Shown here: positions 1-62,671 of the stretch, piece after piece
How positions within the stretch are numbered: the stretch's first letter is position 1
How the letters are laid out: each line of letters begins with the position of its first letter
Origin: Patescibacteria group bacterium
GTDB lineage: Bacteria; Patescibacteriota; Patescibacteriia; UBA2591; JAQUPP01
Direction: 5' to 3'
Length of the DNA: 62,671 nt
NCBI GenBank assembly: GCA_041649955.1
Contig: JBAZMD010000004.1
Span: forward strand, 1 to 62,671
Translations under genes and position numbers: made by a program
The notes under the pieces: generated by a model
The model's input: only the letters and a program-made list of their open reading frames with translations
What the model was told of the DNA's origin: nothing
Databases searched by the model: none

Positions 1-231
1 TGTTTTGTAAATATTTACAATTTCTTCTCCAGCGCCAATTTTTATTTTAAACTGAGCAATTATTTTCCCGCCAAATTTCTTTTCTTTAATCGGCCGATAA
101 TAAGGAATGACAATTCTAATATCGTGCTGACTGATTTTTCTCAGCGCTTTAGTTAAAGCGCTGACTACGTCAGCAATGCCTCCGACTTTTAAAATCGGAT
201 TTACTTCAGAAGCGGCAAATAAAATTTTCAT
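1..231 (-). CDS. glycogen/starch synthase-like glycosyltransferase, N-terminal part (gene runs off the left edge)
   Basis: Not in the ORF track (edge). Minus-strand ATG at 229-231 reads MKILFAASEVNPILKVGGIADVVSALTKAL..., the K-x-GG-[LI]-x-DV N-terminus typical of GlgA-type synthases. Overlaps the 3' end of the PHP gene by 26 nt. Confidence 0.6.
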   Translation of the reverse strand, partial: MKILFAASEVNPILKVGGIADVVSALTKALRKISQHDIRIVIPYYRPIKEKKFGGKIIAQFKIKIGAGEEIVNIYKT

Positions 232-1072
232 TGTTGATTTTAAAATAATCCCAAACTGAATTTATATCAAACCCCCATTCTTCGGGTAGAATACCATGAA
301 AATCAGAACCAACTGTAATTGTCAAATTTAATTCTTTGGCTACTTTTTGCCAATGTTCGTTACTCCCCCATGAATGATGACTGGAAATAGCTTCCAGTCC
401 GTCTAGTCCTGATTTTTTAAGTTCTTTAATTATATTTCCATCATGCCAAGCTAGCTGCTGGCCTGGATGAGCCAAAACCGCCTTGCCGTGAGCTTGCTTA
501 ATTAATTTAATAGCTTGTTTGATATCCAGCTCAGTTTCCGGACAAAGAGAAACACCGTTTTTAAAAAAATATTTTTCAATAATATCTGTCAGAGAAATAA
601 TTTTTTTAGGAGTCCAATTAAAATCTTTTCTGATTCTATTCTGATTTTGGGGATATTTTTGAAAAACTCCGGCCAAGTTTGCCACGCCGATATATGGAGC
701 TTTTATTTTAAAAACATCTCTTTCGTCCATCTGCCAGCCGTTTTTTTGAAGAATTTTTATTATTTTTTTAATTTTTAGAAGATGAGATGCCTGTAATTCT
801 TTTAGAACTGAATCAAGTTTTTTATTTTTTAAATCAAATCCGTAGCCCAAAAGATGCAAATGTTTATCTTCAAAATAAGTATAAATCTCTATGCCGGTGA
901 TGACTTTAATTTTTAATTTTTTGCCTTCTTCCTGAAATTCTTTTATCCCGTCGATTCCATTATGATCAGTTAAGGATAAATAATTAAAGCCTGCCTGCTT
1001 GGCTTTTTTCATCAAATCTTGAGGCGAATAAACGCCGTCCGAATAATAAGAATGCAAATGCAAATCAATCAT
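206..1072 (-). CDS. PHP-domain metal-dependent phosphoesterase
   Basis: N-terminal IDLHLHSYYSDG His motif, then HLLGYG, LAHPG and GSDFHG motifs of the PHP fold. Confidence 0.8.
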   Translation of the reverse strand: MIDLHLHSYYSDGVYSPQDLMKKAKQAGFNYLSLTDHNGIDGIKEFQEEGKKLKIKVITGIEIYTYFEDKHLHLLGYGFDLKNKKLDSVLKELQASHLLKIKKIIKILQKNGWQMDERDVFKIKAPYIGVANLAGVFQKYPQNQNRIRKDFNWTPKKIISLTDIIEKYFFKNGVSLCPETELDIKQAIKLIKQAHGKAVLAHPGQQLAWHDGNIIKELKKSGLDGLEAISSHHSWGSNEHWQKVAKELNLTITVGSDFHGILPEEWGFDINSVWDYFKINNENFICRF

Positions 1073-1081
1073 AAAATTATT

Positions 1082-2116
1082 TTAAATAAGTAATAATTTT
1101 TTAATTTTTTCTTCTCCTTGTTTTAATAAAATCTTGATCCCTCTGGCCTTATTCTCTCTATTTGATTCAACTAAAGCTAAAATCGCCGCCATTTCTAAAA
1201 TTTTTCTGATTTCAAAATAAAGCAAACGGATTTTGATTTTTTTATCTTCCAGTTCCTGTTTTGTAAAATAATTTTTTAAAAATAAATTTCTTATTTCCTG
1301 TGATTGTTTTTTTAATTTTGGCGCGTAATAACGAAACATTGAATCGTTTTGGGCCAAGAATCCGCCCACATCTTCCAAAGGATCGCCCCAAAAAGCATAA
1401 CTGAAATCTATGATTTTAAATTTTTTATTTTGAGAAATAATATTCCCCCAATGCAGATCCCCGTGAACCAAGCCAAAATTATTTTTAAAAATTTCTTTAT
1501 TTTTCTGCCTGAATTGCCAAAGTTGTTTAAGTAAGAAACTGAATTCCGGATAAAAATCTTTGGCGCATTTTCTGACTAAAAAATACCAGTGCCGATATTC
1601 CCATTTTTCGCGTTCAAAAGTTTTAATCGGCAAAAAATCAGGTTTCTCAGATGAAATATTGTGCATTCTTTTTAAACAACGGACAATCGGCGCAATTAAA
1701 TTTATCTGATTATTGATTTTTCTTTGGGCCAATAAATTTTCCAATGAAAAACCCGGCGTTTCCAGATAAAAATAAATATTTAAAGACGGATCATAATCTA
1801 AAAAGTGAGGAATATTTTGCCCAAATCCCTTGTCTCTTAGCCAGTTTAAAGCTTTCCATTCCCGATACGGTATGTCTTGCCGGCGATGAATTTTGGCTCT
1901 GATATTTTTTGCGCCGCGATTTGTTATTAATGTATATTTCAAGCTCATATTGCGGTATTTACCGCAAAAATTTCTGACTAATTCTATTTTAAGGTCAAGT
2001 AATTTTTCGTTTTTAGTTAAAAAATTTTTTCTTCTTTTCTGAAAAAGAAGAATCATATATTTTTTATCCAGAGATTTTTTGGTGTTAAAAATGCGGGGCA
2101 ATTTAATAAAAATCAT
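1082..2116 (-). CDS. aminoglycoside-phosphotransferase-fold kinase (substrate unknown; a sugar kinase is possible given the neighbours)
   Basis: APH/choline-kinase catalytic motifs HGDLHWGNI and IIDFSYAFWGDPLEDV. Confidence 0.7.
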   Translation of the reverse strand: MIFIKLPRIFNTKKSLDKKYMILLFQKRRKNFLTKNEKLLDLKIELVRNFCGKYRNMSLKYTLITNRGAKNIRAKIHRRQDIPYREWKALNWLRDKGFGQNIPHFLDYDPSLNIYFYLETPGFSLENLLAQRKINNQINLIAPIVRCLKRMHNISSEKPDFLPIKTFEREKWEYRHWYFLVRKCAKDFYPEFSFLLKQLWQFRQKNKEIFKNNFGLVHGDLHWGNIISQNKKFKIIDFSYAFWGDPLEDVGGFLAQNDSMFRYYAPKLKKQSQEIRNLFLKNYFTKQELEDKKIKIRLLYFEIRKILEMAAILALVESNRENKARGIKILLKQGEEKIKKLLLI

Positions 2117-2118
2117 AG

Positions 2119-2229
2119 ATTAGCTTATTAGGAATTAGCTTTTTAGCTTCTTAGAAATTAACTAATTAGCTTCTTAGGAATTATTCTCTAATGCCTAAAA
2201 AGCTAAGAAGCTACAAGCTAATAAGCTTA
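2119..2229. repeat. array of AGCTT(C/A)TTAG words: three direct copies plus two inverted copies forming nested inverted repeats
   Basis: agcttattag 2122-2131 pairs with ctaataagct 2218-2227. tagcttcttag occurs at 2144-2154 and 2167-2177, with ctaagaagcta at 2203-2213. Confidence 0.6.
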
Positions 2230-4206
2230 TTTAGATGTATAACCGGAAATTTTAAATTTAAAACCAAATCCTTCGGCTGTCGGTTTATAAAGAATTTCAA
2301 TGAATAATTGTCCTTTCTTATTTTTTTTGAAAAAAATCGGCGACCATCGATTGGTTTCAGCCAAAAGCGCTAATTTCAAATATTTGCCTTTCGCAGCGTC
2401 CGATTGTTTTAAAAGCTGCAGAAAATCATTAATTAAACTTTCCGGTTTGACGATTATTTTTAGTTTTCCTTTTTTATATTGATAATCGCATTGCCCTTTT
2501 TGATGATAATCGCCGAATTTGGAAAAACGCAGCAAGCTCATCGCGTCCCAGCCGAATTCTCCCAGCCAGTATTCTATATACATGGAAGGTGTTTCGCAAA
2601 GATAAAAATTATTGTATTCATCAAAAGAAAAACCCAAGGGATGAGTATTTCTGTTTCTTTTTTCAAAAGCGATTTTAATCAGCTTGAAAAGTTCTTGCGG
2701 CTGTTTTGCCAAGAATTCTTTATCTTTATGATTTTCAAAATATTCTTTGGCGAATTTTGAAAATTCTCCCGGCGCGTATTCCCAATAACCTTTTAAAGAA
2801 GGCAGTAATCGAGCAGTTCTCAAATCGTCTACCACGTGCAGAACATCATAAATATCCATTCCGTTTTTCAGTTTAAAAATAGCGTCGCGCCATTTAATCG
2901 CTTTTTCCAATTCTTTCAATTTAATGGCTTTATTCATTTCATCTTCAAATTCCAAAACCATTGAATTAAAATCAGCTGCCATGACTCTTTCTTTATAGGG
3001 CCTTAATTTTACTGTTTTAAAAGCTTGGCGATGCGCTTGTCTGATCAATCCGGATCTCTGATATTCAAAAGCCAAATCAATAATTTTGCGATAATAATTT
3101 TCCGCTTTTTCTTTTATTTCACGGCTTATTTTGGGAATCAAAAAAACAATTTTTTTCAAATCAAAAGCGCTCTGTTCTATCATTTCCAAACTCCACCATG
3201 GCTTGGCCGAAGCCCACCAATATTGATCGCTGGACAAAGCTTTGTCCAATCTATCTCTGATTTCTTTATAATTAGCAATATTTTTATCCAATTTTGAAAC
3301 CAAATCAATCACAAAATAAGTAAATTCCCACTGATGATTATGAATCGGATTCTCTGGATTTTGCCAGAGAGTGAATGGATGCTGTTTTTCTTTTTCCAAC
3401 CAAAAATCCTGCTCTTCCGAGCTCCAGGTGCAATCTCTGGGAATAATTTTTTCATTATTTATGGAAAAATTTTTAATCAATTCTGAAACAAAAACTTTTT
3501 CAATTTTTTTATCCTGATAAATTTCAAAAAGCAAATTTTCCAAACCCGGGCGATGATGGCCGAAAGTTTCACTGTCCATTACCGTCAAAAGATAGCGGTC
3601 TTTTTTAATTTCATCGCCGATTTCGCTGGTTAGAGATTTGAAATTGCGGCAAACGGCTGAGAGAATCAGATTGCTGATTCTTTTGTCTCTAAAAATAATT
3701 TTCAAATGATTCAATTTTTGAATCGGATAAATTTTTTTAAAATCCGGTTTTCGCGGCGAAGCCAATTCTTCGGCAATAATCCATTTAAAACCGCATTCTT
3801 CCACAACTTTTGCCACTTTCTCGCTGTAAGCCAATTCGGGAGAAAAAAATCCTTTCGGCTGCCAATATTTTCCGAAATATTTTTTATTGGTTTCATTATT
3901 CAGAAGAATTTGCCTTTTAATTTCTTCCTTGGACAATAAAGGCAAAAAGGGGTGGTATTTAACCCCTCCGGTAAATTCAATTTGTCCGCGTTTGGCAAAA
4001 TCTTTTATTTGTTCAATCACGTCTTGATAGCCATTTTTTGCCAATAATTCGGTTAATCCGGCGCTGATATTAATGGTAATCTTCGCCTTGGAATTAAGAG
4101 CCAAGCCGCTGATTATTTTGCGATAACTTTCATTGACTATTCGCTCCAAAATATCCAATTGCTGGCTTGACGGCTGATAAAAATGTAGAAAAATAGCCCA
4201 TTTCAT
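2227..4206 (-). CDS. glycoside hydrolase family 57 protein (amylase / branching-enzyme type) with a C-terminal extension
   Basis: FLHFYQP N-terminus and SETFGHH catalytic-region motif typical of GH57. 659 aa. Confidence 0.85.
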   Translation of the reverse strand: MKWAIFLHFYQPSSQQLDILERIVNESYRKIISGLALNSKAKITINISAGLTELLAKNGYQDVIEQIKDFAKRGQIEFTGGVKYHPFLPLLSKEEIKRQILLNNETNKKYFGKYWQPKGFFSPELAYSEKVAKVVEECGFKWIIAEELASPRKPDFKKIYPIQKLNHLKIIFRDKRISNLILSAVCRNFKSLTSEIGDEIKKDRYLLTVMDSETFGHHRPGLENLLFEIYQDKKIEKVFVSELIKNFSINNEKIIPRDCTWSSEEQDFWLEKEKQHPFTLWQNPENPIHNHQWEFTYFVIDLVSKLDKNIANYKEIRDRLDKALSSDQYWWASAKPWWSLEMIEQSAFDLKKIVFLIPKISREIKEKAENYYRKIIDLAFEYQRSGLIRQAHRQAFKTVKLRPYKERVMAADFNSMVLEFEDEMNKAIKLKELEKAIKWRDAIFKLKNGMDIYDVLHVVDDLRTARLLPSLKGYWEYAPGEFSKFAKEYFENHKDKEFLAKQPQELFKLIKIAFEKRNRNTHPLGFSFDEYNNFYLCETPSMYIEYWLGEFGWDAMSLLRFSKFGDYHQKGQCDYQYKKGKLKIIVKPESLINDFLQLLKQSDAAKGKYLKLALLAETNRWSPIFFKKNKKGQLFIEILYKPTAEGFGFKFKISGYTSK

Positions 4207-4229
4207 ATCAATATTATAACATTTTTAAT

Positions 4230-4267
4230 AAAATAAAACAGGGGTGATTAATTACCAATCGCCCCTG
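4230..4267 (-). terminator. intrinsic terminator of the 333-aa orphan gene
   Basis: 11-bp stem caggggtgatt/aatcgcccctg (one G-U), followed on the minus strand by a T-run. Confidence 0.7.
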
Positions 4268-4291
4268 AAAATATTTTCTAAAAAAACTGCA

Positions 4292-5293
4292 CTACCCATT
4301 GAGAATAACTACCGAAGAATGGGTTGAATCAGGACATTCAGCAGGGTCACCACTAAATATTAATTTCTTTACGCCTCCAATTTTGCGGATATTAAAACCC
4401 ACTGAACTTGAAAAAATATTGAATTTACCTTCTTTACGATAGAGATCTCCTGGAGCATCAAACTGAATATGTTCTTTTTCACTTAAAATCTGTGGCATCT
4501 CGACCAAAAGATGAGCGACAACAAAACTCCCGGCCGGAATAATCTGTGAGCGATAGGGATCTAATTCCCATCTGCATGCCTGAACAGAATATCCTTGAAA
4601 AGCATCGACCAAAAGCAAAACAATATTAATATCATCAGTTAGCCCTGTTAAAAAATCTCTATAAACGCGAAGGAATTCTAAATGCTCCCATGCCATCATT
4701 CTGTTACACCAATTTTCAAAACATACGTTTTCCTTTTTGCATCGGTTCTCAAGAAGGGGGAAAACTCCCCTCTCAATAACCAAGCCATATCCCGAATTTA
4801 TGGGATTATTAACATCCGCGATCCGATTAGCCACTTTAAGCGAAGGAATAATAATTGGGATAATACGTTGACGATTAATACCATATTTCTTCGCCAATTT
4901 ATCTGCCTTTCCTTTCGCTTTTAAAAATTTCTTTTCAAACCCTTCTGTATTAAGATCCCCATAATGCTCTATTAAACTACTTAGACAAGTATAAATTGGG
5001 GTATGTGTGAAATTATAAGGTAAATGGAAATTCTTATTCGCTTCAAGAATTGGAAATGGATTATTTGGTGAAGGAGTAAATCTTTCGCCAATTATTAACG
5101 GAACAGTTCCAGCTAAAGTTACTTCTTTTCCTTCTTGAAGCCATTGAATAACCCTCCTTATAAAGTCAAGGTCTCTCCTGTGCGACTTCGGATTTGTGAA
5201 TTGATTACGCAATTCGATAAATTGACTATCGAATTTGGCTAACTGTAATAACAATGCATCGTCGACCTTCCGGCCCTTTGACTTTTCAGCCAT
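4292..5293 (-). CDS. hypothetical protein (333 aa), stand-alone transcription unit
   Basis: Long ORF with a strong SD (aaggaggtgcatc-ATG), its own promoter and its own terminator. No motif recognised. Confidence 0.75.
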   Translation of the reverse strand: MAEKSKGRKVDDALLLQLAKFDSQFIELRNQFTNPKSHRRDLDFIRRVIQWLQEGKEVTLAGTVPLIIGERFTPSPNNPFPILEANKNFHLPYNFTHTPIYTCLSSLIEHYGDLNTEGFEKKFLKAKGKADKLAKKYGINRQRIIPIIIPSLKVANRIADVNNPINSGYGLVIERGVFPLLENRCKKENVCFENWCNRMMAWEHLEFLRVYRDFLTGLTDDINIVLLLVDAFQGYSVQACRWELDPYRSQIIPAGSFVVAHLLVEMPQILSEKEHIQFDAPGDLYRKEGKFNIFSSSVGFNIRKIGGVKKLIFSGDPAECPDSTHSSVVILNG

Positions 5294-5370
5294 GATGCAC
5301 CTCCTTATTTTAACGAACCTAGCTATTTTGGGACAAACTTAATTGCTTATCCCCTAAGCTATTAGAATAA

Positions 5371-5399
5371 ATAATATCACAATTTTTATTTTTTGTCAA
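5371..5399 (-). promoter_or_regulatory. sigma70-type promoter for the 4292-5293 gene
   Basis: Minus strand reads TTGACA, 17 nt, TATTAT. Confidence 0.6.
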
Positions 5400-5400
5400 A

Positions 5401-5436
5401 TAAAAAATCAAGGACTGATAAAATATCAGTCCTTGA
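5401..5436 (-). terminator. intrinsic terminator of the 131-aa gene
   Basis: 13-bp perfect stem tcaaggactgata/tatcagtccttga, then a T-run on the minus strand. Confidence 0.7.
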
Positions 5437-5451
5437 CTTTTGAATAAAAAT

Positions 5452-5847
5452 TTATTTTTTTAGATCTTTCACTTTAATTCTATAAACTGCAGCACATTTT
5501 TCTATTTCCTCTGCGTAATTTTTATCAACTGTTAGCGCATACGTATATTCTTTCAATATAGATTCTTTGGCTTGCCATAAAATTTCCGGTTTAATTTCTA
5601 TTGGCATTCGTTTATCAACAGCATAATTTTCTATTTTTTGGGCACCACCAAGATCGCCATTCTTAAATTTTTCATCAAAGGCATATTGCAATGCCTCTTG
5701 AAAACTTATCTCTACTCCTACTTTCAAGGCTCCTTCCGCCATCTCTTCCGCATCCTTAAAACGAAGTTCAGAAATAAGTTCTCCAACTTCTTTCTGAAGA
5801 ATCTCCTTTTTCTCTTCTTTAGAAAGTTCTTGTTCTAAAATTTCCAT
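5452..5847 (-). CDS. hypothetical acidic helical protein (131 aa)
   Basis: ORF only; no motif recognised. Confidence 0.6.
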   Translation of the reverse strand: MEILEQELSKEEKKEILQKEVGELISELRFKDAEEMAEGALKVGVEISFQEALQYAFDEKFKNGDLGGAQKIENYAVDKRMPIEIKPEILWQAKESILKEYTYALTVDKNYAEEIEKCAAVYRIKVKDLKK

Positions 5848-5920
5848 ATAATTTTTATTAATTATCTTATATTTTTATAATACTCCTTTTTAAGGAATTT
5901 GTCAACTCCTGCTTTTGGGC

Positions 5921-7387
5921 TTATTTTCTCATTTTTTTAACTATTTTGCGATATAAAATTACGTATTTTTTGGCCGGTAATTTCCAGGAGTATGATTCTC
6001 TCATTGCTTGGCGGACTATTTTTTGCCAAATATTTTTTCTTTTATAATTTTCCAAAGCCCGGGCAATGGTAAACAACAAATCCTGAGGCTGATAAGTGGA
6101 AAGAACAAAACCGTTGCCTCGCAATGTTTGCGGATTATAATCAATAATCGTGTCTGAAAGCCCTCCCACTTCATGGACAATCGGGATTGAGCCATAACGC
6201 AAACTGATCAACTGCGAAATTCCGCAAGGTTCAAAGCGCGAAGGCATTAAATAAAAATCCGAAGCGGCATAAATTTTCCTTTCCATATCTTCCTTAAACG
6301 GATAAAAGAATAATAATTTTTTTGGGTATTTCTTCGCTTTTTTTCGAAAAAATTCCGTATAATTTTCGTCCCCGCTGCCAACAATGGCTATTTGAAGATT
6401 TAGTCTCAAAAGAAAATCCAAAATTTGAATAATTAATTCAAAGCCTTTCTGTTCGGACAGGCGGTTTGCCAGCCCGATTAAAGGAATTTTCGGATCAACT
6501 TTCAAACCAAACTTTTTTTGAAGAATTATTTTATTTTCTACTTTTTTCTCCAAAGAATTGGCGCGATAATTAACATAAAGAGCCGGATCAAAACGAGGAT
6601 TGAAAACCGTGTAATCTATGCCATTGACAATGCCGTAAATATCTTTAGATCTTTGTTTTAAAAAAGAATCCAGTTCGCAGCCGAATTGCGGCGTTAAAAT
6701 TTCTTGAGCATAGCGCTCGCTGACCGCGTTAATAACATCAGCATAAATAATTCCTCTTTTAATAAAATTTATATTCTGCAATTCCTTTGCGGTATTAGGT
6801 AGCGGATTTTTGCCATTATCTCTTTTTTCTTTGGGAATTTTCCACCAATCTTGCGGCCCTTGAAAATTCAAATTATGAATCGTCAGCAGTGTGCCGACAT
6901 TTTTCAAGTCAGGATCTTTTTTAAATTTGGTTTTTAATAAATAAGGAACCAACCCGGCGTGCCAATCATGAACATGAAAAATTTGCGGATTAAATTTTAA
7001 AATTTTAACCAATTCTATGGCTGCCAAATCAAATAAATAAAATCTCAAGCCGTTATCCGGATAGTCGTAAATTTTTTCTTTATATCTGGAGCCGAATAAT
7101 TTTTCCTGGCAGACAAAAAAAACCGGATATTTATCCGGAGAAATGATTTTTTTAAAACTAACTTGATAATTTTTACCCGCCAGTTTAATGGATATTTTAT
7201 AAGGCAAATTTTCAATCGGCCAATTATTTTTTTTAATTGTGCCGTGGTAAGGAGTAATGACAATTACTTTATATCCCAAACGATAAAGAGAACGCGGCAA
7301 ATATCTGATTACTTCGCCTAATCCGCCGGTTTTGGAATAAGGCGATACCTCGGCGCTGATATGAACAATTTTAAGGTTTTTTTTCAT
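5921..7387 (-). CDS. glgA: glycogen synthase (ADP-glucose type, GT5)
   Basis: N-terminal SAEVSPYSKTGGLGEV, HDWHAG, and C-terminal PSRFEPCG motifs. Confidence 0.9.
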   Translation of the reverse strand: MKKNLKIVHISAEVSPYSKTGGLGEVIRYLPRSLYRLGYKVIVITPYHGTIKKNNWPIENLPYKISIKLAGKNYQVSFKKIISPDKYPVFFVCQEKLFGSRYKEKIYDYPDNGLRFYLFDLAAIELVKILKFNPQIFHVHDWHAGLVPYLLKTKFKKDPDLKNVGTLLTIHNLNFQGPQDWWKIPKEKRDNGKNPLPNTAKELQNINFIKRGIIYADVINAVSERYAQEILTPQFGCELDSFLKQRSKDIYGIVNGIDYTVFNPRFDPALYVNYRANSLEKKVENKIILQKKFGLKVDPKIPLIGLANRLSEQKGFELIIQILDFLLRLNLQIAIVGSGDENYTEFFRKKAKKYPKKLLFFYPFKEDMERKIYAASDFYLMPSRFEPCGISQLISLRYGSIPIVHEVGGLSDTIIDYNPQTLRGNGFVLSTYQPQDLLFTIARALENYKRKNIWQKIVRQAMRESYSWKLPAKKYVILYRKIVKKMRK

Positions 7388-7402
7388 ATTTCTGTTAAAA
7401 AA

Positions 7403-7885
7403 TTAATCCAAAAAATTCTTCATTTGCGCGCCGGCGATAGCGATTGCCAAGGCGTCAGCCGCGTCATCCGGCCTGGGAACCTCCTTGAGTTTAAGCACTA
7501 ATTTGACCATTTTCTGAATTTGCTGTTTTGAGGCCTGGCCATAACCGGTTAAAGCTTGTTTAACTTGCAACGGCGTCAGTTCGCAAATCGGAACATCATT
7601 TAAATCCGCGGTTAAAACTATTACTCCCCTCGCTTCCCCGACTTGAAAAGCCGTTTTAACGTTTTTGGCAAAATAAATTTTTTCTACGACAATTTTTTCA
7701 GGTTTGTATTTTTTAATCAAAATTTTCAGTTCATTAAAAATTTTGGATAATCTTTTTGAAAAAACGGCTTTAGACGAAGTAACAATACAGCCGTAATCTA
7801 TGGCTGACCATTTGTTATTGCCTTCTGTTCTAATTACTCCGTATCCGGTAGTGGCCACGCCCGGATCTATGCCTAAAATAATCAT
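7403..7885 (-). CDS. ruvC: crossover junction endodeoxyribonuclease RuvC
   Basis: MIILGIDPG...TGYG start and C-terminal DAADALAIA motif. 160 aa. Confidence 0.9.
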   Translation of the reverse strand: MIILGIDPGVATTGYGVIRTEGNNKWSAIDYGCIVTSSKAVFSKRLSKIFNELKILIKKYKPEKIVVEKIYFAKNVKTAFQVGEARGVIVLTADLNDVPICELTPLQVKQALTGYGQASKQQIQKMVKLVLKLKEVPRPDDAADALAIAIAGAQMKNFLD

Positions 7886-7993
7886 AAGCTAAATGCTAAT
7901 CACTGCGAATTATTAAACGAATAATTACGAATTACGAATTACGAATTTGTAAAAATTTGTATTGAACTATTATTTGTAACGATTCGCATTTAG
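7886..7993. repeat. short-word repeat spacer: (TACGAAT)x3 tandem, ATTTGTA x3, flanked by an interrupted inverted repeat
   Basis: acgaattacgaattacgaatt at about 7927-7947. ctaaatgc...gcgaat (7889-7910) pairs with attcgcatttag (7982-7992). Confidence 0.6.
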
Positions 7994-8719
7994 TTATTCA
8001 ACATTGGAATAACACTCTTCAATGTCCTGGTCGTCTTCAATTTCTTCAATAATAGTTTCCAATTTTTTTTGAATTGATTCGTCCACGCTAATTGGGTCTT
8101 TGGCAACCCATTCTATATCCGCATAATCTATTTTTATATTTTCTTTTTCCAGGCCCTCTTTAATTTTTTGCAAATTTTCTGATTTACAATAAATCATTAA
8201 TCCATCCTCTTCAGGCTTAACATCATCAACGCCCAAATCAATAATTTTTAATTCTAAATCATCTAATTTCAATCCGCTTTCCGGCAAAACAGAAATATGA
8301 ATCACTCCTTTTCTTTCAAACATCCATAAAACAGAATTTTGGCCGCCCAGCGAACCGTTGTATTTATTAAAAATGCGCCTCAAACTGCCGGTAGTTCTAT
8401 TTTTATTATCAGTTAAAGCTTTAATCACAATCATTGTCCCTTCCGGACCAAAAGCTTCGTAAATAACTTCTTCAATCTGTTCGCCTCCCAATTCGCCGGT
8501 TCCCTTTTTAACGGCTCGCTCAATATTTTCTTTCGGCACATTGGCCTGTCTGGCCTTTTCCATAGCCAAACGAAGTTTAAAATTAGTGACAGGATCACCG
8601 CCGCCTTCCCGGGCAGCAATAGTAACGGCATGCGCCATTTTAGTAAAAACATTGCTTTTTTTAATATCTAAGGCCCCCTTGAAATGTTTTAATTTTGCCC
8701 ACTTTGAGTGTCCGCTCAT
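7994..8719 (-). CDS. yebC: YebC/PmpR-family transcriptional regulator
   Basis: MSGHSKWAKLKH start, AREGGGDP and NKNRT motifs. Confidence 0.9.
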   Translation of the reverse strand: MSGHSKWAKLKHFKGALDIKKSNVFTKMAHAVTIAAREGGGDPVTNFKLRLAMEKARQANVPKENIERAVKKGTGELGGEQIEEVIYEAFGPEGTMIVIKALTDNKNRTTGSLRRIFNKYNGSLGGQNSVLWMFERKGVIHISVLPESGLKLDDLELKIIDLGVDDVKPEEDGLMIYCKSENLQKIKEGLEKENIKIDYADIEWVAKDPISVDESIQKKLETIIEEIEDDQDIEECYSNVE

Positions 8720-8835
8720 ATTAATTTATTTTAATATTTAATATTACAATATTATAGCATAATTTAAATTATAGACAATATTCATTGTCCGTGTTAAAAT
8801 GATATTATGTTAATATGTTTTAATGATTAATTTAT

Positions 8836-8868
8836 GCCCGCCTAAATTTTTTAGGTCCGGGTGGGGTT
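8836..8868. repeat. GCCCGCCTAAAT hairpin, member of a recurring intergenic motif family
   Basis: gcccgcctaaatttttt aggtccgggtgggg. Lies in the divergent yebC/pgi spacer. The same word recurs at 22239, 22255, 22370 (inverted), 31171 and 31293 (inverted). Confidence 0.5.
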
Positions 8869-8932
8869 AAAAATTACATTGCAAGGTCTCTTAAAATCAA
8901 TTACATTAATAAAAAAATAAATTTAAGCGGGT

Positions 8933-10033
8933 ATGACTATTTTAGACGATATTAAACAAATCAAAAAATTAGATAAGTTTAAAATGGCTGATTTTATTGC
9001 TGAATTGCCGGAACAATGCCTAACGGCTTATCAAGAAGCGCAAAAAATTCAGATACCAAAAGATTATCAAAAAATTTCCGCCCAAGACAGCCTGTCCGCC
9101 GGCTGGCGGAGACCAGTCTCGGGCTGGCAAAATATTATTATTTGCGGCATGGGAGGGTCGGCTATTGGCGGAGAATTAGCTAAAGATTTAGTTCAAAAAC
9201 AAATTGCTGTTCCGATTATTATCAATCGCGATTTTAATTTGCCGATTTCAGTTGATGAAAAAAGCTTGGTAATTCTGGTAAGTTATTCCGGCAATACCCG
9301 AGAAACCATCAGCTGCTTCAATCAAGCTCTGAAAACAAAAGCAAAAAAATTTGTCATTACCAGCGGCGGCGAATTGGAAAAAATGGCGAAAAAAGAAAAT
9401 TGCCCAATTTTCAAATTTAAATATTCAGCGCCTCCGCGGGCTTCTCTGGCTTATTTATTTATGCCAATCTTGGTTATTTTGGAAAAATTAGGTCTGATAA
9501 ACTTAAAAACGTGGCAAATTCCTGAATCTCTGAAAGAACTTCAAAAAATAAATAAAATTTTTAAGCCCGAAATATTAACCGAAAAAAATAAAGCCAAATT
9601 TTTGGCTTATTCTGTTTTTGACCGCTTGCCGATTATTATCGCTCCGTCTAATTTTTCTTCTTTGGCTCGCCGTTTAAAAAATCAATTGGCTGAAAACGGA
9701 AAAAATTTCGCTTTTACCGAAACCTGGCCGGAAATTTTTCATAATTTTATTGAAAGCCGCCTGCCGTTACGGATGGAAGATGATTTGATTTATTTATTTT
9801 TAGACGATCCGAATCAAGATAAAGAAACCAAAAAATCTTTAATATTTTTCCAAAATTTATTGGATAAAAAAAGAAATTATAAAGAAATAATTTCTCCTCT
9901 TGGCGAAAATTATTTTACTCAATTTTTATCTTTTATTTTAATAAACGATTGGTTAAGTTTTTATTTGGCTATTTTGAACCAATTTGACCCCACGCCGGTA
10001 GAAAATATTAATTGGCTGAAAAAACAATTATAA
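8933..10033 (+). CDS. bifunctional phosphoglucose/phosphomannose isomerase (SIS domain)
   Basis: CGMGGSAIGG and VSYSGNTRET SIS motifs. 366 aa. Confidence 0.8.
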   Translation: MTILDDIKQIKKLDKFKMADFIAELPEQCLTAYQEAQKIQIPKDYQKISAQDSLSAGWRRPVSGWQNIIICGMGGSAIGGELAKDLVQKQIAVPIIINRDFNLPISVDEKSLVILVSYSGNTRETISCFNQALKTKAKKFVITSGGELEKMAKKENCPIFKFKYSAPPRASLAYLFMPILVILEKLGLINLKTWQIPESLKELQKINKIFKPEILTEKNKAKFLAYSVFDRLPIIIAPSNFSSLARRLKNQLAENGKNFAFTETWPEIFHNFIESRLPLRMEDDLIYLFLDDPNQDKETKKSLIFFQNLLDKKRNYKEIISPLGENYFTQFLSFILINDWLSFYLAILNQFDPTPVENINWLKKQL

Positions 10034-10041
10034 TCCAATAT

Positions 10042-11724
10042 ATGCGAGTGTTGCGAACCATATATTCTTATATAATAAAAAATTGGTCATGGCTCAGCTA
10101 CTGGGTCGTTTTTAGTTTCAGCTTTATTATATTTCTTTATGTCATTCTGATTCCGCCCGGCATTATATGCCCGGACGGATTTTATCATACTAAAATGGCT
10201 TTAATGCTAAAGGAAGGTAAAATAATTCAAGATTTTCCTTGGACGCAATTTACAACTTATAAAGACCTTTTTGTTGACCATCATTTTGGCTTTCATTGGT
10301 TATTGGTTCCCTTTTTATTTTTGCCAACGCCAAATAATTTGGATATTCTCTCAGCGGAAATTGACCCTTTAATCAAGGCAAAATTAGCCATTGTCTTTTT
10401 TGCCTCGCTTGTATTTTTGGCAATTTATTGGTTTTTGCGTTTTCTTAAAACCAAACAGCCATTAGCCTGGACATTGCTTGGTTTTTTGATTGCTACTTTT
10501 TTAATCCGGCTTTCTTTGCTCAGGGCGCCGGTAATCTCAGTAAGTATTTTAATCTTGGGATATTATTTTATTTTAAAGAAAAAATATTTGTTTCTCTTTT
10601 TGCTTTCTTACTTATATGTCTTGACTTACGGCGCATGGCCGCTGATTCTCGTAGTAACCGTTATTTACTGTTTGGCCGGTTCTTTAAAATATTTATTTGA
10701 CCATCTTTATCTTTTAAAATTGAATTCTAAAAACAAAAAGATAAATATTTTTAAATTTTATTTCTCGCATTTATGGCGCGGATTTTTCAAAAAAAATAAT
10801 TTAAAACTGATTTTTTCTTGTATTTTGGGATTAGCAGCCGGAATGATTATCAACCCTTATTTCCCAAAAACCATTCCTTTTTATTGGTTTCAAACCGTTA
10901 AAATAGCAATTTTAAATTATCAAACCAAGGTTGGCGTCGGAGCCGAATGGTACCCTTTTGATTTGGACAGCTTGGTTCTTTTTAATCTTCCAATTTTTGT
11001 TCCTTTTTTAATTTCCATATCTTGGTTTTTTATTTCTGTAAAAAAACAAAGGAAAACCGGCTGGTTTCTCTTTTTGCTTTCTATATTTTTCTTTTTTTAT
11101 ACTTTAAAAGCCAGAAGAAACATAGAATATTTCATTCCGGCGGCGATTTTTTTCTGCGGCTTCATATTCACTCAAATAGCTGAAAAAATAAACTGGCCGA
11201 AAATTAAAAATCAATTTAAAAAAAATCTTCAAGGATCCAATAATATATTTTATTTCATTATTATTATATTTTTTGTCGTTTTGTGCGGCCATTTCTCGGC
11301 TGATTACATCAATCATGGCATTTACAAAGAACGGCAATCTCAAATTGATAATCCTTCCATAAATCATCTTCAAGCGGCTTCTTTATGGCTTAAACAAAAC
11401 AGCCAGGCGCAAGAAATAGTTTTTCAAAGCAGTTGGGATGAGTTCCCATTATTATTTTATTTTAACGACAAAAATTATTACATTAACGGCTTGGATCAAA
11501 CTTTTATGTATGAAAAAGACAAAGATTTGTATAAAACGTGGCTAAACCTGGTTTCCGACCGCGTTAATCCTCAGGATGTTGCTCAAATAATTAAAGAAAA
11601 ATTTCACGCTTCCTATATTCTTTTGGATAAAAAAGATAAAGAATTCGCTGATTTGCTGAAAAAATCTAAATTAGAAAAAACCTATGAAGACGATGAGTCA
11701 ATTATTTATAAATTAGGAGAATAG
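10042..11724 (+). CDS. polytopic membrane protein, putative GT-C-type glycosyltransferase
   Basis: More than 10 predicted TM segments plus a C-terminal soluble domain. Start moved to MRVLRT because the track start overlaps the pgi stop. Function is inferred from topology and context only. Confidence 0.45.
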   Translation: MRVLRTIYSYIIKNWSWLSYWVVFSFSFIIFLYVILIPPGIICPDGFYHTKMALMLKEGKIIQDFPWTQFTTYKDLFVDHHFGFHWLLVPFLFLPTPNNLDILSAEIDPLIKAKLAIVFFASLVFLAIYWFLRFLKTKQPLAWTLLGFLIATFLIRLSLLRAPVISVSILILGYYFILKKKYLFLFLLSYLYVLTYGAWPLILVVTVIYCLAGSLKYLFDHLYLLKLNSKNKKINIFKFYFSHLWRGFFKKNNLKLIFSCILGLAAGMIINPYFPKTIPFYWFQTVKIAILNYQTKVGVGAEWYPFDLDSLVLFNLPIFVPFLISISWFFISVKKQRKTGWFLFLLSIFFFFYTLKARRNIEYFIPAAIFFCGFIFTQIAEKINWPKIKNQFKKNLQGSNNIFYFIIIIFFVVLCGHFSADYINHGIYKERQSQIDNPSINHLQAASLWLKQNSQAQEIVFQSSWDEFPLLFYFNDKNYYINGLDQTFMYEKDKDLYKTWLNLVSDRVNPQDVAQIIKEKFHASYILLDKKDKEFADLLKKSKLEKTYEDDESIIYKLGE

Positions 11725-11738
11725 GGTTATCAATATTT

Positions 11739-13034
11739 ATGTTAAAAGTTAGTACTTCAAAACAATTTTTAATATTCGGATTTTTAACGGAAATAATTTA
11801 TTTATTATTTTATTTCATTGAACCATTTAGAAAATATTTGGGCGATCAAAGTTTTACTCTTCATAATCGTTATCTATTTTTATCAATAGTCGGATTAATG
11901 ATTTTTGCATTAATCCTTTACATTTTCAGCTATAAACAAATAATAAAAAATAATGTTAATTTGAAAACAATTATCATTTTTTTTATTATTTTTAATTTAA
12001 CCTTATTATTCGTCTGGCCAATCGGATCAAGTGATATATTTGGTTATATTTACCAGTCTCGAATTTTATCAGAATATCATGCCAACCCGTATTTAACACC
12101 TTATGACGCATTTCCCAATGACAGCTTCTATTATTTGATTAAAAATCAATGGTCAATATCAACAACGCCCTACGGACCGGTTTGGATTATCATCGGCAGC
12201 ATATTAAGTTTTATCGGGAAAAATAGTTTATTGTTTTCCTTGCTGCTTTTTAAGCTCTTCTTTATCTTAATTAATTTTTTAAATCTTTTTTTAATTTACA
12301 AAATTTCAAACACCACTAGGGCTGTTTTTCTTTATGCCTGGAATCCTTTGATTCTATATGAATTTGCTTTAAACGGGCACAACGACGTCTTAATTATTTT
12401 TTTCGTTTTGCTTAGCTTATTTTTCTTTTTACGGCAGAACAAAGTAAAAAATTATATTTTATCATGGATTTTTCTGATTTTCTCCATCTTGATTAAATTT
12501 TACACAATTATATTTTTACCCATATTGTTTTTATTATCTTTATTCAATTTGAAAACAAAAAAAGAAAAACTGCATTTTTCTTTAATGGCTATTCTAACAG
12601 CCATAATAATGGTAATGCTTTTCTTTCTGCCTTTTTGGGATGGTTTAAAAACTTTTTCAGGAATTCAAGCACAATTTTTGAGAACAGAAATAATATTTTC
12701 TTCAATCATAATATTAATGCTTTCGTTTCTGTTTAATTCATTACACTTTAATAACTATTTTAATTTGGCTAGTGTAATCGGCAAAATAATATTTTTTGTC
12801 TCTTATTGCGTGATTGCTTTAAAAATATTTTTTAATCATCGCGAATTAAATAAAAACAATATCTTAAAATATTGTTTTCTGGTCTATTTATTTTTAATCT
12901 TAACCGCCATCGGCTGGCTGATGCCATGGTATTTTGTTTTATTAATAGTTTTGTTGATTCTAAATTTAAGGAATAACTCCCTTCTTTATTCTGTCACTCT
13001 GTGGGGTATATTATATTATATTATTCTTAGGTAA
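11739..13034 (+). CDS. polytopic membrane protein (DUF2029/GT87-like mannosyltransferase topology)
   Basis: Multi-TM throughout; SDIFGYIYQSRI and PYGPVW segments resemble GT87-type proteins (from recall, unverified). Confidence 0.4.
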   Translation: MLKVSTSKQFLIFGFLTEIIYLLFYFIEPFRKYLGDQSFTLHNRYLFLSIVGLMIFALILYIFSYKQIIKNNVNLKTIIIFFIIFNLTLLFVWPIGSSDIFGYIYQSRILSEYHANPYLTPYDAFPNDSFYYLIKNQWSISTTPYGPVWIIIGSILSFIGKNSLLFSLLLFKLFFILINFLNLFLIYKISNTTRAVFLYAWNPLILYEFALNGHNDVLIIFFVLLSLFFFLRQNKVKNYILSWIFLIFSILIKFYTIIFLPILFLLSLFNLKTKKEKLHFSLMAILTAIIMVMLFFLPFWDGLKTFSGIQAQFLRTEIIFSSIIILMLSFLFNSLHFNNYFNLASVIGKIIFFVSYCVIALKIFFNHRELNKNNILKYCFLVYLFLILTAIGWLMPWYFVLLIVLLILNLRNNSLLYSVTLWGILYYIILR

Positions 13035-13097
13035 TTTTATGAATCGCAAACATTATTTTTTATCACAAAATTAACAATATTTACATTTTATTAATTT

Positions 13098-14516
13098 ATG
13101 AACCACAAAATAGGAATTATAATAGGAGCAGGCCCGGCAGGAATGGCAGCCTCGTTTGAATTACATAAGGCGGGTAAATCTTTCATAGTTATTGAAAAAA
13201 ATAATATGATTGGTGGATTAACCAGAACCTTTCAATATGGGGAATTTAAAACTGATATTGGTCCTCATAGATTTTTTAGCCAAAATTCATATTTATACAA
13301 TCTTATAGAAGATTTACTTGGAAACAAATGGATAAAAGTTAATAGACTAACAAGATTTTATATTAATGGTAAATTTTTCCTTTATCCTGTTGAAATAAAA
13401 AATGTGTTGCTTAATGTCGGTTTATATAAAGCTCTTAAAATTCTATTTGATTATCTTTGGGTAAAAATAAAAAGTAAATTTATAAAAAAAGAATTATCCT
13501 CGTTTAAAGACTATGTTATTGCTGATTTTGGGAGGACATTAGCGGAATTAAATATACTAAATTATACAGAAAAAATTTGGGGATTGGCTTGCTCTGAAAT
13601 TTCTCCAGATTGGGCAAAACAGAGGATAAAAGGACTCTCTTTAAGAGAGGTAATTAAAAATGCCCTTACAAAATCTAATAAGGGACCAAAAACTTTAATT
13701 GATCAATTTTATTATCCTGATTTAGGCGCGGTTTTAATCTATGAGAAAATTAAAGAAAGAATTTTAGATAAAGAAAACATTTTCAAATTAAACAGCTGTC
13801 CTGTTAAAATATTCCATAATAACGACCAAATAACAAAAGTAATCATTAATATCAAAAATAACAGCCAAATCGTGGAACCAGAATATGTTATTTCTTCTAT
13901 GCCTATCACTGAATTTGTTCATTTATTAGAACCAGCGGCTCCGAATGAAATATTAGAAGCTGTTAAAAATTTAAAATTCAGATCTCATGTTTCTCTTTTT
14001 ATAACGCTCGATAAACCTTCTGTATTCTCTGACCAATGGATATACTTTTCAGATAAAAAAATACCCTTTAGCAGGATAATGGAACCTAAAAATTTCAGCA
14101 AAAAAATGTCTCCTCAAGATAAAACTTCTCTGCTTATTGAGTTTTTTTGCTGGGAAAATGATAAAATTTGGAATGCCGACAAGGAAGAACTATTAGATTT
14201 AAGCATAGAATGGTTAGAAAAACTTAATTTTATCAGGAAGAATGAAATTATTAATTGTTTTGTCCATAAGGAAAAATATGCCTATCCTGTTTATGATTTA
14301 AAATACAAAGGGTATTTAGAAAAAATTAAGAATTATTTAAGCGGATTTAAAAACCTGCAATTAATTGGCCGAGGAGGCAGTTTTAGATACAATAACCAAG
14401 ATCATTCATTGGAAATGGGTATTTTGGCGGCAAGGAGTATTATAGACGGCAAACAATATAACATTGAAAATGTCGGACTAGAACAAAAATATTTTGAAAG
14501 AGGATATATAAAATGA
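13098..14516 (+). CDS. FAD/NAD(P)-binding oxidoreductase (amine-oxidase / UDP-galactopyranose-mutase-like)
   Basis: N-terminal Rossmann motif IIGAGPAGMAAS...VIEKNNMIGG; C-terminal GRGGSFRYNNQD. Confidence 0.7.
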   Translation: MNHKIGIIIGAGPAGMAASFELHKAGKSFIVIEKNNMIGGLTRTFQYGEFKTDIGPHRFFSQNSYLYNLIEDLLGNKWIKVNRLTRFYINGKFFLYPVEIKNVLLNVGLYKALKILFDYLWVKIKSKFIKKELSSFKDYVIADFGRTLAELNILNYTEKIWGLACSEISPDWAKQRIKGLSLREVIKNALTKSNKGPKTLIDQFYYPDLGAVLIYEKIKERILDKENIFKLNSCPVKIFHNNDQITKVIINIKNNSQIVEPEYVISSMPITEFVHLLEPAAPNEILEAVKNLKFRSHVSLFITLDKPSVFSDQWIYFSDKKIPFSRIMEPKNFSKKMSPQDKTSLLIEFFCWENDKIWNADKEELLDLSIEWLEKLNFIRKNEIINCFVHKEKYAYPVYDLKYKGYLEKIKNYLSGFKNLQLIGRGGSFRYNNQDHSLEMGILAARSIIDGKQYNIENVGLEQKYFERGYIK

Positions 14517-16051
14517 AAAAACATATAAAACAATTTTTTATTTTTAATAAAAATTATATAATTATTATAATTTTTATTGTTTTATCGTTAATTTTATTAT
14601 TTAATCATGAACCCTATCAAGATGAAGCTCAAGCTTGGTTAATAGCACGAGATAGTTCCAACTTCATCTCTATGATTCATCAAATGGGCTATGAAGGCAC
14701 CCCTGCCCTATGGCATTGCATTTTATTTATATTAACACATTTAGGATTACCTTATTTCTTAATGGCAATAGTACATTTTTTAATAATATTAAGCGCAGTT
14801 ATTATTTTTATTAATTATGCTCCGTTTTCAACGGTTGTAAAAATATTATTCATTTTTGGATATTACCCTTTTTTTGAGTATAATACTATTGCTAGAAATT
14901 ATGCTCTAACTGTTTTATTTTTATTTTTAATTGCCCTAATATATAAAAATCGCTTCAAGAGACCAATATTATACTCTTTGTTAATATTTCTCTTAGCAAA
15001 TACTAATTTATATAGCTTGGTTATTGCGATTATTCTTAGCGGAGTATATATTTTTGAAGTTTTACAACTCAAGCTTCAAAAACAACTTAATATTACTAAA
15101 AAAAATATTATCTCTTTTTTAATAATGCTTTTTGGGTTTTTAATCGCAATATATCAACTTTTACCGCCCACCGATATCGCCCTGCTCTACAATTCTATAA
15201 GATCCATAGACATAATACCCCGTACAATAATTGGAGCATTTTTGCCCATTCCAATACCCGTAATTAATTTTTGGAATAGTCTATTAATATTTTATCCTAC
15301 TACGAATATTATTACCGCCGTGAATATGATTATTTTTGGATTAATGATATTTTTATTATCACTCCTATTTTTTAAAAAACAACCAAAATTAATGTTAATA
15401 TATTTGCTTTTATTTATAGGTCTGTTTAGTATATTTCTTCTTACATGTATTGGCAATAATAGACATTTTGGATTAATATTTATAATTTTTATTTTTTGTT
15501 TATGGATAGCCAATAATTATAAAGAGTTATTAATTAAAAATAAAGTAATAAATAAATTATTAAGCCCAAAAAAATTAACTTATTGTTTTGTCGCATTATT
15601 GTTATCCCAGGTAATTGCATCGTCAATAGCCTTTTTTTATGAACTAAATTATGATTTTTCTGCCGCAAAAAAGACAGCCATCTTTTTAAAAGAAAATAAA
15701 TTTATAAATAATGAGACTTTCATCGCATCTTATCCATCATATTCCACTACAGCAATTTTGCCTTATATACCCAAACCTTATTCCCGATTTTTCTGTATAG
15801 AATATAAAAATTATTGTAGTTTTTTGACTTGGAATGAAACGTATTATTGGAATACAAATCTATCAATAGATGAAATTATAAATAGAATCGATAATGCAAT
15901 TATAAATAAAAATTATAACAGAGTATTACTTATTCTAAATGAGAATATAGAGGACAAAAAATTTCTTAATAAGTATAATTTAATTATTTCTTTTAATAAA
16001 ACTATAGTAAAAAATGAATCATTTTATTTATATCAATTAAGAACAAATTAA
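14513..16051 (+). CDS. polytopic membrane protein, putative GT-C-type glycosyltransferase
   Basis: Multi-TM N-terminal two thirds plus a soluble C-terminus. ATGA overlap with the upstream oxidoreductase gene. Confidence 0.4.
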   Translation: MKKHIKQFFIFNKNYIIIIIFIVLSLILLFNHEPYQDEAQAWLIARDSSNFISMIHQMGYEGTPALWHCILFILTHLGLPYFLMAIVHFLIILSAVIIFINYAPFSTVVKILFIFGYYPFFEYNTIARNYALTVLFLFLIALIYKNRFKRPILYSLLIFLLANTNLYSLVIAIILSGVYIFEVLQLKLQKQLNITKKNIISFLIMLFGFLIAIYQLLPPTDIALLYNSIRSIDIIPRTIIGAFLPIPIPVINFWNSLLIFYPTTNIITAVNMIIFGLMIFLLSLLFFKKQPKLMLIYLLLFIGLFSIFLLTCIGNNRHFGLIFIIFIFCLWIANNYKELLIKNKVINKLLSPKKLTYCFVALLLSQVIASSIAFFYELNYDFSAAKKTAIFLKENKFINNETFIASYPSYSTTAILPYIPKPYSRFFCIEYKNYCSFLTWNETYYWNTNLSIDEIINRIDNAIINKNYNRVLLILNENIEDKKFLNKYNLIISFNKTIVKNESFYLYQLRTN

Positions 16052-16087
16052 ATAATATTATTAAATAAATATTTATTTTTATTAAAA

Positions 16088-17464
16088 ATGAAAGAAAAAT
16101 ATAAAAATAAGTTAGTGGCTAATGGCTGGTGGCTGTTTTTATTTTTGATTTTATTATTTTTCCATTGCGCTCGTCTCCCCAACAGCGATGAGGGAGTTAT
16201 TACAAACGGGGCCTGGAATTTGATAAATCACAGGCAATTATATATTGATTTCTTTGAATTTATCCCTCCGGGCAGTTTTTATTTAATTTTTTGGTTTTGG
16301 AAAATTTTTGGCGTTCATTTTTTTGTAGCTAAATTTTTGGCTATTATAATCGTTTTTTTAAGCTCAATCGGCATATACAAAATCACTCAGGCAATCTCTA
16401 AAAATAAATTTAATTGCTTTTTCCCTTTTATTTTTATCATCACCTCTATCTATTGGCCGATTATAAATCATAATGCTTTTAATATATTTTTTGTTATTTG
16501 GGCTGTTTATTTTTTTCTCAGAGGACTTTCCGATTATTCAAAAAATAATTTTATTATCAGTGGATTATTATCCGGCTTGTCTATTTTATTTTTACAGCAA
16601 AAAGGAATTATCTTGCTTTTAGCCCTGTCATCATTTCTGATTATATCTTTTATTAAAGAAAAAAAATATTTATTATTAAAATTAAATTTTAATTTTCTTA
16701 TTTCTTCTTTGCTCCCGCTTTTACTTTTACTGAAATGGCCTCTTAAAATATTATATGAAAATTTAGTCGTCTTCCCTCTTTTTAATTATATAGAAGTTAA
16801 TAAAATCCCTTTTTATTTATTTGAGTTTTTCTTTATTATTTTATTGTTAATGGCTTGGCTTTTAAAAAATGAAAAATCCAAAAAAATCTGGTTATTGTTT
16901 TACGTTCAATTTTTTCTGCTTTTATCCACCCTGCCCCGACCGGATTCTTATCATATTTCTTTAATTTTATTTCCTCTTTATTCTATCTTCTCCATATTTT
17001 TGGAAAAAATAAAACATTCTAATCTTTTTGAGAGAACTATTTATTCCATAATATCATTGGCTGTTTTTATAATTATTTATCCTTCAATACTGATTACGTG
17101 TTATCAGCCCTTCTTTTATTCGGCAAAAAATGATAAGCTTATTTCTTACGTAAAGGATAATTGCCCTGGCACTTATTTATATGCCGGCCCCTTTATTCCT
17201 GATATTTATTTTGAAACAAAAAAATTAAACCCCACTCCATATTCATTTTTAATAACCAACCAGCAAACCAAGGAACAATTTTCAGAAGCAAAAAAATCAC
17301 TTGAAAAATATCAGCCGACTTGTGCTGTATTGAATTATGCAATAGTGGCTAAATTTAATTATAATAAAAATAACCCGGTCGATAATTATATTTTTAAAAA
17401 TTATGAACCAGTTTTTAAACAAGGAGACGATTATGTTTATAGAATTTTGCCTGCCAATTTATAA
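16088..17464 (+). CDS. polytopic membrane protein (ArnT/PMT-like topology)
   Basis: Multi-TM with an early SDEG loop after TM1, as in GT-C enzymes. Inference only. Confidence 0.4.
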   Translation: MKEKYKNKLVANGWWLFLFLILLFFHCARLPNSDEGVITNGAWNLINHRQLYIDFFEFIPPGSFYLIFWFWKIFGVHFFVAKFLAIIIVFLSSIGIYKITQAISKNKFNCFFPFIFIITSIYWPIINHNAFNIFFVIWAVYFFLRGLSDYSKNNFIISGLLSGLSILFLQQKGIILLLALSSFLIISFIKEKKYLLLKLNFNFLISSLLPLLLLLKWPLKILYENLVVFPLFNYIEVNKIPFYLFEFFFIILLLMAWLLKNEKSKKIWLLFYVQFFLLLSTLPRPDSYHISLILFPLYSIFSIFLEKIKHSNLFERTIYSIISLAVFIIIYPSILITCYQPFFYSAKNDKLISYVKDNCPGTYLYAGPFIPDIYFETKKLNPTPYSFLITNQQTKEQFSEAKKSLEKYQPTCAVLNYAIVAKFNYNKNNPVDNYIFKNYEPVFKQGDDYVYRILPANL

Positions 17465-18167
17465 TGAAGAAAAAATACTAAAGAATAACGTTCTGAAACT
17501 ATTGAATTATTGCAATAGTCAAAACTTTAATTTTGACTGGCGAATAGTCATCCTTAATAATGGCTCAACGGATAATTCTGAAAAAATTTCTCAAGAATTA
17601 CAGAAAGAATATCCTCAAAAAATAAAAATAGAAAACCTTGAACAGCCGGCAAGAGGAAGGGCTATAAAATTATATTACCAAAAAAGTCAAGCTGATATCG
17701 TGGCCTATATGGATATTGATCTGGCTGTTTCTTTGAATAATATTCCTAATTTAATTGACTCAATTCTTAAAGAAAACTATGATTTAGTGATTGGATCCAG
17801 GTTATTGCCTGATTCAAAAATAGAGAGATCTTTTATTAGAAGTTTAAGCTCGAAAATTTATATTCTTTTATCAAGAATAATATTGCATCATAACCTATCT
17901 GACTTGCAGTGCGGCTTTAAAGCGATTAAGACAGATGTTTTTAAAAAAATTATGTCTTATATTAAGGATGATAAATGGTTTTTTGACACTGAATTAATTA
18001 CTTTCACTCACTATTTCGGTTATAAAATAAAAGAAATACCGGTTGACTGGCAGGAAAACAGATATGATCAAAGAAAAACCAAGGTTCATTTATTGAAAGA
18101 CAGCCTTAATTTTATATTAAATTTGATAAAATTAAAAATGCGGCTTTATAAAATCCGCAAAAAATAA
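17433..18167 (+). CDS. family 2 glycosyltransferase (polyprenol-phosphate sugar transferase type)
   Basis: PIYNEE, NNGSTDNS and DIDL (DxD) motifs. Start placed at MFIEF inside the track ORF 17403-18167. Confidence 0.8.
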   Translation: MFIEFCLPIYNEEKILKNNVLKLLNYCNSQNFNFDWRIVILNNGSTDNSEKISQELQKEYPQKIKIENLEQPARGRAIKLYYQKSQADIVAYMDIDLAVSLNNIPNLIDSILKENYDLVIGSRLLPDSKIERSFIRSLSSKIYILLSRIILHHNLSDLQCGFKAIKTDVFKKIMSYIKDDKWFFDTELITFTHYFGYKIKEIPVDWQENRYDQRKTKVHLLKDSLNFILNLIKLKMRLYKIRKK

Positions 18168-18246
18168 AGGGTATTAAACCCTATGTTGCCGGCACTCTCT
18201 CGGGAAAAGAAAATAAATTTTCTTTTCCCTCGCTCGCTTGGCAATA
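18168..18246 (-). repeat. pilin-associated structured element, copy 1
   Basis: Small hairpin agggt/accct, then ttgcc...ggcaa enclosing a 12-bp hairpin gggaaaagaaaat/attttcttttccc, flanked by CTCGCTCG words. About 85% identical to 19716-19795. Confidence 0.6.
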
Positions 18247-18257
18247 AAAAATATTTT

Positions 18258-18298
18258 AAAATCTAAAACCCTCTCATAACGAGAGGGTTTTAGATTTT
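18258..18298. terminator. bidirectional terminator hairpin between the GT2 gene and pilin gene 1
   Basis: 18-bp perfect stem aaaatctaaaaccctctc / gagagggttttagatttt with a 5-nt loop and A/T runs on both sides. Confidence 0.8.
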
Positions 18299-18314
18299 AA
18301 CCATAATTCTTTGT

Positions 18315-18797
18315 TTATCTTCCTTCTCCCGCTCCTATACCTTCCTCATTCCCTTTCCCCGCTCCTATACCATTACTTTGTTTAGAAACGGTCAATGAAT
18401 TAATAATGAAGATAGTAATCGCGTAGGATAAAACAATAATTACTAATCCTACTACCGCACTAAGCATCAATGCCTTAGCCTGAGTAATCTTCTTTTCATC
18501 GCCACCGGAAATCATCCACATTACTCCACCGGCTATTAATAAAATCGCTAAAATCAATCCGCTAAAATTGAGGATAATTTTGACAATTCTACCCATAGCA
18601 CTCGGTAAATCTGTGTTTGATTTAAGATTGGCTTGTTTACCCGTTTGATTCAAGAGTTGCAAAGAATCAGGTTCTTGCTCGGCTAAAACATTAGGTCTGA
18701 CTATATTTAATAACCAAATACTGATCAAGAATATGGTTATCAATAAAATACAATAGACCTGGCGTTTTTGGTCGAGTTTTTTCATATTCAATTTCAC
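18315..18797 (-). CDS. TrbC/VirB2-like (T4SS-type) pilin paralogue 1, with a GIGAG(K/E)G repeat tail
   Basis: Signal/TM segment, then DLPSAMGRIV...IAGGVMWMISGGDEKKITQAK... and a second TM helix. The core is shared with three neighbours. Confidence 0.65.
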   Translation of the reverse strand: MKLNMKKLDQKRQVYCILLITIFLISIWLLNIVRPNVLAEQEPDSLQLLNQTGKQANLKSNTDLPSAMGRIVKIILNFSGLILAILLIAGGVMWMISGGDEKKITQAKALMLSAVVGLVIIVLSYAITIFIINSLTVSKQSNGIGAGKGNEEGIGAGEGR

Positions 18798-18816
18798 TGA
18801 TTGTTAAAAATCTTAC

Positions 18817-19185
18817 TTATGTATTGGCAACTTCTGTAATTCTCGCGGTAAGGTAAGCAGCGACAGCATAAGCTAAGACGACGATAATGATACCAACTAT
18901 ACCGGCAACCATTAATTTTTTGGCTTCGGCAATTTTGGTTTCATCGCCACTGGAGGTCATCCATTTAAAACCACCGGCAATAATGATGACCGCACAGACT
19001 AAACCCAAGAAACCCAAAACGATTCTCATGATATTACCCATGGCAGAAGGGAGATCGGTGTTTCCATAAGTCGCGTGAGTGCGGAAGTTCTCTAAACCAT
19101 TGTTCATTTCTTGCGCATTAGCGACTACTGGCATAACTAAACCCAAAACTAAAACCAAAGTCATTACTAATAAACATTTTTTCAT
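18817..19185 (-). CDS. TrbC/VirB2-like pilin paralogue 2
   Basis: Start placed at MKKCLL (SD agagga 8 nt upstream). Signal peptide ...VANAQE. Core DLPSAMGNIM...AGGFKWMTSSGDETKIAEAK. Confidence 0.65.
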   Translation of the reverse strand: MKKCLLVMTLVLVLGLVMPVVANAQEMNNGLENFRTHATYGNTDLPSAMGNIMRIVLGFLGLVCAVIIIAGGFKWMTSSGDETKIAEAKKLMVAGIVGIIIVVLAYAVAAYLTARITEVANT

Positions 19186-19339
19186 TTTATTTTCCTCTTT
19201 CGTCCAACCTTTCAAGTAGGACGATTTATTAAAAAAACGACCTTGAAAATTAATATTTAATTAAAGACTAACTTATAATATTATTAAATCACTTTAAAAG
19301 CCATTTGTCAATTTGGGTTTGTGGATAAAGTTTCCGGGG

Positions 19340-19687
19340 TTATTTATTCAGAAAAGCTTTTAAAAGAAATTCTACTATTGCATAACTTAAAAATATAAAG
19401 GCCATGCCGATAACCGCCCAAACTATGGCATTCTTGCCGGTCTTTATTTTATCCGCATTGCCGCCGGAAGTCATCCATGTAAAGCCCCCGTAAACAAACA
19501 TTACCAAAGCAATAACGCCGACAAAACCTAAGACATATTTTAAAACATCACCGACAATAACCGCCGGAGATCGATGACCTAAAGGTTGGGGCAATTCTAA
19601 TTCATCTTCAGATGTAACCACGCTGGCTGTACCGGTACCTTGAGCCTGAACTAAAACGGGACTAATCAGAAATAAAAAATTAGCCAT
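19340..19687 (-). CDS. TrbC/VirB2-like pilin paralogue 3
   Basis: Start placed at MANFLFLISPVLVQAQG. The track's upstream 41 codons run through the repeat element, which is conserved at DNA level but not in frame. Core YGGFTWMTSGGNADKIKTGK. Confidence 0.6.
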   Translation of the reverse strand: MANFLFLISPVLVQAQGTGTASVVTSEDELELPQPLGHRSPAVIVGDVLKYVLGFVGVIALVMFVYGGFTWMTSGGNADKIKTGKNAIVWAVIGMAFIFLSYAIVEFLLKAFLNK

Positions 19688-19715
19688 TAAACAACTTGAA
19701 ATTAAGAGAAAATAA

Positions 19716-19795
19716 AGAGTTTTTAAACTCTGTGTTGCCTGCCCTCGCTCGGAAAAGAAAATAAATTTTCTTTTCTCTCGCTCGGTTTGGCAATA
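19716..19795 (-). repeat. pilin-associated structured element, copy 2
   Basis: Same architecture as 18168-18246. The first hairpin differs in sequence but keeps pairing (agagttt/aaactct versus agggt/accct). Confidence 0.6.
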
Positions 19796-19824
19796 AATTT
19801 TTTTAGTCATAAATTATATAAATG

Positions 19825-19882
19825 TTATCGTGTACCACTGGATGGTTCACGATAATCATATACCCTTTAGTGGTACATGATT
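19825..19882 (-). other. two adjacent hairpins downstream of pilin gene 4 (possible terminator or processing site)
   Basis: ttatcgtg...cacgataa (19825-19855) and aatcatatacc...ggtacatgatt (19854-19882). Alternative pairing gtaccact/agtggtac is possible. Confidence 0.4.
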
Positions 19883-19900
19883 ATATTTTAAATTAATCTT

Positions 19901-20623
19901 CTATTTTGGTTTGCAACAAATAGTTGTTCCACCCGCACATTGACTAGGTCTGCACTCAAAACCATCCACCTTATTGTCTTTATAATCATTATATCTGGAA
20001 CCGGCTTCAATACATGAACCGTCATTTGGAGTTGATTGATTAATTGTACATTTCTCTCCTTTCAAATAACCTTCCGTGTGAAGAGCTTGCATTAACATTT
20101 GAACAATTACATAAGCGCTTAAAACTATGGCCATGCCGACAACCGCTCCCATAATAACAGCCTTGCCCTTTTTCACTTTTTCTTCAGAACCGGCTGAAGT
20201 CATCCACATTATTCCGCCGAAAATAAATAAGACTAAAGCAATTACGCCTAAATATTTTAAAATTATATTGGCAATATTCAATCCCAATCTTAAAAAGTCA
20301 TCCGGAATGCAGTCCCCACAGCAAGCGCAAATCGGTTGGCTGATTAATCCGCCAACATGGCAATTTTCCACATTATTGGTTCCTTGACAAAAACAGTTAT
20401 ATGTTTTCGAGCCATTTTCCTCTGTTGTCTTATAAACACAATTAGAAACTATATCTTGGGTTTTTGACTCGTTATTTTCTTTAATATTTTTTGTCCCTAT
20501 AACTCTTTCAAAACATAAACCGCTTTTTAATTCTTCATCCGTGCATTGTTTTTGAGCATTGGCAAAATGGCCGATTGAAATTAAAAATATGGCAACGAAA
20601 ATTGTAAAAAATATTTTTTTCAT
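19901..20623 (-). CDS. TrbC/VirB2-like pilin paralogue 4 with Cys-rich N- and C-terminal extensions
   Basis: Signal peptide. 11 Cys before the core and 7 after it. Core FGGIMWMTSAGSEEKVKKGK. Confidence 0.6.
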   Translation of the reverse strand: MKKIFFTIFVAIFLISIGHFANAQKQCTDEELKSGLCFERVIGTKNIKENNESKTQDIVSNCVYKTTEENGSKTYNCFCQGTNNVENCHVGGLISQPICACCGDCIPDDFLRLGLNIANIILKYLGVIALVLFIFGGIMWMTSAGSEEKVKKGKAVIMGAVVGMAIVLSAYVIVQMLMQALHTEGYLKGEKCTINQSTPNDGSCIEAGSRYNDYKDNKVDGFECRPSQCAGGTTICCKPK

Positions 20624-20691
20624 ACCAAAATTATTTTAAAATTTAAGTTTGAGCGGAGCGAAAACGCAAAATTTTTAACTATAATTTTGAG

Positions 20692-20809
20692 TACCCCCTC
20701 CTTTATCTCAACGATAAACTTCCGATAATCGTTAGGACAAAAGGCGAAGCCGCTTCGCTTACGGCGTATCTTAAAAAAGTAAACTTTCGATGGAGTAAAG
20801 GAGGGGGTA
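20692..20809. ncRNA. candidate structured RNA closed by a 14-bp perfect stem
   Basis: taccccctccttta (20692-20705) pairs with taaaggagggggta (20796-20809). Internal hairpins aacgat/atcgtt and gcgaag/cttcgc. Locally GC-rich in an AT-rich spacer. Confidence 0.35.
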
Positions 20810-20867
20810 AAGGTTTTCTAGTCAAATTTTATTCGTCCTATGGACTCCAAAATTTGAAGAAAGCCCT

Positions 20868-22238
20868 TTATAAAGTTAAATTTACTTTTTGAACGCAATA
20901 ATCAAGAGCTTGTTTCATGTCTTTAGTTCCGGTTAAGACATTTCTCACCATTTCTTTAAAAGCCTCTTCCACTAAAGAATAATTTTTCCCCTGATACCAA
21001 GTTTGAGCAGTCAACACGCCTTTGACAAAAGGAGCTAAATCAAAATCTTCCAATTGAAATTGAATCAAGGAACGGATCGCCGTCGGATGCTTGGTTTTTT
21101 CCAAAAAAGTTTTATTATTCGCTTCTTCACTGGCATATAAAAGGAATGCCCAAGATTCAGCCGGATGAGCATTTTTTTTGGAAATTGTTTCTATGGGATA
21201 ACTGGCGATGTTAACTTCTTTCAATGAACCCATGGGTTGCGGCGCTTTAATAATGTCAAAATTCAACTTCGGTGCTCTTTCTTTGATAACCGGCAAGAAA
21301 CTGGAATAACCGAATAAGAAAGCGGTTTTTCCTTGGATAAAAGCATCTAAAGAATTCTGTATTTTTTCATTCCAGCAATAAATTTCTTTACCCGGTGTGG
21401 CAAAATCCGTATAAAATCTTAAAGCATCTTCACCCGGAAAATAACTCGCGTCATCAGCATTTGGGCGATTAAAAGACGCTTGGCCGCTATTAATCATTGT
21501 CGTGCCGTTTTGGAGCATTAAAAGAGATAAAATATCCGGCAGATTGGCAATATTGTCAATTCCGCCCAAGGCCGCTCCTGATTGAATAAAATTTCCATCT
21601 TTATCTCTGAAAGTTAAAAGCCTGACATCATCGGCAAATTCTTGCCAATTAGCCGGCGGATTGATAATACCGGCATTATTTAAAAGTTCTTTATTATAAT
21701 AGAGAACCAAAATATCAAGCGATAAGGGCAAACCGTAAAGTTTATTGTCAATAATCACGTCTTTTGGTACCGTATCCACATATTTTTCCTGCAATTCCCT
21801 TAAAGCAGGAGTTTTCTTTTTTTCTTCAATGACTTTTGTTTCTTTTTTAAAAGTTCCGGTGGTTACTTTTCTGGCCAAAGATAATTCGTCCGGGATATTT
21901 AACGGTGAAATTTTAGTTTGATATTTTCTCAGCCAAGTATTTGGAATGGAAAAAATATCCGGTCCCGTGTCTTCGGCCCAAGCCTCAAGCAAGGTTTGTT
22001 CGTATTCTTCCGGCCTGATTAATCGATAAGTGATGGAAATATGAGGATAAAGAGAATGAAATCCGTTAATAATGTTTTCAAAAGCGCCCTGATCATCGGT
22101 TGTCCGCCAATAAACCAAATTAATCGGCTGAATTTTTTCAGCTAATTTTTTAGGAGTCCCCGCGCAGCCAAAACCAGTGGTTATCATTAAAACGCTAATC
22201 AATAAAAGAATAGAAGAATTTACTTTTTTATTGGACAT
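20868..22238 (-). CDS. ABC transporter extracellular solute-binding lipoprotein (sugar type)
   Basis: Lipobox ITTGFGC after the signal peptide. Size and composition fit SBP family 1. Confidence 0.7.
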   Translation of the reverse strand: MSNKKVNSSILLLISVLMITTGFGCAGTPKKLAEKIQPINLVYWRTTDDQGAFENIINGFHSLYPHISITYRLIRPEEYEQTLLEAWAEDTGPDIFSIPNTWLRKYQTKISPLNIPDELSLARKVTTGTFKKETKVIEEKKKTPALRELQEKYVDTVPKDVIIDNKLYGLPLSLDILVLYYNKELLNNAGIINPPANWQEFADDVRLLTFRDKDGNFIQSGAALGGIDNIANLPDILSLLMLQNGTTMINSGQASFNRPNADDASYFPGEDALRFYTDFATPGKEIYCWNEKIQNSLDAFIQGKTAFLFGYSSFLPVIKERAPKLNFDIIKAPQPMGSLKEVNIASYPIETISKKNAHPAESWAFLLYASEEANNKTFLEKTKHPTAIRSLIQFQLEDFDLAPFVKGVLTAQTWYQGKNYSLVEEAFKEMVRNVLTGTKDMKQALDYCVQKVNLTL

Positions 22239-22392
22239 ACCCGCCTAAATTTTTACCCGCCTAAATTTTCCTTAGAAAATTTGATCAGGTTTTATTAGTT
22301 TAGTTAATATTGAAATACTTTTTTTGTTTAATTTCTGCCCTACCTAGATTTAAAAATAAATGGCGTTAGAAAAAATTTGGGTGGGCATAAAA
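22239..22392. repeat. intergenic element: tandem ACCCGCCTAAATTTT x2 at the left end, inverted copy AAAAAATTTGGGTGGGC at the right end
   Basis: Left copies at 22239-22254 and 22255-22269, inverted copy at 22370-22386. Fills the whole spacer between galU and the SBP gene. Confidence 0.55.
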
Positions 22393-23253
22393 TTAACCAA
22401 TTTCTCGCAAAAACTTTTTTAATTCCTTATTTATTTTTTTATCTTTCAAGCCGAAAACTATATTGGCTTTTAGAAATCCGAGCTTATCCCCACAAGTATA
22501 CCATTTGCCTTTAATCTCGCAAGCATAAAGCGGACGATTTTTCATTGAAATCTCCAGCCCGTCAGTCATGCCTTTTTCTTTGCCTGGCTTGGGCTTAAAA
22601 TTTTCCAGTCCTTTTAATAAATCAGGAGTGACAATATAACGGCCGATAACCGCCAAATTTGAAGGTGCCTCAGACAATTTTGGTTTTTCCACGATTTCTT
22701 TAATTTGATAAATTCTGTCTTCCACTTTAACGCCCTTGATTACTCCAAATTGCTCAATTTCTTTTTTTGACACCGGACTGACCGCAATTACCGGATCCCC
22801 ATATTTATTATAAACTTTTATCAATTGTTTTAAGCAAGGTTCTTGGCTGTCAATTACATCATCGCCGAACATAATGGCGCAGGGTTCGTTTTTAACAAAT
22901 TCTTTGGCGCATAAAATGGCATCGCCGCATCCAGCCGGTTCTTTTTGGCGAATATAAATAAAATCAGCCAATTGAGAAAGCTGATGAACGGTTTTTAAAA
23001 CTTCTGTTTTTTTGGATTTTTTTAACCGGTATTCCAACTCAAAATTATAATCAAAATAATCTTCCAATGCCCGTTTGCTCTGGCTGGTAATTAAAAAAAT
23101 CTGTTTAATCCCGGAAGCGACCGCTTCTTCCACAATATACTGAATCGCCGGCTTATCAACAATAGTCAGCATTTCTTTCGGTTGAGCCTTGGTGGCCGGC
23201 AAAAATCTCGTACCAAGTCCGGCAACCGGAATAATTGCTTTAGTAATATTCAT
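22393..23253 (-). CDS. galU: UTP--glucose-1-phosphate uridylyltransferase
   Basis: AIIPVAGLGTRFLPATKAQPKEML N-terminal motif. Confidence 0.9.
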   Translation of the reverse strand: MNITKAIIPVAGLGTRFLPATKAQPKEMLTIVDKPAIQYIVEEAVASGIKQIFLITSQSKRALEDYFDYNFELEYRLKKSKKTEVLKTVHQLSQLADFIYIRQKEPAGCGDAILCAKEFVKNEPCAIMFGDDVIDSQEPCLKQLIKVYNKYGDPVIAVSPVSKKEIEQFGVIKGVKVEDRIYQIKEIVEKPKLSEAPSNLAVIGRYIVTPDLLKGLENFKPKPGKEKGMTDGLEISMKNRPLYACEIKGKWYTCGDKLGFLKANIVFGLKDKKINKELKKFLREIG

Positions 23254-23279
23254 AATTCTTAATCAATTTTTATTAATTA

Positions 23280-24473
23280 TTATAAATCAATTTTAATAAA
23301 TCTTCTTTTACCAACTTTAATCACCATTTTATTTTTTAATTTCATTTCGCTATTCCAATCTTTGATTATTGCGCCGTCAATTTCCACTGCTCCTTGTTCA
23401 ATTAAGCGGCGCGCTTCTCCCTTGCTGGCAGCGAATTTTGCTTCAGCTAAAATATCAATTAGTTTATATTTTTCTTTTTTTGCTTTGAAAATCGGCATAT
23501 TCTCCGGTAATTCTCTTTTTTGAAAAATTTTATTAAATTCGTCTTCGGCTATCCGGGCCGCTTTTTCGCCGTGATATAATTTAACAATTTCATAAGCCAA
23601 TTTTGATTTAGATTCGCGCGGGTTGACTCCTCCGTCTAATCCTCTTTTTACCATCTCAATTTCTTCTTGGCTTAAAATGGTGCAAAGTTCAAAATATTTT
23701 AAAATTAATCCATCTCGCATGGACATTATTTTCCCATATTGTTCACCTGGCGCGTCTGAAATATTTACCACATTGCCGCGCGTGGTGCTCATTTTATCTC
23801 CATCAAGGCCTTCCAGCATTTTTAAAGTCATAATGTCCTGCGGTTTTTGTCCATAAGCTTCCTGAATTTTTCTACCGGCCAGCAAATTAAACAACTGATC
23901 AGTGCCGCCGATCTCTAAATCAGCCTTAATAGCTACTGAATCATAACCCTGATATAAAGGATAATGCAATTCGCGAATAGAAATTTCTTCTTCATTATCC
24001 CAACGCTGTTTAAAATTACGCCTAGTAATCATTTGCTGAACGCTGAATAAATCAGCTAATTCATCTAATTGACGAGGGGTTAATTTAGCCAGCCATTTGC
24101 TGTTTCTGTGCCACTCAATTTTTTTAGGATCTAAAATTTTACTGATTTGGATTTGATAATTTTTCAAATTTTCATTAACTTGTTTTTCCGAAAGAAATGG
24201 CCGTTTATTAAGCTTGTCCGATGGGTCGCCAATTTGGGCGGTATAATCTCCTAAAATTAAAATTATTTTATGTCCTAAATCTTGAAATTCTTTAAGTTTC
24301 CATAAAGTAATCGCCCGGCCGAGATGATATTTGGGACCGGTCGGATCCACCCCATGTTTGATCCGTAATTTTTTACCCGCCATTAACTGATTTTCTAAAT
24401 GTTTAGAGTCAATAATTTGTTCCACATTGCGGGTTAGAGAATTTTTTATTTTTTGAGAATCTATTTTAGACAT
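23280..24473 (-). CDS. tyrS: tyrosine--tRNA ligase (with C-terminal S4 domain)
   Basis: HLGR (HIGH-like) and KMSTT (KMSKS) motifs. C-terminal S4-like SKGEARRLIEQGAVEIDG. Start at MSKIDSQ (track ORF starts 7 codons earlier). Confidence 0.85.
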   Translation of the reverse strand: MSKIDSQKIKNSLTRNVEQIIDSKHLENQLMAGKKLRIKHGVDPTGPKYHLGRAITLWKLKEFQDLGHKIILILGDYTAQIGDPSDKLNKRPFLSEKQVNENLKNYQIQISKILDPKKIEWHRNSKWLAKLTPRQLDELADLFSVQQMITRRNFKQRWDNEEEISIRELHYPLYQGYDSVAIKADLEIGGTDQLFNLLAGRKIQEAYGQKPQDIMTLKMLEGLDGDKMSTTRGNVVNISDAPGEQYGKIMSMRDGLILKYFELCTILSQEEIEMVKRGLDGGVNPRESKSKLAYEIVKLYHGEKAARIAEDEFNKIFQKRELPENMPIFKAKKEKYKLIDILAEAKFAASKGEARRLIEQGAVEIDGAIIKDWNSEMKLKNKMVIKVGKRRFIKIDL

Positions 24474-24578
24474 AAATATATTGTAGCATGGCAAAACAAA
24501 AAGACAAGTTATGTTTAGATGTCATAGTAAATTTTAGCAAGTCTTGAATATTATATTTTTTGTGTTATAATCTCTGGT

Positions 24579-27446
24579 ATGCCTATTCCCGGACTGACAG
24601 TTAAAAAACAACCGACTTATTGGCGGACGCAGCCAATAAAAAAAACTCCCAAAAAACCAAAAAGAAAAGTTTTGAGAGTTTCTTTTATTATAATAATTTT
24701 CTTTATTTTATTTTTAGGAGCGACTATATTCGCGGGTTTGCTTTGGATTAGCAAAGATTTGCCTAACCCGAATAAATTATCAGAAAGAAATATCGCCCAA
24801 AGCACGAAAATTTATGATCGAACGGGCAAAGTTGTACTTTATGAAATATTCACCAATCAAAGAAGAACTTTAGTCAAACTTTCTGACATTCCCCGAGACG
24901 TATCTTCAGCCACCATAGTAGCCGAAGATAAAGATTTTTTTAATCATTCCGGTTTTCAATTAAAAGCAATCGCCAGAGCCGTAATTATTAATGTTTTAAA
25001 AGGAGGAAAATTCCAAGGCGGTTCCACTTTAACCCAGCAATTGGTAAAAAATGCTTTTTTGTCGCCGGAAAAAAGTTATATCCGCAAAATCAAAGAAATA
25101 TTTTTGTCTTATCAAATTGAACAAAAATACACTAAAGAAGAAATTCTTCAAATGTATTTTAATGAAATACCTTATGGTTCAAACGCTTATGGCGTAGAAG
25201 CGGCCAGCCAAATTTATTTTGGAAAATCAGTCAGGGATTTAACCTTGGATGAAGCCGCGCTTTTGGCCGCACTCCCCAAAGCGCCCACTTATTATTCTCC
25301 AGACGGCAACCACCGTGAAGATTTAATGGCGCGAAAAAATTATATTTTGGATTTAATGGTTGAAGGAGGATATATTTCTCCCGAATCAAATCAAAAAGCC
25401 AAAAATATTAACACTTTGGAAAAAATTATTTCCCGCCGAGAAAATATCATTGCTCCTCATTTTGTAATGTATATCAAAGAATTATTAACTGATAAATACG
25501 GCCAGCGCTTAGTGGAAGAAGGAGGACTTAAAGTTATCACCACCTTGGACGCGGATAAACAAAAAATCGCTGAAGAATCTATTGAAAAATTTGCCGAGAA
25601 AAATGAAAAAACTTATGGCGCAACCAATGCCGCTCTGGTAAGTATTGATGTTAAAACCGGACAAATTTTGGCCATGGTTGGTTCAAAAAATTTCTTTAAT
25701 AATTCAATTGATGGACAAGTTAATGTTGCTCTTCGCTCTCGCCAACCCGGCTCTTCTTTTAAACCAATTGTTTATGCCGAAGCTTTTGAAAATGGATTTA
25801 CGCCTGATACAATTGTTTTTGACACCGAAACAAATTTTGGTTCTTCCGGTATTGGTCAGAAAGATTATATTCCTCAAAATTACAATAAAAAATTTAACGG
25901 TCCGGTAACAATGCGCAAAGCCCTGGCCGGTTCTCTAAATATTCCCGGCGTTAAAACTCTTTATTTAGCGGGAGTAGACAATGTTTTGGATTTGGCCAGC
26001 CGAATGGGTTATACCACCTTAACCGACCGAAGCCGCTATGGACTTTCTTTGGTTTTGGGCGGCGGCGAAGTTAAATTATTGGAACATGTTTCAGCTTTTG
26101 GAATTTTTGCCAGAGAAGGCAAAAAAATTCCCAATGTCGCCATTTTAAAAGTGGAAGATAATGAAGGAAAAACTTTGGAAATAAATGATTCTCATCTTTT
26201 CTTGCCCCAAGAAGTTCTCTCTCAACAATCCGCTGATTATATTAATGATATTCTTTCTGATAATAAAGCGCGAAGTTATGTTTTTGGCGAACAAAATTAT
26301 TTTACTCTGCCCGATCGTCCCGTGGCAGCCAAAAGCGGCACGACAAATGATTTTAAAGATGCTTGGACAATCGGTTATACGCCTTCACTTGTTACCGGAG
26401 TTTGGGTCGGTAATAGCCGCAATACAGTGATGAAAGAAAAAGCGGATGGAGGAACAATCGCTGCGCCGATTTGGCAAAATTTTATGAAAGAAGCGCTGAA
26501 AAATACTCCTCCGGAAAATTTTATTCCGCCTCAACCGATTTCTACGGATAAATCCATTCTTAAAGGAGAATTACCGAATGAAGTTACTGTTAAAATAGAT
26601 AGAGCTTCAGGAAAATTAGCTACGGATTTAACGCCGGCTTCTTTTGTTGTAGAAAAAACTTTTAAAGGATATCACGATATTCTTTATTATGTTGATAAAA
26701 ATAATCCTCAAGGACCGGCTCTTCAAAATCCGGCTAATGATCCTCAATACAGCCGCTGGGAAGAAGGAATCCAAAAATGGCTGAAAGAAGAAGCAAAAAC
26801 GCAAAAAAATCCTTCGCTGATTGCCGAACTAGCACCAACTACTTATGATGATTTGCATGTTCCGGCCAATCAACCGAATATTTCAATTACTTGGCCTAAT
26901 ACTGGCGCCATTAGTAAAAATAAAACTTTAGAAGTCAAACTTGGAGCTTCTGCTCCGCGAGGAATTAAAAAAATAATTTGTTCGATTGACGATATACCGG
27001 TGACAACCGCTTATTATTATCCTTATAAATGTGAACTGAATCTTATTGGTCTTAATCCCGGAGAACACAAAGTCAGCGCCACGGCTTACGACGATATTGA
27101 TAATTCAAAAACCGAAGAAATTTTCATTACCACCACTCAATTTTTTGAAAAAAAAATAACCTGGATTTCTCCGGAAAACAATAAAATATTATGGCAATCA
27201 AATTTTCCTGTAACGCTTTCTGTTTTGGCGCCGATCGTAAATATAAATAATATTAAATTTTTCGCTCAAAATTTAGAAACTAATCAGACATTTTTAATCA
27301 GCACTATTTTTACTCCTGAAACCAATGGCCAATTTGATTTAAACTGGCCAAGCGCCCAACCCGGGAAATATAAACTTTGGGTTGAAGCTGTTGATGTTTC
27401 TTTAAATTCAATCCCGGCTGACGAAATAAATATTGAAGTGAAATAA
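24579..27446 (+). CDS. class A penicillin-binding protein (transglycosylase + transpeptidase) with a long C-terminal beta-rich extension
   Basis: GT51 motifs EDKDFFNHSGF, GGSTLTQQLVKN and RKIKE. Transpeptidase motifs SSFKP and KSGTTN. Confidence 0.9.
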   Translation: MPIPGLTVKKQPTYWRTQPIKKTPKKPKRKVLRVSFIIIIFFILFLGATIFAGLLWISKDLPNPNKLSERNIAQSTKIYDRTGKVVLYEIFTNQRRTLVKLSDIPRDVSSATIVAEDKDFFNHSGFQLKAIARAVIINVLKGGKFQGGSTLTQQLVKNAFLSPEKSYIRKIKEIFLSYQIEQKYTKEEILQMYFNEIPYGSNAYGVEAASQIYFGKSVRDLTLDEAALLAALPKAPTYYSPDGNHREDLMARKNYILDLMVEGGYISPESNQKAKNINTLEKIISRRENIIAPHFVMYIKELLTDKYGQRLVEEGGLKVITTLDADKQKIAEESIEKFAEKNEKTYGATNAALVSIDVKTGQILAMVGSKNFFNNSIDGQVNVALRSRQPGSSFKPIVYAEAFENGFTPDTIVFDTETNFGSSGIGQKDYIPQNYNKKFNGPVTMRKALAGSLNIPGVKTLYLAGVDNVLDLASRMGYTTLTDRSRYGLSLVLGGGEVKLLEHVSAFGIFAREGKKIPNVAILKVEDNEGKTLEINDSHLFLPQEVLSQQSADYINDILSDNKARSYVFGEQNYFTLPDRPVAAKSGTTNDFKDAWTIGYTPSLVTGVWVGNSRNTVMKEKADGGTIAAPIWQNFMKEALKNTPPENFIPPQPISTDKSILKGELPNEVTVKIDRASGKLATDLTPASFVVEKTFKGYHDILYYVDKNNPQGPALQNPANDPQYSRWEEGIQKWLKEEAKTQKNPSLIAELAPTTYDDLHVPANQPNISITWPNTGAISKNKTLEVKLGASAPRGIKKIICSIDDIPVTTAYYYPYKCELNLIGLNPGEHKVSATAYDDIDNSKTEEIFITTTQFFEKKITWISPENNKILWQSNFPVTLSVLAPIVNINNIKFFAQNLETNQTFLISTIFTPETNGQFDLNWPSAQPGKYKLWVEAVDVSLNSIPADEINIEVK

Positions 27447-27460
27447 AAAATCTTTATTAA

Positions 27461-27496
27461 AAAATACCGAGCGTTTTAAAACATTCGGTATTTTTT
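27461..27496. terminator. bidirectional terminator between the PBP1A gene and the minus-strand block
   Basis: aaaataccgagcgtttt/aaaacattcggtatttt stem flanked by A and T runs. Confidence 0.65.
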
Positions 27497-27550
27497 AATT
27501 TATTTTTTAAAAATTTTAATTATTTTTTTCTATTACAATCATTGCTTTTT
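27489..27550. repeat. 62-bp perfect direct repeat, copy A
   Basis: Read base by base: identical to 29267-29328. Contains the last 4 codons and stop of the 27539-28402 gene. Confidence 0.85.
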
Positions 27551-28402
27551 TGATTTTTGTTTCTTCGGTCTCCCTAAATAGCAAGGCATATATTGATCAA
27601 AAGAGCAGTCATGACATTGTTTAATAGGCAAAAGTCTGAAATATTGCTTTAGCAGTTTTTCTAAATCTTTCTTTAAAAATATAAGTAAGCGTTTATGTTG
27701 TTTAGAACCAAATACTTTTTCACACCACCGATAAAAATCCTTAGGAACTTTAGCTTGTTTATATAATGGGGCCATTTTTTTAAAAACAGGAGCCCAGTCA
27801 ACGATACTTGGAGATTTAGGAAAAGGATTAGCATCGCTTAAATATTTTAAGTACATATAAAGTTCAGTTTTTGAAATTTTTTTCTTTCTATATTTTTCAA
27901 ACCATTTAATCCATTTTTCTCCTTTAATTTCAGGCTTAAGATTTGCACGGGTTACCTCTCTTAATAAAATATATCCGTCAGGTTTTAATAAATCTTGAAG
28001 TTTGCTTAGGAGTTTTTTCAGATCATTTTTGCTCAGTAATTGATTCAAAGAAGCGTCACTCAAAATTAAGTCAAAGCTTTCTTTTTTGAATTTCATTTCT
28101 AACCAGTTACAGATAACTTTTTTCTCTTTTGGGTTTTTATGTTTTACTATTTCATCCATAGCCTTGATCATATCTTGGCTTATATCACAAACAATGGTTT
28201 CTAGATGGTACTTTGTGCAGATGTCTCTTGACTCGGGCGTGGCTCCCAAAATTAAAACTTTTGATTTTTCTTTAACCTTTTGTTTGATTATTTTTTGCCA
28301 AATTTCAATTTGACTGGAACTGGGCCTGGCCGGTGGTTTTATATATTTTTTCCAGACCGAAGCCATTTGTTTCCAAGTTTGAATTTGTGGTTTTTTCGTC
28401 AT
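27539..28402 (-). CDS. class I SAM-dependent methyltransferase, paralogue A
   Basis: VLILGATPESRD...VCDISQDMI...ILSDASLN...LKPDGYILL (divergent motif I, motif II/post-I, motif IV region). Substrate unknown. Confidence 0.6.
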   Translation of the reverse strand: MTKKPQIQTWKQMASVWKKYIKPPARPSSSQIEIWQKIIKQKVKEKSKVLILGATPESRDICTKYHLETIVCDISQDMIKAMDEIVKHKNPKEKKVICNWLEMKFKKESFDLILSDASLNQLLSKNDLKKLLSKLQDLLKPDGYILLREVTRANLKPEIKGEKWIKWFEKYRKKKISKTELYMYLKYLSDANPFPKSPSIVDWAPVFKKMAPLYKQAKVPKDFYRWCEKVFGSKQHKRLLIFLKKDLEKLLKQYFRLLPIKQCHDCSFDQYMPCYLGRPKKQKSKKQ

Positions 28403-28412
28403 ACTATTTTTT

Positions 28413-29264
28413 TTATTTCCTTTTAGCTATGAATAATTTTACAGGATAAAAATCATATTTATCACTGTCGCTTTGTTTAACATCTATTAATTTGAAATAT
28501 TTACTTATTAGTTTTATAAATTCTTTCTGTTTAACAATGGTATGAAAAATATAATTCTTTAACCTCCACAGCTTTGTAAATTCTTCCTTATTAATTATCT
28601 TTATTTGATAAGCTTTTTTAAATTGTTCAAAAACTTTTTTAGCATCATTGATTTTGGTTAAGGGATTATAAACCTGTTTTTTAAAATTCAGAAATCTACC
28701 TCTCAAATAAAAATTGTTAAATGTGAATTTACCCTCTCTGAATAATTTCACATTTTTCTCAAAATTATTAAATTTTCCATTATCAGGATAAACCACCTCT
28801 TTCAAAGAAAGATATCCTCCGGGAACAAGCCATTTTGCCATTAGAGAAAAAATCTTTGGAAAGTCTTTGAAAGATAAATTATTTATTGCGATATCACTTA
28901 AGATAATATGAAAAGAATTATTTTTCAAAGGTACGGATAACCAATTACTTTTTATTATTGTTTCTTTTGCCCTGTCTTTTACTTTGACTAATTGTTGTGT
29001 TTTCTTTATCATTTCCAAGTTCATATCACAAGCAATTACTTCAAATCCTTCTTTTAAAGCTAAATCTCGAAGCTCAGGAGTAACCCCTAAAATAAGAGCT
29101 TTAGGATTTTTGAATCTTCCCTTGATTATCTTTAGATTATTTCTATGAAAAACTAAAGTTTTTTTATCAGGGACTATTGGACTTAATTTCCTTTTAGCAT
29201 AATACTCTAAATGATTAATCTGACTCCATTCTTTTAATTTTTCTCGTTTAGTAATTTTCCCCAT
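28413..29264 (-). CDS. class I SAM-dependent methyltransferase, paralogue B
   Basis: ALILGVTPELRD...ACDMNLEMI...ILSDIAIN...LVPGGYLSL, colinear with paralogue A. Confidence 0.6.
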   Translation of the reverse strand: MGKITKREKLKEWSQINHLEYYAKRKLSPIVPDKKTLVFHRNNLKIIKGRFKNPKALILGVTPELRDLALKEGFEVIACDMNLEMIKKTQQLVKVKDRAKETIIKSNWLSVPLKNNSFHIILSDIAINNLSFKDFPKIFSLMAKWLVPGGYLSLKEVVYPDNGKFNNFEKNVKLFREGKFTFNNFYLRGRFLNFKKQVYNPLTKINDAKKVFEQFKKAYQIKIINKEEFTKLWRLKNYIFHTIVKQKEFIKLISKYFKLIDVKQSDSDKYDFYPVKLFIAKRK

Positions 29265-29266
29265 AT

Positions 29267-29328
29267 TATTTTTTAATTTATTTTTTAAAAATTTTAATTA
29301 TTTTTTTCTATTACAATCATTGCTTTTT
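29267..29328. repeat. 62-bp perfect direct repeat, copy B
   Basis: Identical to 27489-27550. Here it contains the last 11 codons and stop of the 29294-30157 peptidase-like gene, read in a different frame. Confidence 0.85.
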
Positions 29329-30157
29329 GGCCATTTAAAATTTCTACCGCCTTCTCGTCTTTGGATAAATTTTCTTTTTCGCCTAAAGCAAACGGCCAGT
29401 CATGAATTGAATCCCAAAAATTATCATAAGAATAAGAAAAATTTTCTCCGCGCTTGGTGCCCGGATCATTGGTAATAATTTCTTTATCATTATATCCTTT
29501 TACCACTAACATATGGTAAACCGGCCCCGGATTTTTAAAATATTTATTTTCAAGCAATCGTCCGGCCGTCGGCACAATCACTAAATTGCCCTGACTGAGC
29601 TGATATTTTATATCGTCAATATTTTTAATGGAAGTAAAATATATTTTTTCAATACCGAAATATTGTTGAGCCATTTTAATAATATTTTCCGAATTCAAAT
29701 CATAATGTCCGCCGAAATTATCCATTTGCCAGCTGACTGAAGATAAAATTTCTTGATCTGCCGCAGCCAAAGATAATTTTTGATTATTCAACCAATATTT
29801 AGCCATAATTAAAGCTGTTTCTTCACAAGCTTCATTGTGCAAATCATCCCATTTACCGAAAGGAGCTTGAGAAACAAAAGGCACAGATAAATTAACGCTT
29901 GATTTTATTTCGCGGGTTTCAGGAATTATTTTATTTTCTTCAACTAAAGGTTGAGTTTCTTTGTTTACTATTTTACTTTGTTCCGGAATAGATTGATTGG
30001 TGTTTATTTTTTCAGTTTGATTTGTTTCGGCCGGCACTACTTCTTTTTTTGACAAATCTTTGGGCGAAAATAACCAAAAATCAAAAACAAAAACCGTGGC
30101 AATAGTTACGAAAATAATAATTATTTTTTGAGCAATTCTTTTGTTATTTTTTGCCAT
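29294..30157 (-). CDS. membrane-anchored C39-like (YvpB-type) cysteine peptidase domain protein
   Basis: N-terminal TM helix, then VPFVSQAPFGKWDD..ACEETALIMA and a later GYN...DPG segment. Confidence 0.55.
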   Translation of the reverse strand: MAKNNKRIAQKIIIIFVTIATVFVFDFWLFSPKDLSKKEVVPAETNQTEKINTNQSIPEQSKIVNKETQPLVEENKIIPETREIKSSVNLSVPFVSQAPFGKWDDLHNEACEETALIMAKYWLNNQKLSLAAADQEILSSVSWQMDNFGGHYDLNSENIIKMAQQYFGIEKIYFTSIKNIDDIKYQLSQGNLVIVPTAGRLLENKYFKNPGPVYHMLVVKGYNDKEIITNDPGTKRGENFSYSYDNFWDSIHDWPFALGEKENLSKDEKAVEILNGQKAMIVIEKNN

Positions 30158-31151
30158 ATTGAGTTTGATAATATTTTAAATATTCTCCTGTTTTGATTCT
30201 TTGCCACCAACTCTGATTATTTTTATACCAATCAACTGTTATTTTTAAAGCTTCACTGAATTTATATTCGGGTTTCCAACCCAATTTTTTTATTTTTGAC
30301 GAATCTATGGCATAACGGCGATCATGAGCCAAACGATCTTTAACATATTCAATAGATGATTCATTTTTGCCCAATATTTTAAAAATATTTTTAGTGATTT
30401 CAATATTTTCTTTTTCGGAATTTCCGCCAATATTGTAAATCTCACCAATTTTTCCTTTATGCAAGACCAAGTCAATGGCTATGGAATTGTCTAAAACATA
30501 AAGCCAATCGCGTACTTGTTTGCCATCGCCGTAAATCGGCACTTTTTTGCCTTCTAATAAATTAGTGACAAAAAGCGGAATTAATTTTTCCGGATATTGA
30601 AAGGGGCCGTAATTATTTGAACTGCGAGTAATTAAAACCGGCAAATTATAAGTTTTAAAATATGACAAAGCCAATAATTCTGCTGATGCTTTTGAGGCAG
30701 AATAAGGACTGGAAGGGTCTAAAATATCAGTTTCCTTGAATTTACCCTTTAAAATAGAACCGTAAACCTCATCAGTGCTGATTTGAATAAATCGGCTGAT
30801 TTTATATTTTTTTGAAGCTTCAAGCAGAATTTGAACACCCAAAATATTGGTTTTAATAAATTCTTCCGCGTCTAAAATGGAGCGATCAACATGGGTCATG
30901 GCGGCAAAATTTATAATCGCATCCGGTTTTTCATTTTTTAATAAATTATCAATCAAATTTTTGTCACAAATATCGCCTTTGATAAATTTATAATTCGGAT
31001 TTTTCTCAATATCTTTTAAATTTTCCAAATTGCCGCAATAATTTAATTTATCCAGATTAACTATCTGATAATTTTTATATTTTTTAAAAATATAATGGAT
31101 AAAATTACTTCCTATAAAACCGGCTCCGCCGGTGACTAAAATTTTCTTCAT
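30144..31151 (-). CDS. rfbB: dTDP-glucose 4,6-dehydratase
   Basis: VTGGAGFIGSNF, YSASKA and the NYGPFQYPEKLIP motif. Confidence 0.9.
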   Translation of the reverse strand: MKKILVTGGAGFIGSNFIHYIFKKYKNYQIVNLDKLNYCGNLENLKDIEKNPNYKFIKGDICDKNLIDNLLKNEKPDAIINFAAMTHVDRSILDAEEFIKTNILGVQILLEASKKYKISRFIQISTDEVYGSILKGKFKETDILDPSSPYSASKASAELLALSYFKTYNLPVLITRSSNNYGPFQYPEKLIPLFVTNLLEGKKVPIYGDGKQVRDWLYVLDNSIAIDLVLHKGKIGEIYNIGGNSEKENIEITKNIFKILGKNESSIEYVKDRLAHDRRYAIDSSKIKKLGWKPEYKFSEALKITVDWYKNNQSWWQRIKTGEYLKYYQTQYGKK

Positions 31152-31170
31152 AAATATAAAATTATTTTTT

Positions 31171-31308
31171 AACCCGCGCCCTAAATCCGAAGTAGATTTA
31201 GGCGTTATAATTAGTTTAATTCACGGGAACGCCTACATCCCAACTTTGTTGGGACTGCGGCTTATTTTAGTTTTAGATTAATTTTATTTAAAGATTTAGG
31301 GCGGGGTT
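31171..31308. repeat. intergenic element closed by AACCCGCGCCCTAAATC / GATTTAGGGCGGGGTT
   Basis: Arms at 31171-31187 and 31293-31308. The left arm can alternatively pair with the nearby gatttagg (31194-31201). Internal hairpins ggcgtt/aacgcc and tcccaac/gttggga. Shares words with the 22239-22392 element. Confidence 0.55.
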
Positions 31309-31339
31309 CTCAAAATTCTAATCAAAAATTCTTCAGTTA

Positions 31340-31795
31340 TTAACCTCTAATTTTTGAAGAATTTTGGAACACCCAAAATTTATTTAAATAAAAACGGATA
31401 AACATAACCAACAAAGCGCTGATCGCTTTACCCAAAAGATCGTATAAATTTATTTTTTCCACCAAAAATCCGAATAAATATTGATAAATTGCCAATCCAA
31501 TAATTACCACCACCCAAAATTTCATATACTGCCGAAAAATTCCAACTTCTTCGTTTCTAAATGTCCATTTTTTATTCATGGTGAAATTAACCGTTGCCCC
31601 GACGACTGTGCCGAAAAAATTGGCCCAAAGATAATGAATTCTGAAAAATGGAAAAAGACGAGTCAAAAAAATATAAACGGCGAAATCTAAAATCGTACAG
31701 ATCCCGCCGGTAATAAAAAACTTAATAAACTGTCTGAGATGAGGATATTTTTGAACAATTGAAAGATTTCTTATTTTTTCAATAATTCTTTTCAT
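31340..31795 (-). CDS. GtrA-family membrane protein
   Basis: 4-TM 151-aa protein with FIKFFITGG and N-x-K-W-T-F motifs. Confidence 0.75.
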   Translation of the reverse strand: MKRIIEKIRNLSIVQKYPHLRQFIKFFITGGICTILDFAVYIFLTRLFPFFRIHYLWANFFGTVVGATVNFTMNKKWTFRNEEVGIFRQYMKFWVVVIIGLAIYQYLFGFLVEKINLYDLLGKAISALLVMFIRFYLNKFWVFQNSSKIRG

Positions 31796-32812
31796 TTATT
31801 TCAAATATTCTGCTTTATTTTTATTATGTTCTTCAATTGTTTGACTGAAAATAATTTTTCCTTCAGGAGTGGAAAGAAAACAGCAATAATCGCTATTTAA
31901 AGGATAAATTGTCGCTCTGATCGCCGAAAGACCTGGATTATTAATCGGTCCGGGCGGCAAACCGCGGTGAAGATAGGTATTATAAGGTGAAGGAGTGCGA
32001 GTATCTTCAAAACTCAAATGCGCTTTTGGCGCTCCTAAAATATAATTAATTGTGGCGCAAGATTCTAATGCCCAATTCTCTTTTAATCTTTTCCAAAAAA
32101 TATCTGCCACTAATCTCCTGTCTTGATCTAAGGCCGCTTCTTTCTCCACTATGGAAGACATGGTTATAAATTCAAAAATAGTTTTGTTGGATTTTTTAAT
32201 ATCAGTCCTCAGCTGGTCGTCTAATTTTTTACCAAAATTATCCAACATTTTTTTAATAATGGCTTCGGAGGTGGTGTCTTTAAAAAATTTATAAGTATCA
32301 GGAAAAAGATAACCTTCTAAATTATTACTTTCTGGCTGACTGGCTAAAAAATCATAAGTGGAATATAAAGTTTGATCTTGGCTTATTTTTTCCAAGGCGG
32401 CCAAAAAATCTGTCTGAGAAACTAATCCCGCTTTTTCTAAAACAGCGCCAATTTCTTTATTGGTTAAACCCTCAATAATAGTGACTGTTTTTTCTTGAGC
32501 TATTGCCTGACTAGTTAAAGATTTAATCAGATCGTTTAATGTCATTCCTTTATTTAAAGAATATTCTCCGGCTAAAAATTTATTGCGTGTATTGGTCAAA
32601 AAGGCGTACAATTCAAATAATTTGACATTGTTAATAATACCCTTGTCTTTTAATTTAGCGGCGATATCATTAAGCCCTTCTCCTTTTTCCACAATAAAAG
32701 TTTGCACCTGGCCTTCTGTAACGACCGGTTTTGAATGATTAAAACAAAAATACAAGCCGATGGCTATAACGACAAAAACCAAATAACCAATGATAATTCC
32801 CTTTTTTTCCAT
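31796..32812 (-). CDS. mltG: endolytic murein transglycosylase MltG (YceG-like)
   Basis: N-terminal TM helix, SSIVEKEA and GLPPGPINNPG motifs. Confidence 0.85.
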   Translation of the reverse strand: MEKKGIIIGYLVFVVIAIGLYFCFNHSKPVVTEGQVQTFIVEKGEGLNDIAAKLKDKGIINNVKLFELYAFLTNTRNKFLAGEYSLNKGMTLNDLIKSLTSQAIAQEKTVTIIEGLTNKEIGAVLEKAGLVSQTDFLAALEKISQDQTLYSTYDFLASQPESNNLEGYLFPDTYKFFKDTTSEAIIKKMLDNFGKKLDDQLRTDIKKSNKTIFEFITMSSIVEKEAALDQDRRLVADIFWKRLKENWALESCATINYILGAPKAHLSFEDTRTPSPYNTYLHRGLPPGPINNPGLSAIRATIYPLNSDYCCFLSTPEGKIIFSQTIEEHNKNKAEYLK

Positions 32813-32824
32813 ACAAAAAAATAA

Positions 32825-32959
32825 TTAAAGTCCCAATTTCTTATATATTTCTTTAATCGATTCTTTTAATTTTTCTTTATCGGGAGTTTCTTTTTTTAAG
32901 CGATTTTTCTCTTTGCGGATAAATTTGCAAAGGCTGTAGGACAAACGTGGTTTAGTCAT
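32825..32959 (-). CDS. possible 44-aa basic protein
   Basis: Below the ORF-track cut-off. Reads MTKPRLSYSLCKFIRKEKNRLKKETPDKEKLKESIKEIYKKLGL. Fills an otherwise empty spacer; no SD seen. Confidence 0.3.
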   Translation of the reverse strand: MTKPRLSYSLCKFIRKEKNRLKKETPDKEKLKESIKEIYKKLGL

Positions 32960-32996
32960 AAAATCATATAAGTTATTATTATGTTTTTATTATAGC

Positions 32997-33026
32997 AAAA
33001 AGGGGTTGTTTTTGCAACCCCTTTTT
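32997..33026. terminator. bidirectional terminator hairpin
   Basis: 12-bp stem aaaaaggggttg/caaccccttttt. Confidence 0.7.
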
Positions 33027-33049
33027 AAAATATTTCATATTTCCTCCTT

Positions 33050-33250
33050 TTAACAAAAATATTTTATTAATAATCCGATAATATTCCCTCCTCCCCAAAC
33101 AATCATACCCATCCCGACTACAAAAATCACACAATCAATTTCAAATTTTCTGATTTTTGCTTCAGGGTTTCCAAGCCTCAGTTTATCGCCGATAAACATT
33201 AGCCCCGCGCCGATAATTACCAACAAAATAAATCCAGAATATTGTGACAT
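33050..33250 (-). CDS. small 2-TM membrane protein (66 aa)
   Basis: Strong SD aaggaggcgagaa-ATG; two hydrophobic helices. Confidence 0.65.
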   Translation of the reverse strand: MSQYSGFILLVIIGAGLMFIGDKLRLGNPEAKIRKFEIDCVIFVVGMGMIVWGGGNIIGLLIKYFC

Positions 33251-33388
33251 TTCTCGCCTCCTTTTTTAAAACTACTATTGGTATTTATTTAAGCATTTTT
33301 TTCGTTTTTGTCAACCCCTATATTTTAATAGACAAAAAAAATAAAAAATGTTATAATACCCTACATTGTATAAACGACTAAATAATCT

Positions 33389-34168
33389 ATGAGAGAATTT
33401 GAACAATTTGGTGAAAATAATTTTTTCCCAGACCAAGAAAAAATAAATAAAAAAGAAAATCCAACTGACAAAAATCCTGTGGGACAAGTTTTTAATTCTT
33501 CCCCCCGCCCGCACGTGGAAATAGAGAAGAAAAATGAACAGCAAGAATTAATAAATAATTTAAATGAAATTTTAGAGGAGCCCCGGGAGGTTTTAAAGAA
33601 GCTGAATAATCTGGCAGAAAAAAAGCAACAAAAATCAGTTCCGGAATTACTTTGGAATCTTTATGCCTTCATTAGTAAGGATATTCAATCTAACCAACCC
33701 GATAGAATAAAAGATGCTAATAATTTAATTGGACTTTTGGAAACCCTTGATTTTCAAAATCAAGAACAAATCCTGAAAGAAAACGAATTATCAACTTTGT
33801 CTGCCCAACGAAAAGAGCTTGGCCTTAATGTATTTACTAAAGAAAATTTTCAAACCAAAATTCTCAATAAAGCGATAGAATATGGTTTAATTCTTTTGGT
33901 TTCTTCTAAAATTTTTGATCAAACCAAGCCTCTTCAACCGCTTAATCCAACCACTGAATTTTATTATCCACACTTGGAGAAAGACCCCCAAAACCACAAA
34001 TCAATACAGCAAATAGATCAATATAAATTTAATGGCGATTTAAATTCAGAAACAGCTGAAAAAATTTTTTATGAACTTGCTAAATATGCCAGATTAATCG
34101 AGCCTTTGGAAAAAATTTTTCATTTAAAAGAAAAATACCGCGAAAAACTGAATCCTCTGAAAAACTAA
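33389..34168 (+). CDS. hypothetical protein (259 aa)
   Basis: ORF preceded by a TAGACA-17-TATAAT promoter (about 33324-33352). No motif recognised. Confidence 0.6.
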   Translation: MREFEQFGENNFFPDQEKINKKENPTDKNPVGQVFNSSPRPHVEIEKKNEQQELINNLNEILEEPREVLKKLNNLAEKKQQKSVPELLWNLYAFISKDIQSNQPDRIKDANNLIGLLETLDFQNQEQILKENELSTLSAQRKELGLNVFTKENFQTKILNKAIEYGLILLVSSKIFDQTKPLQPLNPTTEFYYPHLEKDPQNHKSIQQIDQYKFNGDLNSETAEKIFYELAKYARLIEPLEKIFHLKEKYREKLNPLKN

Positions 34169-34198
34169 AAAATATACTTAAAAAAATAATATAAACCT

Positions 34199-34510
34199 AT
34201 GATTTTCAATAATCAAAATTTTCAAGAAGAAGTTTTAGAATCAAAATTGCCCGTTCTGGTGGATTTTTTCAGCACTTGGTGTCCGCCTTGCCAAATGATT
34301 GCTCCAATTATTGAAAAATTATCCCAAGAAATGGAAGAAAAAATTAAAATCGGCAAATTCAACATTGAGGATAGCGTGGAATTGGCCCAAAAATATAATA
34401 TCGGCACTGTTCCAACTTTGATTTTTTTTAAAAATGGAAAAGAGATAAAAAGATTAAGGGGAGCTCAAAGCGAAGAAAATTTACAACAAGAAATTGATTC
34501 AATTTTATGA
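34199..34510 (+). CDS. trxA: thioredoxin
   Basis: WCPPC active site; 103 aa. Confidence 0.9.
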   Translation: MIFNNQNFQEEVLESKLPVLVDFFSTWCPPCQMIAPIIEKLSQEMEEKIKIGKFNIEDSVELAQKYNIGTVPTLIFFKNGKEIKRLRGAQSEENLQQEIDSIL

Positions 34511-35445
34511 TTTATGATTTAATCATTGTCGGCGCCGGACCAGCCGGCCTATCCGCTTCTATTTATGCGTCTCGCGCCGGACTTAAACATTTATTGATCG
34601 GCCAAATGGAGCAAGGACTGACTGCTACCATTTTTTCTATTGAAAATTATCCCGGTTTTGAAAATATTTCCGGACCGGAATTAATGCAAAAATTTTCAGA
34701 CCAAGCAAAAAAATACAATGCCGAAATTTTATCCGACGAAGTAATTAATATTAAAAAAGAAGAAGAAATCTTTAAAATTAAAACTAAAAATAATAAAAAT
34801 TTTGAATCAAAAACAATAATTTTAGCTTATGGCAATCAGCGCCGAAAATTAAACGTGCCAGGAGAACAGGAATTTACCGGCAAAGGCGTGAGTTATTGCG
34901 CTGTTTGCGATGGCCCTTTATATAAAAATAAAACAGTTGCCGTGGTCGGCGGCGGAAATTCAGCTCTTTCCAGTGCCATTTTCTTGGCCAAACAAGCGGC
35001 CAAGGTTTATTTAATCAGTATTTATGAACAATTTAAGGGCCAAACTGTTCTGCAAGAACAAATTCAGCAAGAAAAAAAGATTATCCCAATCGTCAATCAT
35101 TCAATTAAAGAAATCAGGGGTAAAGATATGGTTCAAGAAATTATTTTAAATACTCCTTCGAAAGAAACTGAAATTTTAAAACTTGACGGCGTATTCGTGG
35201 AAATCGGCTATGAACCGAGTAAAAATTTGTCTTTATTTGACAGTTCCGCCAATCCGGAAAAAAATAAAGCCGGTTATATTCAAACCGACTATTTAACGCG
35301 CACCAATATTCCGGGTTTATTCGCCGCCGGAGATATTGCCGGCGAACCGGATAAATTACGACAAATTATTACTGCCAGTGCCGAAGGATCTATTTCTGCA
35401 ATTGCCGCTTTTCGTTTTTGCCAAAAACCATCTGACAAAAAATAA
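34507..35445 (+). CDS. trxB: thioredoxin-disulfide reductase
   Basis: GAGPAG and CAVCDG redox motifs; GGGNSA. ATGA overlap with trxA. Confidence 0.9.
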   Translation: MIYDLIIVGAGPAGLSASIYASRAGLKHLLIGQMEQGLTATIFSIENYPGFENISGPELMQKFSDQAKKYNAEILSDEVINIKKEEEIFKIKTKNNKNFESKTIILAYGNQRRKLNVPGEQEFTGKGVSYCAVCDGPLYKNKTVAVVGGGNSALSSAIFLAKQAAKVYLISIYEQFKGQTVLQEQIQQEKKIIPIVNHSIKEIRGKDMVQEIILNTPSKETEILKLDGVFVEIGYEPSKNLSLFDSSANPEKNKAGYIQTDYLTRTNIPGLFAAGDIAGEPDKLRQIITASAEGSISAIAAFRFCQKPSDKK

Positions 35446-35842
35446 TTATCACTCCTCCTGAAATCATCAGATCTGCCAAATTGATAATTGGAAAATAAAA
35501 AACACTCAAATAATCTATCACTGCCTTGTATTCCAAACGATCCAAAAGATTGGAAATCGCTCCGGCAAAAATCAAACTGAAAGCTAAAATTTTGGAAACA
35601 TTTTTTGTTCTATAACCTTTAATCAAATTGTCTGCCAACCACCAAAAAATAATAATTAATAAAAAATAAAAAAGTATTCCGTTAAACGGAATACTTAAAG
35701 CCAAATTTGGATTTTTAAATAAAGAAAAATTAAAGAATAAATTATCAATAGTCCTGTCCAAAAGGGCTATTTTTTTAAACAATCGGTCTAAAATAAAAAA
35801 AAACAAAACCAATATATTGATTAATATTAATTTATTTTTCAT
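35390..35842 (-). CDS. lspA: lipoprotein signal peptidase II
   Basis: NLLDRL and VIDYL...FPIINLAD motifs; 4 TM helices. Confidence 0.8.
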   Translation of the reverse strand: MKNKLILINILVLFFFILDRLFKKIALLDRTIDNLFFNFSLFKNPNLALSIPFNGILFYFLLIIIFWWLADNLIKGYRTKNVSKILAFSLIFAGAISNLLDRLEYKAVIDYLSVFYFPIINLADLMISGGVIIIFCQMVFGKNEKRQLQK

Positions 35843-35853
35843 TTTTAAAATTA

Positions 35854-36207
35854 TTATTTATGGCAATCAAGGCAATGCTTGGCTTGGGGTAAAACTTTAA
35901 GCCTTTTTATATCAATCGGCTGTCCGCATTTTTCACAAAGCCCGTATTTGCCTTTTTCGATTTTTTTTAAGGCAGTCTCCACATTATTTAAAGAATTTTC
36001 AAGCGTATCTTCCAAAGAAAGAGTATCAATAAAAGTCGCCACTTCATCAGCGTTTTCATCTTCAGAATCGCCATATTCAGGGAATTTAGCTTCATAACCA
36101 TTTTGGTTGCGAGCGCTTTTGTTGGCAATTTCTTCCAATTGTTTTTTTAATTCTTGTCTCTGCTTTAAAAGGTCTTCTTTGATTGAAGCTAAAAAGTTTT
36201 TTAACAT
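35854..36207 (-). CDS. DksA/TraR-family C4 zinc-finger protein
   Basis: CEKCGQPI...x17...CLDC zinc ribbon after a coiled-coil region. Confidence 0.8.
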   Translation of the reverse strand: MLKNFLASIKEDLLKQRQELKKQLEEIANKSARNQNGYEAKFPEYGDSEDENADEVATFIDTLSLEDTLENSLNNVETALKKIEKGKYGLCEKCGQPIDIKRLKVLPQAKHCLDCHK

Positions 36208-36282
36208 AATTTTTTTAAAATTAAAGTTATTAAAAGCCCTCTCTTGATAATAATCTTATTATTAAACGAGTGAAATAAAGAG

Positions 36283-36409
36283 TAACTTGCCTACTGGCGA
36301 GATTAATCTTCTGATCCCGCTGTTAGCGGGAGCAGATATCAAAGGGTTAATACCCTTTATTTTGATGCTCTCATATTAGGGTATAACACATCTTTTTCAA
36401 GGCAAGTTA
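36283..36409 (-). ncRNA. candidate structured RNA / leader upstream of the DksA-like gene
   Basis: 9-bp closing stem taacttgcc/ggcaagtta enclosing the hairpins cccgc-tgtta-gcggg, aaaggg-ttaata-cccttt and gagca/tgctc. A perfect DnaA-box word TTATCCACA abuts it at 36407-36415. Confidence 0.3.
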
Positions 36410-36416
36410 TCCACAT

Positions 36417-37826
36417 TTAAAATAATCTTAAACAGCCTTTGATTTTCAGGCCCTGATTAATGATAACCATATCCTCTACTCCGAACTGTTTGATTTTCCA
36501 ATACAAAACCGGAGAAAAAAATTTCTTTAAAATATCCGGAGAAAAATAATTTGAAATATTTAAATTATCGTTTATTTGAGAATTTGATTGATAATTAATG
36601 AGTATTTTTTCCAAAGATGGAATATTATTTGAAATAAAAGCGTATTTATCATCTTGGGCTAAAGCTATTTCTGTCTTGTTGTCTAAAAAATAAAATAATT
36701 TTAAATTATTAACCGATTTTTCATTAAAATCAAAAATACTCGGGTCGGCCACTAATTCAATAAAAGAAGTTTTATCCGGTAAAATCACTTTTCTTTCAAT
36801 TGGATTTTTAAAAGCCAGATTTTCTTTAATTTTTCCTTCCAAATCGTCCAAGGCTTTAATATTGGGAGAAATAACGGTTAAACTTAACTTGTCCGATGAT
36901 GCTGATTCTTGTTTTATTTGATTTAGAGAAACCAAACTTGGATAAAAATTTTGAATATCCGGAGAAAATAAATCCAAGCCACCCCACAAGATAGCAATGG
37001 TTTTAAAATCATCTTGAAAAAAAGGAGCAATAAATTTTTTTCCTTGTTCCCAGCTAAACTCTTGGTTGTCTGAATTTAAAAAATATTTTGAAGAACCGCC
37101 GAAATCCAGGGCTAAAGAATTTTGGTAAGGAATAAAATTAATTTTTAAAAATGCGCCCTTAAAATCCTTTATTTTGCCGATTGTTTCAAGATTTAACCCT
37201 AAAACATCTTTTTTAAACAGCGGGGAATCAACGAATTCTTTTAAATTAAAATATCCCCTTCCCCAAACTAAATCAGAAGAAAAAGAAAAATCAGCAACTT
37301 GGTTTTTGAGCCCTGACGAATTCAATTGAATATCATTTAAAATTTCCGAACGAGTGGCTATCGCCCAAATATGGGGAGCCAATTTTTTATAATGAAAAAT
37401 CTCTGAACCGGCGCCGGACATAATCAAGGGAAAACCAGCAACCCGAGGTTTAGTTTTAAAAATAAAAACCAGAGAAGGATTTTGAGAAGAATTATTATCA
37501 AAAAAAACAAAACAGCCGACTTCGTCTAATAAAGAAATGGTTTCTTGGCGAAAATTAGCGCCAATAATAGCTAAATCTGACTGGCTGGTTAAAAAAGAAT
37601 TCATTGTTTTTTCCGGCCAATGTTCTTTTAACCATTTATCGCCCAAATAGCCGCCTTGGTGAAATTTATTTAAATCAAGGTGCAAATAAAAAAGCGTATT
37701 GGAAGGCGCATAATTTATCAGGTTGTCCGTTTTATAATAAAAAAAATAAATTGAAATAATAAAACTGGCCAGTATTAAAACAGCCAGTGCCAAAAAAAGA
37801 TATTTTTTATGAAAATTTTTGAACAT
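36417..37826 (-). CDS. membrane-anchored hypothetical protein (469 aa)
   Basis: N-terminal TM helix; no motif recognised. Confidence 0.6.
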   Translation of the reverse strand: MFKNFHKKYLFLALAVLILASFIISIYFFYYKTDNLINYAPSNTLFYLHLDLNKFHQGGYLGDKWLKEHWPEKTMNSFLTSQSDLAIIGANFRQETISLLDEVGCFVFFDNNSSQNPSLVFIFKTKPRVAGFPLIMSGAGSEIFHYKKLAPHIWAIATRSEILNDIQLNSSGLKNQVADFSFSSDLVWGRGYFNLKEFVDSPLFKKDVLGLNLETIGKIKDFKGAFLKINFIPYQNSLALDFGGSSKYFLNSDNQEFSWEQGKKFIAPFFQDDFKTIAILWGGLDLFSPDIQNFYPSLVSLNQIKQESASSDKLSLTVISPNIKALDDLEGKIKENLAFKNPIERKVILPDKTSFIELVADPSIFDFNEKSVNNLKLFYFLDNKTEIALAQDDKYAFISNNIPSLEKILINYQSNSQINDNLNISNYFSPDILKKFFSPVLYWKIKQFGVEDMVIINQGLKIKGCLRLF

Positions 37827-37921
37827 TTTTAATTTTAAATTGGGAAAAGCTTCTTATTTGTCCTTTATTTTAACTCTTAAAGCAGAGATGTCAATCTGGT
37901 ATTTATTTAATAGTGAGGGGG

Positions 37922-37949
37922 TTGACTGATTTTTAAAGATGTTTATAAT
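37922..37949 (+). promoter_or_regulatory. sigma70-type promoter of rpsA
   Basis: TTGACT, 16 nt, TATAAT. The -10 box ends 8 nt before the annotated ATG. Confidence 0.55.
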
Positions 37950-37957
37950 AATCCTAT

Positions 37958-39082
37958 ATGATTAGCGACACAACAAAATTAATTAAAAAAGAGTATCTTC
38001 AATCGGCTAAATTGCTTCCCAAGATGGGCGATTTGGTTGAAGGCCAAATTTTAGAAATTGGCCGAAATGAAATTTATTTAGACATCGATGGAATTACCAC
38101 CGGTATTATCCGTGGTCCGGAGCTTTTTGACGAATCTGGAGAATTTTCCAATTTAAAAGTTGGGGACACAACTTCGGCGACCGTCATTGATCTGGAAAAT
38201 GAAAGAGGTTTAATGGAATTATCTTTCCGTTATGCCAGTCACAAAAAAGCATGGGATCAGTTAATAGAACTGATGGAAAAAGGTGAACCAATAAAGGTAA
38301 AAGCCCTAGAAGCCAATAAAGGCGGGCTTCTTATCCGTTTTGGAAAAGTGGCCGGATTTTTACCTGTTTCCCATTTAAGCGGCGAACATTATCCCCGGGT
38401 TGACGGCGGCAACAAAACCAGAATTCTGGAAAAACTCAAAACATATATCGGACAGGAATTTTCCGTCCGAATTATCAATGTTGATGAGGAAAATGAAAAA
38501 TTCATTGTTTCGGAAAAAAATATTTCAACACCGACTGGAGAATCTATTTTATCAAATTATAAAATTGGCGATGTTGTTGAAGGAAAAATCAGCGGAATAG
38601 TTGATTTTGGCGCATTTGTTACTTTTGATAAAAGCCAAGAAGGATTAATTCATATTTCCGAATTAGCTTGGCAAAGAATAGATCATCCCAAGAATGTAAT
38701 TAACGTTGGGGATAAAGTAAAAGCAAAAATCATCGGCATTACCGAGGATGGCAAAATTTCTTTATCCACCCGAAGATTAATAGAAGATCCATGGGTTAAA
38801 GTATCAGAAAAATATAAAGTGGGGCAAGAAGTTCTAGGAACTGTTTTAAAAATTAATCCTTTTGGTTTATTTGTGGAATTAGATCCTGATATTCACGGGC
38901 TGGCCCATATTTCCGAGCTTTCCGACCAGCCGGTAACGGATATGTCTAAGATTGCTAAAATCGGTGATCAAATAAAATTCAAAATTGTCTCTGTAGAACC
39001 GGAAAATCATCGTTTAGGACTTTCTTTGAGAAATAATAAAGAAGATAAGCCTCAAGATCAACAATCTGGCGACGAGAAATAA
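37958..39082 (+). CDS. rpsA: 30S ribosomal protein S1 (four S1 domains)
   Basis: Repeated S1-domain signature (G..V.G.V..I...G.F(V/L)....GL.HISE). Confidence 0.85.
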   Translation: MISDTTKLIKKEYLQSAKLLPKMGDLVEGQILEIGRNEIYLDIDGITTGIIRGPELFDESGEFSNLKVGDTTSATVIDLENERGLMELSFRYASHKKAWDQLIELMEKGEPIKVKALEANKGGLLIRFGKVAGFLPVSHLSGEHYPRVDGGNKTRILEKLKTYIGQEFSVRIINVDEENEKFIVSEKNISTPTGESILSNYKIGDVVEGKISGIVDFGAFVTFDKSQEGLIHISELAWQRIDHPKNVINVGDKVKAKIIGITEDGKISLSTRRLIEDPWVKVSEKYKVGQEVLGTVLKINPFGLFVELDPDIHGLAHISELSDQPVTDMSKIAKIGDQIKFKIVSVEPENHRLGLSLRNNKEDKPQDQQSGDEK

Positions 39083-39087
39083 ACACT

Positions 39088-40905
39088 ATGAAAAATTTAT
39101 TAAAGAATTTTCTCATTTTTTTGATTATTTTTTTGGTAATTGCCGGAATTTTCAGTTTAACAAGTTCTGATAGCAAAAAAATTCAAGAAATAAGCATAAG
39201 CCAGTTGGTCCAAGAAATTCAAGAAGATAAAGTAAAGGAAATTGTCGTTACTGACAATTCCTTAAATATTTTATTAGTTAATCAAGAAAAACAACTTACT
39301 TTAAAAGAAGACAATCAGCCCTTGGTTGAACTTTTAACCAACTATGGGGTCGGCTCGGACAAACTTTCAAAGCTCTCCATAAAAGTTAAAACCGCCAGCA
39401 ATCGCAATGTCTTCTTAACCGTTATTTTGCCTATTTTATTGCCCTTCCTGCTTTTGGTGGGCTTTTTTTATTATTTATCAAATCAAATGAAGGGATCGGG
39501 AATGCAAGCTTTTAAATTTGGAGAAAGCAAGGCCAGACAGATTAATCCAAAAGACAAAAGAACAAAAGTAACCTTTCAAAATGTGGCCGGCGTTCATGAA
39601 GCCAAAGAGGCCCTTCAAGACGTGGTAAAATTTTTAAAAAGTCCGAAAAATTTCATCAATATGGGAGCTAAAATTCCTAAAGGAGTGCTTTTAATCGGTT
39701 TGCCGGGCACGGGAAAAACTCTTCTTGCTAGAGCCGTAGCCGGAGAAGCAAATGTCCCGTTTTTTCATATTTCCGGTTCTGAATTCGTGGAAATGTTTGT
39801 CGGCGTCGGAGCTTCGCGCGTCAGAGATCTTTTCAGAAGAGCGCAAAAAAATCTTCCTTGCATTATTTTTATTGACGAGCTTGATGCCGTTGGCCGCATA
39901 AGAGGGTCAGGGGTTGGAGGATCTCACGATGAAAGAGAACAAACCTTAAATCAAATTCTTGTTGAACTTGACGGATTTGAACCTAATAGCGGATTAGTGG
40001 TTATGGCTGCGACAAATCGACCTGATATTTTAGATCCGGCTTTATTAAGACCCGGGAGATTTGACAGAAAGGTTATTTTAGACATACCCGATATTAAAGA
40101 TCGCGAATTTATTTTAAAAATTCATTCCACCGGCAAACCATTGGCATCAAATGTAGATCTGCATCAAATTGCCGAAAGAACGCCTGGTTTCTCAGGGGCA
40201 GACTTGGAAAATCTTTTAAACGAAGCAGCCATTTTAACTGTTAAAAATAATAAAAAGAAAATCGGCCATGAAGAAATTTTAGAAAGCATAGATAAAGTTT
40301 TATTGGGGCCGGAAAGAAAAAGCCATATTCTATCGGATAAAGAAAAAAATATCGTTGCTTATCATGAAGCTGGCCATGCCATAGTCAGCTGGAATTTGCC
40401 AAGCTGCGATCCGGTTCATAAAGTATCTATTATCTCTCGCGGACAAGCGGCGGGCTATACTCTGCGCATGCCGGAAGAAGAAAAATACCTTCGTTCCAAA
40501 CCGGAATTTTTAGACAATATTGCCGTTTATCTTGGCGGTTATATAAGCGAAAAACTTACATTTAAAGAAGTAACCACTGGTGCCTCTAATGATCTGCGAC
40601 AGGTAACTCATTTAAGCCGCAAATTGGTAACTGAATTCGGTATGAGCGATGTTTTGGGTCCTCGCACTTTTGGCGAAAAAGAAGAATTAATTTTCTTGGG
40701 CCGCGAGATTTCCGAAAGACGCGATTATTCCGAGAAAATCGCTCAGACCATAGACGAGGAGGTTTCTAAAATCATTAATCTTTGCTATAATAAAGCCAAA
40801 GAGATTCTTGAAAAAAATAAAGAAAAATTGGAAGAAGTGTCTAAAATTCTGCTTAAAAAAGAAACTATTGAAAAAGATGAATTCGCCAAAATCATGAAAA
40901 ATTAA
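39088..40905 (+). CDS. ftsH: ATP-dependent zinc metalloprotease FtsH
   Basis: [18 protein letters not shown] Walker A, DELDA Walker B, and the HEAGHA zinc site. Confidence 0.95.
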
Positions 40906-40909
40906 TTTT

Positions 40910-41815
40910 ATGGAAATCAAGACATTAAAACAAGTTTTAAAAATCATCTGGGACAAGCCGATTTTGTGGTTATTGGGTTTTTTAGGCATTCCTTTCGCGG
41001 TTAACGAAATCAGCTTGATTATCATTAATATTGAAAAAATTAATAATTGGATAAACAATTTAATCACCCTTAAAGTAATCCGCTCCCAATTTGGACAAAT
41101 TTTTTCCTCTATTTCCTCTCCTGTATCAATTAATCTTGTTGCTCTTTCCAAATTTATTTTAGCGACCCTAATCACCTTATTGTTTATTTATCTTTCTTTC
41201 CTGGTTTATATTGCCTTTTTATTTATCGCTCAACGCTTAAAAAACAAAAAAGATATTATTGTCTCTGAAATTTTACAAAAAAGCAAAAAATATATTATTC
41301 CGGTTGTCGGGCTTAATCTTATTTCTTTTTTCATTATTTACGGGTTTCTAAGCCTGGTTGGGTTAACACCGCTTTATAAAATTCAAATTCCTGTTTTTGT
41401 CTATATTATATTTTTTATCCTAATTGAAGTGTTTATTTCTTTTGTTTCCCGTTATATTGTCTGCTTTCTGGTTTTAGAACAAGAGAAGTTCTCTTCGGCT
41501 ATTAAAAAAGGCATTGTTTTCTTTATAAAAAATTGGTTTATTACCCTTAAGACCTCTTTAATTCTGTTTATAATCACCATTTTATTCGGATTGGTAATTT
41601 TATTAATATCTATCGGCGTTTCTTGGCCTTGTTTCTTTTTGTTTTATATATTCCTACAGTTTAATTTAACCTTTGGATTTTGGCTGGTTTTCTTATTTTG
41701 GGCGCTTCTTTTAACGATTATTTTAATATTCTTAATCTCAATTCTTTCCGCTCTTCAATTTTTAATTTGGAATAATTTATTTCTTCAAATATCTCATCCG
41801 GAAGAAGAATTTTAA
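40910..41815 (+). CDS. polytopic membrane protein (301 aa)
   Basis: About 7 hydrophobic segments; no motif recognised. Confidence 0.6.
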   Translation: MEIKTLKQVLKIIWDKPILWLLGFLGIPFAVNEISLIIINIEKINNWINNLITLKVIRSQFGQIFSSISSPVSINLVALSKFILATLITLLFIYLSFLVYIAFLFIAQRLKNKKDIIVSEILQKSKKYIIPVVGLNLISFFIIYGFLSLVGLTPLYKIQIPVFVYIIFFILIEVFISFVSRYIVCFLVLEQEKFSSAIKKGIVFFIKNWFITLKTSLILFIITILFGLVILLISIGVSWPCFFLFYIFLQFNLTFGFWLVFLFWALLLTIILIFLISILSALQFLIWNNLFLQISHPEEEF

Positions 41816-42061
41816 GCTGTGAAAAAAGGGTGGAAAAACAAAAAAATAAGATGTTGATAAGATGTGGCTATTTTCTCCATTTCTAAAGGGTGTCGGGTTA
41901 TCCATTTATTTTCCCGTTTTTATCTACCGCTTTATAACAAGCATTGCTTATTATAAAGCATACTTCTATTGATAATTTTAATTTTCCCACTTTTCAACAT
42001 AGCTTATTACTATTATTATATATTTATAAATTAAAAAATAATTCATAATATTAATCATTAT

Positions 42062-43183
42062 ATGAAATTCTCCTGTTTACAAGAAAATTTATCCCAGGGT
42101 CTTAACACTGTAAGTCATTTAGCGGGAATTAATAAATCAGGACTGCCTATTTTAAATAATATTTTAATTTCAACCGAAAAGGGCGGCTTAAAATTAAGCA
42201 GTACTAACCTGGAAATAGCCATAGAAACCATAATTAGGGCTAAAATAGAAGAAGAAGGCACTTTTACAGTCCCATCTCAGATATTTAATAATTATATAAA
42301 TTTATTACCCCCAGGAGAAGTTTTAAATTTGGAAATTAAGGACAACGAACTGATCATTGAAGCCAAAAATCAAATAGCGAAAATTAAAGGATCTTCATCT
42401 GAAGAATTTCCAATTATTCCTCAAATAGAAAAAAAAGAAAAAATTATTATAGAAAGCAAGGTTTTAAAAGATGCTTTGGAGAAAATTATTTTTACCATCT
42501 CGCCCAATGAAACAAGAATGGAAATAAGCGGCGTTTTATTCACCTTGAATTATCCCAAAAATAAAAATTTAACCATTGTGGGAACAGACAGCTACCGACT
42601 AGCGGAAAAATCAATTTCTCTGAAAGAATTATCCGCCAAAGAAATAAAAAATATTATTATTCCAGCCAAAACCCTGCAAGAATTGTTAAAAATTATTAAG
42701 AATGAAGATGACGTGGAAATTTATTTATTGGAAAATCAAATTTTATTTATTTATCAAAATACAGAATTAATTTCTCGCTTAATCAGCGGTATTTATCCGG
42801 ATTACAAGCAAATTATCCCCCAGAATTTTAAAACCAAAACCATTCTTAATAAAGAAGATTTTCTGAAAACAGTCAAAGCAGCCAGCTTCTTTACAAAAAG
42901 CGGCATTAATGACATTTTCTTAAAATTAATCGCCAAGAAAAATCAAGTTCAAATTTCTTCTTTAAACAATCAAATAGGAGAAAATAAAGCTGTTTTAGAA
43001 GGAGAAATTTCAGGAGAAGACAATGAAATTGTTTTTAATTATCGTTATCTACTTGATGGTTTGATTAATTTGGGCGGTGAAGAAGTGAATATAGAAGTGA
43101 CAAATGACAACACGGCCGCTGTTATTAGATCTGTTTCTGATGAATCTTATTTATATTTAATCATGCCGATTAAAAATAAATAA
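42062..43183 (+). CDS. dnaN: DNA polymerase III beta sliding clamp
   Basis: Typical length and typical N-terminus MKFSCLQENL; three-domain repeat pattern. Confidence 0.85.
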   Translation: MKFSCLQENLSQGLNTVSHLAGINKSGLPILNNILISTEKGGLKLSSTNLEIAIETIIRAKIEEEGTFTVPSQIFNNYINLLPPGEVLNLEIKDNELIIEAKNQIAKIKGSSSEEFPIIPQIEKKEKIIIESKVLKDALEKIIFTISPNETRMEISGVLFTLNYPKNKNLTIVGTDSYRLAEKSISLKELSAKEIKNIIIPAKTLQELLKIIKNEDDVEIYLLENQILFIYQNTELISRLISGIYPDYKQIIPQNFKTKTILNKEDFLKTVKAASFFTKSGINDIFLKLIAKKNQVQISSLNNQIGENKAVLEGEISGEDNEIVFNYRYLLDGLINLGGEEVNIEVTNDNTAAVIRSVSDESYLYLIMPIKNK

Positions 43184-43262
43184 GACATAAAAATATTTTA
43201 AAGGTCGTTTATTCTCACTATTCGTTTTAAAAACGAACAATTAAATAAATCTTTAAAAAATT

Positions 43263-43538
43263 ATGAATAAAGCTGAATTAATTGAAGTTGTAACCAATAA
43301 AGCTAAAAATTGTTCTAAAGCTGAAACGGCCAGAATGATTGATACTTTTATTGACAGCATTATAGCCGCTCTTAAAAAAGGAGACAAAGTGGCAATTGCC
43401 GGTTTTGGAACCTTTTCCGTTAAATTAAGAAAAGCAAGAGCTGGCATTAATCCAAAAACTCAGGTTAAAATTCAAATTCCTTCAATGAAAGTTCCTAAAT
43501 TTAAGGCTGGTAAAGAATTCAAAACTTCTGTAAAATAA
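43263..43538 (+). CDS. hup: HU-family DNA-binding protein
   Basis: MNKAELI..., GFGTFSV..R.AR.GINPKT arm motif. Confidence 0.9.
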   Translation: MNKAELIEVVTNKAKNCSKAETARMIDTFIDSIIAALKKGDKVAIAGFGTFSVKLRKARAGINPKTQVKIQIPSMKVPKFKAGKEFKTSVK

Positions 43539-43553
43539 ATTTGAAATTTTTTT

Positions 43554-43597
43554 AAAAGAGTTTGTTATATTAAAAATAACAAACTCTTTTATTTTAT
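43554..43597 (+). terminator. hup terminator
   Basis: 15-bp perfect stem aaaagagtttgttat/ataacaaactctttt, then a T-rich tail. Confidence 0.8.
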
Positions 43598-43611
43598 CAA
43601 CAATTTAGGGG

Positions 43612-43640
43612 TTGACAAAAAATGATTTTTATGCTAATAT
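43612..43640 (+). promoter_or_regulatory. near-consensus promoter of the 45-aa micro-gene
   Basis: TTGACA, 17 nt (ending in TGC, an extended -10), TAATAT. Confidence 0.65.
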
Positions 43641-43683
43641 ATAAATAATATAATAACCAGAAAAAAATAAGTAAGGGGGAAGG

Positions 43684-43821
43684 ATGTCAGCATCACAAAA
43701 TACAAACGCGCAACAAGGGTTGCGTGAAAAAAAAGTTGTTTTAACAGACGAAGTAACGGGCTATCCAGTAGCCATAAAGTATGTCGCTCCAGATGGAGTC
43801 GACGAAATAGCCATTCTTTAA
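43684..43821 (+). CDS. 45-aa protein, self-contained transcription unit
   Basis: SD aagggggaagg 3 nt before the ATG. Reads MSASQNTNAQQGLREKKVVLTDEVTGYPVAIKYVAPDGVDEIAIL. Has its own promoter and terminator. Confidence 0.5.
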   Translation: MSASQNTNAQQGLREKKVVLTDEVTGYPVAIKYVAPDGVDEIAIL

Positions 43822-43844
43822 AAAATAAAAAGGAGGAATGTTAC

Positions 43845-43875
43845 GAGGAGATACCCCATGGGTGTCTCCTCTTTT
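43845..43875 (+). terminator. terminator of the micro-gene
   Basis: gaggagatacc/ggtgtctcctc stem (one G-U), then TTTT. Confidence 0.7.
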
Positions 43876-43911
43876 ACTATTATATAAATTATCTATTCTT
43901 AAAAATGAATC

Positions 43912-44622
43912 CTAAAATTTAAAATATTTTTCCCAATATTCGTAAAGTTTTTTTGTTGCTCTTAAATCACCGACATTATATTTGGCAATATCCAAGAATT
44001 TCTTTTCTTTAAATAAAGCGCTTACATCATCGCCGGTTACTCCATTGGCCTTGGGACTTTCAATATTAAATGCGCGGCTCCAAAGATGTAAACTTCCTTT
44101 TCGCCAAACAGCGCCGTAGAAAGAAAGCTGGTCAAACAAATCTATGTGTTTAGAATCATATTTTTGGCTTCCAAGATATCGGTTAGACATTAAATCTTTT
44201 GTCGGCAGAACATTATTAATCGCCGACCTGATCATTAAAAACGGCACATCAAATCCTCGGCCGTTGAAACTGATGAATTCTTGATAATTTTTTGCACCGT
44301 TCCAAAAATTTTCCAGCATTTCTTTTTCAGTCATTGGTTTGAATTTAATGCCGTTTTCTTCTGTTTCTTTAAGATTGGCATTTGGAGCTTGAAAACAAAC
44401 CGCCCCTTTATCTTTCTCACAATCTAAAACGCCAATTGCGACAATCTCGCCGGTTAGAGGCGAAAATCCAAGTCCTTGCTTTAAATCTTGCAGGGATTTT
44501 TCATATTCGTCATTATCTTTAGAATCTTTTTTAATTGATTTACTGAGAATTTCTTGAGTCGCGGCATCCATCTCATCAAAATTTTCTCCAATTGTTTCAA
44601 TATCAAAAACTAATTTAGACAT
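43912..44622 (-). CDS. DnaQ-fold 3'-5' exonuclease (PolB-exonuclease-like)
   Basis: Exo I FDIET, Exo II SFNGRGFDVPFL, Exo III YNVGD motifs. Confidence 0.75.
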   Translation of the reverse strand: MSKLVFDIETIGENFDEMDAATQEILSKSIKKDSKDNDEYEKSLQDLKQGLGFSPLTGEIVAIGVLDCEKDKGAVCFQAPNANLKETEENGIKFKPMTEKEMLENFWNGAKNYQEFISFNGRGFDVPFLMIRSAINNVLPTKDLMSNRYLGSQKYDSKHIDLFDQLSFYGAVWRKGSLHLWSRAFNIESPKANGVTGDDVSALFKEKKFLDIAKYNVGDLRATKKLYEYWEKYFKF

Positions 44623-44692
44623 AATTTGTAAAGCTATTTAAATTAATAAATATATATACCCCGTCTCGGTCTGGGACAGAGAACTATCAATC

Positions 44693-44721
44693 AGTGTAAG
44701 GGTTTTGGGGTAATTTATCAA
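44693..44721 (-). promoter_or_regulatory. promoter of the exonuclease gene
   Basis: Minus strand reads TTGATA, 17 nt, TACACT. Confidence 0.5.
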
Positions 44722-44791
44722 GAGCCGAACTGAGGCCTCTCGGTTAGGTTTAATTTTAATGGATTCAGGGTAAATTAAAAGATTTTAGTCG

Positions 44792-44871
44792 TGTCTCATT
44801 TTTTCTGGTTTTGTTCGTAAAATGAGACAAATGCGACAGTAGAAAGGGGGCAATTCTATGTGTCTCATTTT
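44792..44871. promoter_or_regulatory. three copies of TGTCTCATTTT (two direct, one inverted): operator-like sites
   Basis: Copies at 44792-44802, 44819-44829 (inverted; forms an 11-bp hairpin with the first) and 44861-44871, just upstream of the plus-strand promoter. Confidence 0.45.
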
Positions 44872-44891
44872 TAATTGTTGTGGATAAATTA

Positions 44892-44920
44892 TTGATAAAA
44901 TAGTTTATTTCGTCTATAAT
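44892..44920 (+). promoter_or_regulatory. strong plus-strand promoter firing antisense into the 66-aa gene
   Basis: TTGATA, 17 nt, TATAAT. Confidence 0.55.
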
Positions 44921-44961
44921 GAAAACGGGGCAGAAGCGCCCCAAGACCCAATAAAATTTCC

Positions 44962-45162
44962 TTATTGATTAATTAAATCATTAAGGGATTTTATTTTATG
45001 CTCCTCGAGAAATGTCCCAAGGTGCATGTCACTACGGACATTAAGATTGATGCCGTACTTCTCCTCAATAGTACCCATGTGGGTATCATCGCGTTTGTCA
45101 CGCAATTCTCCATCTTGGTTCCGTGAACGATATCCTTTCATGCCCGATGCATCCGTAGCCAT
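44962..45162 (-). CDS. small hydrophilic protein (66 aa)
   Basis: ORF followed by the hairpin ggggcgcttctgcccc plus a T-run on the minus strand. No motif recognised. Confidence 0.5.
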   Translation of the reverse strand: MATDASGMKGYRSRNQDGELRDKRDDTHMGTIEEKYGINLNVRSDMHLGTFLEEHKIKSLNDLINQ

Positions 45163-45296
45163 ATAATTATCATTTCTTATCTCTAAAAGAGATAAGTTAA
45201 ATTAAGGAAGGCTCGACGATTCCTTTCTCACCGCTTAAACGGCTAAATCTGTAAAAGACCGTATCACGACAAAAAGTATAATCGTCAAATGATGAT

Positions 45297-45320
45297 GGGG
45301 CGTGCCCCGTTTTCATTAAA
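45297..45320 (+). terminator. plus-strand hairpin plus T-run; mirror image of the one at 44917-44942
   Basis: ggggc-gt-gcccc followed by gttttcatta. The reverse complement of the same word (taatgaaaacggggc) occurs at 44917. Confidence 0.5.
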
Positions 45321-45375
45321 ATTATATAATTAGCACTCAAGTTAGTCAAGTGCTAATAACTAAAATTAATGTAAA

Positions 45376-46461
45376 TTATTTTTTAATTAATTTCAACAAA
45401 TCCTCTTCGCTTTCATAACCCTTTAATCTGCCCGATAATATTCCCAGTCTATAATTTATCCCCTCGCTCATTAATCGCCAATTGGTATCTAAGAGTATTT
45501 TTTTAATTAACCTTTGTAACTTTATTCGGCTATCATATTCAACCCGGCCTGATTTATTATCCTGGACCGTAAAATTAATAATTACATCTCTATTTATTTC
45601 TGGTTTAGAAAAATCTAATTTAAGATAATCATTTTTTTCAAGAACCGGAACCAAGAGTTTTTGTAGCTCAACAATAGTGAGCTTTTTTATTTTTACCAAT
45701 ATTTTTTGGGTTTTTTCTTTTTCTTTAAATTCTTTTAAAAATTTAGAAACATTTTCTAAGTTAATTTTTTGTTCAAGATATTTTTGACCTTCTTCATCTG
45801 ATAAACAAAATCTCTGGCGATCTCTTTTAAGATACGGGTCAATCTTCTTTGGTTGAAGTTTTTCATCTAAATTTAAAACCTCTTTTTCTTTGTGATGACA
45901 TTTGGGGCAGTTATAGACAGTAGTGATCTTATTCTTTTCTCTTGTATTTTTATCCCTCATCTCGGTTTTACACTTAGGACATCGGGTTGGTTTTAATCTC
46001 CATTCTTCACCATTATCCCAAAAAGCCCTGCGTTTATGACACTTCGGGCATTCAAAGAAAAATAATACTCTATCTTTGCTCTCATCAAGCTCTGTGTGTA
46101 AAGTTTTATCTATCACGGTCATAATTGAACCACAAATAAAACAAGAAATACTTTCTGGTGGTGGGGTATTTTTAAATCTTTCATCTCTTCGCCGGTCACG
46201 ATCTATCCATTTATTAATAGTTTCTGATTTTTTAGCGTAGCGTTCTCCTTTAACAAAATATAGGACAGTTGGAATAAAAACTTTTACCTTAAATTCTTTT
46301 TTAATTTTATTCTTTTTAGATTCACTGTCTTTAGTTGAAATCCAATCTTTGGATATACCACGTTTTTCCCAACTCCTACATTCTTCAATTGTAGAGTGGT
46401 CGTAGAGACCACGATAATACGGTTCGTCCTTAAGGTTTGTTTCTGTTTTTGTCTCGTCCAT
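45376..46461 (-). CDS. multi-zinc-ribbon protein (361 aa)
   Basis: Four CxxC pairs: CFIC, CPKC, CPKC, CPKC. Basic linker regions; the C-terminal half is unassigned. Confidence 0.6.
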   Translation of the reverse strand: MDETKTETNLKDEPYYRGLYDHSTIEECRSWEKRGISKDWISTKDSESKKNKIKKEFKVKVFIPTVLYFVKGERYAKKSETINKWIDRDRRRDERFKNTPPPESISCFICGSIMTVIDKTLHTELDESKDRVLFFFECPKCHKRRAFWDNGEEWRLKPTRCPKCKTEMRDKNTREKNKITTVYNCPKCHHKEKEVLNLDEKLQPKKIDPYLKRDRQRFCLSDEEGQKYLEQKINLENVSKFLKEFKEKEKTQKILVKIKKLTIVELQKLLVPVLEKNDYLKLDFSKPEINRDVIINFTVQDNKSGRVEYDSRIKLQRLIKKILLDTNWRLMSEGINYRLGILSGRLKGYESEEDLLKLIKK

Positions 46462-46582
46462 AAACGTTATTTTAAATTATAGGCTTAATAAAAGCAAGAA
46501 ATTCTACTAGCCAGGGCTGTCACATTTTCCATTTTTTGACGTCTTAAATAATAAGAGGGCAAAAAAAATAACTCCTTCCGTG

Positions 46583-46611
46583 TTGACAATATTTTTCTGT
46601 TTTGCTACACT
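46583..46611 (+). promoter_or_regulatory. promoter upstream of the ParB-methylase/TerS/TerL operon
   Basis: TTGACA, 17 nt, TACACT. Confidence 0.6.
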
Positions 46612-46709
46612 TTAAAAGTACGGTACTTTAGAACAATTTAATTAATCGATCCAATTATTCTTATTCAGTTATAAAAACTGGCGGGCCACGATGCCTGGCA
46701 TAGTTAAAG

Positions 46710-46783
46710 CCACTGGTAAGTATTGGAATAATCACCTAAATAGGTGAGTATTTCCAGTATTAACCAGTGGTTTTTTGGTTTTT
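46710..46783 (+). terminator. long-stem intrinsic terminator inside the operon leader
   Basis: ccactggtaagtattggaa / ttccagtattaaccagtgg (with G-U pairs), inner hairpin tcacctaaataggtga, then TTTTTTGGTTTTT. Confidence 0.65.
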
Positions 46784-46894
46784 AGTAAATACTCCGCTTT
46801 ATTTAGGGCAGGGTATTTTTATGTTTAAAAATAAACCACCACCTCAAAAAATTTAATAAAGAATTAAGTAACTTTTAATTTTAATTAAATTCAT

Positions 46895-48223
46895 ATGATC
46901 GATGTAACAAACAAACTTAATATCGTTTACGTTCCGATAAATTCTTTAAAGGCTGCAAATTATAATCCCAGAAAATGGGACCAAGCAGCCATTAAGAATT
47001 TAATTGAAAGCATAAAGAAATTCGGCATTGTTGATCCATTTTTAGTTAATAGCACTCCGGCCAGAAAAAATACTTTAATCGGCGGACACTTTAGATGGAA
47101 AATTGCCAAAGATTTAAAAATAGAAAGTGTACCGGTAGTATATATCAACATCCCGGATATTGAAAAAGAAAAAGAGCTGAACATTCGCTTGAATAAAAAT
47201 TTAGGCGATTGGGGTTGGGATTTGTTAGCGAATTTTGACGAAAAATTTCTGGCAGATATAGGGTTTTCATCTGAAACATTAGATCAAGTTTTTGGAATTG
47301 ATAATGACCCGGAAGTTTTCGACTTAGAGAAAGAACTAAAGAAACTTAGTATTGAAAAAGTTGAAGTTCAAAAAGGAGACATATACCAACTTGGACAGCA
47401 CCGGATGATGTGCGGAGATTCGACCATTGAATCCGACGTCTTAAAACTGATGGCCGGAGAGAAGGCGTCTCTTTGTCTGACCGACCCTCCGTATATATTA
47501 AATTATTTGAAGGGTAAGAAAAAACACGGTCAAGCCGCCACGGGATTCGGATATAAACGAGATCGGAGATATTTAGAAACAGATGAATTACCGCCCGACT
47601 TTACTGAAAAATGGATGGCAAATGTCTCCAAAGTTGCTAAACCCGATTTTTCCATTATCGTTTACGAGAATTGGAAAAACATCAGAACAATTTGGGGCGA
47701 GATGGAAAAATATTGGAAAGTTAAAAATATGTTGGTCTGGCATTTGCCGAATAGAACGCAGGGTTTTGCCGCAAAATACAAATTTTTTTCAAAGCATGAC
47801 ATCGCTATGGTCGGCGGTTCGGAAAAAATTGACTTAAACCTGAAATCCGAAACAGAATTACTGCAGAACGAATATGAAACGGCTTTGTTTGGAATTTCCG
47901 GCAAACCGCACTGGGAAGGATATGAAAAAGGAAAAAAGATTTGTCCAACAGACTTTATTGAATTTAAAGCGGATGATGCCAAACATTCTGGACAAGGAAT
48001 TATATTTGGCTGTAAACCAATAGAAATTCTTATCCCATACATTAAGGTTCTAACCGAAAGAAATGATTTAATTTTTGAACCCTATGGGGGAAGTGGAAGT
48101 CTGCTTATCAGTGCAACAAAAATGCAAAGACGTTGCAACTTAATGGAAAAAGTTCCTACGTACTGTGAAGTGATAAAGCGTCGCTGGGAAAAATTAACTG
48201 GTTTAAAAGCTAAAAAAATATGA
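46895..48223 (+). CDS. ParB-like nuclease domain fused to a DNA N6-adenine/N4-cytosine methyltransferase
   Basis: ParB-N motifs (YNPRKW, GGHFRW), then LTDPPY (motif IV) and a C-terminal EPYGGSGS (motif I). Confidence 0.8.
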   Translation: MIDVTNKLNIVYVPINSLKAANYNPRKWDQAAIKNLIESIKKFGIVDPFLVNSTPARKNTLIGGHFRWKIAKDLKIESVPVVYINIPDIEKEKELNIRLNKNLGDWGWDLLANFDEKFLADIGFSSETLDQVFGIDNDPEVFDLEKELKKLSIEKVEVQKGDIYQLGQHRMMCGDSTIESDVLKLMAGEKASLCLTDPPYILNYLKGKKKHGQAATGFGYKRDRRYLETDELPPDFTEKWMANVSKVAKPDFSIIVYENWKNIRTIWGEMEKYWKVKNMLVWHLPNRTQGFAAKYKFFSKHDIAMVGGSEKIDLNLKSETELLQNEYETALFGISGKPHWEGYEKGKKICPTDFIEFKADDAKHSGQGIIFGCKPIEILIPYIKVLTERNDLIFEPYGGSGSLLISATKMQRRCNLMEKVPTYCEVIKRRWEKLTGLKAKKI

Positions 48224-48618
48224 TCAGCGCCAAAGAAAAGAAATTATTATTGGAACATCTAAGTAAAACGCCGATCATAGAAATTGCCTGTAAACAAGCT
48301 GGCGTAAGCCGGGCAACGTATTACAGGCTGCGCAATAAAAGCGTGGATTTCAGAAAAGCGGCGGACTCAGCCATGGCAGAAGGAATTTTGCTGATTAATG
48401 ATATGAGTGAGGCCCAGGTTATTTCCTTAATCAAAGAAAAAAATTGGTCAGCTATAAGCTTCTGGTTAAAATCACATCATCATTCATACTCTGATAAGGT
48501 TGAGATCAGTAGGCGGATCACTGGCTCATTGGGAGAATTATCTCCAGAGGAAGAAAAAATTATCGCCGAAGCTATGAGACTAGCTTCAGGGGGCGCTATT
48601 AAAAAACAACGATTATGA
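48220..48618 (+). CDS. terminase small-subunit-like HTH protein
   Basis: ACKQAGVSRATYYRLRNK helix-turn-helix. ATGA coupling on both sides. Confidence 0.6.
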   Translation: MISAKEKKLLLEHLSKTPIIEIACKQAGVSRATYYRLRNKSVDFRKAADSAMAEGILLINDMSEAQVISLIKEKNWSAISFWLKSHHHSYSDKVEISRRITGSLGELSPEEEKIIAEAMRLASGGAIKKQRL

Positions 48619-49793
48619 AAATAGACGAAAAATACATCCAGAAAATCTGGGAAAATAAAAAGGTAAGACAATCCCTGGCCTTTAAGCATCCGCTTTGGTT
48701 TAGTCTCTTTTATCTCCGTCATCATTTCACTTATCCCTTGGCCCCTTTCCATTTGGAAATGTTTCACCTTATTAAGCATCAAGAATACGAGTTTATTGTT
48801 ATGATGGCTTTTCGCGGATCCGGCAAATCAACCATTATGAACATGTCCAATGTCCTCTGGTCTATTTTAGGCAAGCCGCAGAAAAAATTTGTCATTATTA
48901 TTAGTAAAACTCAGGAACAGGCTAAAAATCATTTCGCTAACATTAAGTCCGAGCTTGAAAATAATAAAGAATTAAAAGAGGATTTTGGCCCGTTTAAGGA
49001 AAGCCAAGACGCTTGGAATAGACTTTCTTTAGAGCTTGAATATCACGGCGCAAAAATTATATCGGCTACTCGAGATCAAAGTATCCGAGGATTAAGATAT
49101 AGACAGTTCAGGCCAGATCTTATTATCCTCGACGAAGCAGAAGACACCGATTTAACGGCTGATAATAATATAGACGGTAAGGCTTTCCTCCAAAAATTTC
49201 AAGACGAAATAATTCCTCTGGGCAGTAATAATACCAGAATTGTTGTTCTGGGTAATTTAATCTCCAAAGATTCTTTCATGATGCGATTGAAAGAAATAAT
49301 TGAGAAAAATAAGAATAATGGTATCTTTCGAGCTTATCCTCTTCTCGATGATAATTATGAAAATTTATGGCCGGATAAATTCTCAGATATTGAAATCATT
49401 GAGAAAATACGTGCTAAACTATCGAATCAAACATGGGCAAGAGAATATCTTTTAAGGCTCGATGGTCCGGACACACCAGATGACATTAAAGATGAACTGT
49501 CCGAACTTACAGTTGATTCGGAATTGGTAAAATTATCACATCAATATGAGAATGAATTATGTGATTCTAGGGTTCAACTCCCGTTGATAAAACAAATGAA
49601 AAAATTCAGTATCAGCGCTCCGAAAATTGAACCTGACCCCGAAATTATTATTCAGTCTGATGATCTGCGATATCCGATATATCAAAAATATTTGGAAGTG
49701 TCGAAAAAAATTAGCGATGAACTTGCCGCTTCTCTAAGAAAATTATTGGACGAGAGAAGAAAAAAATCTTCTGAGGGTTTAATCAGACATTAA
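48615..49793 (+). CDS. terminase large-subunit-like ATPase; the nuclease domain appears truncated or replaced
   Basis: PFHLEMF, Walker A FRGSGKST and Walker B LIILDEAED. Only 392 aa, with a low-complexity C-terminus. Confidence 0.65.
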   Translation: MKIDEKYIQKIWENKKVRQSLAFKHPLWFSLFYLRHHFTYPLAPFHLEMFHLIKHQEYEFIVMMAFRGSGKSTIMNMSNVLWSILGKPQKKFVIIISKTQEQAKNHFANIKSELENNKELKEDFGPFKESQDAWNRLSLELEYHGAKIISATRDQSIRGLRYRQFRPDLIILDEAEDTDLTADNNIDGKAFLQKFQDEIIPLGSNNTRIVVLGNLISKDSFMMRLKEIIEKNKNNGIFRAYPLLDDNYENLWPDKFSDIEIIEKIRAKLSNQTWAREYLLRLDGPDTPDDIKDELSELTVDSELVKLSHQYENELCDSRVQLPLIKQMKKFSISAPKIEPDPEIIIQSDDLRYPIYQKYLEVSKKISDELAASLRKLLDERRKKSSEGLIRH

Positions 49794-49809
49794 ATATTAA
49801 TAATTTACC

Positions 49810-49850
49810 AATAACAAAAACCTTCCAGTAAGGATGGTTTTTGTTATTCT
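49810..49850 (+). terminator. terminator of the packaging-like operon
   Basis: aataacaaaaacc...ggtttttgttatt stem. Confidence 0.75.
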
Positions 49851-49899
49851 CTAATTCACGGTTTAGTAATTAATCTATTTATAGATCTTTGACGCTTGT

Positions 49900-50070
49900 T
49901 TATTCGGGAATCTTCTTAACTTGGGAATTATCATTAATTTTTTCCAAATTATTATTGATTTTTTTCAATAATGGAACAATTTCATTGATTCTCCAATACC
50001 AGTGTACAACATCACGAAAAATCAAAAATAGAAAGATGAATATTGCGACGGAAAATATTACATAACCCAT
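49900..50070 (-). CDS. possible 56-aa single-TM protein
   Basis: Below the track cut-off. Reads MGYVIFSVAIFIFLFLIFRDVVHWYWRINEIVPLLKKINNNLEKINDNSQVKKIPE. Confidence 0.4.
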   Translation of the reverse strand: MGYVIFSVAIFIFLFLIFRDVVHWYWRINEIVPLLKKINNNLEKINDNSQVKKIPE

Positions 50071-50230
50071 AATTTTGATATTTTAAAACAAATTATTTAT
50101 TATTAGATATGTGATGAATAATGATTATTATTCTGTCGGAACAAATTAACGTGGCACCCAACCACTATGTCCGACCATTTTACCATTTAATATTTTCACT
50201 TCTATTAGAGTCTGTGACTCAAGATATAAG

Positions 50231-51169
50231 TTATTCAACTTTTTTCAAGACCCAATCAAAAAGTCCGGAGTTTATGGCTAATTCTGCAATCTTATCAGAA
50301 AAATATAAGTTTAGATTATCAACATCATTTATATATTTTTCTAAATCTCCTTGTGGCGTATGGGCCACATAAAAAAATCTGTCATAATCAGTCATTCTGG
50401 TAAATATTTTTTTATATTTATTAAATTCAGCTACATTGGTTTGACATTTTATTTGTACCACCGCTTTCTCTTCGGTAATGGGATGGAAAATAGCTAAATC
50501 TATTAATTTTGTGGTTTTACCCACCACCCCCAATCTTTGCCATCCGCCAGCTCTAAAAATAAGGTCAATTAAGAGCTCAAAATCTTTGGGATTAAGCTTC
50601 TTAATTAACAAAATTAGCCTGTCTTTTAGCTGGCCAAAAGATTCTTCGGCCTCTTTTATTTCTTTTGACTGTTCTCCGGTAATTTTTTTAATCAAATAAT
50701 CTTTTTCATGTACAGAACAAATCGTTCCCTTAAAACCTTGGGTTTTTGAAAGTTGACCGCTAATATTTTCTAAAAATAAGGTTTTACCTTTTAAATCCTG
50801 GCAAGACCACCTGCCAATTACTTTCCTAGCCCTACTTTTATCTTTTTGAACAAATACTTTTTTGTCGGAAAAACACCAATAGAGCTTATTATTATAAAAA
50901 GTTATCCACAAAACATTTTTATCTTCTTCATAAAAATATTTAATTTGAGTAGCATGAAAAGTAACCACTTGGTTTGAGAGGCCACGTTTCTTATGATAAT
51001 AATCCTTTATCTTCTGCCATTGGCCACAAGAACAAAGAGTATTATCAGCATCATTATAACCAATTTTCAAAATGTTTTTTTCTATACATTCTTTTTCAAA
51101 TTCTCCACCACGACCTAATTTAATGAAAAGAGCTTTCTCAACTTTATTTAATTTTTCTTTTATATTCAT
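50231..51169 (-). CDS. Mrr-type (PD-(D/E)xK) restriction endonuclease domain protein with an unassigned N-terminal domain
   Basis: C-terminal FELLIDLIFRAGGW...LIDLAIF...AVVQIKCQ matches the Mrr_cat D...(E/Q)xK layout. The N-terminal 190 aa are unassigned. Confidence 0.6.
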   Translation of the reverse strand: MNIKEKLNKVEKALFIKLGRGGEFEKECIEKNILKIGYNDADNTLCSCGQWQKIKDYYHKKRGLSNQVVTFHATQIKYFYEEDKNVLWITFYNNKLYWCFSDKKVFVQKDKSRARKVIGRWSCQDLKGKTLFLENISGQLSKTQGFKGTICSVHEKDYLIKKITGEQSKEIKEAEESFGQLKDRLILLIKKLNPKDFELLIDLIFRAGGWQRLGVVGKTTKLIDLAIFHPITEEKAVVQIKCQTNVAEFNKYKKIFTRMTDYDRFFYVAHTPQGDLEKYINDVDNLNLYFSDKIAELAINSGLFDWVLKKVE

Positions 51170-51189
51170 ATTTTTAATTTATTAAATTA

Positions 51190-51360
51190 TTAGAGATGGA
51201 TCAGAATTGGCGTAAATACATAAAGCCCGCCGCTAGCGATGACTTGCGTCACCCATACTCCCTTTCGAGAATATGACCGGTAAAGGTAGCTCTAACGACG
51301 AGCCTAATATCCTTTACCGGATTTTTTCTGCCATGCCCACGGAGAATCCATGAGTTTAGG
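51190..51360. ncRNA. GC-rich structured spacer (candidate sRNA, or a structured 5' leader of the Mrr-like gene)
   Basis: 10-bp stem ccggtaaagg/cctttaccgg (51277-51320) followed by TTTTTT on the plus strand. Hairpins cgctagcg and tgacttgcgtca. Distal atggat/atccat pairing. Confidence 0.35.
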
Positions 51361-51441
51361 CAAATTAAATTGTTAACTTAAATATAGCATAAAAAACTAA
51401 AAAGTGAAACTTGAGTTACCTACAAGTTATCTACTCTAATT

Positions 51442-51472
51442 AAAAACGAGGTGCTATAAGCATCTCGTTTTT
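51442..51472. terminator. bidirectional terminator ending the orphan operon
   Basis: aaaaacgaggtgc...gcatctcgttttt. Confidence 0.75.
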
Positions 51473-51496
51473 AATAGATATTTTATGAAGATTGAA

Positions 51497-51694
51497 TCAT
51501 TTTTTAAGAATAGAAGCTATTAGTGCAACCACTGATAAAATTATTAAGACAATAAAAACGTTACTTATTTTTTTCGCAATTCCATTAACAACGTGGTCGC
51601 CCACGGTCTTCCAAAAATTTTTAGTAAAAAGAATACGTATTAACCATGAAACTAGTATGACTATAATTATTGCAATTAATATTTGACTTAGCAT
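51497..51694 (-). CDS. small 2-TM membrane protein (65 aa), last gene of the orphan operon
   Basis: MLSQILIAIIIVILVSWL...VFIVLIILSVVALIASILKK. The track ORF extends to 51793 but then overlaps the 980-aa gene. Confidence 0.45.
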   Translation of the reverse strand: MLSQILIAIIIVILVSWLIRILFTKNFWKTVGDHVVNGIAKKISNVFIVLIILSVVALIASILKK

Positions 51695-51743
51695 AAATTT
51701 ATATTTAATTACGTAGTTAAAACAAGTCGCCAGAAAAAATACT

Positions 51744-54686
51744 TTAATCAAGAATATCCTTAAGTCCCCAAAATGCGCTACTTCCTTTCTCAATAAGCGT
51801 ATTTATTAAATCTGTCACTTTTTGTTTTATCGTATTATCACCGTTTTTATAGATAGTCGTTAAGGCTTCTTTGATTTCAGTATGATGTATAAGAGGTGCA
51901 CGACGGTTCTGGATCAGATTGTTTTTTGAGTCAAGTAGATAGTTTGAAATAATTTCCAATGTCTTCCCCCCATTTTTTTCTGCAAAGGTAGGTAATCGCT
52001 TTAAAAGCCCATAGTCCCAATCAATCTCGCCGTTAGACTTTTTAAGCGTCTCTGCTATTTTCTCAACCACGATTTTATCATCTAATACTTCTATCTCTCG
52101 ATTTATCCAAAAACCAAAACCAGATAAAGCTTTTGGCTCTGAAACATTTTTCAAGGCCCAATTCCAAAATTTAATAAGTTTTTCCTTACTTACCTTATTT
52201 TCTTTTAACCATTTGTTTCCGGCTTGATCTCGTGTTAAGCAACTACGTCCGATAAACGATATAAATTCTTGGTGTCGGGTTGTGTTGGGAGTATTCCAGA
52301 ATTGTATAAATAAAGGATCGCTTATTTTTAAACCTAAGTGAGCAAAAGCAAGTGCGAGATGAATTGCCAAAGATTCATCAAGACCCTTTGAATATTTCCT
52401 TTGAGTGTAATCTTTAGGATCAAGCGTGATTGCGTGGCTATAGTAATCTTTAAGTTTAACGAATAACTTGTCGTATAAAGTATTTGATAGATAACCCTCC
52501 CATGACGCTAAGTAGGTATCTTTTTTATTCGGATCATCTTTGGGAAAAATCTCGAGAAAGAGACCAGCTATAAATTTTTTATCTCGAAAATAAAACGGTG
52601 CTAAATATCGGCCGATAACAAACCGGACAGCAAGAGAATCATCAGTAAGAGCCTTTTTATAAAATTCTTTAACATCATCTGCCAGGGTTTCCCCATCATT
52701 TTCGGTAAACACAACAAATGCTTCATAGGCTCGTCCCCGGACAGAATTAATGGCTATATGATATAGCTCACCATATTCTGGTTTTTCGTCTTCTTTTGAT
52801 GGACTATCTTTAATGGTAAACAAGTATGAAATCAAATTCTTGATTTTTTCTCTGTATTCTTTACGAACTTGCTCTTTCATTTCCTTGTTTTCCAAAATAT
52901 AAAGCAAAATATCTGCAATTACTTTATGGACAGTTACCCAATCGGCTAACCAAGACTTGTCATTTTTTCTTTTAAATGGTGTTTTCTCTCCCTCGTTTTT
53001 AATCACTTCGAATAGACCAAAGATCTGATTAATTTGATCAAAGGTTAATAATTGCTTATTGCGAAGCATTTCTTCAATGCCACGTAAAAGTGAATATAAA
53101 TAGTGAGGATGAATATCATCCCTATCAAAAAAAGAATTAATATTATTTAAATATTCCTCCGTTCTTTTTTTAATATCTTCTTTTAGGGCATCACCAAGGC
53201 CTTCAACGCCACGAGGATTTAAAAAATCATCATCTTTAAATTGCTCATTTAGCTTCTCTGCTGTCCATTTAGTTTTTAAATTCGCGACAATTTGATCAAT
53301 CATGAAATCATTAAGATTTACTGGGGACCTGTGTTGTACTGTACCACCTCTTATTTCGCCAATTGATGGTTCTGGTGTGTTATTAATTTTGTCTGGGGAA
53401 ATTCCAAATTTTCCCTCTGCCTGTTTTTTTTCATCGGGAGTAAGGTGATCCTTAATAAAACCGAGAATCTTTATACCATCTCGTTCTCTCCATTTTTTCT
53501 TATCTTTATCTTCAAGCTCCGATCCAAAATATTCAAACACTTTTTCAACATATTTTCTTTGTTCTGTTTTTGGATCAAGGACGCCAAAACCTCGAATTAA
53601 CGCTTGATGATATTCGGATCCGCTCTCAATCTCGAAATATCGCTCACCAACATCAAATACCTTAAAGAATGCATCTTGTAATTCTTTTTTAAATGTTTTT
53701 GGACACTGTGCCAGAGCGAACAATCTCAACCGCCACATTGAACGACATGAAGGCAGTTTATTAATATATTCAAATAATCTTTTTGCTTCATTAACATCAC
53801 CACATTTCTTGCCAATAGTTCTCTCAATTAACTTCTTAATAGTAGCGGCGAGATTTTTTACATCCTCTCGATATGAGACACTTCTCTTGTTCTGAATTTC
53901 AAGCGTGAAGAAATCAACATCAAATAAAGAGAAGAAATCTACATAATCAAAAACTTTTGTTTCGTTAAGTTCAGACAATTTTATAATCTCCGCCATTATG
54001 CCGGTAGTAATTTGAAGCGCTTTTTCTATGTAAGATTCATCGAGGTTCGTCAGTGCCTCAAAAATACCAGAATCATTTAAATCACTGATATAAAAAGGGT
54101 TATCCATACTACAGCCAATTTCTTTTTTCGCAATTTCTGTTTTGCTTCTTATGGTAAGAATGGCTTGAGCTAATTCTAAAATTGCATCGTCTTGTTTTTT
54201 CTCAACTAATTTCTTAATAATTTTTTCAAAGTCATAACCGGATTTGCGCAAATTTTTTATTAAGCAAACCCACTTTTCGTCTCTTATTTTAGCCGTGAGC
54301 ATTTTTATTTGTTCAGCTGGAAGCTTGTCTATGATCCACAAGAAGCGTTCAATAACCTCAGAATTAAACTTTTCTTTTTTGGTAGCAGTGTCTTTATCAA
54401 GTATAATTTCCGTAACCTTGGTGGGGTTTTTCTCGGCCATTCTTTCTAAATAATCAAGCCCTGAAATGCGATAAGAGCGTTGAGTAGAATTTTCTGCATT
54501 ATTTTTTATTTCATCAAGAAAACCTTCTTGCCAAAGCCAAGCGAGCCAAGATTCATCAGCTTGGGAGAAAAAAAATCGTTTAGCATCATCGTTTAAGAGT
54601 AAACCTCGAGCGACTTTAACGTCCGCAGATTCAACACCTGCTTTAAAAAATTCTTCTATTTTTTTATGTAATGCAAGTTGATTCAT
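51744..54686 (-). CDS. large hypothetical protein (980 aa), sequence pattern suggests a helical-repeat fold
   Basis: Uninterrupted 2.9-kb ORF. No Walker, nuclease, TIR/SIR2 or other catalytic motif found by eye. Confidence 0.75.
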   Translation of the reverse strand: MNQLALHKKIEEFFKAGVESADVKVARGLLLNDDAKRFFFSQADESWLAWLWQEGFLDEIKNNAENSTQRSYRISGLDYLERMAEKNPTKVTEIILDKDTATKKEKFNSEVIERFLWIIDKLPAEQIKMLTAKIRDEKWVCLIKNLRKSGYDFEKIIKKLVEKKQDDAILELAQAILTIRSKTEIAKKEIGCSMDNPFYISDLNDSGIFEALTNLDESYIEKALQITTGIMAEIIKLSELNETKVFDYVDFFSLFDVDFFTLEIQNKRSVSYREDVKNLAATIKKLIERTIGKKCGDVNEAKRLFEYINKLPSCRSMWRLRLFALAQCPKTFKKELQDAFFKVFDVGERYFEIESGSEYHQALIRGFGVLDPKTEQRKYVEKVFEYFGSELEDKDKKKWRERDGIKILGFIKDHLTPDEKKQAEGKFGISPDKINNTPEPSIGEIRGGTVQHRSPVNLNDFMIDQIVANLKTKWTAEKLNEQFKDDDFLNPRGVEGLGDALKEDIKKRTEEYLNNINSFFDRDDIHPHYLYSLLRGIEEMLRNKQLLTFDQINQIFGLFEVIKNEGEKTPFKRKNDKSWLADWVTVHKVIADILLYILENKEMKEQVRKEYREKIKNLISYLFTIKDSPSKEDEKPEYGELYHIAINSVRGRAYEAFVVFTENDGETLADDVKEFYKKALTDDSLAVRFVIGRYLAPFYFRDKKFIAGLFLEIFPKDDPNKKDTYLASWEGYLSNTLYDKLFVKLKDYYSHAITLDPKDYTQRKYSKGLDESLAIHLALAFAHLGLKISDPLFIQFWNTPNTTRHQEFISFIGRSCLTRDQAGNKWLKENKVSKEKLIKFWNWALKNVSEPKALSGFGFWINREIEVLDDKIVVEKIAETLKKSNGEIDWDYGLLKRLPTFAEKNGGKTLEIISNYLLDSKNNLIQNRRAPLIHHTEIKEALTTIYKNGDNTIKQKVTDLINTLIEKGSSAFWGLKDILD

Positions 54687-55329
54687 ATTTTATTTTTTTT
54701 TCATCATAAAGGAACTCTGAAAAAATTTTATAAAAATTAAACACAAAAATTATACAAAAGCTTTCAAAAATACTCTCAAATGTTTCAAGGTCAAGATATT
54801 TTTCAAATTGGTCTGGGATTTGAATTTCCTCTTTGTCTAAATCTTTAACCAATTTCGATATCTCTTGTGCCGCATTATAACTTCTCTCATAATTAAGATG
54901 AACAATCTCACTAAGGAAGTTTTTTATTTTTTTATTCAGATCAAGTCTTAAGGAAATGTCTGGTCTCTCCGTATCAATGTTTTTATACCACTTTGTTAAA
55001 CTCGTTGGGTCTATAAATATATAAATTTCCCGGAGATCTGCCGCTATATGTCGAATTGTGAAAGAATCCTTTGTTTCAAATTTTGTACCAAAAAGAGTTT
55101 GTGAGTTCAATATTAAATCCATTACATTTATTGTTTTTCCATTCGAACTCGCGTTCCATAGCAATTGTAAATATAGGGATACTGCTTTGATTATTCCTTT
55201 CTTAATTGTTGTGAATAATTCAGGCCTTTTTCCAACTAGAGTAGACTCTACATCTAAAGAATACCCTCGTTGCTTTTGCAAAACAGGATCAGTAGTTTTA
55301 TTAAGATTTTCTAAAACTTCATCTTCCAT
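54664..55329 (-). CDS. hypothetical protein (221 aa), overlaps the 980-aa gene start by 23 nt
   Basis: ORF only; the overlap suggests translational coupling. Confidence 0.65.
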   Translation of the reverse strand: MEDEVLENLNKTTDPVLQKQRGYSLDVESTLVGKRPELFTTIKKGIIKAVSLYLQLLWNASSNGKTINVMDLILNSQTLFGTKFETKDSFTIRHIAADLREIYIFIDPTSLTKWYKNIDTERPDISLRLDLNKKIKNFLSEIVHLNYERSYNAAQEISKLVKDLDKEEIQIPDQFEKYLDLETFESIFESFCIIFVFNFYKIFSEFLYDEKKIKYESTCIT

Positions 55330-55443
55330 ACTTAATAATTTCTAATTACTTCCTTTTTTTCATATATTAAACTATAGAGCTTATACATCAGCCTGTCTAT
55401 CTGATGTATAAGGTCACTAACCTTTGTTTTTCTTTCTATCCAA

Positions 55444-55647
55444 TTAAAAAGCCAGGATCTTTTGATTTAACCTAATTTTAGTTTTTAGAATAAGAAAAGT
55501 GCCAAAAATAAGATCAATCGTTGATAAAGTAAAAATCACTGGGTGATTTTCTATTTTATTCAATACGGGTAAAGTCAACTGATTAATAACTATCAGCGTT
55601 TGGTGTAAGAGTGTTGAAATAAAGTTGTCAGGTATAGGAATATACAT
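55444..55647 (-). CDS. possible small hydrophobic protein (67 aa)
   Basis: ORF only; no SD seen. Confidence 0.3.
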   Translation of the reverse strand: MYIPIPDNFISTLLHQTLIVINQLTLPVLNKIENHPVIFTLSTIDLIFGTFLILKTKIRLNQKILAF

Positions 55648-55691
55648 AAATTTACTTTACTAAGTATTTTATTAGCCAGGTAGTCAAGGGC

Positions 55692-56423
55692 TTATGGTTC
55701 ATAATACCAGCTATTATTTCCATAATTATAGACAAATCCCGTTGGAAGTTTTTTTTCAATTAACCTATCGGCCTCATCTTTAACTTCACATGAGATCCTT
55801 ATTTCTATTTTTTCTCTTTGTTTTGCTTTTTCTTTAACCCAATTAGGTATTCCTAATCCGGGTGCCATTATTTGAGAAAATGCATTAAGATTCCAGGCTT
55901 TAATTCCTCCATAATAACCTTCGGATACTTCTTCTACTTTATCGCCTGAGATAAACTTTATTTTTACATATGCTTTGTATTTCTTTGTTTCTTGATTTTG
56001 GATTACAAACCATACTTTCCAATCTTTCAAAAAGTCAAAATAAATCGTACCCGACAATACTGAGGCAATCTGATAACTTACCAACGCAGAATCATTTTTA
56101 TCAGCTACATTTTCACTCGTGGGCTGTAAAGTTTTTTGAGCTTCTTGTTCAATTAGTTTAACTTCGGCTCCTAACTTTTTATCTAGTAGTTTTTGATTCT
56201 GATACCATCTTCTTCCAGCCCATACCATAATCCAAATATTAATAATAAAAACCAGACTAAGTCCAATTACAAAACCAGGCCAAATATTTAATGCTAAGTT
56301 GCTAGAAATAAAAATTCCTATTCCACTTACCACAAACAAAATAGTCCCCAAAGACATTAAAAACTTATAGAAGTCATCATAAACTAATTTTGGTAATTCC
56401 ATGATATGTTTAAAAATTCTCAA
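55692..56423 (-). CDS. 3-TM membrane protein with a beta-rich C-terminal domain (243 aa)
   Basis: TTG start 11 nt after a GGAGGA SD. Hydrophobic helices lie between residues about 20 and 70. Confidence 0.6.
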   Translation of the reverse strand: MRIFKHIMELPKLVYDDFYKFLMSLGTILFVVSGIGIFISSNLALNIWPGFVIGLSLVFIINIWIMVWAGRRWYQNQKLLDKKLGAEVKLIEQEAQKTLQPTSENVADKNDSALVSYQIASVLSGTIYFDFLKDWKVWFVIQNQETKKYKAYVKIKFISGDKVEEVSEGYYGGIKAWNLNAFSQIMAPGLGIPNWVKEKAKQREKIEIRISCEVKDEADRLIEKKLPTGFVYNYGNNSWYYEP

Positions 56424-56500
56424 TAATTTTTATTTCCTCCAGCGTGAGGCCATAGAGTTTATAAACTGCCTCGTCTATTTGGCATTTAAGTTTTTTATTA

Positions 56501-57274
56501 TCATAATTTTTTGATTCTTAAATTACTAATTTTTACATATTTTCCTTCTTTTTCAATACCAATCCATCTTCGATTAAGTTTTTTTGCAACTACAGCCGTG
56601 GTGCCACTACCTAAAAATGGATCTAACACAACATCACCTCTATTACTTGAAGCTATTATAATTCTCTTTAGCATTTCTTCAGGCTTTTGTGTTGGATGAA
56701 CGGCTCTTCCATTTTTTTCTTTAACTCTTTCTTTGCCTTGTACTAATGGTAATTGCCAAACATCTCTCATTTGTTTTAATGATCCATCCTTCTGTTTTTC
56801 GGGATTCAGTTTCTTTAAATCTTCGTAATTAAAAGTCCATTTTTTCCCTTTAACAGCCCAAACAACAAACTCAGTAGAATGGGTAAAAACTCTTCGTGTC
56901 ATATTTGGCATTGCATTTATTTTTTGCCAAGTAATTATATTATTGATTTTAAAATTAAGCTGTTTAAGAACCATTATAATTTCTGAAATATTATGATGCG
57001 TACAAGATATATATATAGAACCACCATCTTTTAAAATTTTAAAAGATACACTGATCCACTTTCTAGTAAACTGAAGATATTCGGGTGCAGACATTCTATC
57101 CCATTCTTCATTGACCATATACCAATCACCGCCAGTTTTATTTCCTTTCCAATAAAGTCCATTTCCTGAAAGATTATAGGGAGGATCAGCAAAAATAAGA
57201 TCTATAGATCCTTCTTTTATTTCTTTTTTCATTATCTCAACGCAATCTCCTTTATAAATTATATTTGTTTTCAT
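56501..57274 (-). CDS. beta-class DNA methyltransferase (N6-adenine or N4-cytosine; CcrM/HinfI-like layout)
   Basis: FADPPYNL (motif IV) precedes DPFLGSGTTAVVAKKL..W.GIE (motif I). The ATG at 57272-57274 overlaps the endonuclease stop as ATGA (the track lists a TTG five codons upstream). Confidence 0.85.
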   Translation of the reverse strand: MKTNIIYKGDCVEIMKKEIKEGSIDLIFADPPYNLSGNGLYWKGNKTGGDWYMVNEEWDRMSAPEYLQFTRKWISVSFKILKDGGSIYISCTHHNISEIIMVLKQLNFKINNIITWQKINAMPNMTRRVFTHSTEFVVWAVKGKKWTFNYEDLKKLNPEKQKDGSLKQMRDVWQLPLVQGKERVKEKNGRAVHPTQKPEEMLKRIIIASSNRGDVVLDPFLGSGTTAVVAKKLNRRWIGIEKEGKYVKISNLRIKKL

Positions 57275-59214
57275 AATTTTTGTGTCCAATCATTAATTAA
57301 TACGGGTATTTTTTTACCCCATTCGATAGCATTTTTAGAACTCGGTATTTCAGATTTAATAATTTCAAACAAACGCTTCATGTCTTGAGTAGAGAATCTT
57401 TTTTGTTTAAAGACATTAAGAATGCCCTTAATTTGTTCTATATTTAGTGGAATAATTGTCATTTCAATTATATCATCGTCAATGGAATATTGTCTGTTAT
57501 TAAAAAATGTAAGTATTGAATTAGTATCGATATTAGGGGCAATAAAAAGGCCGAATACATCTTTTTGACCATTAAATTTTGATTGTATTTTGGCAACATG
57601 TCTTAGGACAGGTTCTGATTCACTACTCCACTGATTAGCTCTCATACTCAGAGTAACTTCTGTTACTAAAACGAAATTTTCATATTCAAATACCATATCT
57701 GGCTGGTTTCCAGCAGCATGATTTATAGGTTGTAATTCATCATCAAGTTTGAAATTTCTTGCTTCATAAGGCTTATTCGTAAGGGTGTCAATCGCCAAGA
57801 ATACTCTCCATGTATTCCATTCTAGATATGCTGGATAATAAGCTTCGCCTCCCAGAATTTGTTTAGTGAGAATTAAGTCGTAAAAATTAATTATGTCATC
57901 TACTTGTTTTTCTTCTCTCTGTGAATAATAAAATTCTATCTCTTTTAATTTAAGTAAGTTTGTTTCAATACTTCTGGTCTGTTGTTTTAATCCAATAACA
58001 TCTTGAGCGGGCGCAATATCTTTTCCAACTAAAGTCAATAATTCTCTTGCTCCAACTTTATTAAACAATACTTTTTCTTTGGCTTTTATGACAGATAAAT
58101 GATTTTTGAGGTAATCCGTTTTATCACTTGGGAGGGCCGGCAAAGAATCATTCCAAAGATAGTCGAGATATTCCTTATCTCCTATTAAATTCCATTTCTG
58201 AGAAAGTAAAGATTTAATAAGATCATCTTTTTCGGTTATCGTTATAAGTTTGTCTCTACTTACAGAAAATAATCCGCTTTTTCTTAAATATCTAGCGGTT
58301 AGATCCGCATAATCTCGAAGAGTTGCTATTTTAAGAAATAAGTAATAATTAAGAAATATTTTTTTAACCTCAATCGCCCCCCTTCCAGATTTTATTGTTT
58401 GAGTTATGGCGAGTTGAGTCTTTTTTGCTTTTATGGTGTTTGATCCTTTCCCGCCTTTAGTGATATCTGCTAATAATTGTTTACTCTGATTAGAAATTAT
58501 AAAGGCAGGATTCTTTTTATATCCAGCAACGAGTTTTTTTATTAAAATTACTCTTTCACTAATTTCATCATTAAATACTTCTTCAAGACGAGCGAGTTGA
58601 ACTTTTACATAGAATTCCTTTCTTTTCACCCGACCTTCAATTTTGCTTCTTTGAATTCTATAATCTTTAATCTGTTGAATCATTTTATCAACATCACTCA
58701 TTCTCACAGTGGTATTTAAAAATATACTTATTTCCTCTTTCGACAGTCCCTGCAATTCATAGGTTGTTTTTAAGCTAATAATAAAAGGCAACACGGAAAC
58801 ATTCTTAAATGATGCACCATTTTGTTTCGGTAGGGTACATGGTTTTTGGTATTTTAATAATTGTCGTAAGAAGACCTCATCTTCTATTTCGGGGTTATTT
58901 ATAAGAGATTCGCCAGCTTTAGTTATGATCACTGGTTTTTCTGAAGATTCATAAGCAAAACAAAACCCTAACTGATTTAACACTGATACCCATTTTCTTG
59001 CGTGCTCCTGTTTTCTAGCACTGGTCATACTCCTATAGTCACTTTCATCTATTTCGTAAACCTTATGTTCACGAAATAAGTTAAATAATTTTTCTTGCTG
59101 GGACGTATTCCATTCTTGACTATTAAAATAATTTTTTAATATTTGTAATCCTTCCCGTAATCTATTGGGATTGCGGACTGTAGTTGAGCCAATTGTCCAT
59201 TGAAAATATTTCAT
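57271..59214 (-). CDS. AlwI / N.BstNBI-family type IIS restriction endonuclease (or nickase)
   Basis: DDELQPINHAAGNQPDM...V(L)VTEVT...SESEPV..H catalytic-region block as I recall it from N.BstNBI/PleI/MlyI-type enzymes. The 647-aa size fits. Confidence 0.75.
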   Translation of the reverse strand: MKYFQWTIGSTTVRNPNRLREGLQILKNYFNSQEWNTSQQEKLFNLFREHKVYEIDESDYRSMTSARKQEHARKWVSVLNQLGFCFAYESSEKPVIITKAGESLINNPEIEDEVFLRQLLKYQKPCTLPKQNGASFKNVSVLPFIISLKTTYELQGLSKEEISIFLNTTVRMSDVDKMIQQIKDYRIQRSKIEGRVKRKEFYVKVQLARLEEVFNDEISERVILIKKLVAGYKKNPAFIISNQSKQLLADITKGGKGSNTIKAKKTQLAITQTIKSGRGAIEVKKIFLNYYLFLKIATLRDYADLTARYLRKSGLFSVSRDKLITITEKDDLIKSLLSQKWNLIGDKEYLDYLWNDSLPALPSDKTDYLKNHLSVIKAKEKVLFNKVGARELLTLVGKDIAPAQDVIGLKQQTRSIETNLLKLKEIEFYYSQREEKQVDDIINFYDLILTKQILGGEAYYPAYLEWNTWRVFLAIDTLTNKPYEARNFKLDDELQPINHAAGNQPDMVFEYENFVLVTEVTLSMRANQWSSESEPVLRHVAKIQSKFNGQKDVFGLFIAPNIDTNSILTFFNNRQYSIDDDIIEMTIIPLNIEQIKGILNVFKQKRFSTQDMKRLFEIIKSEIPSSKNAIEWGKKIPVLINDWTQKL

Positions 59215-59218
59215 ATTT

Positions 59219-60910
59219 TTATTTTGTTACTTTGCAATAAAATACTCTTTCGGTATGACCCTGAGTATCGCTTTTACCAGTAGTGAATCCTTTATAATCT
59301 CTCTCAAAAACCTCAACTTCACCTCGTTCTCTTAAAATCTCCATGATTCTTTTGTCTGATATTTTAGCATTTGATCTTTCATTTTTCTTTTCCCCAGTAT
59401 TATTATAAGAGAGTAATATATGATTTGTTTGAACGTTCTTAATTAGGTCATGTAATATTTGATCCGCTCCTTTAAGGCAATACCTGCTTTTTAAGTGATT
59501 CCGTTCTATCATTTTCTTGGCGACGCCCTCAACTTTTGGTTTTTTCCAAGTAATTACATTTTCAAGTAGGTGATAGGCGTCTCCATACTGTCTGGAATTA
59601 TATGGTGGGTCAATATAAATAACATCGCATTTTATTTCTTTTACCAATTGATTAGCATCTTTTTGGTATATTTCATTGTTAATATTATTTTTAGGATTAA
59701 TATCTGGCACTAAAAGTTTTATATTTTGTAAAGTATCGAGCTTCTTTCTGTAAGCTTCGTAATGACCAACGGTGTTCGCTACTTTGTCTATCGCATAAAT
59801 CAAAGAAGTGAGTAAAACATTCTTTTCCTCCTGATTAATTTTTTTTGTTTTATCAAGTTTTTCAATTTTTTCTCTGATTGCCCCGATTTTTAAAGCATTT
59901 TCTTCGGTAAAATATGATCCACCAAAAATTTTAGACATGTAGTTTTCTTTTTTTGGATTTAGATCATTTAAATAATCAATAATGGCTGTTATTTTTTCTT
60001 TATTATAATTCTTTGTTTTCAACCAGCAGTGGAGAGAGATATAACTGCTATCTAAAATATCATTAGAAATAATTTTAGTGTCCGGCTGATTGAAATATCG
60101 TCCAACAACACCTGTTCCAGCAAAGATATCACAAAAAGTATAATAACCACGACATTTGTCTGCGACGATATCTCCTATAAAACCTAATAATTTTGTCTTA
60201 TTGCCCAAGAAACGCCTATTATGTATCTGGAGGAGTTGCTCAGTTTTTTGATTTTGAGGAAACATAAATAATGGAAGCTGAGCAGGTTTTGGTAATGGAT
60301 CAAAACGGCTTCGGAATACACCAGTGACCTTGCCCCTAATTTGTACATCTTTTACAAGGATTGGTTTATAAGATTGATTAGCTGGTTGTAACCTAAACTG
60401 ATTCTTTTCTTTATAAATTCTCTTTAGCGTTGCCTCATTGTCATTGACAATAGCAACACCAATTTCACCGTTGTCTACTATGGGTTGTTCTCGGACGATT
60501 ACTGTGTCGCTATCAAAAATACCATCATCTTGCATGCTATCTCCTCGAACTTTTAGGGCGTAGTGTCGGCCTTGTCCAAGTGTCAATTCTTTTGGTATTG
60601 AGATTGTTTCCGGAATTTCTATTGCTTCTATTGGTTCGCCGGCTGCTATTATCCCAAGCAGGGGAATTTCTATAAAATTATAGTTTTTTTTTGGTTCAGA
60701 ATTAATTTCAATAGCTCTGGCCAAATTATCAAATTTTTTTATATACCCTTTATTAATTAGGGCGTTGATATGCTGATGAACAGTAGACACAGCAGATAGC
60801 TTGAGTCTTTTTTTTATTTCCTCAAGAGTAGGCGAATAACCCTTTTCATTAATAAATTTTTTGATGAAATCCAAGGCCTCTTTTTGTCTTTTTGTTATTG
60901 GAATAGGCAT
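59219..60910 (-). CDS. LexA (winged HTH + S24 self-cleaving domain) fused to an alpha-class (D12/Dam-like) N6-adenine DNA methyltransferase
   Basis: LexA N-domain GYSPTLEEI..VSTVHQHINALINKGYI; cleavage site AAGEP; GDSM serine and TLKR lysine. Then FLGNKTKLL, FAGTG (motif I) and YIDPPYNS (motif IV). Confidence 0.8.
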   Translation of the reverse strand: MPIPITKRQKEALDFIKKFINEKGYSPTLEEIKKRLKLSAVSTVHQHINALINKGYIKKFDNLARAIEINSEPKKNYNFIEIPLLGIIAAGEPIEAIEIPETISIPKELTLGQGRHYALKVRGDSMQDDGIFDSDTVIVREQPIVDNGEIGVAIVNDNEATLKRIYKEKNQFRLQPANQSYKPILVKDVQIRGKVTGVFRSRFDPLPKPAQLPLFMFPQNQKTEQLLQIHNRRFLGNKTKLLGFIGDIVADKCRGYYTFCDIFAGTGVVGRYFNQPDTKIISNDILDSSYISLHCWLKTKNYNKEKITAIIDYLNDLNPKKENYMSKIFGGSYFTEENALKIGAIREKIEKLDKTKKINQEEKNVLLTSLIYAIDKVANTVGHYEAYRKKLDTLQNIKLLVPDINPKNNINNEIYQKDANQLVKEIKCDVIYIDPPYNSRQYGDAYHLLENVITWKKPKVEGVAKKMIERNHLKSRYCLKGADQILHDLIKNVQTNHILLSYNNTGEKKNERSNAKISDKRIMEILRERGEVEVFERDYKGFTTGKSDTQGHTERVFYCKVTK

Positions 60911-61085
60911 GAATAATTGTTGATGTTTTAACTATAATTACTTATGATACTATTATACCGAAAATCTTACGAAAATGGAAGTATCAGCTTGTGGATTACT
61001 ATAAGTTATCAACTCACCCCATCTGGACTCCCTTGAGCCGTGCGTCATCAATGTTTCATAGAGATTAATTAATAATTTTAAATCT

Positions 61086-62402
61086 ATGGAACAAACAACA
61101 AAAATAAGGGTTGGACAACTGACTCAAGCACCGGCAGTAGTAATCAAGTATTGTCTCTATGCTCGCAAGTCGACCGAGCAAGATGATATGCAGGCACTTT
61201 CCATTGATTCACAGATTAAAGAGATGACAGAGATCGCCCAGCGGGATAATTTGCAAGTGGTAGAGATTAAGCGCGAATCCCATTCGTCCAAAGCAGTGGG
61301 CCAAAGGCCAGTCTTTAATCAGATGATTAGTGAACTCAAAGAGGGTAAATTCAATGCCATTCTAACATGGGCCCCTGATCGGTTAAGTAGAAACGCTGGA
61401 GACTTAGGATCCTTAGTTGATTTAATGGATCAGGGAGTACTAATAGAAATTAAAACTTATAGTCAGAAATTCACCAACAACCCAAATGAGAAGTTTTTGC
61501 TGATGATTTTAGGCAGTAATGCTAAATTAGAAAACGACAATAAATCAGTTAATGTTAAGCGAGGACTTAAGGCTAAGTGCGAGATGGGTTGGAAACCATC
61601 TATTCCACCCACGGGCTATTTAATGGAAAATCATATTGATAAACGAGGCCAAATTAGATTGGACCCTAAAAGATCGGTTATTATAAAACAGGTGTTTGAA
61701 AAAATTGTTTACGAAAACTGGAGTGGCAGAAAAACATATCATTGGCTATTAGAGATTGGTTTCAAAACTAAAAATGGTAAACGTCTATCGTTGGGTAACG
61801 TCTATATTCTACTTCGAAATACTTTCTATTATGGCGAGTTTGAGTTTCCGGCCAATAGCGGCCATTGGTATCAAGGTAAACACATGCCAATTATTACCAA
61901 AGAAATATTTGATAAAGTTCAAGAAGCCTTAGACCAGAATTATGTACCCAAAACAGAGAGCAAAGAATTCGCTTTTACTAAACTCATTAAATGTGGCTAT
62001 TGCGGATCGGGTATTACCGCTGACGAAAAATTTAAGAAATTAAAAGATGGCGGAGTCAATCGCCATGTTTATTATCGGTGTACCAAGGTTAAGAATATCG
62101 ATTGCAAAAATCAAGCTATTAACGAGCAAGATCTAATCAAAGAATTAATTGAAATGATCGATAAAATTAATCTTGATGAATTGGGTATTAAAACAAAAAT
62201 TGAAGATGAAATGATCAGATACAATAAATTTCAAATGGGCGTCTTGGGGACAATCAATAAGATTAAAATGAATACCGAAATCAACACTAGGAATTATGCC
62301 AAATACATTCTCAAAGAGGGATCACTGATTGAAAAGAGAGAATTACTGTCTTGTCTACAAAGTAAATTAATATTAAAAGACAAAAAGATTTGTGTAGAAT
62401 AA
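61086..62402 (+). CDS. large serine recombinase
   Basis: YARKSTEQDD catalytic-serine motif, DRLSRN, recombinase domain, and the zinc ribbon CGYCG...YYRCTK. Confidence 0.85.
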   Translation: MEQTTKIRVGQLTQAPAVVIKYCLYARKSTEQDDMQALSIDSQIKEMTEIAQRDNLQVVEIKRESHSSKAVGQRPVFNQMISELKEGKFNAILTWAPDRLSRNAGDLGSLVDLMDQGVLIEIKTYSQKFTNNPNEKFLLMILGSNAKLENDNKSVNVKRGLKAKCEMGWKPSIPPTGYLMENHIDKRGQIRLDPKRSVIIKQVFEKIVYENWSGRKTYHWLLEIGFKTKNGKRLSLGNVYILLRNTFYYGEFEFPANSGHWYQGKHMPIITKEIFDKVQEALDQNYVPKTESKEFAFTKLIKCGYCGSGITADEKFKKLKDGGVNRHVYYRCTKVKNIDCKNQAINEQDLIKELIEMIDKINLDELGIKTKIEDEMIRYNKFQMGVLGTINKIKMNTEINTRNYAKYILKEGSLIEKRELLSCLQSKLILKDKKICVE

Positions 62403-62410
62403 CTAGAAAC

Positions 62411-62445
62411 AAAAAATCACCAAGGAAGCTTGGTGATTTTTTGTT
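62411..62445 (+). terminator. recombinase gene terminator
   Basis: atcaccaag-gaag-cttggtgat, then TTTTT. Confidence 0.8.
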
Positions 62446-62541
62446 TATCTTGAATCAAGAGACAAGGTTCGAGTCCTAGAGAGGTACGATTTTTCAATGC
62501 TTTAAACGCTATGCCTCACGGTCTCTTGACTTGTCACTAGC

Positions 62542-62626
62542 TGGTACCCCCTGAAGGAATCAGACCTTCGTCAATTGCTTAAGAGTCCGCCAGCTGGCGG
62601 ATTTACCATTGAGCTAAAGTATAAAA
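62542..62626 (-). pseudogene. tRNA-like remnant: D-arm-like piece, 16-nt palindrome, then a Lys-type anticodon loop, a degenerate T arm and ACCA
   Basis: The minus strand carries ctcttaagcaattga, identical to the neighbouring tRNA-Lys, then gaagg-tctgatt-ccttc-agggggt-acca. No 5' acceptor strand can be paired, so it does not fold as a tRNA. Confidence 0.4.
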
Positions 62627-62671
62627 TACCCCCAATAGGGATCGAACCTATATCAATTGCTTAAGAGGCAA
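62627..62671 (-). tRNA. tRNA-Lys(CUU), 3' part; the 5' part lies beyond the right edge
   Basis: Minus strand: anticodon loop CU-CUU-AA, stem gcaat, variable tgat, T arm atagg-ttcgatc-cctat, acceptor tgggggt, discriminator A. No encoded CCA. Confidence 0.6.

What the first reader, a model, noticed from the sequence alone, without database searches (positions are those of the whole stretch)
43600..62450. Roughly 19-kb island with a packaging module but no virion genes, ending in a serine recombinase at tRNA-Lys: satellite-like element or decayed prophage acting as a defence island
**Seen in sequence.**
- Core genes (ftsH, dnaN, hup) end at 43.6 kb.
- After that come a PolB-exo-like exonuclease, a multi-zinc-ribbon protein, and a ParB-methylase/TerS-like/TerL-like operon coupled by ATGA overlaps.
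- Then follow an Mrr-like nuclease, the orphan operon, the LexA-fused type IIS R-M system and a large serine recombinase, followed by tRNA sequences.
- No portal, capsid, tail or lysis genes are present.

**Established knowledge.** Phage satellites (the PICI type) keep an integrase, regulators and terminase-small-type genes to hijack helper packaging, and they often carry defence cargo.

**Inference.** This may be a CPR phage satellite or a prophage remnant domesticated as a defence island. The LexA-type repressor next to the recombinase suggests SOS-inducible mobility.
Basis: partly seen in the sequence, partly recalled or inferred. Interest (0 to 1): 0.6.

Follow-up and report, generated by a model that had tools for sequence, protein, structure and literature searches.

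The report
Capsid-less terminase island in CPR bacterium
This is a 17.9-kb mobile DNA island, still present in only part of its bacterial population, that carries a phage DNA-packaging module, an integration enzyme and several anti-phage systems but no virus-shell genes, so it may spread by borrowing another phage's capsids.

Summary
The gene list is real, but the borders needed correcting. The island runs from 44,657/44,663 to 62,544/62,550 (17,888 bp). The PolB-type exonuclease is a core gene outside it.

**Mobility.** A same-genus genome has the exact empty site. In the probable source metagenome, island unitigs have about 0.65 of the flank depth, and one contig joins 44656 to 62545. The contig continues into core genes, so no virion genes lie just outside.

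**Family.** The scan already noted this family in at least 111 other genomes. It has a ParB-methylase, TerS, TerL and a large serine recombinase, variable cargo and no capsid genes. I found at least 543 relatives in species-representative genomes, mostly named as CPR. I found no paper describing it.

**Particular to this copy:**
- The TerL belongs to a clade of 18 that lost the nuclease domain but keeps a conserved tail motif.
- LOOT RNA sits just upstream of the Mrr-like gene.
- Cargo is a Dsr1-like protein, an AlwI-type R-M system with a LexA-methylase fusion, and the Mrr-like nuclease.
- The same MAG holds a circular 35-kb phage whose portal, capsid and tail families match those of phages that carry island-type terminases.

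It is not a decayed prophage. Capsid hijacking is inferred only (about 0.3).

The parts
44657..44662 (.). Left junction core TACCCC (attL crossover lies within these 6 nt); island DNA begins here or up to 6 nt further on
   Evidence: Empty site in G001 and junction alignment; position by script; joint 44656->62545 with 6 ambiguous letters
45376..46461 (-). 361-aa multi-zinc-ribbon protein; recurrent accessory gene of the family, function unknown
   Evidence: No Pfam hit above cut-off. Its cluster is in 27 of 165 loci, usually at the far left of the methylase operon. AF2 pLDDT 84, no Foldseek PDB match at E<=0.001
46895..48223 (+). ParB_N-domain + N6/N4 DNA methyltransferase, first gene of the packaging operon
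   Evidence: Pfam; phrog_498 3e-76; 65-68% aa identity in four relatives' islands; cluster in 137 of 165 loci
48220..48618 (+). TerS-like HTH protein (132 aa), ATGA-coupled to both neighbours
   Evidence: phrog_4044/4102 terminase small subunit, 1.5e-5 and 9.4e-5; cluster in 131 of 165 loci; overlaps read
48615..49793 (+). TerL with ATPase domain only (392 aa). The nuclease domain is replaced by an acidic tail with the conserved motif LIxQMxxFxISAP
   Evidence: phrog_38 7.4e-36 over residues 8-281; PDB profile hits T7 maturase B 7e-6 and a large terminase 1.4e-4; no nuclease remnant downstream; clade of 18 nuclease-less TerLs; tail motif
50231..51169 (-). Mrr-type nuclease (312 aa), cargo gene placed directly behind LOOT
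   Evidence: Mrr_cat 6e-5; PADLOC PDC-S02 5e-8; 90% nt identity copy elsewhere in G002
51238..51362 (-). LOOT RNA (RF03000), 69 nt upstream of the Mrr-like gene on the same strand
   Evidence: 84.5 bits against gathering score 46.4. Own model finds it in 15 of 85 and 28 of 80 sources, never in the phage loci. 32 of 43 hits lie <=100 nt upstream of a same-strand ORF
51497..55329 (-). Cargo operon: 221-aa, 980-aa (Dsr1-like C-terminal region) and 98-aa membrane ORF
   Evidence: PADLOC Dsr1 7.8e-26 over residues 476-968; no Pfam; 75% aa identity copy on G002 contig C10
55444..56423 (-). 243-aa membrane protein and 67-aa ORF, unknown
   Evidence: No Pfam, PHROG or PADLOC hit
56501..60910 (-). Type IIS-like R-M operon: LexA(HTH+S24)-D12 methylase fusion, AlwI-family endonuclease, N6/N4 methylase
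   Evidence: Pfam RE_AlwI 3e-74, N6_N4_Mtase 7.8e-64, LexA_DNA_bind 1.4e-17 + Peptidase_S24 9.6e-29 + MethyltransfD12 1.5e-32; PADLOC MTase_II/REase_II
61086..62402 (+). Large serine recombinase (438 aa), the integrase
   Evidence: Resolvase+Recombinase+Zn_ribbon_recom; phrog_95 integrase 3.3e-65; 82% aa identity to a recombinase beside tRNA-Lys(UUU) in another family's genome
62514..62550 (.). Right end: 31-nt conserved arm (probable recombinase-binding half-site) plus junction core TACCCC (62545-62550)
   Evidence: 26 of 31 nt identical to the G031 element, while the 110 nt before it share no more than 9-nt words
62545..62671 (-). Target, outside the island: tRNA-Lys-like remnant (62545-62620) and the 3' 45 nt of tRNA-Lys(CUU) (62627-62671) cut by the contig end
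   Evidence: The remnant is also present at the empty site of G001, so it is not a scar of this insertion

Best explanation
The block 44,657/44,663-62,544/62,550 is one copy of a family of integrative islands found mostly in genomes named as CPR/Patescibacteria.

**Shown.**
- A large serine recombinase sits at one end.
- The island is inserted exactly at the 3' end of a tRNA-Lys-like sequence, with only a 6-nt shared core, as expected for a serine recombinase.
- It is absent from both sister genomes and from about a third of the cells or strains in the sample it probably came from.
- Its conserved core is ParB-methylase, TerS, TerL and the recombinase.
- The space between TerL and the recombinase holds swappable cargo.

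**Inferred from homology.** The cargo is anti-phage: an Mrr/PDC-S02 nuclease behind a LOOT RNA leader, a Dsr1-like protein with partners, and an AlwI-type R-M system whose first gene fuses a LexA-type repressor to a methylase.

**Inferred, about 0.3.**
- The island travels between cells in capsids of a helper phage.
- Its TerS would recognise island DNA, and its TerL ATPase would dock on the helper's portal.
- This clade's TerL has no nuclease domain, so DNA cutting would have to come from the helper's terminase or from an island nuclease.
- A circular 35-kb phage in the same MAG is a candidate helper. Its virion gene families are those that natively pair with island-type terminases.
For: **Borders and mobility.**
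- G001 has hup, the exonuclease and then directly the tRNA-like sequence.
- G002 has a different 2.4-kb insert (TrmB plus radical SAM) at the same point.
- In run X1, two flank unitigs have depth 220.4 and 189.5. Six island unitigs have 123-141, all with 0 mismatches.
- One contig joins 44656 to 62545 at depth 62.1, with 6 shared letters.
- No TerL of this family was found in G001 or G002 with this query.

**Target.** A recombinase 82% identical sits beside a true tRNA-Lys(UUU) in G031, with 26 of 31 arm nucleotides conserved.

**Family.**
- Clusters over 165 loci: TerL 163, methylase 137, TerS 131, recombinase 100. Nothing else exceeds 30.
- The portal cluster occurs only in the 11 phage loci.
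- Portal-linked phage TerLs form one clade (SH-like 100), one change against 146 island TerLs.

**Nuclease-less clade.**

**Helper candidate.**
- Contig C7 is circular.
- It carries portal phrog_2662, protease phrog_80/11321, capsid phrog_10 and tail phrog_290.
- Phage L077 has these same families next to an island-type methylase, TerS and phrog_38 TerL.
- Portal and capsid are 24-30% identical between the two.

**Cargo.**
Against: **Against capsid transfer.**
- No circular or 'goes back' joint across the island ends is among the joints shown (29 more were not shown; the data are contigs, not raw reads).
- Island depth is below flank depth, not above it, so there is no sign of induction or replication.
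- No replication gene was found on the island.
- No terminal repeat was found in any of the 159 fetched loci L018-L176.
- This TerL cannot cut DNA by itself.
- C7 has its own TerL of a different family (phrog_2). Its link to this host rests on binning only.
- Island and C7 share no DNA beyond 17-18-nt words.
- The closest recombinase relative sits in an island with metal/redox cargo and no terminase, so recombinase and packaging module are separable.

**Weaknesses in the mobility evidence.**
- The empty-site joint has only 24 letters on its shorter side and was called at 90% likeness. The tool warns that such joints can be spurious.
- Run X1 is probably the sample the contig was assembled from.
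Confidence: 0.55

Rival explanations
1. The island is mobile, but its ParB-methylase/TerS/TerL module does not package the island. An ATPase-only TerL with its TerS would act as a decoy that blocks or misdirects the terminase or portal of an infecting phage. That would make it one more defence function. The island would then move by other routes, such as transformation or transduction by any phage.
For: This clade's TerL has lost the nuclease domain yet keeps Walker motifs and a conserved tail motif across 17 aligned members. All other cargo looks defensive. No replication gene or circular form was seen. Recombinase ends occur without the module.
Against: 134 of 171 TerL-cluster proteins keep a nuclease domain, so the family as a whole encodes a complete terminase. 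The three-gene order copies the start of a phage morphogenesis operon (L077). A decoy would not obviously need a TerS and a ParB-methylase kept in 131-137 of 165 loci.
Confidence: 0.3
2. A decayed prophage: what remains after deletion of the virion genes, kept only because of its defence genes.
For: The module is phage-derived. This TerL is truncated compared with the relatives. The window copy has no stand-alone repressor.
Against: The same core and order recur in well over a hundred loci mostly named as CPR lineages. Island TerLs are separated from portal-linked phage TerLs by one change. The truncated TerL form is a clade of 18 with a conserved tail, not a one-off break. The island is cleanly present or absent at base resolution.
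Confidence: 0.05
3. The apparent island is an assembly or binning artefact that joins DNA of different organisms.
For: The contig ends in a repeat (tRNA-like copies). The MAG also holds a phage contig.
Against: Unitigs of the source run cover flank and island without mismatch and with consistent depths. Both junction sequences are in the contig itself and fit the empty site of an independent genome to the base. The order on the far side is confirmed in G002.
Confidence: 0.02

Closest known systems
Capsid-less terminase islands of CPR bacteria
   Same: ParB-methylase, TerS and TerL operon, large serine recombinase, insertion beside a tRNA gene, LOOT RNA, swappable defence cargo, no virion or replication genes.
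   Different: This copy has a TerL without nuclease domain. It has no stand-alone S24 repressor; a LexA-methylase fusion stands instead. Its cargo is unusually large (about 10 kb). There is direct evidence that it is polymorphic in its population.
Phage-inducible chromosomal islands (PICI/SaPI)
   Same: Integrated at a fixed site, carry an integrase, a small-terminase-type gene and accessory or defence genes, lack tail genes, and depend on a helper for particles (features recalled from the literature).
   Different: Here the integrase is a serine, not tyrosine, recombinase. A TerL gene is also present. No primase/replicase, no capsid-size genes and no Stl-type repressor were found. Helper dependence is untested.
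Capsid-forming PICIs (cfPICI)
   Same: Satellites that bring their own TerS and TerL (recalled; an earlier scan note says the same).
   Different: cfPICIs also encode portal, capsid and head-tail connector proteins. None is present here.
PLE of Vibrio cholerae
   Same: A satellite or anti-phage island that integrates with a large serine recombinase (start of the abstract of PMC6002521, seen in the listing).
   Different: PLE excision is triggered by a helper protein and PLE replicates (the replication is recalled). No such factors can be identified here, and PLE is not reported to carry a terminase (recalled).
NitKor-E1 of Nitrosopumilus koreensis (Krupovic et al. 2019, PMC6563490)
   Same: An integrated element whose only Caudovirales-like genes are TerS and TerL, together with an integrase and a restriction endonuclease (passage read).
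   Different: It is archaeal, a single case, has a tyrosine integrase, and was read by its authors as a likely relic. Here there is a large conserved bacterial family.

Membership tests
CPR capsid-less terminase island (scan-defined) | ParB-methylase, TerS, TerL in this order on one strand | tested here: met
   46895-49793, ATGA-coupled; the same order in the relatives
CPR capsid-less terminase island (scan-defined) | Large serine recombinase at one end, insertion beside a tRNA gene | tested here: met
   61086-62402; junction at the 3' end of a tRNA-Lys-like sequence next to tRNA-Lys(CUU)
CPR capsid-less terminase island (scan-defined) | No virion genes between the borders | tested here: met
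   Pfam on all island ORFs of 60 aa or more, PHROGs on 10 of them: no portal, capsid, tail or lysis family; both flanks are core genes
PICI / SaPI | Replication module (primase/helicase and origin) | tested here: not met
   No replication family in Pfam or PHROGs for any island ORF searched
PICI / SaPI | Excision, replication and packaging induced by a helper phage | not testable with these tools
   Only contigs of public runs were available. No circular joint among those shown
PICI / SaPI | Tyrosine integrase with master repressor beside it (feature recalled) | tested here: not met
   The integrase is a serine recombinase. The only repressor-like domain is fused to a methylase
cfPICI | Own capsid, portal and connector genes | tested here: not met
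   None found
Prophage (intact or defective Caudoviricetes) | Virion morphogenesis genes next to the terminase | tested here: not met
   TerL is followed by an Mrr-type gene on the other strand. In real phages of the related TerL clade a portal follows
Large terminase subunit | ATPase domain with Walker A and B | tested here: met
   phrog_38 7.4e-36; PDB profile hits to terminases; the GSGKST and LIILDEAED stretches align with the relatives
Large terminase subunit | C-terminal RNase-H-like nuclease domain | tested here: not met
   No Terminase_6C hit in the window protein, against 3.2e-7 in L016. The alignment ends at REYLL. No remnant downstream
LOOT RNA (RF03000) | Score above Rfam's gathering threshold over the full model | tested here: met
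   84.5 bits against 46.4, model positions 1-121 of 121
Dsr1 (defence-associated sirtuin) | N-terminal SIR2 domain (feature recalled) | tested here: not met
   Only the C-terminal region matches the PADLOC Dsr1 profile (residues 476-968 to profile 750-1213). No Pfam domain at all in the 980-aa protein

The most novel reading that the evidence does not exclude
A whole clade of these islands has given up the cutting half of its terminase. It keeps only a TerS and a TerL motor with a short conserved docking motif. These would be satellites that bring their own packaging specificity and motor, rely on the helper phage (or on an island nuclease placed behind the LOOT RNA) for DNA cleavage, and plug into portals of the phrog_2662 type, such as that of the circular phage found in the same MAG. 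LOOT, an orphan RNA, would then be the leader that switches on the island's variable effector gene during helper infection.
Probability: 0.2. Interest if true: 0.8.

Novelty: new variant of a known kind. Interest (0 to 1): 0.6.

Why it matters
CPR/Patescibacteria are a very large and almost uncultured part of bacterial diversity. How they exchange genes and carry their defence systems is poorly known.

- **A shared vehicle for defence genes.** A family of small islands present in hundreds of species could be a main route for spreading defence genes in these reduced genomes. Each island carries a phage packaging module, a serine integrase and interchangeable anti-phage cargo.
- **A possible new satellite design.** If the islands ride in helper capsids, they would be satellites that bring both terminase subunits but no shell. 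A paper from 2019 stated that the terminase complex had not been identified in non-viral elements (PMC6563490, passage read).
- **What this copy adds:**
  - base-exact borders
  - an empty-site allele in the same sample
  - a candidate helper phage in the same bin
  - a nuclease-less terminase clade
  - a genomic home for the orphan LOOT RNA

Tried and rejected
**Analyses that gave nothing useful.**
- Dyad-symmetry scan of the two island ends joined at the core: best 13 of 25 positions, so no clear symmetry.
- Search for the left-end arm in the other loci: 0 matches outside the window's own copy, and 0 in L017 with up to 3 mismatches.
- Operator search between the LexA-methylase and recombinase genes: only short AT-rich repeats.
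- Zinc-ribbon protein: AF2 model with pLDDT 84. Foldseek against PDB found nothing at E<=0.001, only a weak eS24-like C-terminal match at 0.012. Function stays unknown.
- Terminal repeats in L018-L176: none.
- Shared DNA between island and phage contig C7: an 18-nt and a 17-nt exact word (E 0.008 and 0.032), taken as chance. No island protein hits C7 at E<=0.01.

**Reads and runs.**
- Joints other than 44656->62545 have 20-25 letters on the shorter side and no independent prediction (for example 44840->61887). I did not use them.
- Runs X3-X5 hold 7-12% of the sampled words. X3 and X4 gave only pieces of 151-297 nt. I draw nothing on habitat from them.

**Literature.**
- Searches found no paper on a terminase-plus-serine-recombinase island in CPR bacteria.
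- LOOT is not described in the main text of PMC5737381 (the word matched only an author's name). Supplements are closed and may hold it.
- From 10.1101/2024.03.08.584096 I read passages only; they concern other phages.

**Restriction sites.** The recognition words used (GGATC, GAGTC, GATC) are recalled for AlwI-family and Dam-type enzymes. The specificity of this system is unknown, and expectations were zero-order only.

**Rows left out or counted twice.**
- The tree used the first 300 residues of all 171 TerL-cluster proteins of 270 aa or more.
- 14 distant phage rows served as outgroup and were not counted in the changes.
- L015 and L163 are the same contig fetched twice, as are L014 and L157.

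Full report
**1. What is in the window**

The window is a whole contig (C4) of a 925-kb, 44-contig genome with about 35% G+C.

- Core genes: ftsH, dnaN and HU.
- A PolB-exo2 exonuclease.
- A 361-aa zinc-ribbon protein.
- A ParB_N plus N6/N4 methylase.
- A 132-aa TerS-like protein.
- A 392-aa TerL-like protein.
- An Mrr_cat protein.
- Three genes without Pfam families.
- An N6/N4 methylase, an AlwI-family endonuclease and a LexA-S24-D12-methylase fusion.
- A large serine recombinase.

The two ATGA overlaps are real. Rfam adds a LOOT RNA at 51238-51362(-), scoring 84.5 bits against a gathering score of 46.4.

ARAGORN finds no tRNA in the window. Only the 3' 45 nt of a tRNA-Lys(CUU) are present, cut by the contig end, next to a tRNA-like remnant.

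**2. What lies beyond the contig end**

- The last 127 nt of C4 equal the first 127 nt of contig C31.
- C31 carries tRNA-Lys(CUU), tRNA-Arg, a T2SSE ATPase, EF-P, SSB and S6.
- The same-genus genome G002 has exactly this order after its exonuclease gene.

So there are no virion genes just outside the window.

**3. Borders**

- In the near-complete same-genus genome G001, hup and the exonuclease (97% aa identity) are followed directly by the tRNA-like sequence and tRNA-Lys.
- Aligning that empty site with the two window junctions leaves only TACCCC shared, at 44657-44662 and 62545-62550. The island is therefore 17,888 bp.
- The exonuclease is a core gene. The tRNA-like remnant predates the insertion.
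- G002 has an unrelated 2.4 kb at the same point, encoding a TrmB regulator and a radical-SAM protein. The site is a hot spot.

**4. Polymorphism in the sample**

Public run X1 (landfill metagenome, probably the source) holds 99% of the sampled words. I laid its contigs on 43000-62671.
- Two flank unitigs have depth 220.4 and 189.5.
- Six island unitigs have depth 123-141, all without mismatch.
- One contig joins 44656 to 62545 ('skips 17888') at depth 62.1, with 6 letters fitting both sides.
- 62 plus about 135 equals the flank depth.

This is the junction predicted from G001. About a third of the population therefore lacks the island.

Caveats:
- The joint has 24 letters on its shorter side and was called at 90% likeness.
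- The data are contigs, not reads.
- X1 is not independent of the assembly.
- A co-existing strain and true excision cannot be told apart.
- No circular joint is among those shown.

**5. The family**

- A DNA search of 40 relatives showed the methylase, TerL, LOOT and recombinase pieces lying together in four genomes of other families. tblastn confirmed methylase, TerS, TerL and recombinase in the same order there.
- A TerL alignment (A1) found 202 confirmed relatives among 352 IMG/VR candidates.
The best 80 are mostly named as CPR lineages; about a third are filed as Gammaproteobacteria, Bdellovibrionales, Pseudomonadales or Bacteriovorax, labels I suspect are wrong but did not check.
- I clustered the ORFs of 165 sources (the window part plus L013-L176). 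The clusters were TerL in 163 loci, methylase in 137, TerS in 131, recombinase in 100, an S24 repressor in 30 and the zinc-ribbon protein in 27. Nothing else exceeded 19.
- The portal cluster occurs only in 11 loci that are real phages. One of them, L077, has replication genes, methylase phrog_498, TerS, full TerL phrog_38, portal phrog_2662, protease, capsid phrog_10 and tail phrog_290.
- On a FastTree of the ATPase part, these 11 phage TerLs form one clade (SH-like 100). That is one change against the 146 island TerLs.

This pattern does not fit many independent prophage decays. The loci were picked by similarity to island TerLs and are cut by flanks and contig ends, so the counts are lower bounds and the sample is biased.

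The scan has noted this family before, in 117 findings from at least 111 genomes. Earlier follow-ups reached the same reading. A later check priced the satellite reading at 28 in 100.

**6. The TerL of this copy**

- It aligns with its relatives only up to REYLL (residue about 282). Relatives in L014-L016 go on with a nuclease domain (Terminase_6C 3.2e-7 in L016).
- No nuclease remnant lies downstream.
- Of 171 TerL-cluster proteins, 134 hit the L016 nuclease part. Of the other 37, 13 are distant phage TerLs, 3 are cut by contig ends and 21 (the window's TerL included) are short forms in islands.
- The window's TerL sits in a starred clade of 18 rows, all nuclease-less (SH-like 95). The trait needs 3 changes on the whole tree.
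- Their tails are variable and acidic but share the motif LIxQMxxFxISAP (I333 invariant, P336 nearly so, among 17 sequences). This may be a remnant of the first nuclease strand (GxDLAIS in full-length forms).
- A related element in a groundwater run carries 1,836 other letters in place of 1,388 nt of this gene.

**7. LOOT**

- A covariance model built from five copies finds LOOT in 15 of 85 and 28 of 80 sources. All hits are in island-type loci.
- In 32 of 43 hits it lies 100 nt or less upstream of a same-strand ORF. It is usually next to the recombinase gene.
- The downstream genes vary: Mrr here, SNase, tRNA_anti-like OB fold, DUF4352 and zinc-ribbon proteins elsewhere.
- It therefore looks like a leader, or a promoter-proximal RNA, of the island's variable effector slot.

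**8. Cargo and repressor**

- PADLOC matches the 980-aa protein to the C-terminal region of Dsr1 (7.8e-26) and the Mrr-like protein to PDC-S02.
- Close copies of both lie elsewhere in G002, so cargo is exchanged between islands.
- The LexA part of the fusion is 27-42% identical to the family's stand-alone S24 repressors. It is 51% identical to another LexA-methylase fusion.
- It is the only strong S24 match in this genome, and G001 has none.

**9. Integration site**

- The recombinase's closest relative (82% aa identity) lies in G031, a genome of another family, beside a true tRNA-Lys(UUU). That island has metal/redox cargo and no terminase.
- The 31 nt before the junction are 26 of 31 identical. 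The 110 nt before them share nothing beyond 9-nt words.

**10. A candidate helper**

- Contig C7 of the same MAG has identical 127-nt ends, so it is a circular molecule of about 35.2 kb.
- It encodes TerL (phrog_2 type), portal phrog_2662, protease, capsid phrog_10 and tail phrog_290.
- These are the same virion families as in L077-type phages, whose terminase is of the island type.
- C7 is poor in GATC (observed/expected 0.29, against 0.63 in the host and 1.14 in the island, zero-order model).
- Its host is inferred from binning only.

**11. Verdict**

| Claim | Status |
|---|---|
| A real, recently mobile member of the capsid-less terminase islands | High confidence |
| Not a decayed prophage | High confidence |
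| Defence cargo | Inferred from homology |
| Transfer in helper capsids | Most economical reading of the conserved TerS/TerL; unproven, and complicated here by the missing nuclease (about 0.3) |
| A decoy or interference role | About 0.3 |

I found no paper describing the family. The nearest in print that I read is NitKor-E1 (PMC6563490).

Noticed in passing
G000 contig C7 (L177, L178): Circular 35.2-kb phage genome binned with this MAG (its first 127 nt equal its last 127 nt). It has TerL, portal, protease, capsid and tail genes and a Mom-like modification gene. GATC is strongly under-represented (observed/expected 0.29).
   Followed up: partly
window 62545-62620; L001 (C31) 1-76 and 209-251; L002 (C23) near 3424-3931: Several tRNA-Lys-like fragments surround the tRNA-Lys genes. 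They contain a 16-nt palindrome (TCCGCCAGCTGGCGGA) that recurs exactly on 11 other contigs of the genome. In G001 the remnant carries an extra 45-nt double hairpin.
   Followed up: partly
L012 (G002:C1) 3537-5910: At the same intergenic point, the sister genome G002 has an unrelated 2.4-kb insert with a TrmB-family regulator and a radical-SAM protein. The site is a hot spot for insertions.
   Followed up: partly
G001:C1:242146-245276: A LOOT-like stretch (85% identical to window 51207-51395) lies about 2 kb from a different large serine recombinase (28% identity), in a genome where no TerL of this family was found. LOOT may belong to serine-recombinase islands more widely.
   Followed up: no
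L017 (G031:C2:48000-60000): A recombinase 82% identical, with the same conserved end arm, sits at a true tRNA-Lys(UUU). Its island carries DUF5320, a MinD/ParA-type Fe-S ATPase, a glutaredoxin/DsbD protein and a cation-efflux pump, and no terminase.
   Followed up: partly
L030, L031, L033, L035, L038, L051: Some islands carry two full-length TerL genes in tandem (about 520 aa each).
   Followed up: no
window 59219-60910; G002:C18:9185-9526: The island's LexA-methylase fusion is the only strong LexA/S24 match in this genome. G001 has none. In G002 the S24 domain lies in an 897-aa open frame. This genus may have no chromosomal LexA.
   Followed up: partly
window 47702-50221 (run X2, record 12): A groundwater contig matches the end of the methylase/TerS region and the region after TerL, but has 1,836 other letters in place of 1,388 nt of the TerL gene. 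This may be a relative with a different, longer TerL.
   Followed up: no
window 11000-18000: A block of markedly lower G+C (0.24-0.29, against about 0.33-0.36 around it), with seven same-strand ORFs of 254-570 aa. Not examined.
   Followed up: no

Follow-up and report, generated by a model that had tools for sequence, protein, structure and literature searches.

DSR2 combines a SIR2 domain with an alpha-solenoid C-terminal domain that senses phage tail tube protein. Dsr1 (defense-associated sirtuin 1), which reportedly goes back to Garb et al. in 2022, is a single polypeptide of ~1200 aa with a SIR2 NADase domain, and Avs7 has a STAND NTPase module. According to a preprint (bioRxiv 2026, PMC12803255), the Avs7/Dsr1 sensor recognizes the phage major capsid protein. 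The same preprint describes proteins in which this sensor occurs without a STAND NTPase and is combined with diverse N-terminal effectors, some of which are uncharacterized and some of which are split off into an adjacent gene.

The window analyzed here is a contig of 62,671 nt (JBAZMD010000004.1, assembly GCA_041649955.1) from a Patescibacteria group bacterium. It codes for a 221-aa and a 980-aa protein which, by sequence comparison, are the two-gene version of a protein widespread in Patescibacteria that consists of a Dsr1/Avs7-type sensor and a small domain. By analogy with the systems above, the function of this pair is most likely a defense triggered by a phage protein, with the sensor activating the small module. 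The features of the locus are as follows:

54664..55329, reverse strand: gene for the 221-aa module (ORF call)
51744..54686, reverse strand: gene for the 980-aa predicted alpha-solenoid sensor (ORF call)
51497..51694, reverse strand: 65-aa ORF with an ATG start and two hydrophobic segments (ORF call)
54693..54701, reverse strand: A9 homopolymer at the junction of the 221-aa and 980-aa genes (sequence and comparison with relatives)
55399-55371, reverse strand: putative promoter TAGACA-17-TATAGT (consensus match only)
55380-55412: perfect 12-bp palindrome CTTATACATCAG-N9-CTGATGTATAAG, overlapping the putative promoter
51439..51475, no strand assigned: stem-loop between an A-run and a T-run, resembling an intrinsic terminator on both strands

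The ORFs, their sizes and their spacing were re-derived and agree with the first-pass annotation of this DNA: the 221-aa and 980-aa genes overlap by 23 nt, and a gap of 49 nt separates the 980-aa gene from the 65-aa ORF. The overlap exists because the A9 run removes the ancestral position of the stop codon. If the run were A8, the stop codon of the 221-aa gene would lie 3 nt ahead of the following ATG, which is the arrangement seen in relatives. The last ~9 residues of the 221-aa protein are an extension due to this run. The hairpin and the promoter-like stretch noted upstream correspond to the perfect inverted repeat, with 12-bp arms, a 9-nt loop and a single occurrence in the window, and to the TAGACA-17-TATAGT element. 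The palindrome could be an operator, or a terminator for the upstream genes. The bidirectional terminator that had been placed at 51442-51472 was found at 51439-51475.

The AlphaFold2 model of the 980-aa protein (mean pLDDT 89.7) is all-helical, as anticipated from the sequence in the first-pass annotation, and forms an alpha-solenoid. It comprises two helical lobes (residues ~1-427 and 463-980) with a low-confidence non-helical linker (443-448). The earlier suggestion of a large sensor is borne out by homology: according to a profile match and a profile-profile alignment, the protein is a homolog of the Dsr1/Avs7 sensor and is itself a predicted sensor. The PADLOC Dsr1 model (PDLC04166) matches the whole protein with E 7.8e-26. 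The C-terminal half alone (~490 residues) matches with E 2e-23, covering ~460 C-terminal positions of the model (754-1213 of 1227). The match is confined to the C-terminal lobe, and the N-terminal lobe is unmatched. When the family profile was aligned with a haloarchaeal AAA_16 ATPase from Halapricum (hhalign), a probability of 99.0% and an E of 2.5e-18 were obtained over 695 columns, with query residues 81-846 corresponding to positions 480-1221 of the template, its C-terminal sensor region. From its architecture, we infer that this ATPase is an Avs7. The proposal of a new defense module holds with respect to the sensor and the defense setting (see below), but the system is not wholly new, as a profile search recovers a known one, Dsr1 in PADLOC.

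Among 35 family members, the Dsr1 model matches 12, and in addition the distant members P0193 and P0145. The 23 members that it misses were probably lost to the HMMER speed filters. For annotation, this means that the PADLOC Dsr1 model picks up only about a third of the family, while Pfam, NCBIfam and PHROGs are blind to all these proteins, so that a split locus appears as a pair of hypothetical genes. For the three proteins from the window, not a single Pfam, NCBIfam or PHROG family reached its threshold, in line with the previous failure to find NTPase, nuclease or SIR2-type motifs. Specifically, there was no Pfam match to an NTPase family in the 980-aa protein and no Pfam or PADLOC match to SIR2 in the 221-aa protein, the 980-aa protein or the fused homologs. 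The sole Walker-A-like string of the 980-aa protein, AEKNGGKT, is absent from the family consensus and was rejected as a P-loop. Searches of PDB sequences with both proteins and their alignments (phmmer and profiles) returned nothing.

The resemblance to Dsr1 extends beyond the C-terminal match. A small N-terminal module precedes a helical sensor of ~1000 aa, one gene encodes both, as a protein of 1150-1200 aa, in roughly a third to 40% of the homologs, and both systems are located in defense islands. However, the N-terminal module is a helical bundle unrelated to the SIR2 NADase of Dsr1, the window has genes for 221 and 980 aa instead of one long polypeptide, the N-terminal lobe of the sensor is not covered by the Dsr1 model, and the hosts of the sensor family are almost all Patescibacteria. 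With Avs7, the pair shares the two-lobed helical-repeat sensor, as seen in the alignment of ~700 columns with the Avs-like AAA_16 ATPase, a presumed Avs7; it lacks the STAND NTPase module, however. The STAND-less proteins with an Avs7/Dsr1 sensor have a module-then-sensor architecture that fits, and the 221-aa protein would be a candidate effector only. The logic of DSR2 may also be the same, with an N-terminal effector and a large helical-repeat sensor that directly binds a phage structural protein, but the effector differs, and DSR2 was not among the top results of the sequence and Foldseek searches.

The 221-aa protein is a helical bundle, with residues 1-30 predicted to be disordered. Judging from its homologs, it is the sensor's own N-terminal module, encoded here by a separate gene. 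It had been taken for a separate adaptor in the first-pass annotation, but many homologs, MFA5052960.1 for example, have it fused to the sensor as an N-terminal domain. It directly matches the N-terminal extensions of the fused proteins P0230 (E 4.9e-9) and P0227 (E 1.6e-6) in BLASTP. An hhalign comparison of the 221-aa family with the fused N-domains was not significant, and the link was established later by direct and transitive BLASTP; 165 of 175 N-modules fall into one BLAST-linked cluster. A profile search with a mixed N-domain alignment gained only nine fragments, and two N-modules had no match among plasmids (tblastn).

In the module, Arg100 and His144 are invariant across 114 sequences, and Ala96 and Glu101 are conserved (consensus NPDWMxQxAHSxRE...[LI]xHH). 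The invariant Arg-Glu and His(-His) residues point to an enzymatic role. If the module is an effector, it represents a new domain class. It could also be an adaptor or regulator rather than an effector, because no enzymatic fold or family has been assigned to it. For the 221-aa protein, searches of Pfam, PADLOC, NCBIfam and PHROGs produced no significant match, and no Foldseek match of its model in PDB or BFVD had an E below 0.3. Weak Pfam matches (TAFH, DUF29, pP_pnuc_1) are below threshold, affect only 2-3 of 16 members and were discarded. Identity as a HEPN RNase was rejected as well: Arg100 and His144 are spaced by 44 residues, there is no conserved Arg 4-6 positions before His144, no HEPN family was matched and no HEPN structure was among the significant Foldseek results. 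An apparent link to "DUF29" in a HEPN paper refers to DUF294_C.

The operon had been labeled an orphan, but the 980-aa protein has 232 homologs in a word-index search and thousands of profile matches. At 50% identity, the sensor family comprises 440 representatives (E<=1e-30), nearly all of them from Patescibacteria. Close homologs are found in two forms. In 41 of them, with at least 1100 aa (1113-1196), the sensor carries an N-terminal extension of 170-215 aa, and about 75 others have ~980 aa. In nearly all loci of the latter, split form, an abutting upstream gene on the same strand codes for 115-355 aa, mostly with just a few nt of gap or overlap between the module and sensor genes.

The genomic setting is that of a defense island, as had been concluded for the window. 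Among 58 non-redundant upstream neighbors of the family, 8 match ResIII and 6 match Eco57I/N6_Mtase; further matches are to N6_N4 methylases, GmrSD, Vsr, HNH, DpnII and serine recombinases. Single loci repeat this pattern, with varied restriction-modification genes, AbiE, Mrr and recombinases as neighbors. The restriction type near the pair is AlwI in the window and TaqI, type III-like, DpnII or GmrSD elsewhere, and a PLD-SNF2 protein with an MmeI-like methylase provides yet another restriction setting at a related locus. The often-seen operon-like placement behind restriction genes could reflect functional coupling rather than independence. One may consider the pair an accessory of the adjoining restriction-modification system, in which the sensor detects infection and licenses or modulates the nuclease, helicase or methylase, and an effector of its own is absent. 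A ResIII helicase or MmeI/Eco57I-like methylase gene indeed precedes the pair, or the fused gene, by only 0-20 nt and in the same orientation in many loci, and the 221-aa module has no recognizable enzyme fold. Nevertheless, we regard an accessory role as unlikely. The type of restriction partner varies between loci, some of them (L014, L040, L061 and L080) have an upstream gene that is divergent or has nothing to do with restriction, and in the window the pair is separated from the restriction genes by a putative promoter and the palindrome. The short intergenic gaps say little because genomes of Patescibacteria are compact.

The flanking genes differ in nearly every locus, which suggests mobility. 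This argues against a non-immune role, as do the restriction genes, AbiE, Mrr and recombinases in the neighborhood, a shuffling of modules that is typical of conflict systems (see below) and the specific sequence homology that ties the 980-aa protein to both the Dsr1 model and the sensor region of the AAA_16 ATPase. In the non-immune reading, the pair would be a helical scaffold specific to the Patescibacteria lineage, with a cellular function and only an incidental location in a variable region. Such a scaffold is very improbable, even though no catalytic domain was recognized and a Foldseek search of PDB with the 980-aa model yielded generic HEAT/ARM solenoids alone (karyopherins, SF3B1, CAND1; TM-scores 0.2-0.3). 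A phage structural role was rejected: PHROGs yielded no match, and just 2 loci turned up among 2.9 million viral contigs.

The third gene of the locus, the 65-aa ORF, encodes two hydrophobic stretches, consistent with the two transmembrane segments assigned to it in the first-pass annotation. It was also called by an independent gene caller, on a second contig. By its layout, it belongs to the same transcription unit, yet it is not conserved alongside the 221/980 pair. No homolog was detected by tblastn in the first nine related loci (L001-L009), four of which (L001, L002, L006 and L007) have the same type of 221-aa module. In two further loci with this type (L023 and L032), the downstream genes are unrelated. 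Across the wider set of related loci, the genes directly downstream of the sensor are heterogeneous: in BLAST clustering, 25 remain singletons and the others fall into a group of six and a group of two. The trio proposed previously is not conserved. That proposal assigned the 980-aa protein as sensor or scaffold, the 221-aa protein as adaptor and the 65-aa protein as membrane effector of abortive infection. The short distance to the sensor gene, the location ahead of the terminator and the gene-caller support fit such a division of labor, as does the TM-anchored module that a few loci have in the upstream slot. Of 28 loci with a close downstream gene, 5 have a small TM ORF immediately after the sensor, compared to a background of 6.2% (p = 0.027). 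This enrichment is marginal, however, and small hydrophobic ORFs arise readily in AT-rich DNA. Together with the missing 65-aa homologs, the mostly singleton downstream genes and the fused single-gene homologs, which do without a TM partner, this leaves the three-part arrangement improbable, and we give it little weight.

We consider it probable, with moderate confidence, that the locus encodes a single-protein anti-phage system of the Dsr1/Avs7-sensor class in a form divided into two polypeptides, in which the sensor switches on the 221-aa module. The 980-aa protein would act as a stand-alone two-lobed alpha-solenoid sensor, and the 221-aa module, translated from an overlapping and translationally coupled gene, presumably docks on it. 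As Dsr1 and Avs7 do with the major capsid protein, the sensor may bind a conserved phage protein late in infection; this trigger is extrapolated from proteobacterial proteins at about 20-25% identity. Binding might alter the conformation or the oligomeric state of the sensor and thereby turn on the N-terminal module, so that either the infected cell or phage replication could be arrested. The genomes of Patescibacteria are tiny, and to our knowledge few defenses beyond restriction-modification are recognized in these bacteria. If a widespread protein-sensing system exists in them, it adds a direct sensor of phage proteins to this repertoire.

In a few loci, alternative modules occupy the same slot before the same sensor, the TM-anchored one among them. 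Another, of 345-355 aa, has His-Gly and Cys motifs, as found by eye; it had no Pfam match on record and no match among PDB sequences. These motifs make it a candidate caspase/CHAT protein. It is tempting to speculate, and we do so only tentatively, that the ~200-aa helical module is an unrecognized effector domain of a capsid-sensing Dsr1/Avs7-type receptor found throughout Patescibacteria, and that it is exchanged as a cassette ahead of a sensor that is far more conserved, alongside the rarer caspase-like and TM-anchored modules. A conserved sensor with a shuffled N-terminal module is unusual in evolutionary terms, as it is normally the sensors that are pictured as evolving fast.

The pair of adjacent genes is a split member of the class that carries the sensor of Dsr1 (defence-associated sirtuin 1) and Avs7 (a STAND NTPase with a TPR sensor). 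It combines this sensor with an uncharacterised N-terminal module (N-module) and belongs to a large clade found mostly in Patescibacteria. The features of the locus are as follows.

54664-55329, minus strand: 221-aa gene (ORF), coding for the N-module
51744-54686, minus strand: 980-aa gene (ORF), coding for the sensor; 23-nt overlap with the 221-aa gene
51694-51497, minus strand: 65-aa ORF with ATG start, 49 nt beyond the 980-aa gene; two hydrophobic segments
55380-55412, upstream of the pair: perfect 12-bp inverted repeat CTTATACATCAG-N9-CTGATGTATAAG, occurring once in the window
Upstream of the 221-aa gene, overlapped by this inverted repeat: promoter-like TAGACA-17-TATAGT, a consensus match
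51439-51475, downstream: terminator-like stem-loop with A- and T-runs on either side

This layout agrees with the first-pass annotation, which had described three co-directional ORFs of 221, 980 and 65 aa, the 23-nt overlap, a small ORF within 50 nt, a hairpin and promoter-like stretch upstream and a terminator downstream. The predicted promoter of the 221-aa gene has its -35-like hexamer inside the loop of the palindrome, whose role may be that of an operator, not of a terminator. The overlap is due to an A9 homopolymer (54693-54701) that displaces the 221-aa stop codon. In relatives, this site holds a stop codon separated by 3 nt from an ATG, and a hypothetical A8 in the window would give ...EKK-stop-AAT-ATG, the same arrangement as in the related locus L001. 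Because the A9 run stands in place of the relatives' stop, about nine residues are appended to the C-terminus of the 221-aa protein. A second contig (L091), which belongs to a different assembly, has the identical A9.

The 980-aa protein, previously described as apparently helical and proposed as a sensor or scaffold, is all-helical in its model and homologous to a known sensor. Nothing was found for it in Pfam or NCBIfam. The PADLOC model for Dsr1 matches residues 476-968 (profile positions 750-1213 of 1227, E 7.8e-26). Searched alone, the C-terminal half retains this match (E 2e-23), and the N-terminal half has none in PADLOC. The model is also matched by 12 of 35 relatives and by two distant members of the family (P0193 and P0145); the close relatives that lack a match were probably lost to the speed filters of HMMER. 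A second route, which is independent of PADLOC, agrees on the predicted sensor identity. A plasmid tblastn search with the C-terminal half retrieved several haloarchaeal genes annotated as "AAA family ATPase" and a hypothetical protein from Legionella. One of the haloarchaeal genes, from Halapricum, codes for 1363 aa and contains AAA_16 (residues 30-154) and a TPR. Upon comparison with the family profile by hhalign (probability 99.0%, E 2.5e-18, 695 columns), query positions 81-846 correspond to template positions 480-1221; thus, nearly all of the 980 aa match the sensor region of an Avs-like ATPase. AlphaFold2 predicts an all-helical structure (mean pLDDT 89.7, pTM 0.60) of two lobes, with a non-helical, low-confidence connector (~428-462) between them. 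With this model, Foldseek against PDB retrieved only generic solenoids (for example karyopherins, SF3B1 and CAND1), and a PDB sequence search found no solved relative.

According to a 2026 preprint, Avs7 and Dsr1 have a two-lobed TPR sensor in common, and both are triggered by the phage major capsid protein (PMC12803255). In other proteins, the same sensor lacks the STAND NTPase and is preceded by N-terminal effectors of many kinds (NADases, nucleases, kinases, a HEPN-like RNase, TM and "unknown" domains), and defence is abolished when the N-terminal effector is disrupted (PMC12803255). Some sensor proteins are split, for which reason adjacent genes were included in that analysis (PMC12803255). 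The window pair is not Dsr1, because it lacks a SIR2 domain, and it is not Avs7, because it lacks an NTPase.

Homologues of the 980-aa protein are either about 980 aa or 1150-1200 aa long. The longer, fused class carries an N-terminal extension of 170-215 aa, with the motifs NPDWMxQxAHSxREILY and [FL][ST]x[IL]xHH in all 55 fused representatives inspected (55/55). Nearly all split loci have an abutting upstream gene of 115-355 aa on the same strand, mostly with a gap or overlap of a few nt. Close relatives of the 221-aa protein number only 13, and direct hhalign of its family to the fused extensions gave no significant match. By BLASTP, the 221-aa protein matches the N-terminal extensions of two fused homologues, P0230 (E 4.9e-9) and P0227 (E 1.6e-6), and 165 of 175 N-modules form one BLAST cluster at E<1e-4. 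In an alignment of 114 N-modules (window numbering), Arg100 and His144 are invariant, and Ala96 (93%), Glu/Asp101 (97%) and His145 (82%) are highly conserved. Together, the BLASTP matches, the cluster and the conserved residues show that the 221-aa gene is the N-terminal domain of the large protein, detached. One fused protein from the representative library, P0193 (1313 aa), has two tandem copies of the N-module before the sensor.

The AlphaFold2 model of the 221-aa protein (mean pLDDT 75.6, pTM 0.75) shows some seven helices packed as a bundle; residues 1-30 and 208-221 are disordered. Arg100-Glu101 end helix 89-103, and His144 lies directly past helix 123-143. Nothing significant was found for the module in Pfam, PADLOC, NCBIfam, PHROGs and PDB sequences, by Foldseek (PDB, BFVD) or by plasmid tblastn. 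A HEPN assignment was rejected, based on the motif spacing and the lack of a match. Indirect evidence favours an effector or output role: the module is placed where Dsr1 and Avs7 carry effectors; it has invariant charged or catalytic-type residues; and, in a few loci, other modules substitute for it before the same sensor. Two such modules were found upstream of the sensor gene.

L022 (4950-5999), L035 and L057: alternative module 1, 345-355 aa, replacing the usual N-module in three genomes
L046, L048, L069, L070 and L084: alternative module 2, 204-239 aa, with an N-terminal TM helix; a separate BLAST cluster

Alternative module 1 has the invariant motifs VHxxMHGD..G..CLE and SxCYSGGG, which bear an unconfirmed likeness to a caspase/CHAT His/Cys dyad; it has no Pfam hit on record and no PDB sequence match. 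Across the window and related loci L001-L088, conservation is much stronger in the sensor than in the N-module. Sensors at least 60% identical across >800 aa occur in 165 locus pairs, of which only 47 have N-modules related by BLASTP (median identity 32% in those), which points to cassette exchange between loci or to much faster evolution of the N-module. Sensor and N-module of the window are 70% and 77% identical, respectively, to those of L023; to L015, sensor identity is 75%, with undetectable N-module similarity.

Conservation does not extend to the 65-aa ORF. It has no tblastn match in the related loci L001-L009, four of which (L001, L002, L006, L007) have the N-module type of the window. 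L023 and L032 also have this type, but unrelated genes downstream of the sensor. By BLAST, the genes directly 3' of the sensor are heterogeneous (25 singletons and two clusters, with six and two members). Of the 28 loci in which another gene closely follows the sensor, 5 have a small TM ORF there (background 6.2%, p = 0.027). This enrichment is suggestive but weak. Hydrophobic small ORFs arise readily from AT-rich DNA. Neither a conserved three-gene unit nor a conserved membrane effector, as initially envisaged, is thus upheld. In L043, L048, L079, L081 and L042, small ORFs of 81-131 aa with 2-3 TM segments start 2-13 nt after the sensor gene. Those of L043 and L048 have RK[WL]GIAG before the second TM segment in common, and those of L079 and L081 are homologous to each other; none is related to the 65-aa ORF.

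The genes had been considered orphans, which did not hold. A word-indexed search returned 232 homologues of the 980-aa protein, and a profile search against 1.84 billion cluster representatives returned 2441 matches at E<=1e-3, of which 440 pass E<=1e-30. GTDB species genomes yielded 74 loci in one scan, nearly all from Patescibacteria, with a few from Omnitrophota, Aminicenantia and others. Only two loci were found among 2.9 million viral contigs, and a PHROG search gave no matches; therefore, this is a cellular gene, and a phage structural role is ruled out.

Upstream of the pair, the window contains an AlwI-type restriction operon, whose first gene is a LexA-S24-Dam methylase fusion; two small unannotatable genes separate the operon from the pair. 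An Mrr-type nuclease lies downstream. A serine recombinase is at one end of this region, and terminase-like and ParB-methylase genes are past the other. Elsewhere, the pair or fused gene follows type III-like Mod and Res genes, a PLD-SNF2 helicase with an MmeI-like methylase, TaqI with a LexA-methylase fusion, AbiE or a Schlafen-like helicase. The non-redundant set of upstream neighbours (58) includes matches to ResIII (8/58) and Eco57I/N6_Mtase (6/58), and further matches are to N6_N4 methylases, GmrSD, Vsr, HNH, DpnII, type ISP and serine recombinases. The pair might be functionally coupled to the adjacent restriction genes, but the restriction partner differs in type between loci and is sometimes absent or divergent, so that we read these neighbours as defence-island clustering rather than as one fixed multi-gene system. 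The earlier proposal of a defence or exclusion module is thus retained in its defence setting and its sensor, and abandoned as an orphan trio with a conserved membrane effector.

Several mobile-element-type genes occur together in the window (43912-49793 and 61086-62402): a ParB-N6/N4 methylase fusion, a PolB-type exonuclease, a serine recombinase and terminase small- and large-subunit-like genes, the latter of only 392 aa. They suggest that the defence genes sit on a prophage or satellite remnant. Of the two genes between the restriction operon and the pair (55444-56423, minus strand), one codes for a 243-aa protein that has TM helices at its N-terminus, and the other is a hydrophobic ORF of 67 aa. 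Neither has family hits or is present in related loci. The methylase fusion (59219-60910, minus strand) is a single 563-aa protein in which a Dam-type DNA methylase is linked to a LexA DNA-binding domain and an S24 self-cleaving peptidase. A similar fusion in another genome (L014, 6378-7907) adjoins a TaqI-type nuclease and a fused homologue. Such fusions hint at DNA-damage-responsive control of restriction-modification. The downstream 312-aa Mrr_cat protein (50231-51169, minus strand) has a weak match to the PADLOC candidate system PDC-S02 (E 5e-8), and in L012 an Mrr-type gene likewise comes after the fused homologue.

Follow-up and report, generated by a model that had tools for sequence, protein, structure and literature searches.

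A LexA-fused adenine methyltransferase heading a type IIS restriction-modification operon, and a broad class of LexA-methyltransferase fusions

In M.SsoII and M.Ecl18kI, a helix-turn-helix (HTH) regulator that lacks a protease is fused to a DNA methyltransferase (MTase), a precedent for the regulatory logic considered here. Restriction-modification (R-M) systems act like toxin-antitoxin modules (PMC3874152), and restriction alleviation comes after DNA damage (PMC3874165). A preliminary description of the present locus, made from the sequence alone, had proposed that a LexA-MTase fusion acts as an R-M controller and was aware of no earlier account of one; our literature search likewise found no description of a LexA-MTase fusion, or of the group of R-M systems to which it belongs.

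The fusion protein and its operon

The window, i.e., the whole 62.7-kb stretch of DNA that was analysed, contains a three-gene type IIS R-M operon (Table 1), encoding an MTase (M1), a restriction endonuclease (REase) of the AlwI family and a CcrM-like second MTase (M2). The first gene has a frame of 563 aa and encodes a genuine three-module fusion, in which a LexA winged-helix (wHTH) domain and an S24 domain are joined through a flexible linker to an alpha-class adenine MTase; an AF2 model also contains three folded modules. As in the preliminary reading, the LexA part is complete and carries the hallmarks of self-cleavage, on which Pfam, NCBIfam and alignment with E. coli LexA agree. The fusion scored 190.9 bits with the NCBIfam lexA model TIGR00498 (cut-off 110.95 bits), and its LexA_DNA_bind domain, with the recognition helix S-T-V-H-Q-H-I-N-A-L, aligns with the N-terminal domain of E. 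coli LexA. In the same alignment, AAGEP, GDSM and TLKR pair with VAAGEP (Ala84-Gly85), GMSM (Ser119) and TVKR (Lys156), respectively.

In the MTase domain, the MethyltransfD12 match spans residues 234-466, and the motifs are ordered as in alpha/D12 enzymes, FAGTG (residues 263-267) lying N-terminal to DPPY (434-437). The PADLOC model MTase_II PDLC03373 matched residues 227-562 with 382 bits, and Foldseek matched the domain to Dam and DpnM. The linker contains the pentapeptide QLPLF, which resembles the beta-clamp-binding consensus QL[SD]LF, and by this resemblance the fusion may bind the clamp. Of the non-redundant fusions, 29/30 have QLP[LMF]F, and RadC-fused and the nearest unfused versions have Q-x-[ST]-L-F.

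The endonuclease gene starts 4 nt past the fusion stop, and its TGA overlaps the probable M2 start, ATG at 57274, as ATGA. Its assignment to the AlwI/N.BstNBI family held in profile searches: besides RE_AlwI, it matched PADLOC models of REase_II and of nicking endonucleases, and among solved relatives N.BspD6I was the best (164 bits), the match spanning both the recognition and catalytic parts. M2 is, as proposed, a beta-class enzyme, whose best solved relative was CcrM (205 bits); at related loci, M2 homologues of 255-267 aa come after the REase. The target site is probably of the GAGTC type. No recA gene was found in the window. Dsr1-like and Mrr-like genes lie nearby, and the neighbourhood is defence-island-like. 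The divergent serine recombinase and its 175-bp spacer were described correctly, but co-control of the recombinase is not supported as a conserved feature: a divergent recombinase was found only in the closest relative (L008/L090), and at the other loci unrelated genes lie upstream of the operon.

Table 1. Coordinates of the operon, its control region and the modules of the fusion protein
Feature	Position	Strand	Evidence
Beta-class N6-adenine methyltransferase M2 (CcrM/HinfI-like)	56501..57274	-	PF01555 (N6_N4_Mtase), 216 bits
AlwI/N.BstNBI-family type IIS restriction (or nicking) endonuclease, 647 aa	57271..59214	-	PF09491 (RE_AlwI), 251 bits
LexA-S24-linker-D12 methyltransferase fusion gene (M1)	59219..60910	-	ORF, Pfam, NCBIfam, homologues, AF2
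Alpha-class (D12) N6-adenine DNA methyltransferase domain, residues 232-563	59222..60217	-	PF02086, 113.8 bits
Flexible linker, residues 201-231	60218..60310	-	AF2 pLDDT <50 at residues 202-224
Linker motif QLPLF, beta-clamp-binding-like	60266-60280	-	sequence
S24 self-cleaving peptidase/dimerisation domain, residues 83-195	60326..60664	-	PF00717, 99.9 bits
Lys163 of S24 domain	60422-60424	-	alignment to E. coli LexA
Ser125 of S24 domain	60536-60538	-	alignment to E. coli LexA
Ala90-Gly91 cleavage site (predicted)	60638-60643	-	alignment to E. coli LexA
LexA winged-helix DNA-binding domain, residues 4-66	60713..60901	-	PF01726, 63.7 bits
Intergenic control region, 175 bp	60911..61085	.	
Probable -10 hexamer TATAAT	60952..60957	-	TATAMT conserved at position, 39 upstream regions
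Candidate LexA box, direct repeat, 11-bp period	60956..60975	-	conservation, covariation
Repeat 2, TTTTCGGTA	60956-60964	-	
Repeat 1, TTTTCGTA	60968-60975	-	
DnaA-box-like element TAATCCACA (consensus TTATCCACA)	60990..60998	-	conserved across upstream regions
Serine recombinase gene, divergent from operon	61086-62402	+	

At least 78 full-length homologues (62-91% identity), from independent JGI, ENA, NCBI and Logan assemblies, have the same three domains in the same frame. A90, G91, S125 and K163 never vary among them (78/78), and the modules are about equally conserved, with mean column identities of 0.83 (wHTH), 0.82 (S24), 0.79 (linker) and 0.84 (MTase). Because codon positions 1+2 of the wHTH are 0.84 identical and position 3 only 0.46, this domain is under purifying selection. 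Downstream DNA was sufficient for 19 distinct LexA-D12 fusions, of which 16 are followed by RE_AlwI and M2 genes.

The promoter cassette and candidate operator

LexA dimers usually target inverted repeats, binding to direct repeats being known only from some lineages. For the latter there is a precedent in Caulobacter, whose LexA box is GTTCN7GTTC (PMC9578287). At our locus, a palindrome shared by the control region and other promoters had been suggested as something to look for, but the candidate operator is a direct repeat instead, to which LexA would bind. Repeat 2 overlaps by 2 nt a TATAAT hexamer, which lies 41 nt upstream of the ATG and would act as the promoter -10; the overlap of this -10 with the candidate operator is predicted from conservation. 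No -35 element was recognisable in the fusion promoter.

The direct repeat hardly differs among 39 unique loci, some of which encode fusions to other MTases, and the cis element is kept where a LexA of 54-64% identity is joined to them. Pairwise identity of the element across loci was 0.89 (89%), compared with 0.31 in the distal flank and 46% at synonymous sites. In 22/22 lineages, no other offset between the repeats did better than 11. Some lineages carry the repeat the other way round, directly after the -10, a placement that suits an operator and not a promoter element. The half-site also covaries with a triad in the recognition helix (HQH/TTTTCGG, HFH/TTTTCTA, HEH/TCGGG).

The conserved cassette has the DnaA-box-like element, TWATCCACA, at its upstream edge. 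With at most one mismatch allowed, 56/62 unique upstream regions contain it, as do 19/22 lineages (14 perfect); the frequency was 2.4% in control windows and 1/26 among heads without LexA.

A broad class of LexA-methyltransferase fusions

The fusion is not a one-off; it belongs to a broad class, missed by the preliminary description, that takes in at least five MTase and at least five REase families. DNA MTase domains were present in 35/35 long LexA-headed proteins (N6_N4, 20; Eco57I, 7; N6_Mtase, 5; D12, 4; C5, 3), all with LexA of the same clade, and the partner REases are of the MvaI/BcnI, BglII, TaqI, EcoRI and AlwI types. Residues equivalent to A90, G91, S125 and K163 are invariant in 35 other LexA-MTase fusions, taken from other 50%-identity clusters. 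The hosts are mostly Patescibacteria. Across the fusions found, LexA is always joined to the MTase and never to the REase, whose gene is in many relatives convergent to the LexA-MTase gene.

Operons of the lexA-M-R-M and lexA-vsr-M types, with an unfused lexA, occur as well. In L038, the stop of a separate 203-aa lexA overlaps the start of M1, with R and M2 following; L027 is another unfused version, and the order in L190/L191 is lexA-vsr-C5 MTase. Where the head of the same module is RadC-fused or unfused, the promoter cassette is missing. One such case is L015, a RadC-MTase whose start codon lies 2 nt past the end of a 65-aa XRE HTH gene; only in this sister version, which has no LexA, was a gene for a classical small HTH protein found. 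Within the LexA class, whatever the MTase class or REase family, the LexA module is joined to the MTase or, more rarely, encoded just upstream.

Taken together, the promoter repeat, the unfused operons, the exchange of LexA for another HTH and the reuse of the cassette give strong comparative support to a role for LexA as an R-M controller. As far as our searches extended, this large group of type II systems with LexA-fused MTases, mostly in Patescibacteria, is undescribed, and its recurrence across many unrelated R-M systems in very small bacteria of the candidate phyla suggests an undescribed wiring of self-protection to the SOS signal.

Proposed mechanism and alternatives

We consider it reasonably probable that LexA is the autorepressor of the system, and that RecA-stimulated self-cleavage de-represses the methylase and the operon; binding to the repeat, cleavage in vivo, its dependence on RecA and the direction of the physiological effect are what we infer. 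The fusion would dimerise via its S24 domain and bind TTTTCGTA/TTTTCGGTA, abutting the -10 of its own promoter, thereby repressing the operon, a role that in other R-M systems falls to small C proteins or to an HTH at the N-terminus. RecA-ssDNA filaments, arising from DNA damage, self-restriction of an under-methylated chromosome or phage attack, would cause the S24 domain to cut at Ala90-Gly91. This would split the wHTH from the dimeric S24-MTase body, so that repression would be lost and MTase synthesis would rise. In the co-directional operon described here, REase and M2 would also rise, which blurs a protective reading. In relatives with a convergent REase gene, however, the MTase alone would be induced, and it is for this reason that we read the core logic as an SOS-triggered boost of protective methylation. 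Depending on the stability of the MTase, which would remain on the S24 dimer after cleavage, the net effect on methylation could also be the opposite.

An alternative, which we regard as unlikely, is that SOS triggers loss of protection (suicide or abortive infection): self-cleavage would expose degrons, as happens with the fragments of E. coli LexA, the cleaved S24-MTase would be degraded or inactive, and the REase would attack host or replicating phage DNA as methylation drops. The strict conservation of the catalytic residues, the attachment of LexA always to the "antitoxin" of the R-M pair, the toxin-antitoxin-like nature of such systems (PMC3874152) and the defence-island-like neighbourhood with its Dsr1-like and Mrr-like genes would all suit this idea. 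However, the conserved operator at the fusion's own promoter predicts more MTase synthesis after cleavage, and a cut at A90-G91 keeps the whole S24 dimer and MTase intact. The unfused CcrM-like M2 would, moreover, probably still guard GANTC-type sites on both strands, and killing would be slow because existing methylation lasts for generations.

It is quite improbable that the LexA module is a static substitute for a C protein, i.e., an autorepressor and dimeriser whose cleavage has no physiological role, or a variant of this in which the module and its promoter were captured as a handy expression cassette. The cassette does behave as a mobile module on many MTases, protease-free HTH regulators fused to MTases are known (e.g., SsoII, Ecl18kI), and in L101 a second cassette drives a wHTH-only LexA fragment, so that a version without cleavage can exist. 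However, the Ala-Gly, Ser and Lys residues are invariant (78/78 and 35/35) in lineages only 30-60% identical in LexA, and the S24 domain matches the MTase in conservation.

We give a similarly small chance to the fusion being the only LexA of a reduced genome, with a genome-wide SOS regulon and the MTase as a secondary addition, although this is compatible with autorepression and induced cleavage rather than exclusive of them. The score above the NCBIfam lexA equivalog cut-off and the PGAP label of relatives, "transcriptional repressor LexA", agree with it, an 11-bp direct repeat of this kind also precedes ordinary lexA genes on chromosomes of the same clade (L188, L193), and the nearest LexA relatives in CPR-rich metagenomes are for the most part fusions. 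Nevertheless, the candidate box has a single exact match in the window, where matches with two mismatches occur at chance level and ruvC has none. In addition, the cassette is found in variable, mobile-element-like contexts, and there are many different LexA-MTase fusions, to which the DnaA-box-like element is specific, being absent from ordinary lexA promoters. Finally, although unfused versions occur in other lineages (L038, L027), an assembly or frameshift artefact merging two genes is extremely improbable, given that the frame runs unbroken in at least 78 clusters, which come from four independent data sources and from contigs as long as 1 Mb, and given the conserved linker (0.79 mean column identity).

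A damage-responsive autorepressor carried by the MTase itself would have precedents for its logic in CapH/CapP and CapW, which are DNA-damage-responsive regulators of defence operons. If the proposed mechanism is correct, the LexA-MTase systems would represent a type II counterpart of restriction alleviation.

Domains of the LexA-methyltransferase fusion and its operon

The minus strand of 56501-60910 holds three tightly packed open reading frames, whose features are collected in the table with those of the flanking DNA. The first encodes a 563-amino-acid protein in which a LexA winged-helix (wHTH) domain, a Peptidase_S24 domain and a D12 adenine methyltransferase (MTase) follow one another, all three scoring far above the Pfam cut-offs. 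Against the NCBIfam lexA equivalog (TIGR00498) the fusion scored 190.9 bits (cut-off 110.95), and its N-terminal part aligned with the N-terminal domains of E. coli and T. maritima LexA. The preliminary description had read its AAGEP, GDSM and TLKR motifs as the self-cleavage hallmarks of a complete LexA, and HMMER alignment with solved LexA structures bore this out: A90-G91, S125 and K163 of the fusion correspond to Ala84-Gly85, Ser119 and Lys156 of E. coli LexA. Judged by sequence, the module is a bona fide LexA; its catalytic residues are conserved, and self-cleavage stimulated by RecA is a prediction. The protein is not a stand-alone LexA of about 200 amino acids, given its length and its C-terminal MTase. 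The latter lies in the same frame, as had been proposed, and its motif order, with FAGTG (residues 263-267) N-terminal to DPPY (434-437), is that of the alpha/D12 class. An AlphaFold2 model (mean pLDDT 77.8) contained three separately folded modules, connected by two stretches of low confidence, one being the LexA hinge (residues 62-77) and the other the linker (202-224); in Foldseek searches LexA structures ranked first, and Dam and DpnM matched the C-terminal part.

Features of the operon, its control region and the surrounding DNA
Feature	Position	Strand	Details
Fusion ORF (M1)	59219-60910	-	563 aa
LexA_DNA_bind (PF01726)	residues 4-66 of fusion		63.7 bits, Pfam
Peptidase_S24	residues 83-195 of fusion		Pfam
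MethyltransfD12 (PF02086)	residues 234-466 of fusion		113.8 bits, Pfam
QLPLF in disordered linker	60266-60280	-	residues 211-215 of fusion
REase	57271-59214	-	RE_AlwI (PF09491), 251 bits, profile positions 2-439 of 441
M2	56501-57274 (ATG at 57274)	-	N6_N4 (PF01555), 216 bits
C-terminal MTase-like tail	about 56424-56500	-	downstream of M2 stop
ACATCAAY	60916-60925	-	about 10 nt upstream of fusion ATG
Probable -10 hexamer, TATAAT	60952-60957	-	overlapped 2 nt by repeat 2; 41 nt before start codon
Repeat 2, TTTTCGGTA	60956-60964	-	11 bp after repeat 1
Repeat 1, TTTTCGTA	60968-60975	-	
DnaA-box-like element, TAATCCACA	60990-60998	-	
GAGTC site	61026-61030	-	between DnaA-like box and recombinase gene
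DnaN	42062-43183		
ParB_N + N6_N4 MTase	46895-48223		
Terminase-like ATPase	48615-49793		
Mrr_cat/PDC-S02 protein	50231-51169		Mrr-like nuclease
Dsr1-like protein	51744-54686		980 aa; matches only C-terminal half of PADLOC Dsr1
Two small partners of Dsr1-like protein	54664-55329, 55692-56423		no assigned function

The linker motif QLPLF matches the beta-sliding-clamp-binding consensus QL[SD]LF, and motifs of this kind extend to related loci (L005, L007 and L013-L037). MTases fused to RadC carry Q[GNT][TS]LF[DA]LLE in linkers otherwise unrelated to those of the LexA-fused enzymes; among unfused MTases, the nearest ones carry QNSLF, QISLF or QIDLF, either right at the N-terminus or close to it, and distant homologues are without the motif. 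This pattern suggests that the methylase might be tethered to the replisome through its linker. DnaN is itself encoded in the window.

Among 5.8 billion proteins searched, homologues with the same three Pfam domains (60-91% identity, 555-566 amino acids) made up more than 85 clusters. They came from NCBI, JGI, ENA and Logan assemblies, on contigs of up to 1.02 Mb, and those with names were all Patescibacteria (Daviesbacteria, WWE3, Saccharibacteria and Parcubacteria); in viral contigs there were only two matches, moderately related at 51% identity. A90, G91, S125 and K163 were invariant in 78 of 78 aligned homologues. Across these 78, conservation was nearly equal in the wHTH (0.83), S24 (0.82), linker (0.79) and MTase (0.84) segments. 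Pairwise identity in the wHTH was 84% at codon positions 1 and 2 and only 46% at position 3, which indicates that the LexA part is under purifying selection and is not decaying.

The restriction endonuclease (REase) gene begins 4 nt past the stop codon of the fusion. Its assignment to the AlwI family of type IIS enzymes, by which it would cut outside an asymmetric site (GAGTC or GGATC), held in profile searches, and its best solved relative was the GAGTC nickase N.BspD6I (164 bits, in two stretches covering the recognition and catalytic parts). The TGA of the REase gene overlaps the ATG of the third gene, M2, as ATGA, and the beta-class assignment of M2 was likewise verified, FADPPYNL lying close to the N-terminus and DPFLGSGTT towards the C-terminal end. 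The best solved relative of M2 was CcrM, which recognizes GANTC (205 bits); its score against the NCBIfam CcrM equivalog was 261, under the cut-off of 830, so that we regard it as CcrM-like rather than as CcrM. GAGTC was mildly avoided (observed/expected 0.74-0.80), with z values of -1.4 in the window alone and -2.7 and -4.0 in pooled related loci, whereas GGATC was not (1.1-1.2). The relationship of the REase to N.BspD6I, the CcrM-like M2 and the avoidance of GAGTC are suggestive, although not decisive, of GAGTC rather than GGATC as the recognition site.

Two further observations concern this site and its enzyme. The GAGTC in the control region is kept in the closest relative, L008; it could make the region methylation-sensitive, or be there by chance. 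The REase occurs in two versions about 24% identical (646-648 and 605-641 amino acids), as seen on comparing the window with L001 (11700-13517), L011, L105, L108 and L114, while the flanking MTases are well conserved (M1 78-84%, M2 65-67% identical), which points to a nuclease swapped within a fixed methylase frame.

The window is chromosomal DNA (ruvC, ftsH, dnaN and hup), and the restriction-modification (R-M) unit sits at the end of a region encoding the ParB-MTase, ATPase, Mrr-like and Dsr1-like proteins, with a large serine recombinase gene as boundary. From its gene content the neighbourhood at 45376-56423 looks like a defence or mobile island; there were no tRNA genes between 43 and 62.7 kb. 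The recombinase gene is divergent from the operon and 175 bp upstream of it. Its control together with the operon, which had been suggested, was not upheld as a general feature, the adjacency being kept only in the nearest relative. Downstream of the M2 stop lies a reading frame ending in IDEAVYKLYGLTLEEIKIIENF and a stop, a C-terminal tail characteristic of type I, IIG and BREX N6-methyltransferases and apparently the remnant of another R-M gene. The 5-mer furthest below expectation in the whole window was AGACT/AGTCT (32 observed, 62 expected, z -5.3), and TCGA was strongly avoided (observed/expected 0.55); further R-M systems of the organism may have left both of these traces.

Distribution of LexA modules and exchange of N-terminal heads

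When the fusion was scored against 1.84 billion cluster representatives, many proteins of 307-890 amino acids matched only residues 5-205 or so, at 40-60% identity. In 35 of 35 tested, LexA_DNA_bind and Peptidase_S24 were followed by a DNA MTase, the Pfam assignments (which overlap) being N6_N4 in 20, Eco57I in 7, N6_Mtase in 5, D12 in 4, C5 in 3 and TaqI_C in 2. The cleavage site and the dyad were invariant in all of these. At metagenome loci such fusions adjoined REase genes of the MvaI/BcnI, BglII, TaqI or EcoRI type, usually in convergent orientation; one had a co-directional AlwI-like gene. LexA was never attached to an REase among the loci examined. The 35 of 35 MTases and the varied REase partners indicate that many unrelated type II systems carry LexA on their MTase. 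Among stand-alone relatives, one of 199 amino acids headed a lexA-vsr-C5 MTase unit, and the other close ones were ordinary chromosomal lexA genes.

The preliminary description was aware of no described fusion of this kind acting as an R-M controller. In the literature, including R-M reviews, we too found no natural LexA-MTase fusion (matches to "LexA-fused" were yeast two-hybrid constructs). In protein databases the architecture is widespread, with at least five MTase families represented. Automatic annotation names these proteins "LexA" or "methylase", and the PADLOC R-M models match the MTase part only; annotation pipelines should thus be used with caution here, since they name one half of the fusion and miss the other.

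The module that follows the fusion, i.e., M1, RE_AlwI and M2, recurs in unrelated neighbourhoods. For 19 distinct fusions the downstream DNA reached far enough to judge, and in 16 of these both RE_AlwI and M2 followed. A core about 60% identical to the M1 MTase was found on RadC (UPF0758_N plus JAB) in place of LexA, and also with no N-terminal extension, unfused homologues being widespread in many phyla. In locus L038 the end of a 203-amino-acid lexA gene (LexA_DNA_bind plus S24) overlaps the beginning of the MTase gene, with RE_AlwI and M2 following, and in L027 a gap of 425 bp separates lexA from the MTase gene downstream of it; such unfused pairs are Rosetta-stone evidence, of the classic kind, that LexA and the MTase are functionally linked. 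In the RadC-headed locus L015, only 2 nt separate the end of a gene for a 65-amino-acid XRE-type HTH protein from the start codon of the RadC-MTase, which is the place expected of a C protein. No small HTH gene preceded the head in any LexA-headed locus.

The RadC-MTase proteins (P0091-P0120, from L005, L013-L017, L020, L022, L024 and L025) form a sister family with the same RE_AlwI and M2 module. RadC combines HhH and JAB (metallopeptidase-like) domains, i.e., a DNA-binding domain plus a peptidase, as does LexA. The gene directly upstream is recA in L014, whereas in L015, L016 and L022 it encodes a small XRE HTH protein. In L009 (7985-10565), a LexA-D12 fusion is found without REase and M2, and an Eco57I-type MTase and a BsuBI/PstI REase come next; this fusion is thus orphaned inside an R-M cluster.

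The conserved control region

About 39 unique loci share a conserved stretch upstream of the ATG, CCATTTTCGTAAGATTTTCGGTATAMT, which in the window consists of a direct repeat with an 11-bp period at the -10 hexamer. Pairwise identity within the element was 0.89, as opposed to 0.31 for the distal flank and 0.46 for synonymous sites. It also stands before fusions of LexA to other MTases, even though their LexA parts are only 54-64% identical. With offsets of 6-20 allowed, none surpassed an offset of 11 in any of the 22 lineage representatives; in more distant lineages the sequence of the repeats differs and the geometry is kept. Some lineages have the repeat inverted and placed immediately past the -10 hexamer, an arrangement that an operator would tolerate and a promoter element would not.

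The repeats also covary with the recognition helix of the protein. The helix triad S-T-x-H-Q-H goes with the half-site TTTTCGG(T), H-F-H with TTTTCTA (in six of seven lineages) and H-E-H with (T/C)TCGGG. Direct-repeat LexA boxes are established in Caulobacter and its relatives (PMC9578287), and L149 carries exactly GTTC-N7-GTTC. Two chromosomal lexA genes of the clade (L188 and L193) have 11-bp direct repeats upstream as well, in agreement with what is expected of autoregulated lexA genes. The direct repeat is thus a good candidate for the operator of the LexA module. It occurs once in the 62.7-kb window, where matches with two mismatches were at chance level, and on the available evidence it would be a local autoregulatory site.

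A palindromic SOS box had been anticipated in the 175-bp spacer (60911-61085), which yielded only weak AT-rich inverted repeats; the conserved element is the direct repeat, and we preferred it. The spacer held no small HTH ORF. A scan for sigma-70 promoters and terminators gave matches at the level of shuffled sequence, and a canonical -35 element was absent. The LexA promoter cassette was also sought before RadC-fused and unfused heads, with none found. At the start of the fusion there is no AGGAGG-like sequence where a Shine-Dalgarno would be expected; ACATCAAY is conserved there and in about 39 related loci. In L101 (3490-4718; also in L095) a second copy of the cassette, TTTTCGCAATGTTTTCGGTATAAT, lies at the 3' end of the LexA-MTase gene and precedes a wHTH-only LexA fragment of about 72 amino acids and then a 305-amino-acid ORF, which suggests that LexA and its promoter act as a mobile, recombining cassette.

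A second element, TTATCCACA, has the sequence of the DnaA-box consensus and sits, in either orientation, 0-25 nt upstream of the repeats. When one mismatch was allowed, 56 of the 62 unique upstream regions had it, as did 19 of the 22 lineages (perfectly in 14 of these lineages); the share of control windows was 2.4%, a single one of 26 non-LexA heads carried it, and the clade's ordinary lexA promoters had no copy. It is a hallmark of LexA-MTase promoters across L001-L167. Window-wide, there were 36 DnaA-like matches with at most one mismatch (18.1 +/- 4.2 expected). A perfect TGTGGATAA box lies at 44879, within a long intergenic gap (44623-45375) about 1.5 kb downstream of dnaN-hup that may be related to the replication origin.

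Regulatory readings and relation to known systems

R-M systems balance the killing of foreign DNA against the killing of the host, and Patescibacteria are thought to rely heavily on them for defence. Little is understood of how DNA damage, recombination repair and under-methylation are dealt with in type II systems; the known damage-responsive mechanism, restriction alleviation, belongs to type I enzymes. In the mechanism that we propose, the fusion would dimerise through S24 and occupy the -10 region, repressing its own promoter. RecA-ssDNA would stimulate cleavage at Ala90-Gly91, freeing the wHTH from an S24-MTase dimer, and the promoter would be de-repressed. Because the REase gene is convergent in most relatives, so that only the MTase is under the repeat-bearing promoter, we favour a protective feedback in which damage, recombination repair or self-restriction would raise methylation. 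This would resemble in purpose the restriction alleviation seen in type I systems after DNA damage (PMC3874165). In the co-directional operon of the window, REase and M2 would rise along with the MTase; a defence boost induced by damage or phage, as with systems regulated by CapH/CapP and CapW, would also fit. The main rival, in which cleavage destabilises the MTase and unleashes the REase, seems less probable, since the putative autoregulatory promoter, the intact S24-MTase product that cleavage would leave and the second, unfused MTase of the window all argue against it.

As a more tentative proposal, the fusions might constitute a general control hub for type II R-M in Patescibacteria that integrates three signals, i.e., RecA filaments, replication initiation and the replisome. 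RecA filaments would be read by S24 self-cleavage, as a sensor of self-restriction and damage feeding back on methylation; replication initiation would be read through the DnaA box on the promoter; and the beta-clamp-binding motif of the linker would tether the methylase to new DNA at the replisome. The RadC(JAB)-MTase fusion would supply the same R-M module with a second sensor of this type. A RecA-cleavable repressor within an MTase would be a direct and simple link from SOS to modification or restriction, in a design that dozens of unrelated patescibacterial R-M systems appear to have taken up. The natural set of operators, with their covariation of helix and half-site, is a resource for LexA specificity, and the system is compact enough for one protein and one 30-bp site to suffice for a test.

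The closest functional analogues are the SsoII/Ecl18kI regulators and the C proteins, neither of which has a protease or a link to RecA. In M.SsoII and M.Ecl18kI, an N-terminal DNA-binding region binds an operator in the enzyme's own promoter region and regulates the R-M genes (PMC3978073, PMC2760811). As in the fusion, the DNA-binding module is joined to the MTase N-terminus by a flexible linker. However, theirs is an HTH of about 70 amino acids on a C5-MTase, with no protease, whereas the fusion has a complete LexA of about 200 amino acids with cleavage site and Ser/Lys dyad, a candidate operator that is a direct repeat of 11-bp period, and a module found on at least five MTase families. The fusion would thus work like this class without being homologous to it. 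C-protein systems likewise place a dedicated transcription factor at the head of the unit, acting on its own promoter (as is predicted for the fusion), but through a separate small HTH gene and a palindromic C-box, both lacking here; the regulator is instead part of the MTase protein, and a DNA-damage signal is predicted to destroy it.

With canonical LexA (E. coli, T. maritima, Caulobacter) the fusion shares the wHTH and S24 domains, the cleavage site, the dyad and, as a candidate, an autoregulatory box on its own promoter, and the type of box matches the GTTCN7GTTC of Caulobacter. It differs in being joined to an MTase, in lying in R-M operons on mobile or defence-island DNA, in having no further box within the 62.7 kb and, compared with the ordinary lexA promoters of the clade, in its extra DnaA-box-like element. 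N.BspD6I, N.BstNBI, PleI and MlyI (GAGTC) and AlwI (GGATC) are the counterparts of the REase, which is a full-length RE_AlwI member. In the window system the REase lies between two MTases, of which the CcrM/HinfI-like M2 (GANTC) would act on both strands of GAGTC. The REase shows low identity with N.BspD6I, there is no small-subunit gene, and none of those systems has been described with a LexA-fused MTase.

In CapH/CapP, CapW/BrxR, DdrO/IrrE and ImmR/ImmA, as is proposed for the fusion, the repressor of an immune operon is inactivated, often proteolytically, on ssDNA or DNA damage. Those regulators are separate proteins (a metallopeptidase plus an HTH protein, or a WYL sensor), whereas the fusion is a single one, and they have been described for CBASS, BREX, DISARM and others, not as a RecA-dependent S24 repressor on an R-M MTase. 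The LexA-MTase fusion would be a new form among the MTase-fused R-M controllers and the damage-responsive regulators of defence, and it is widespread and directly testable.
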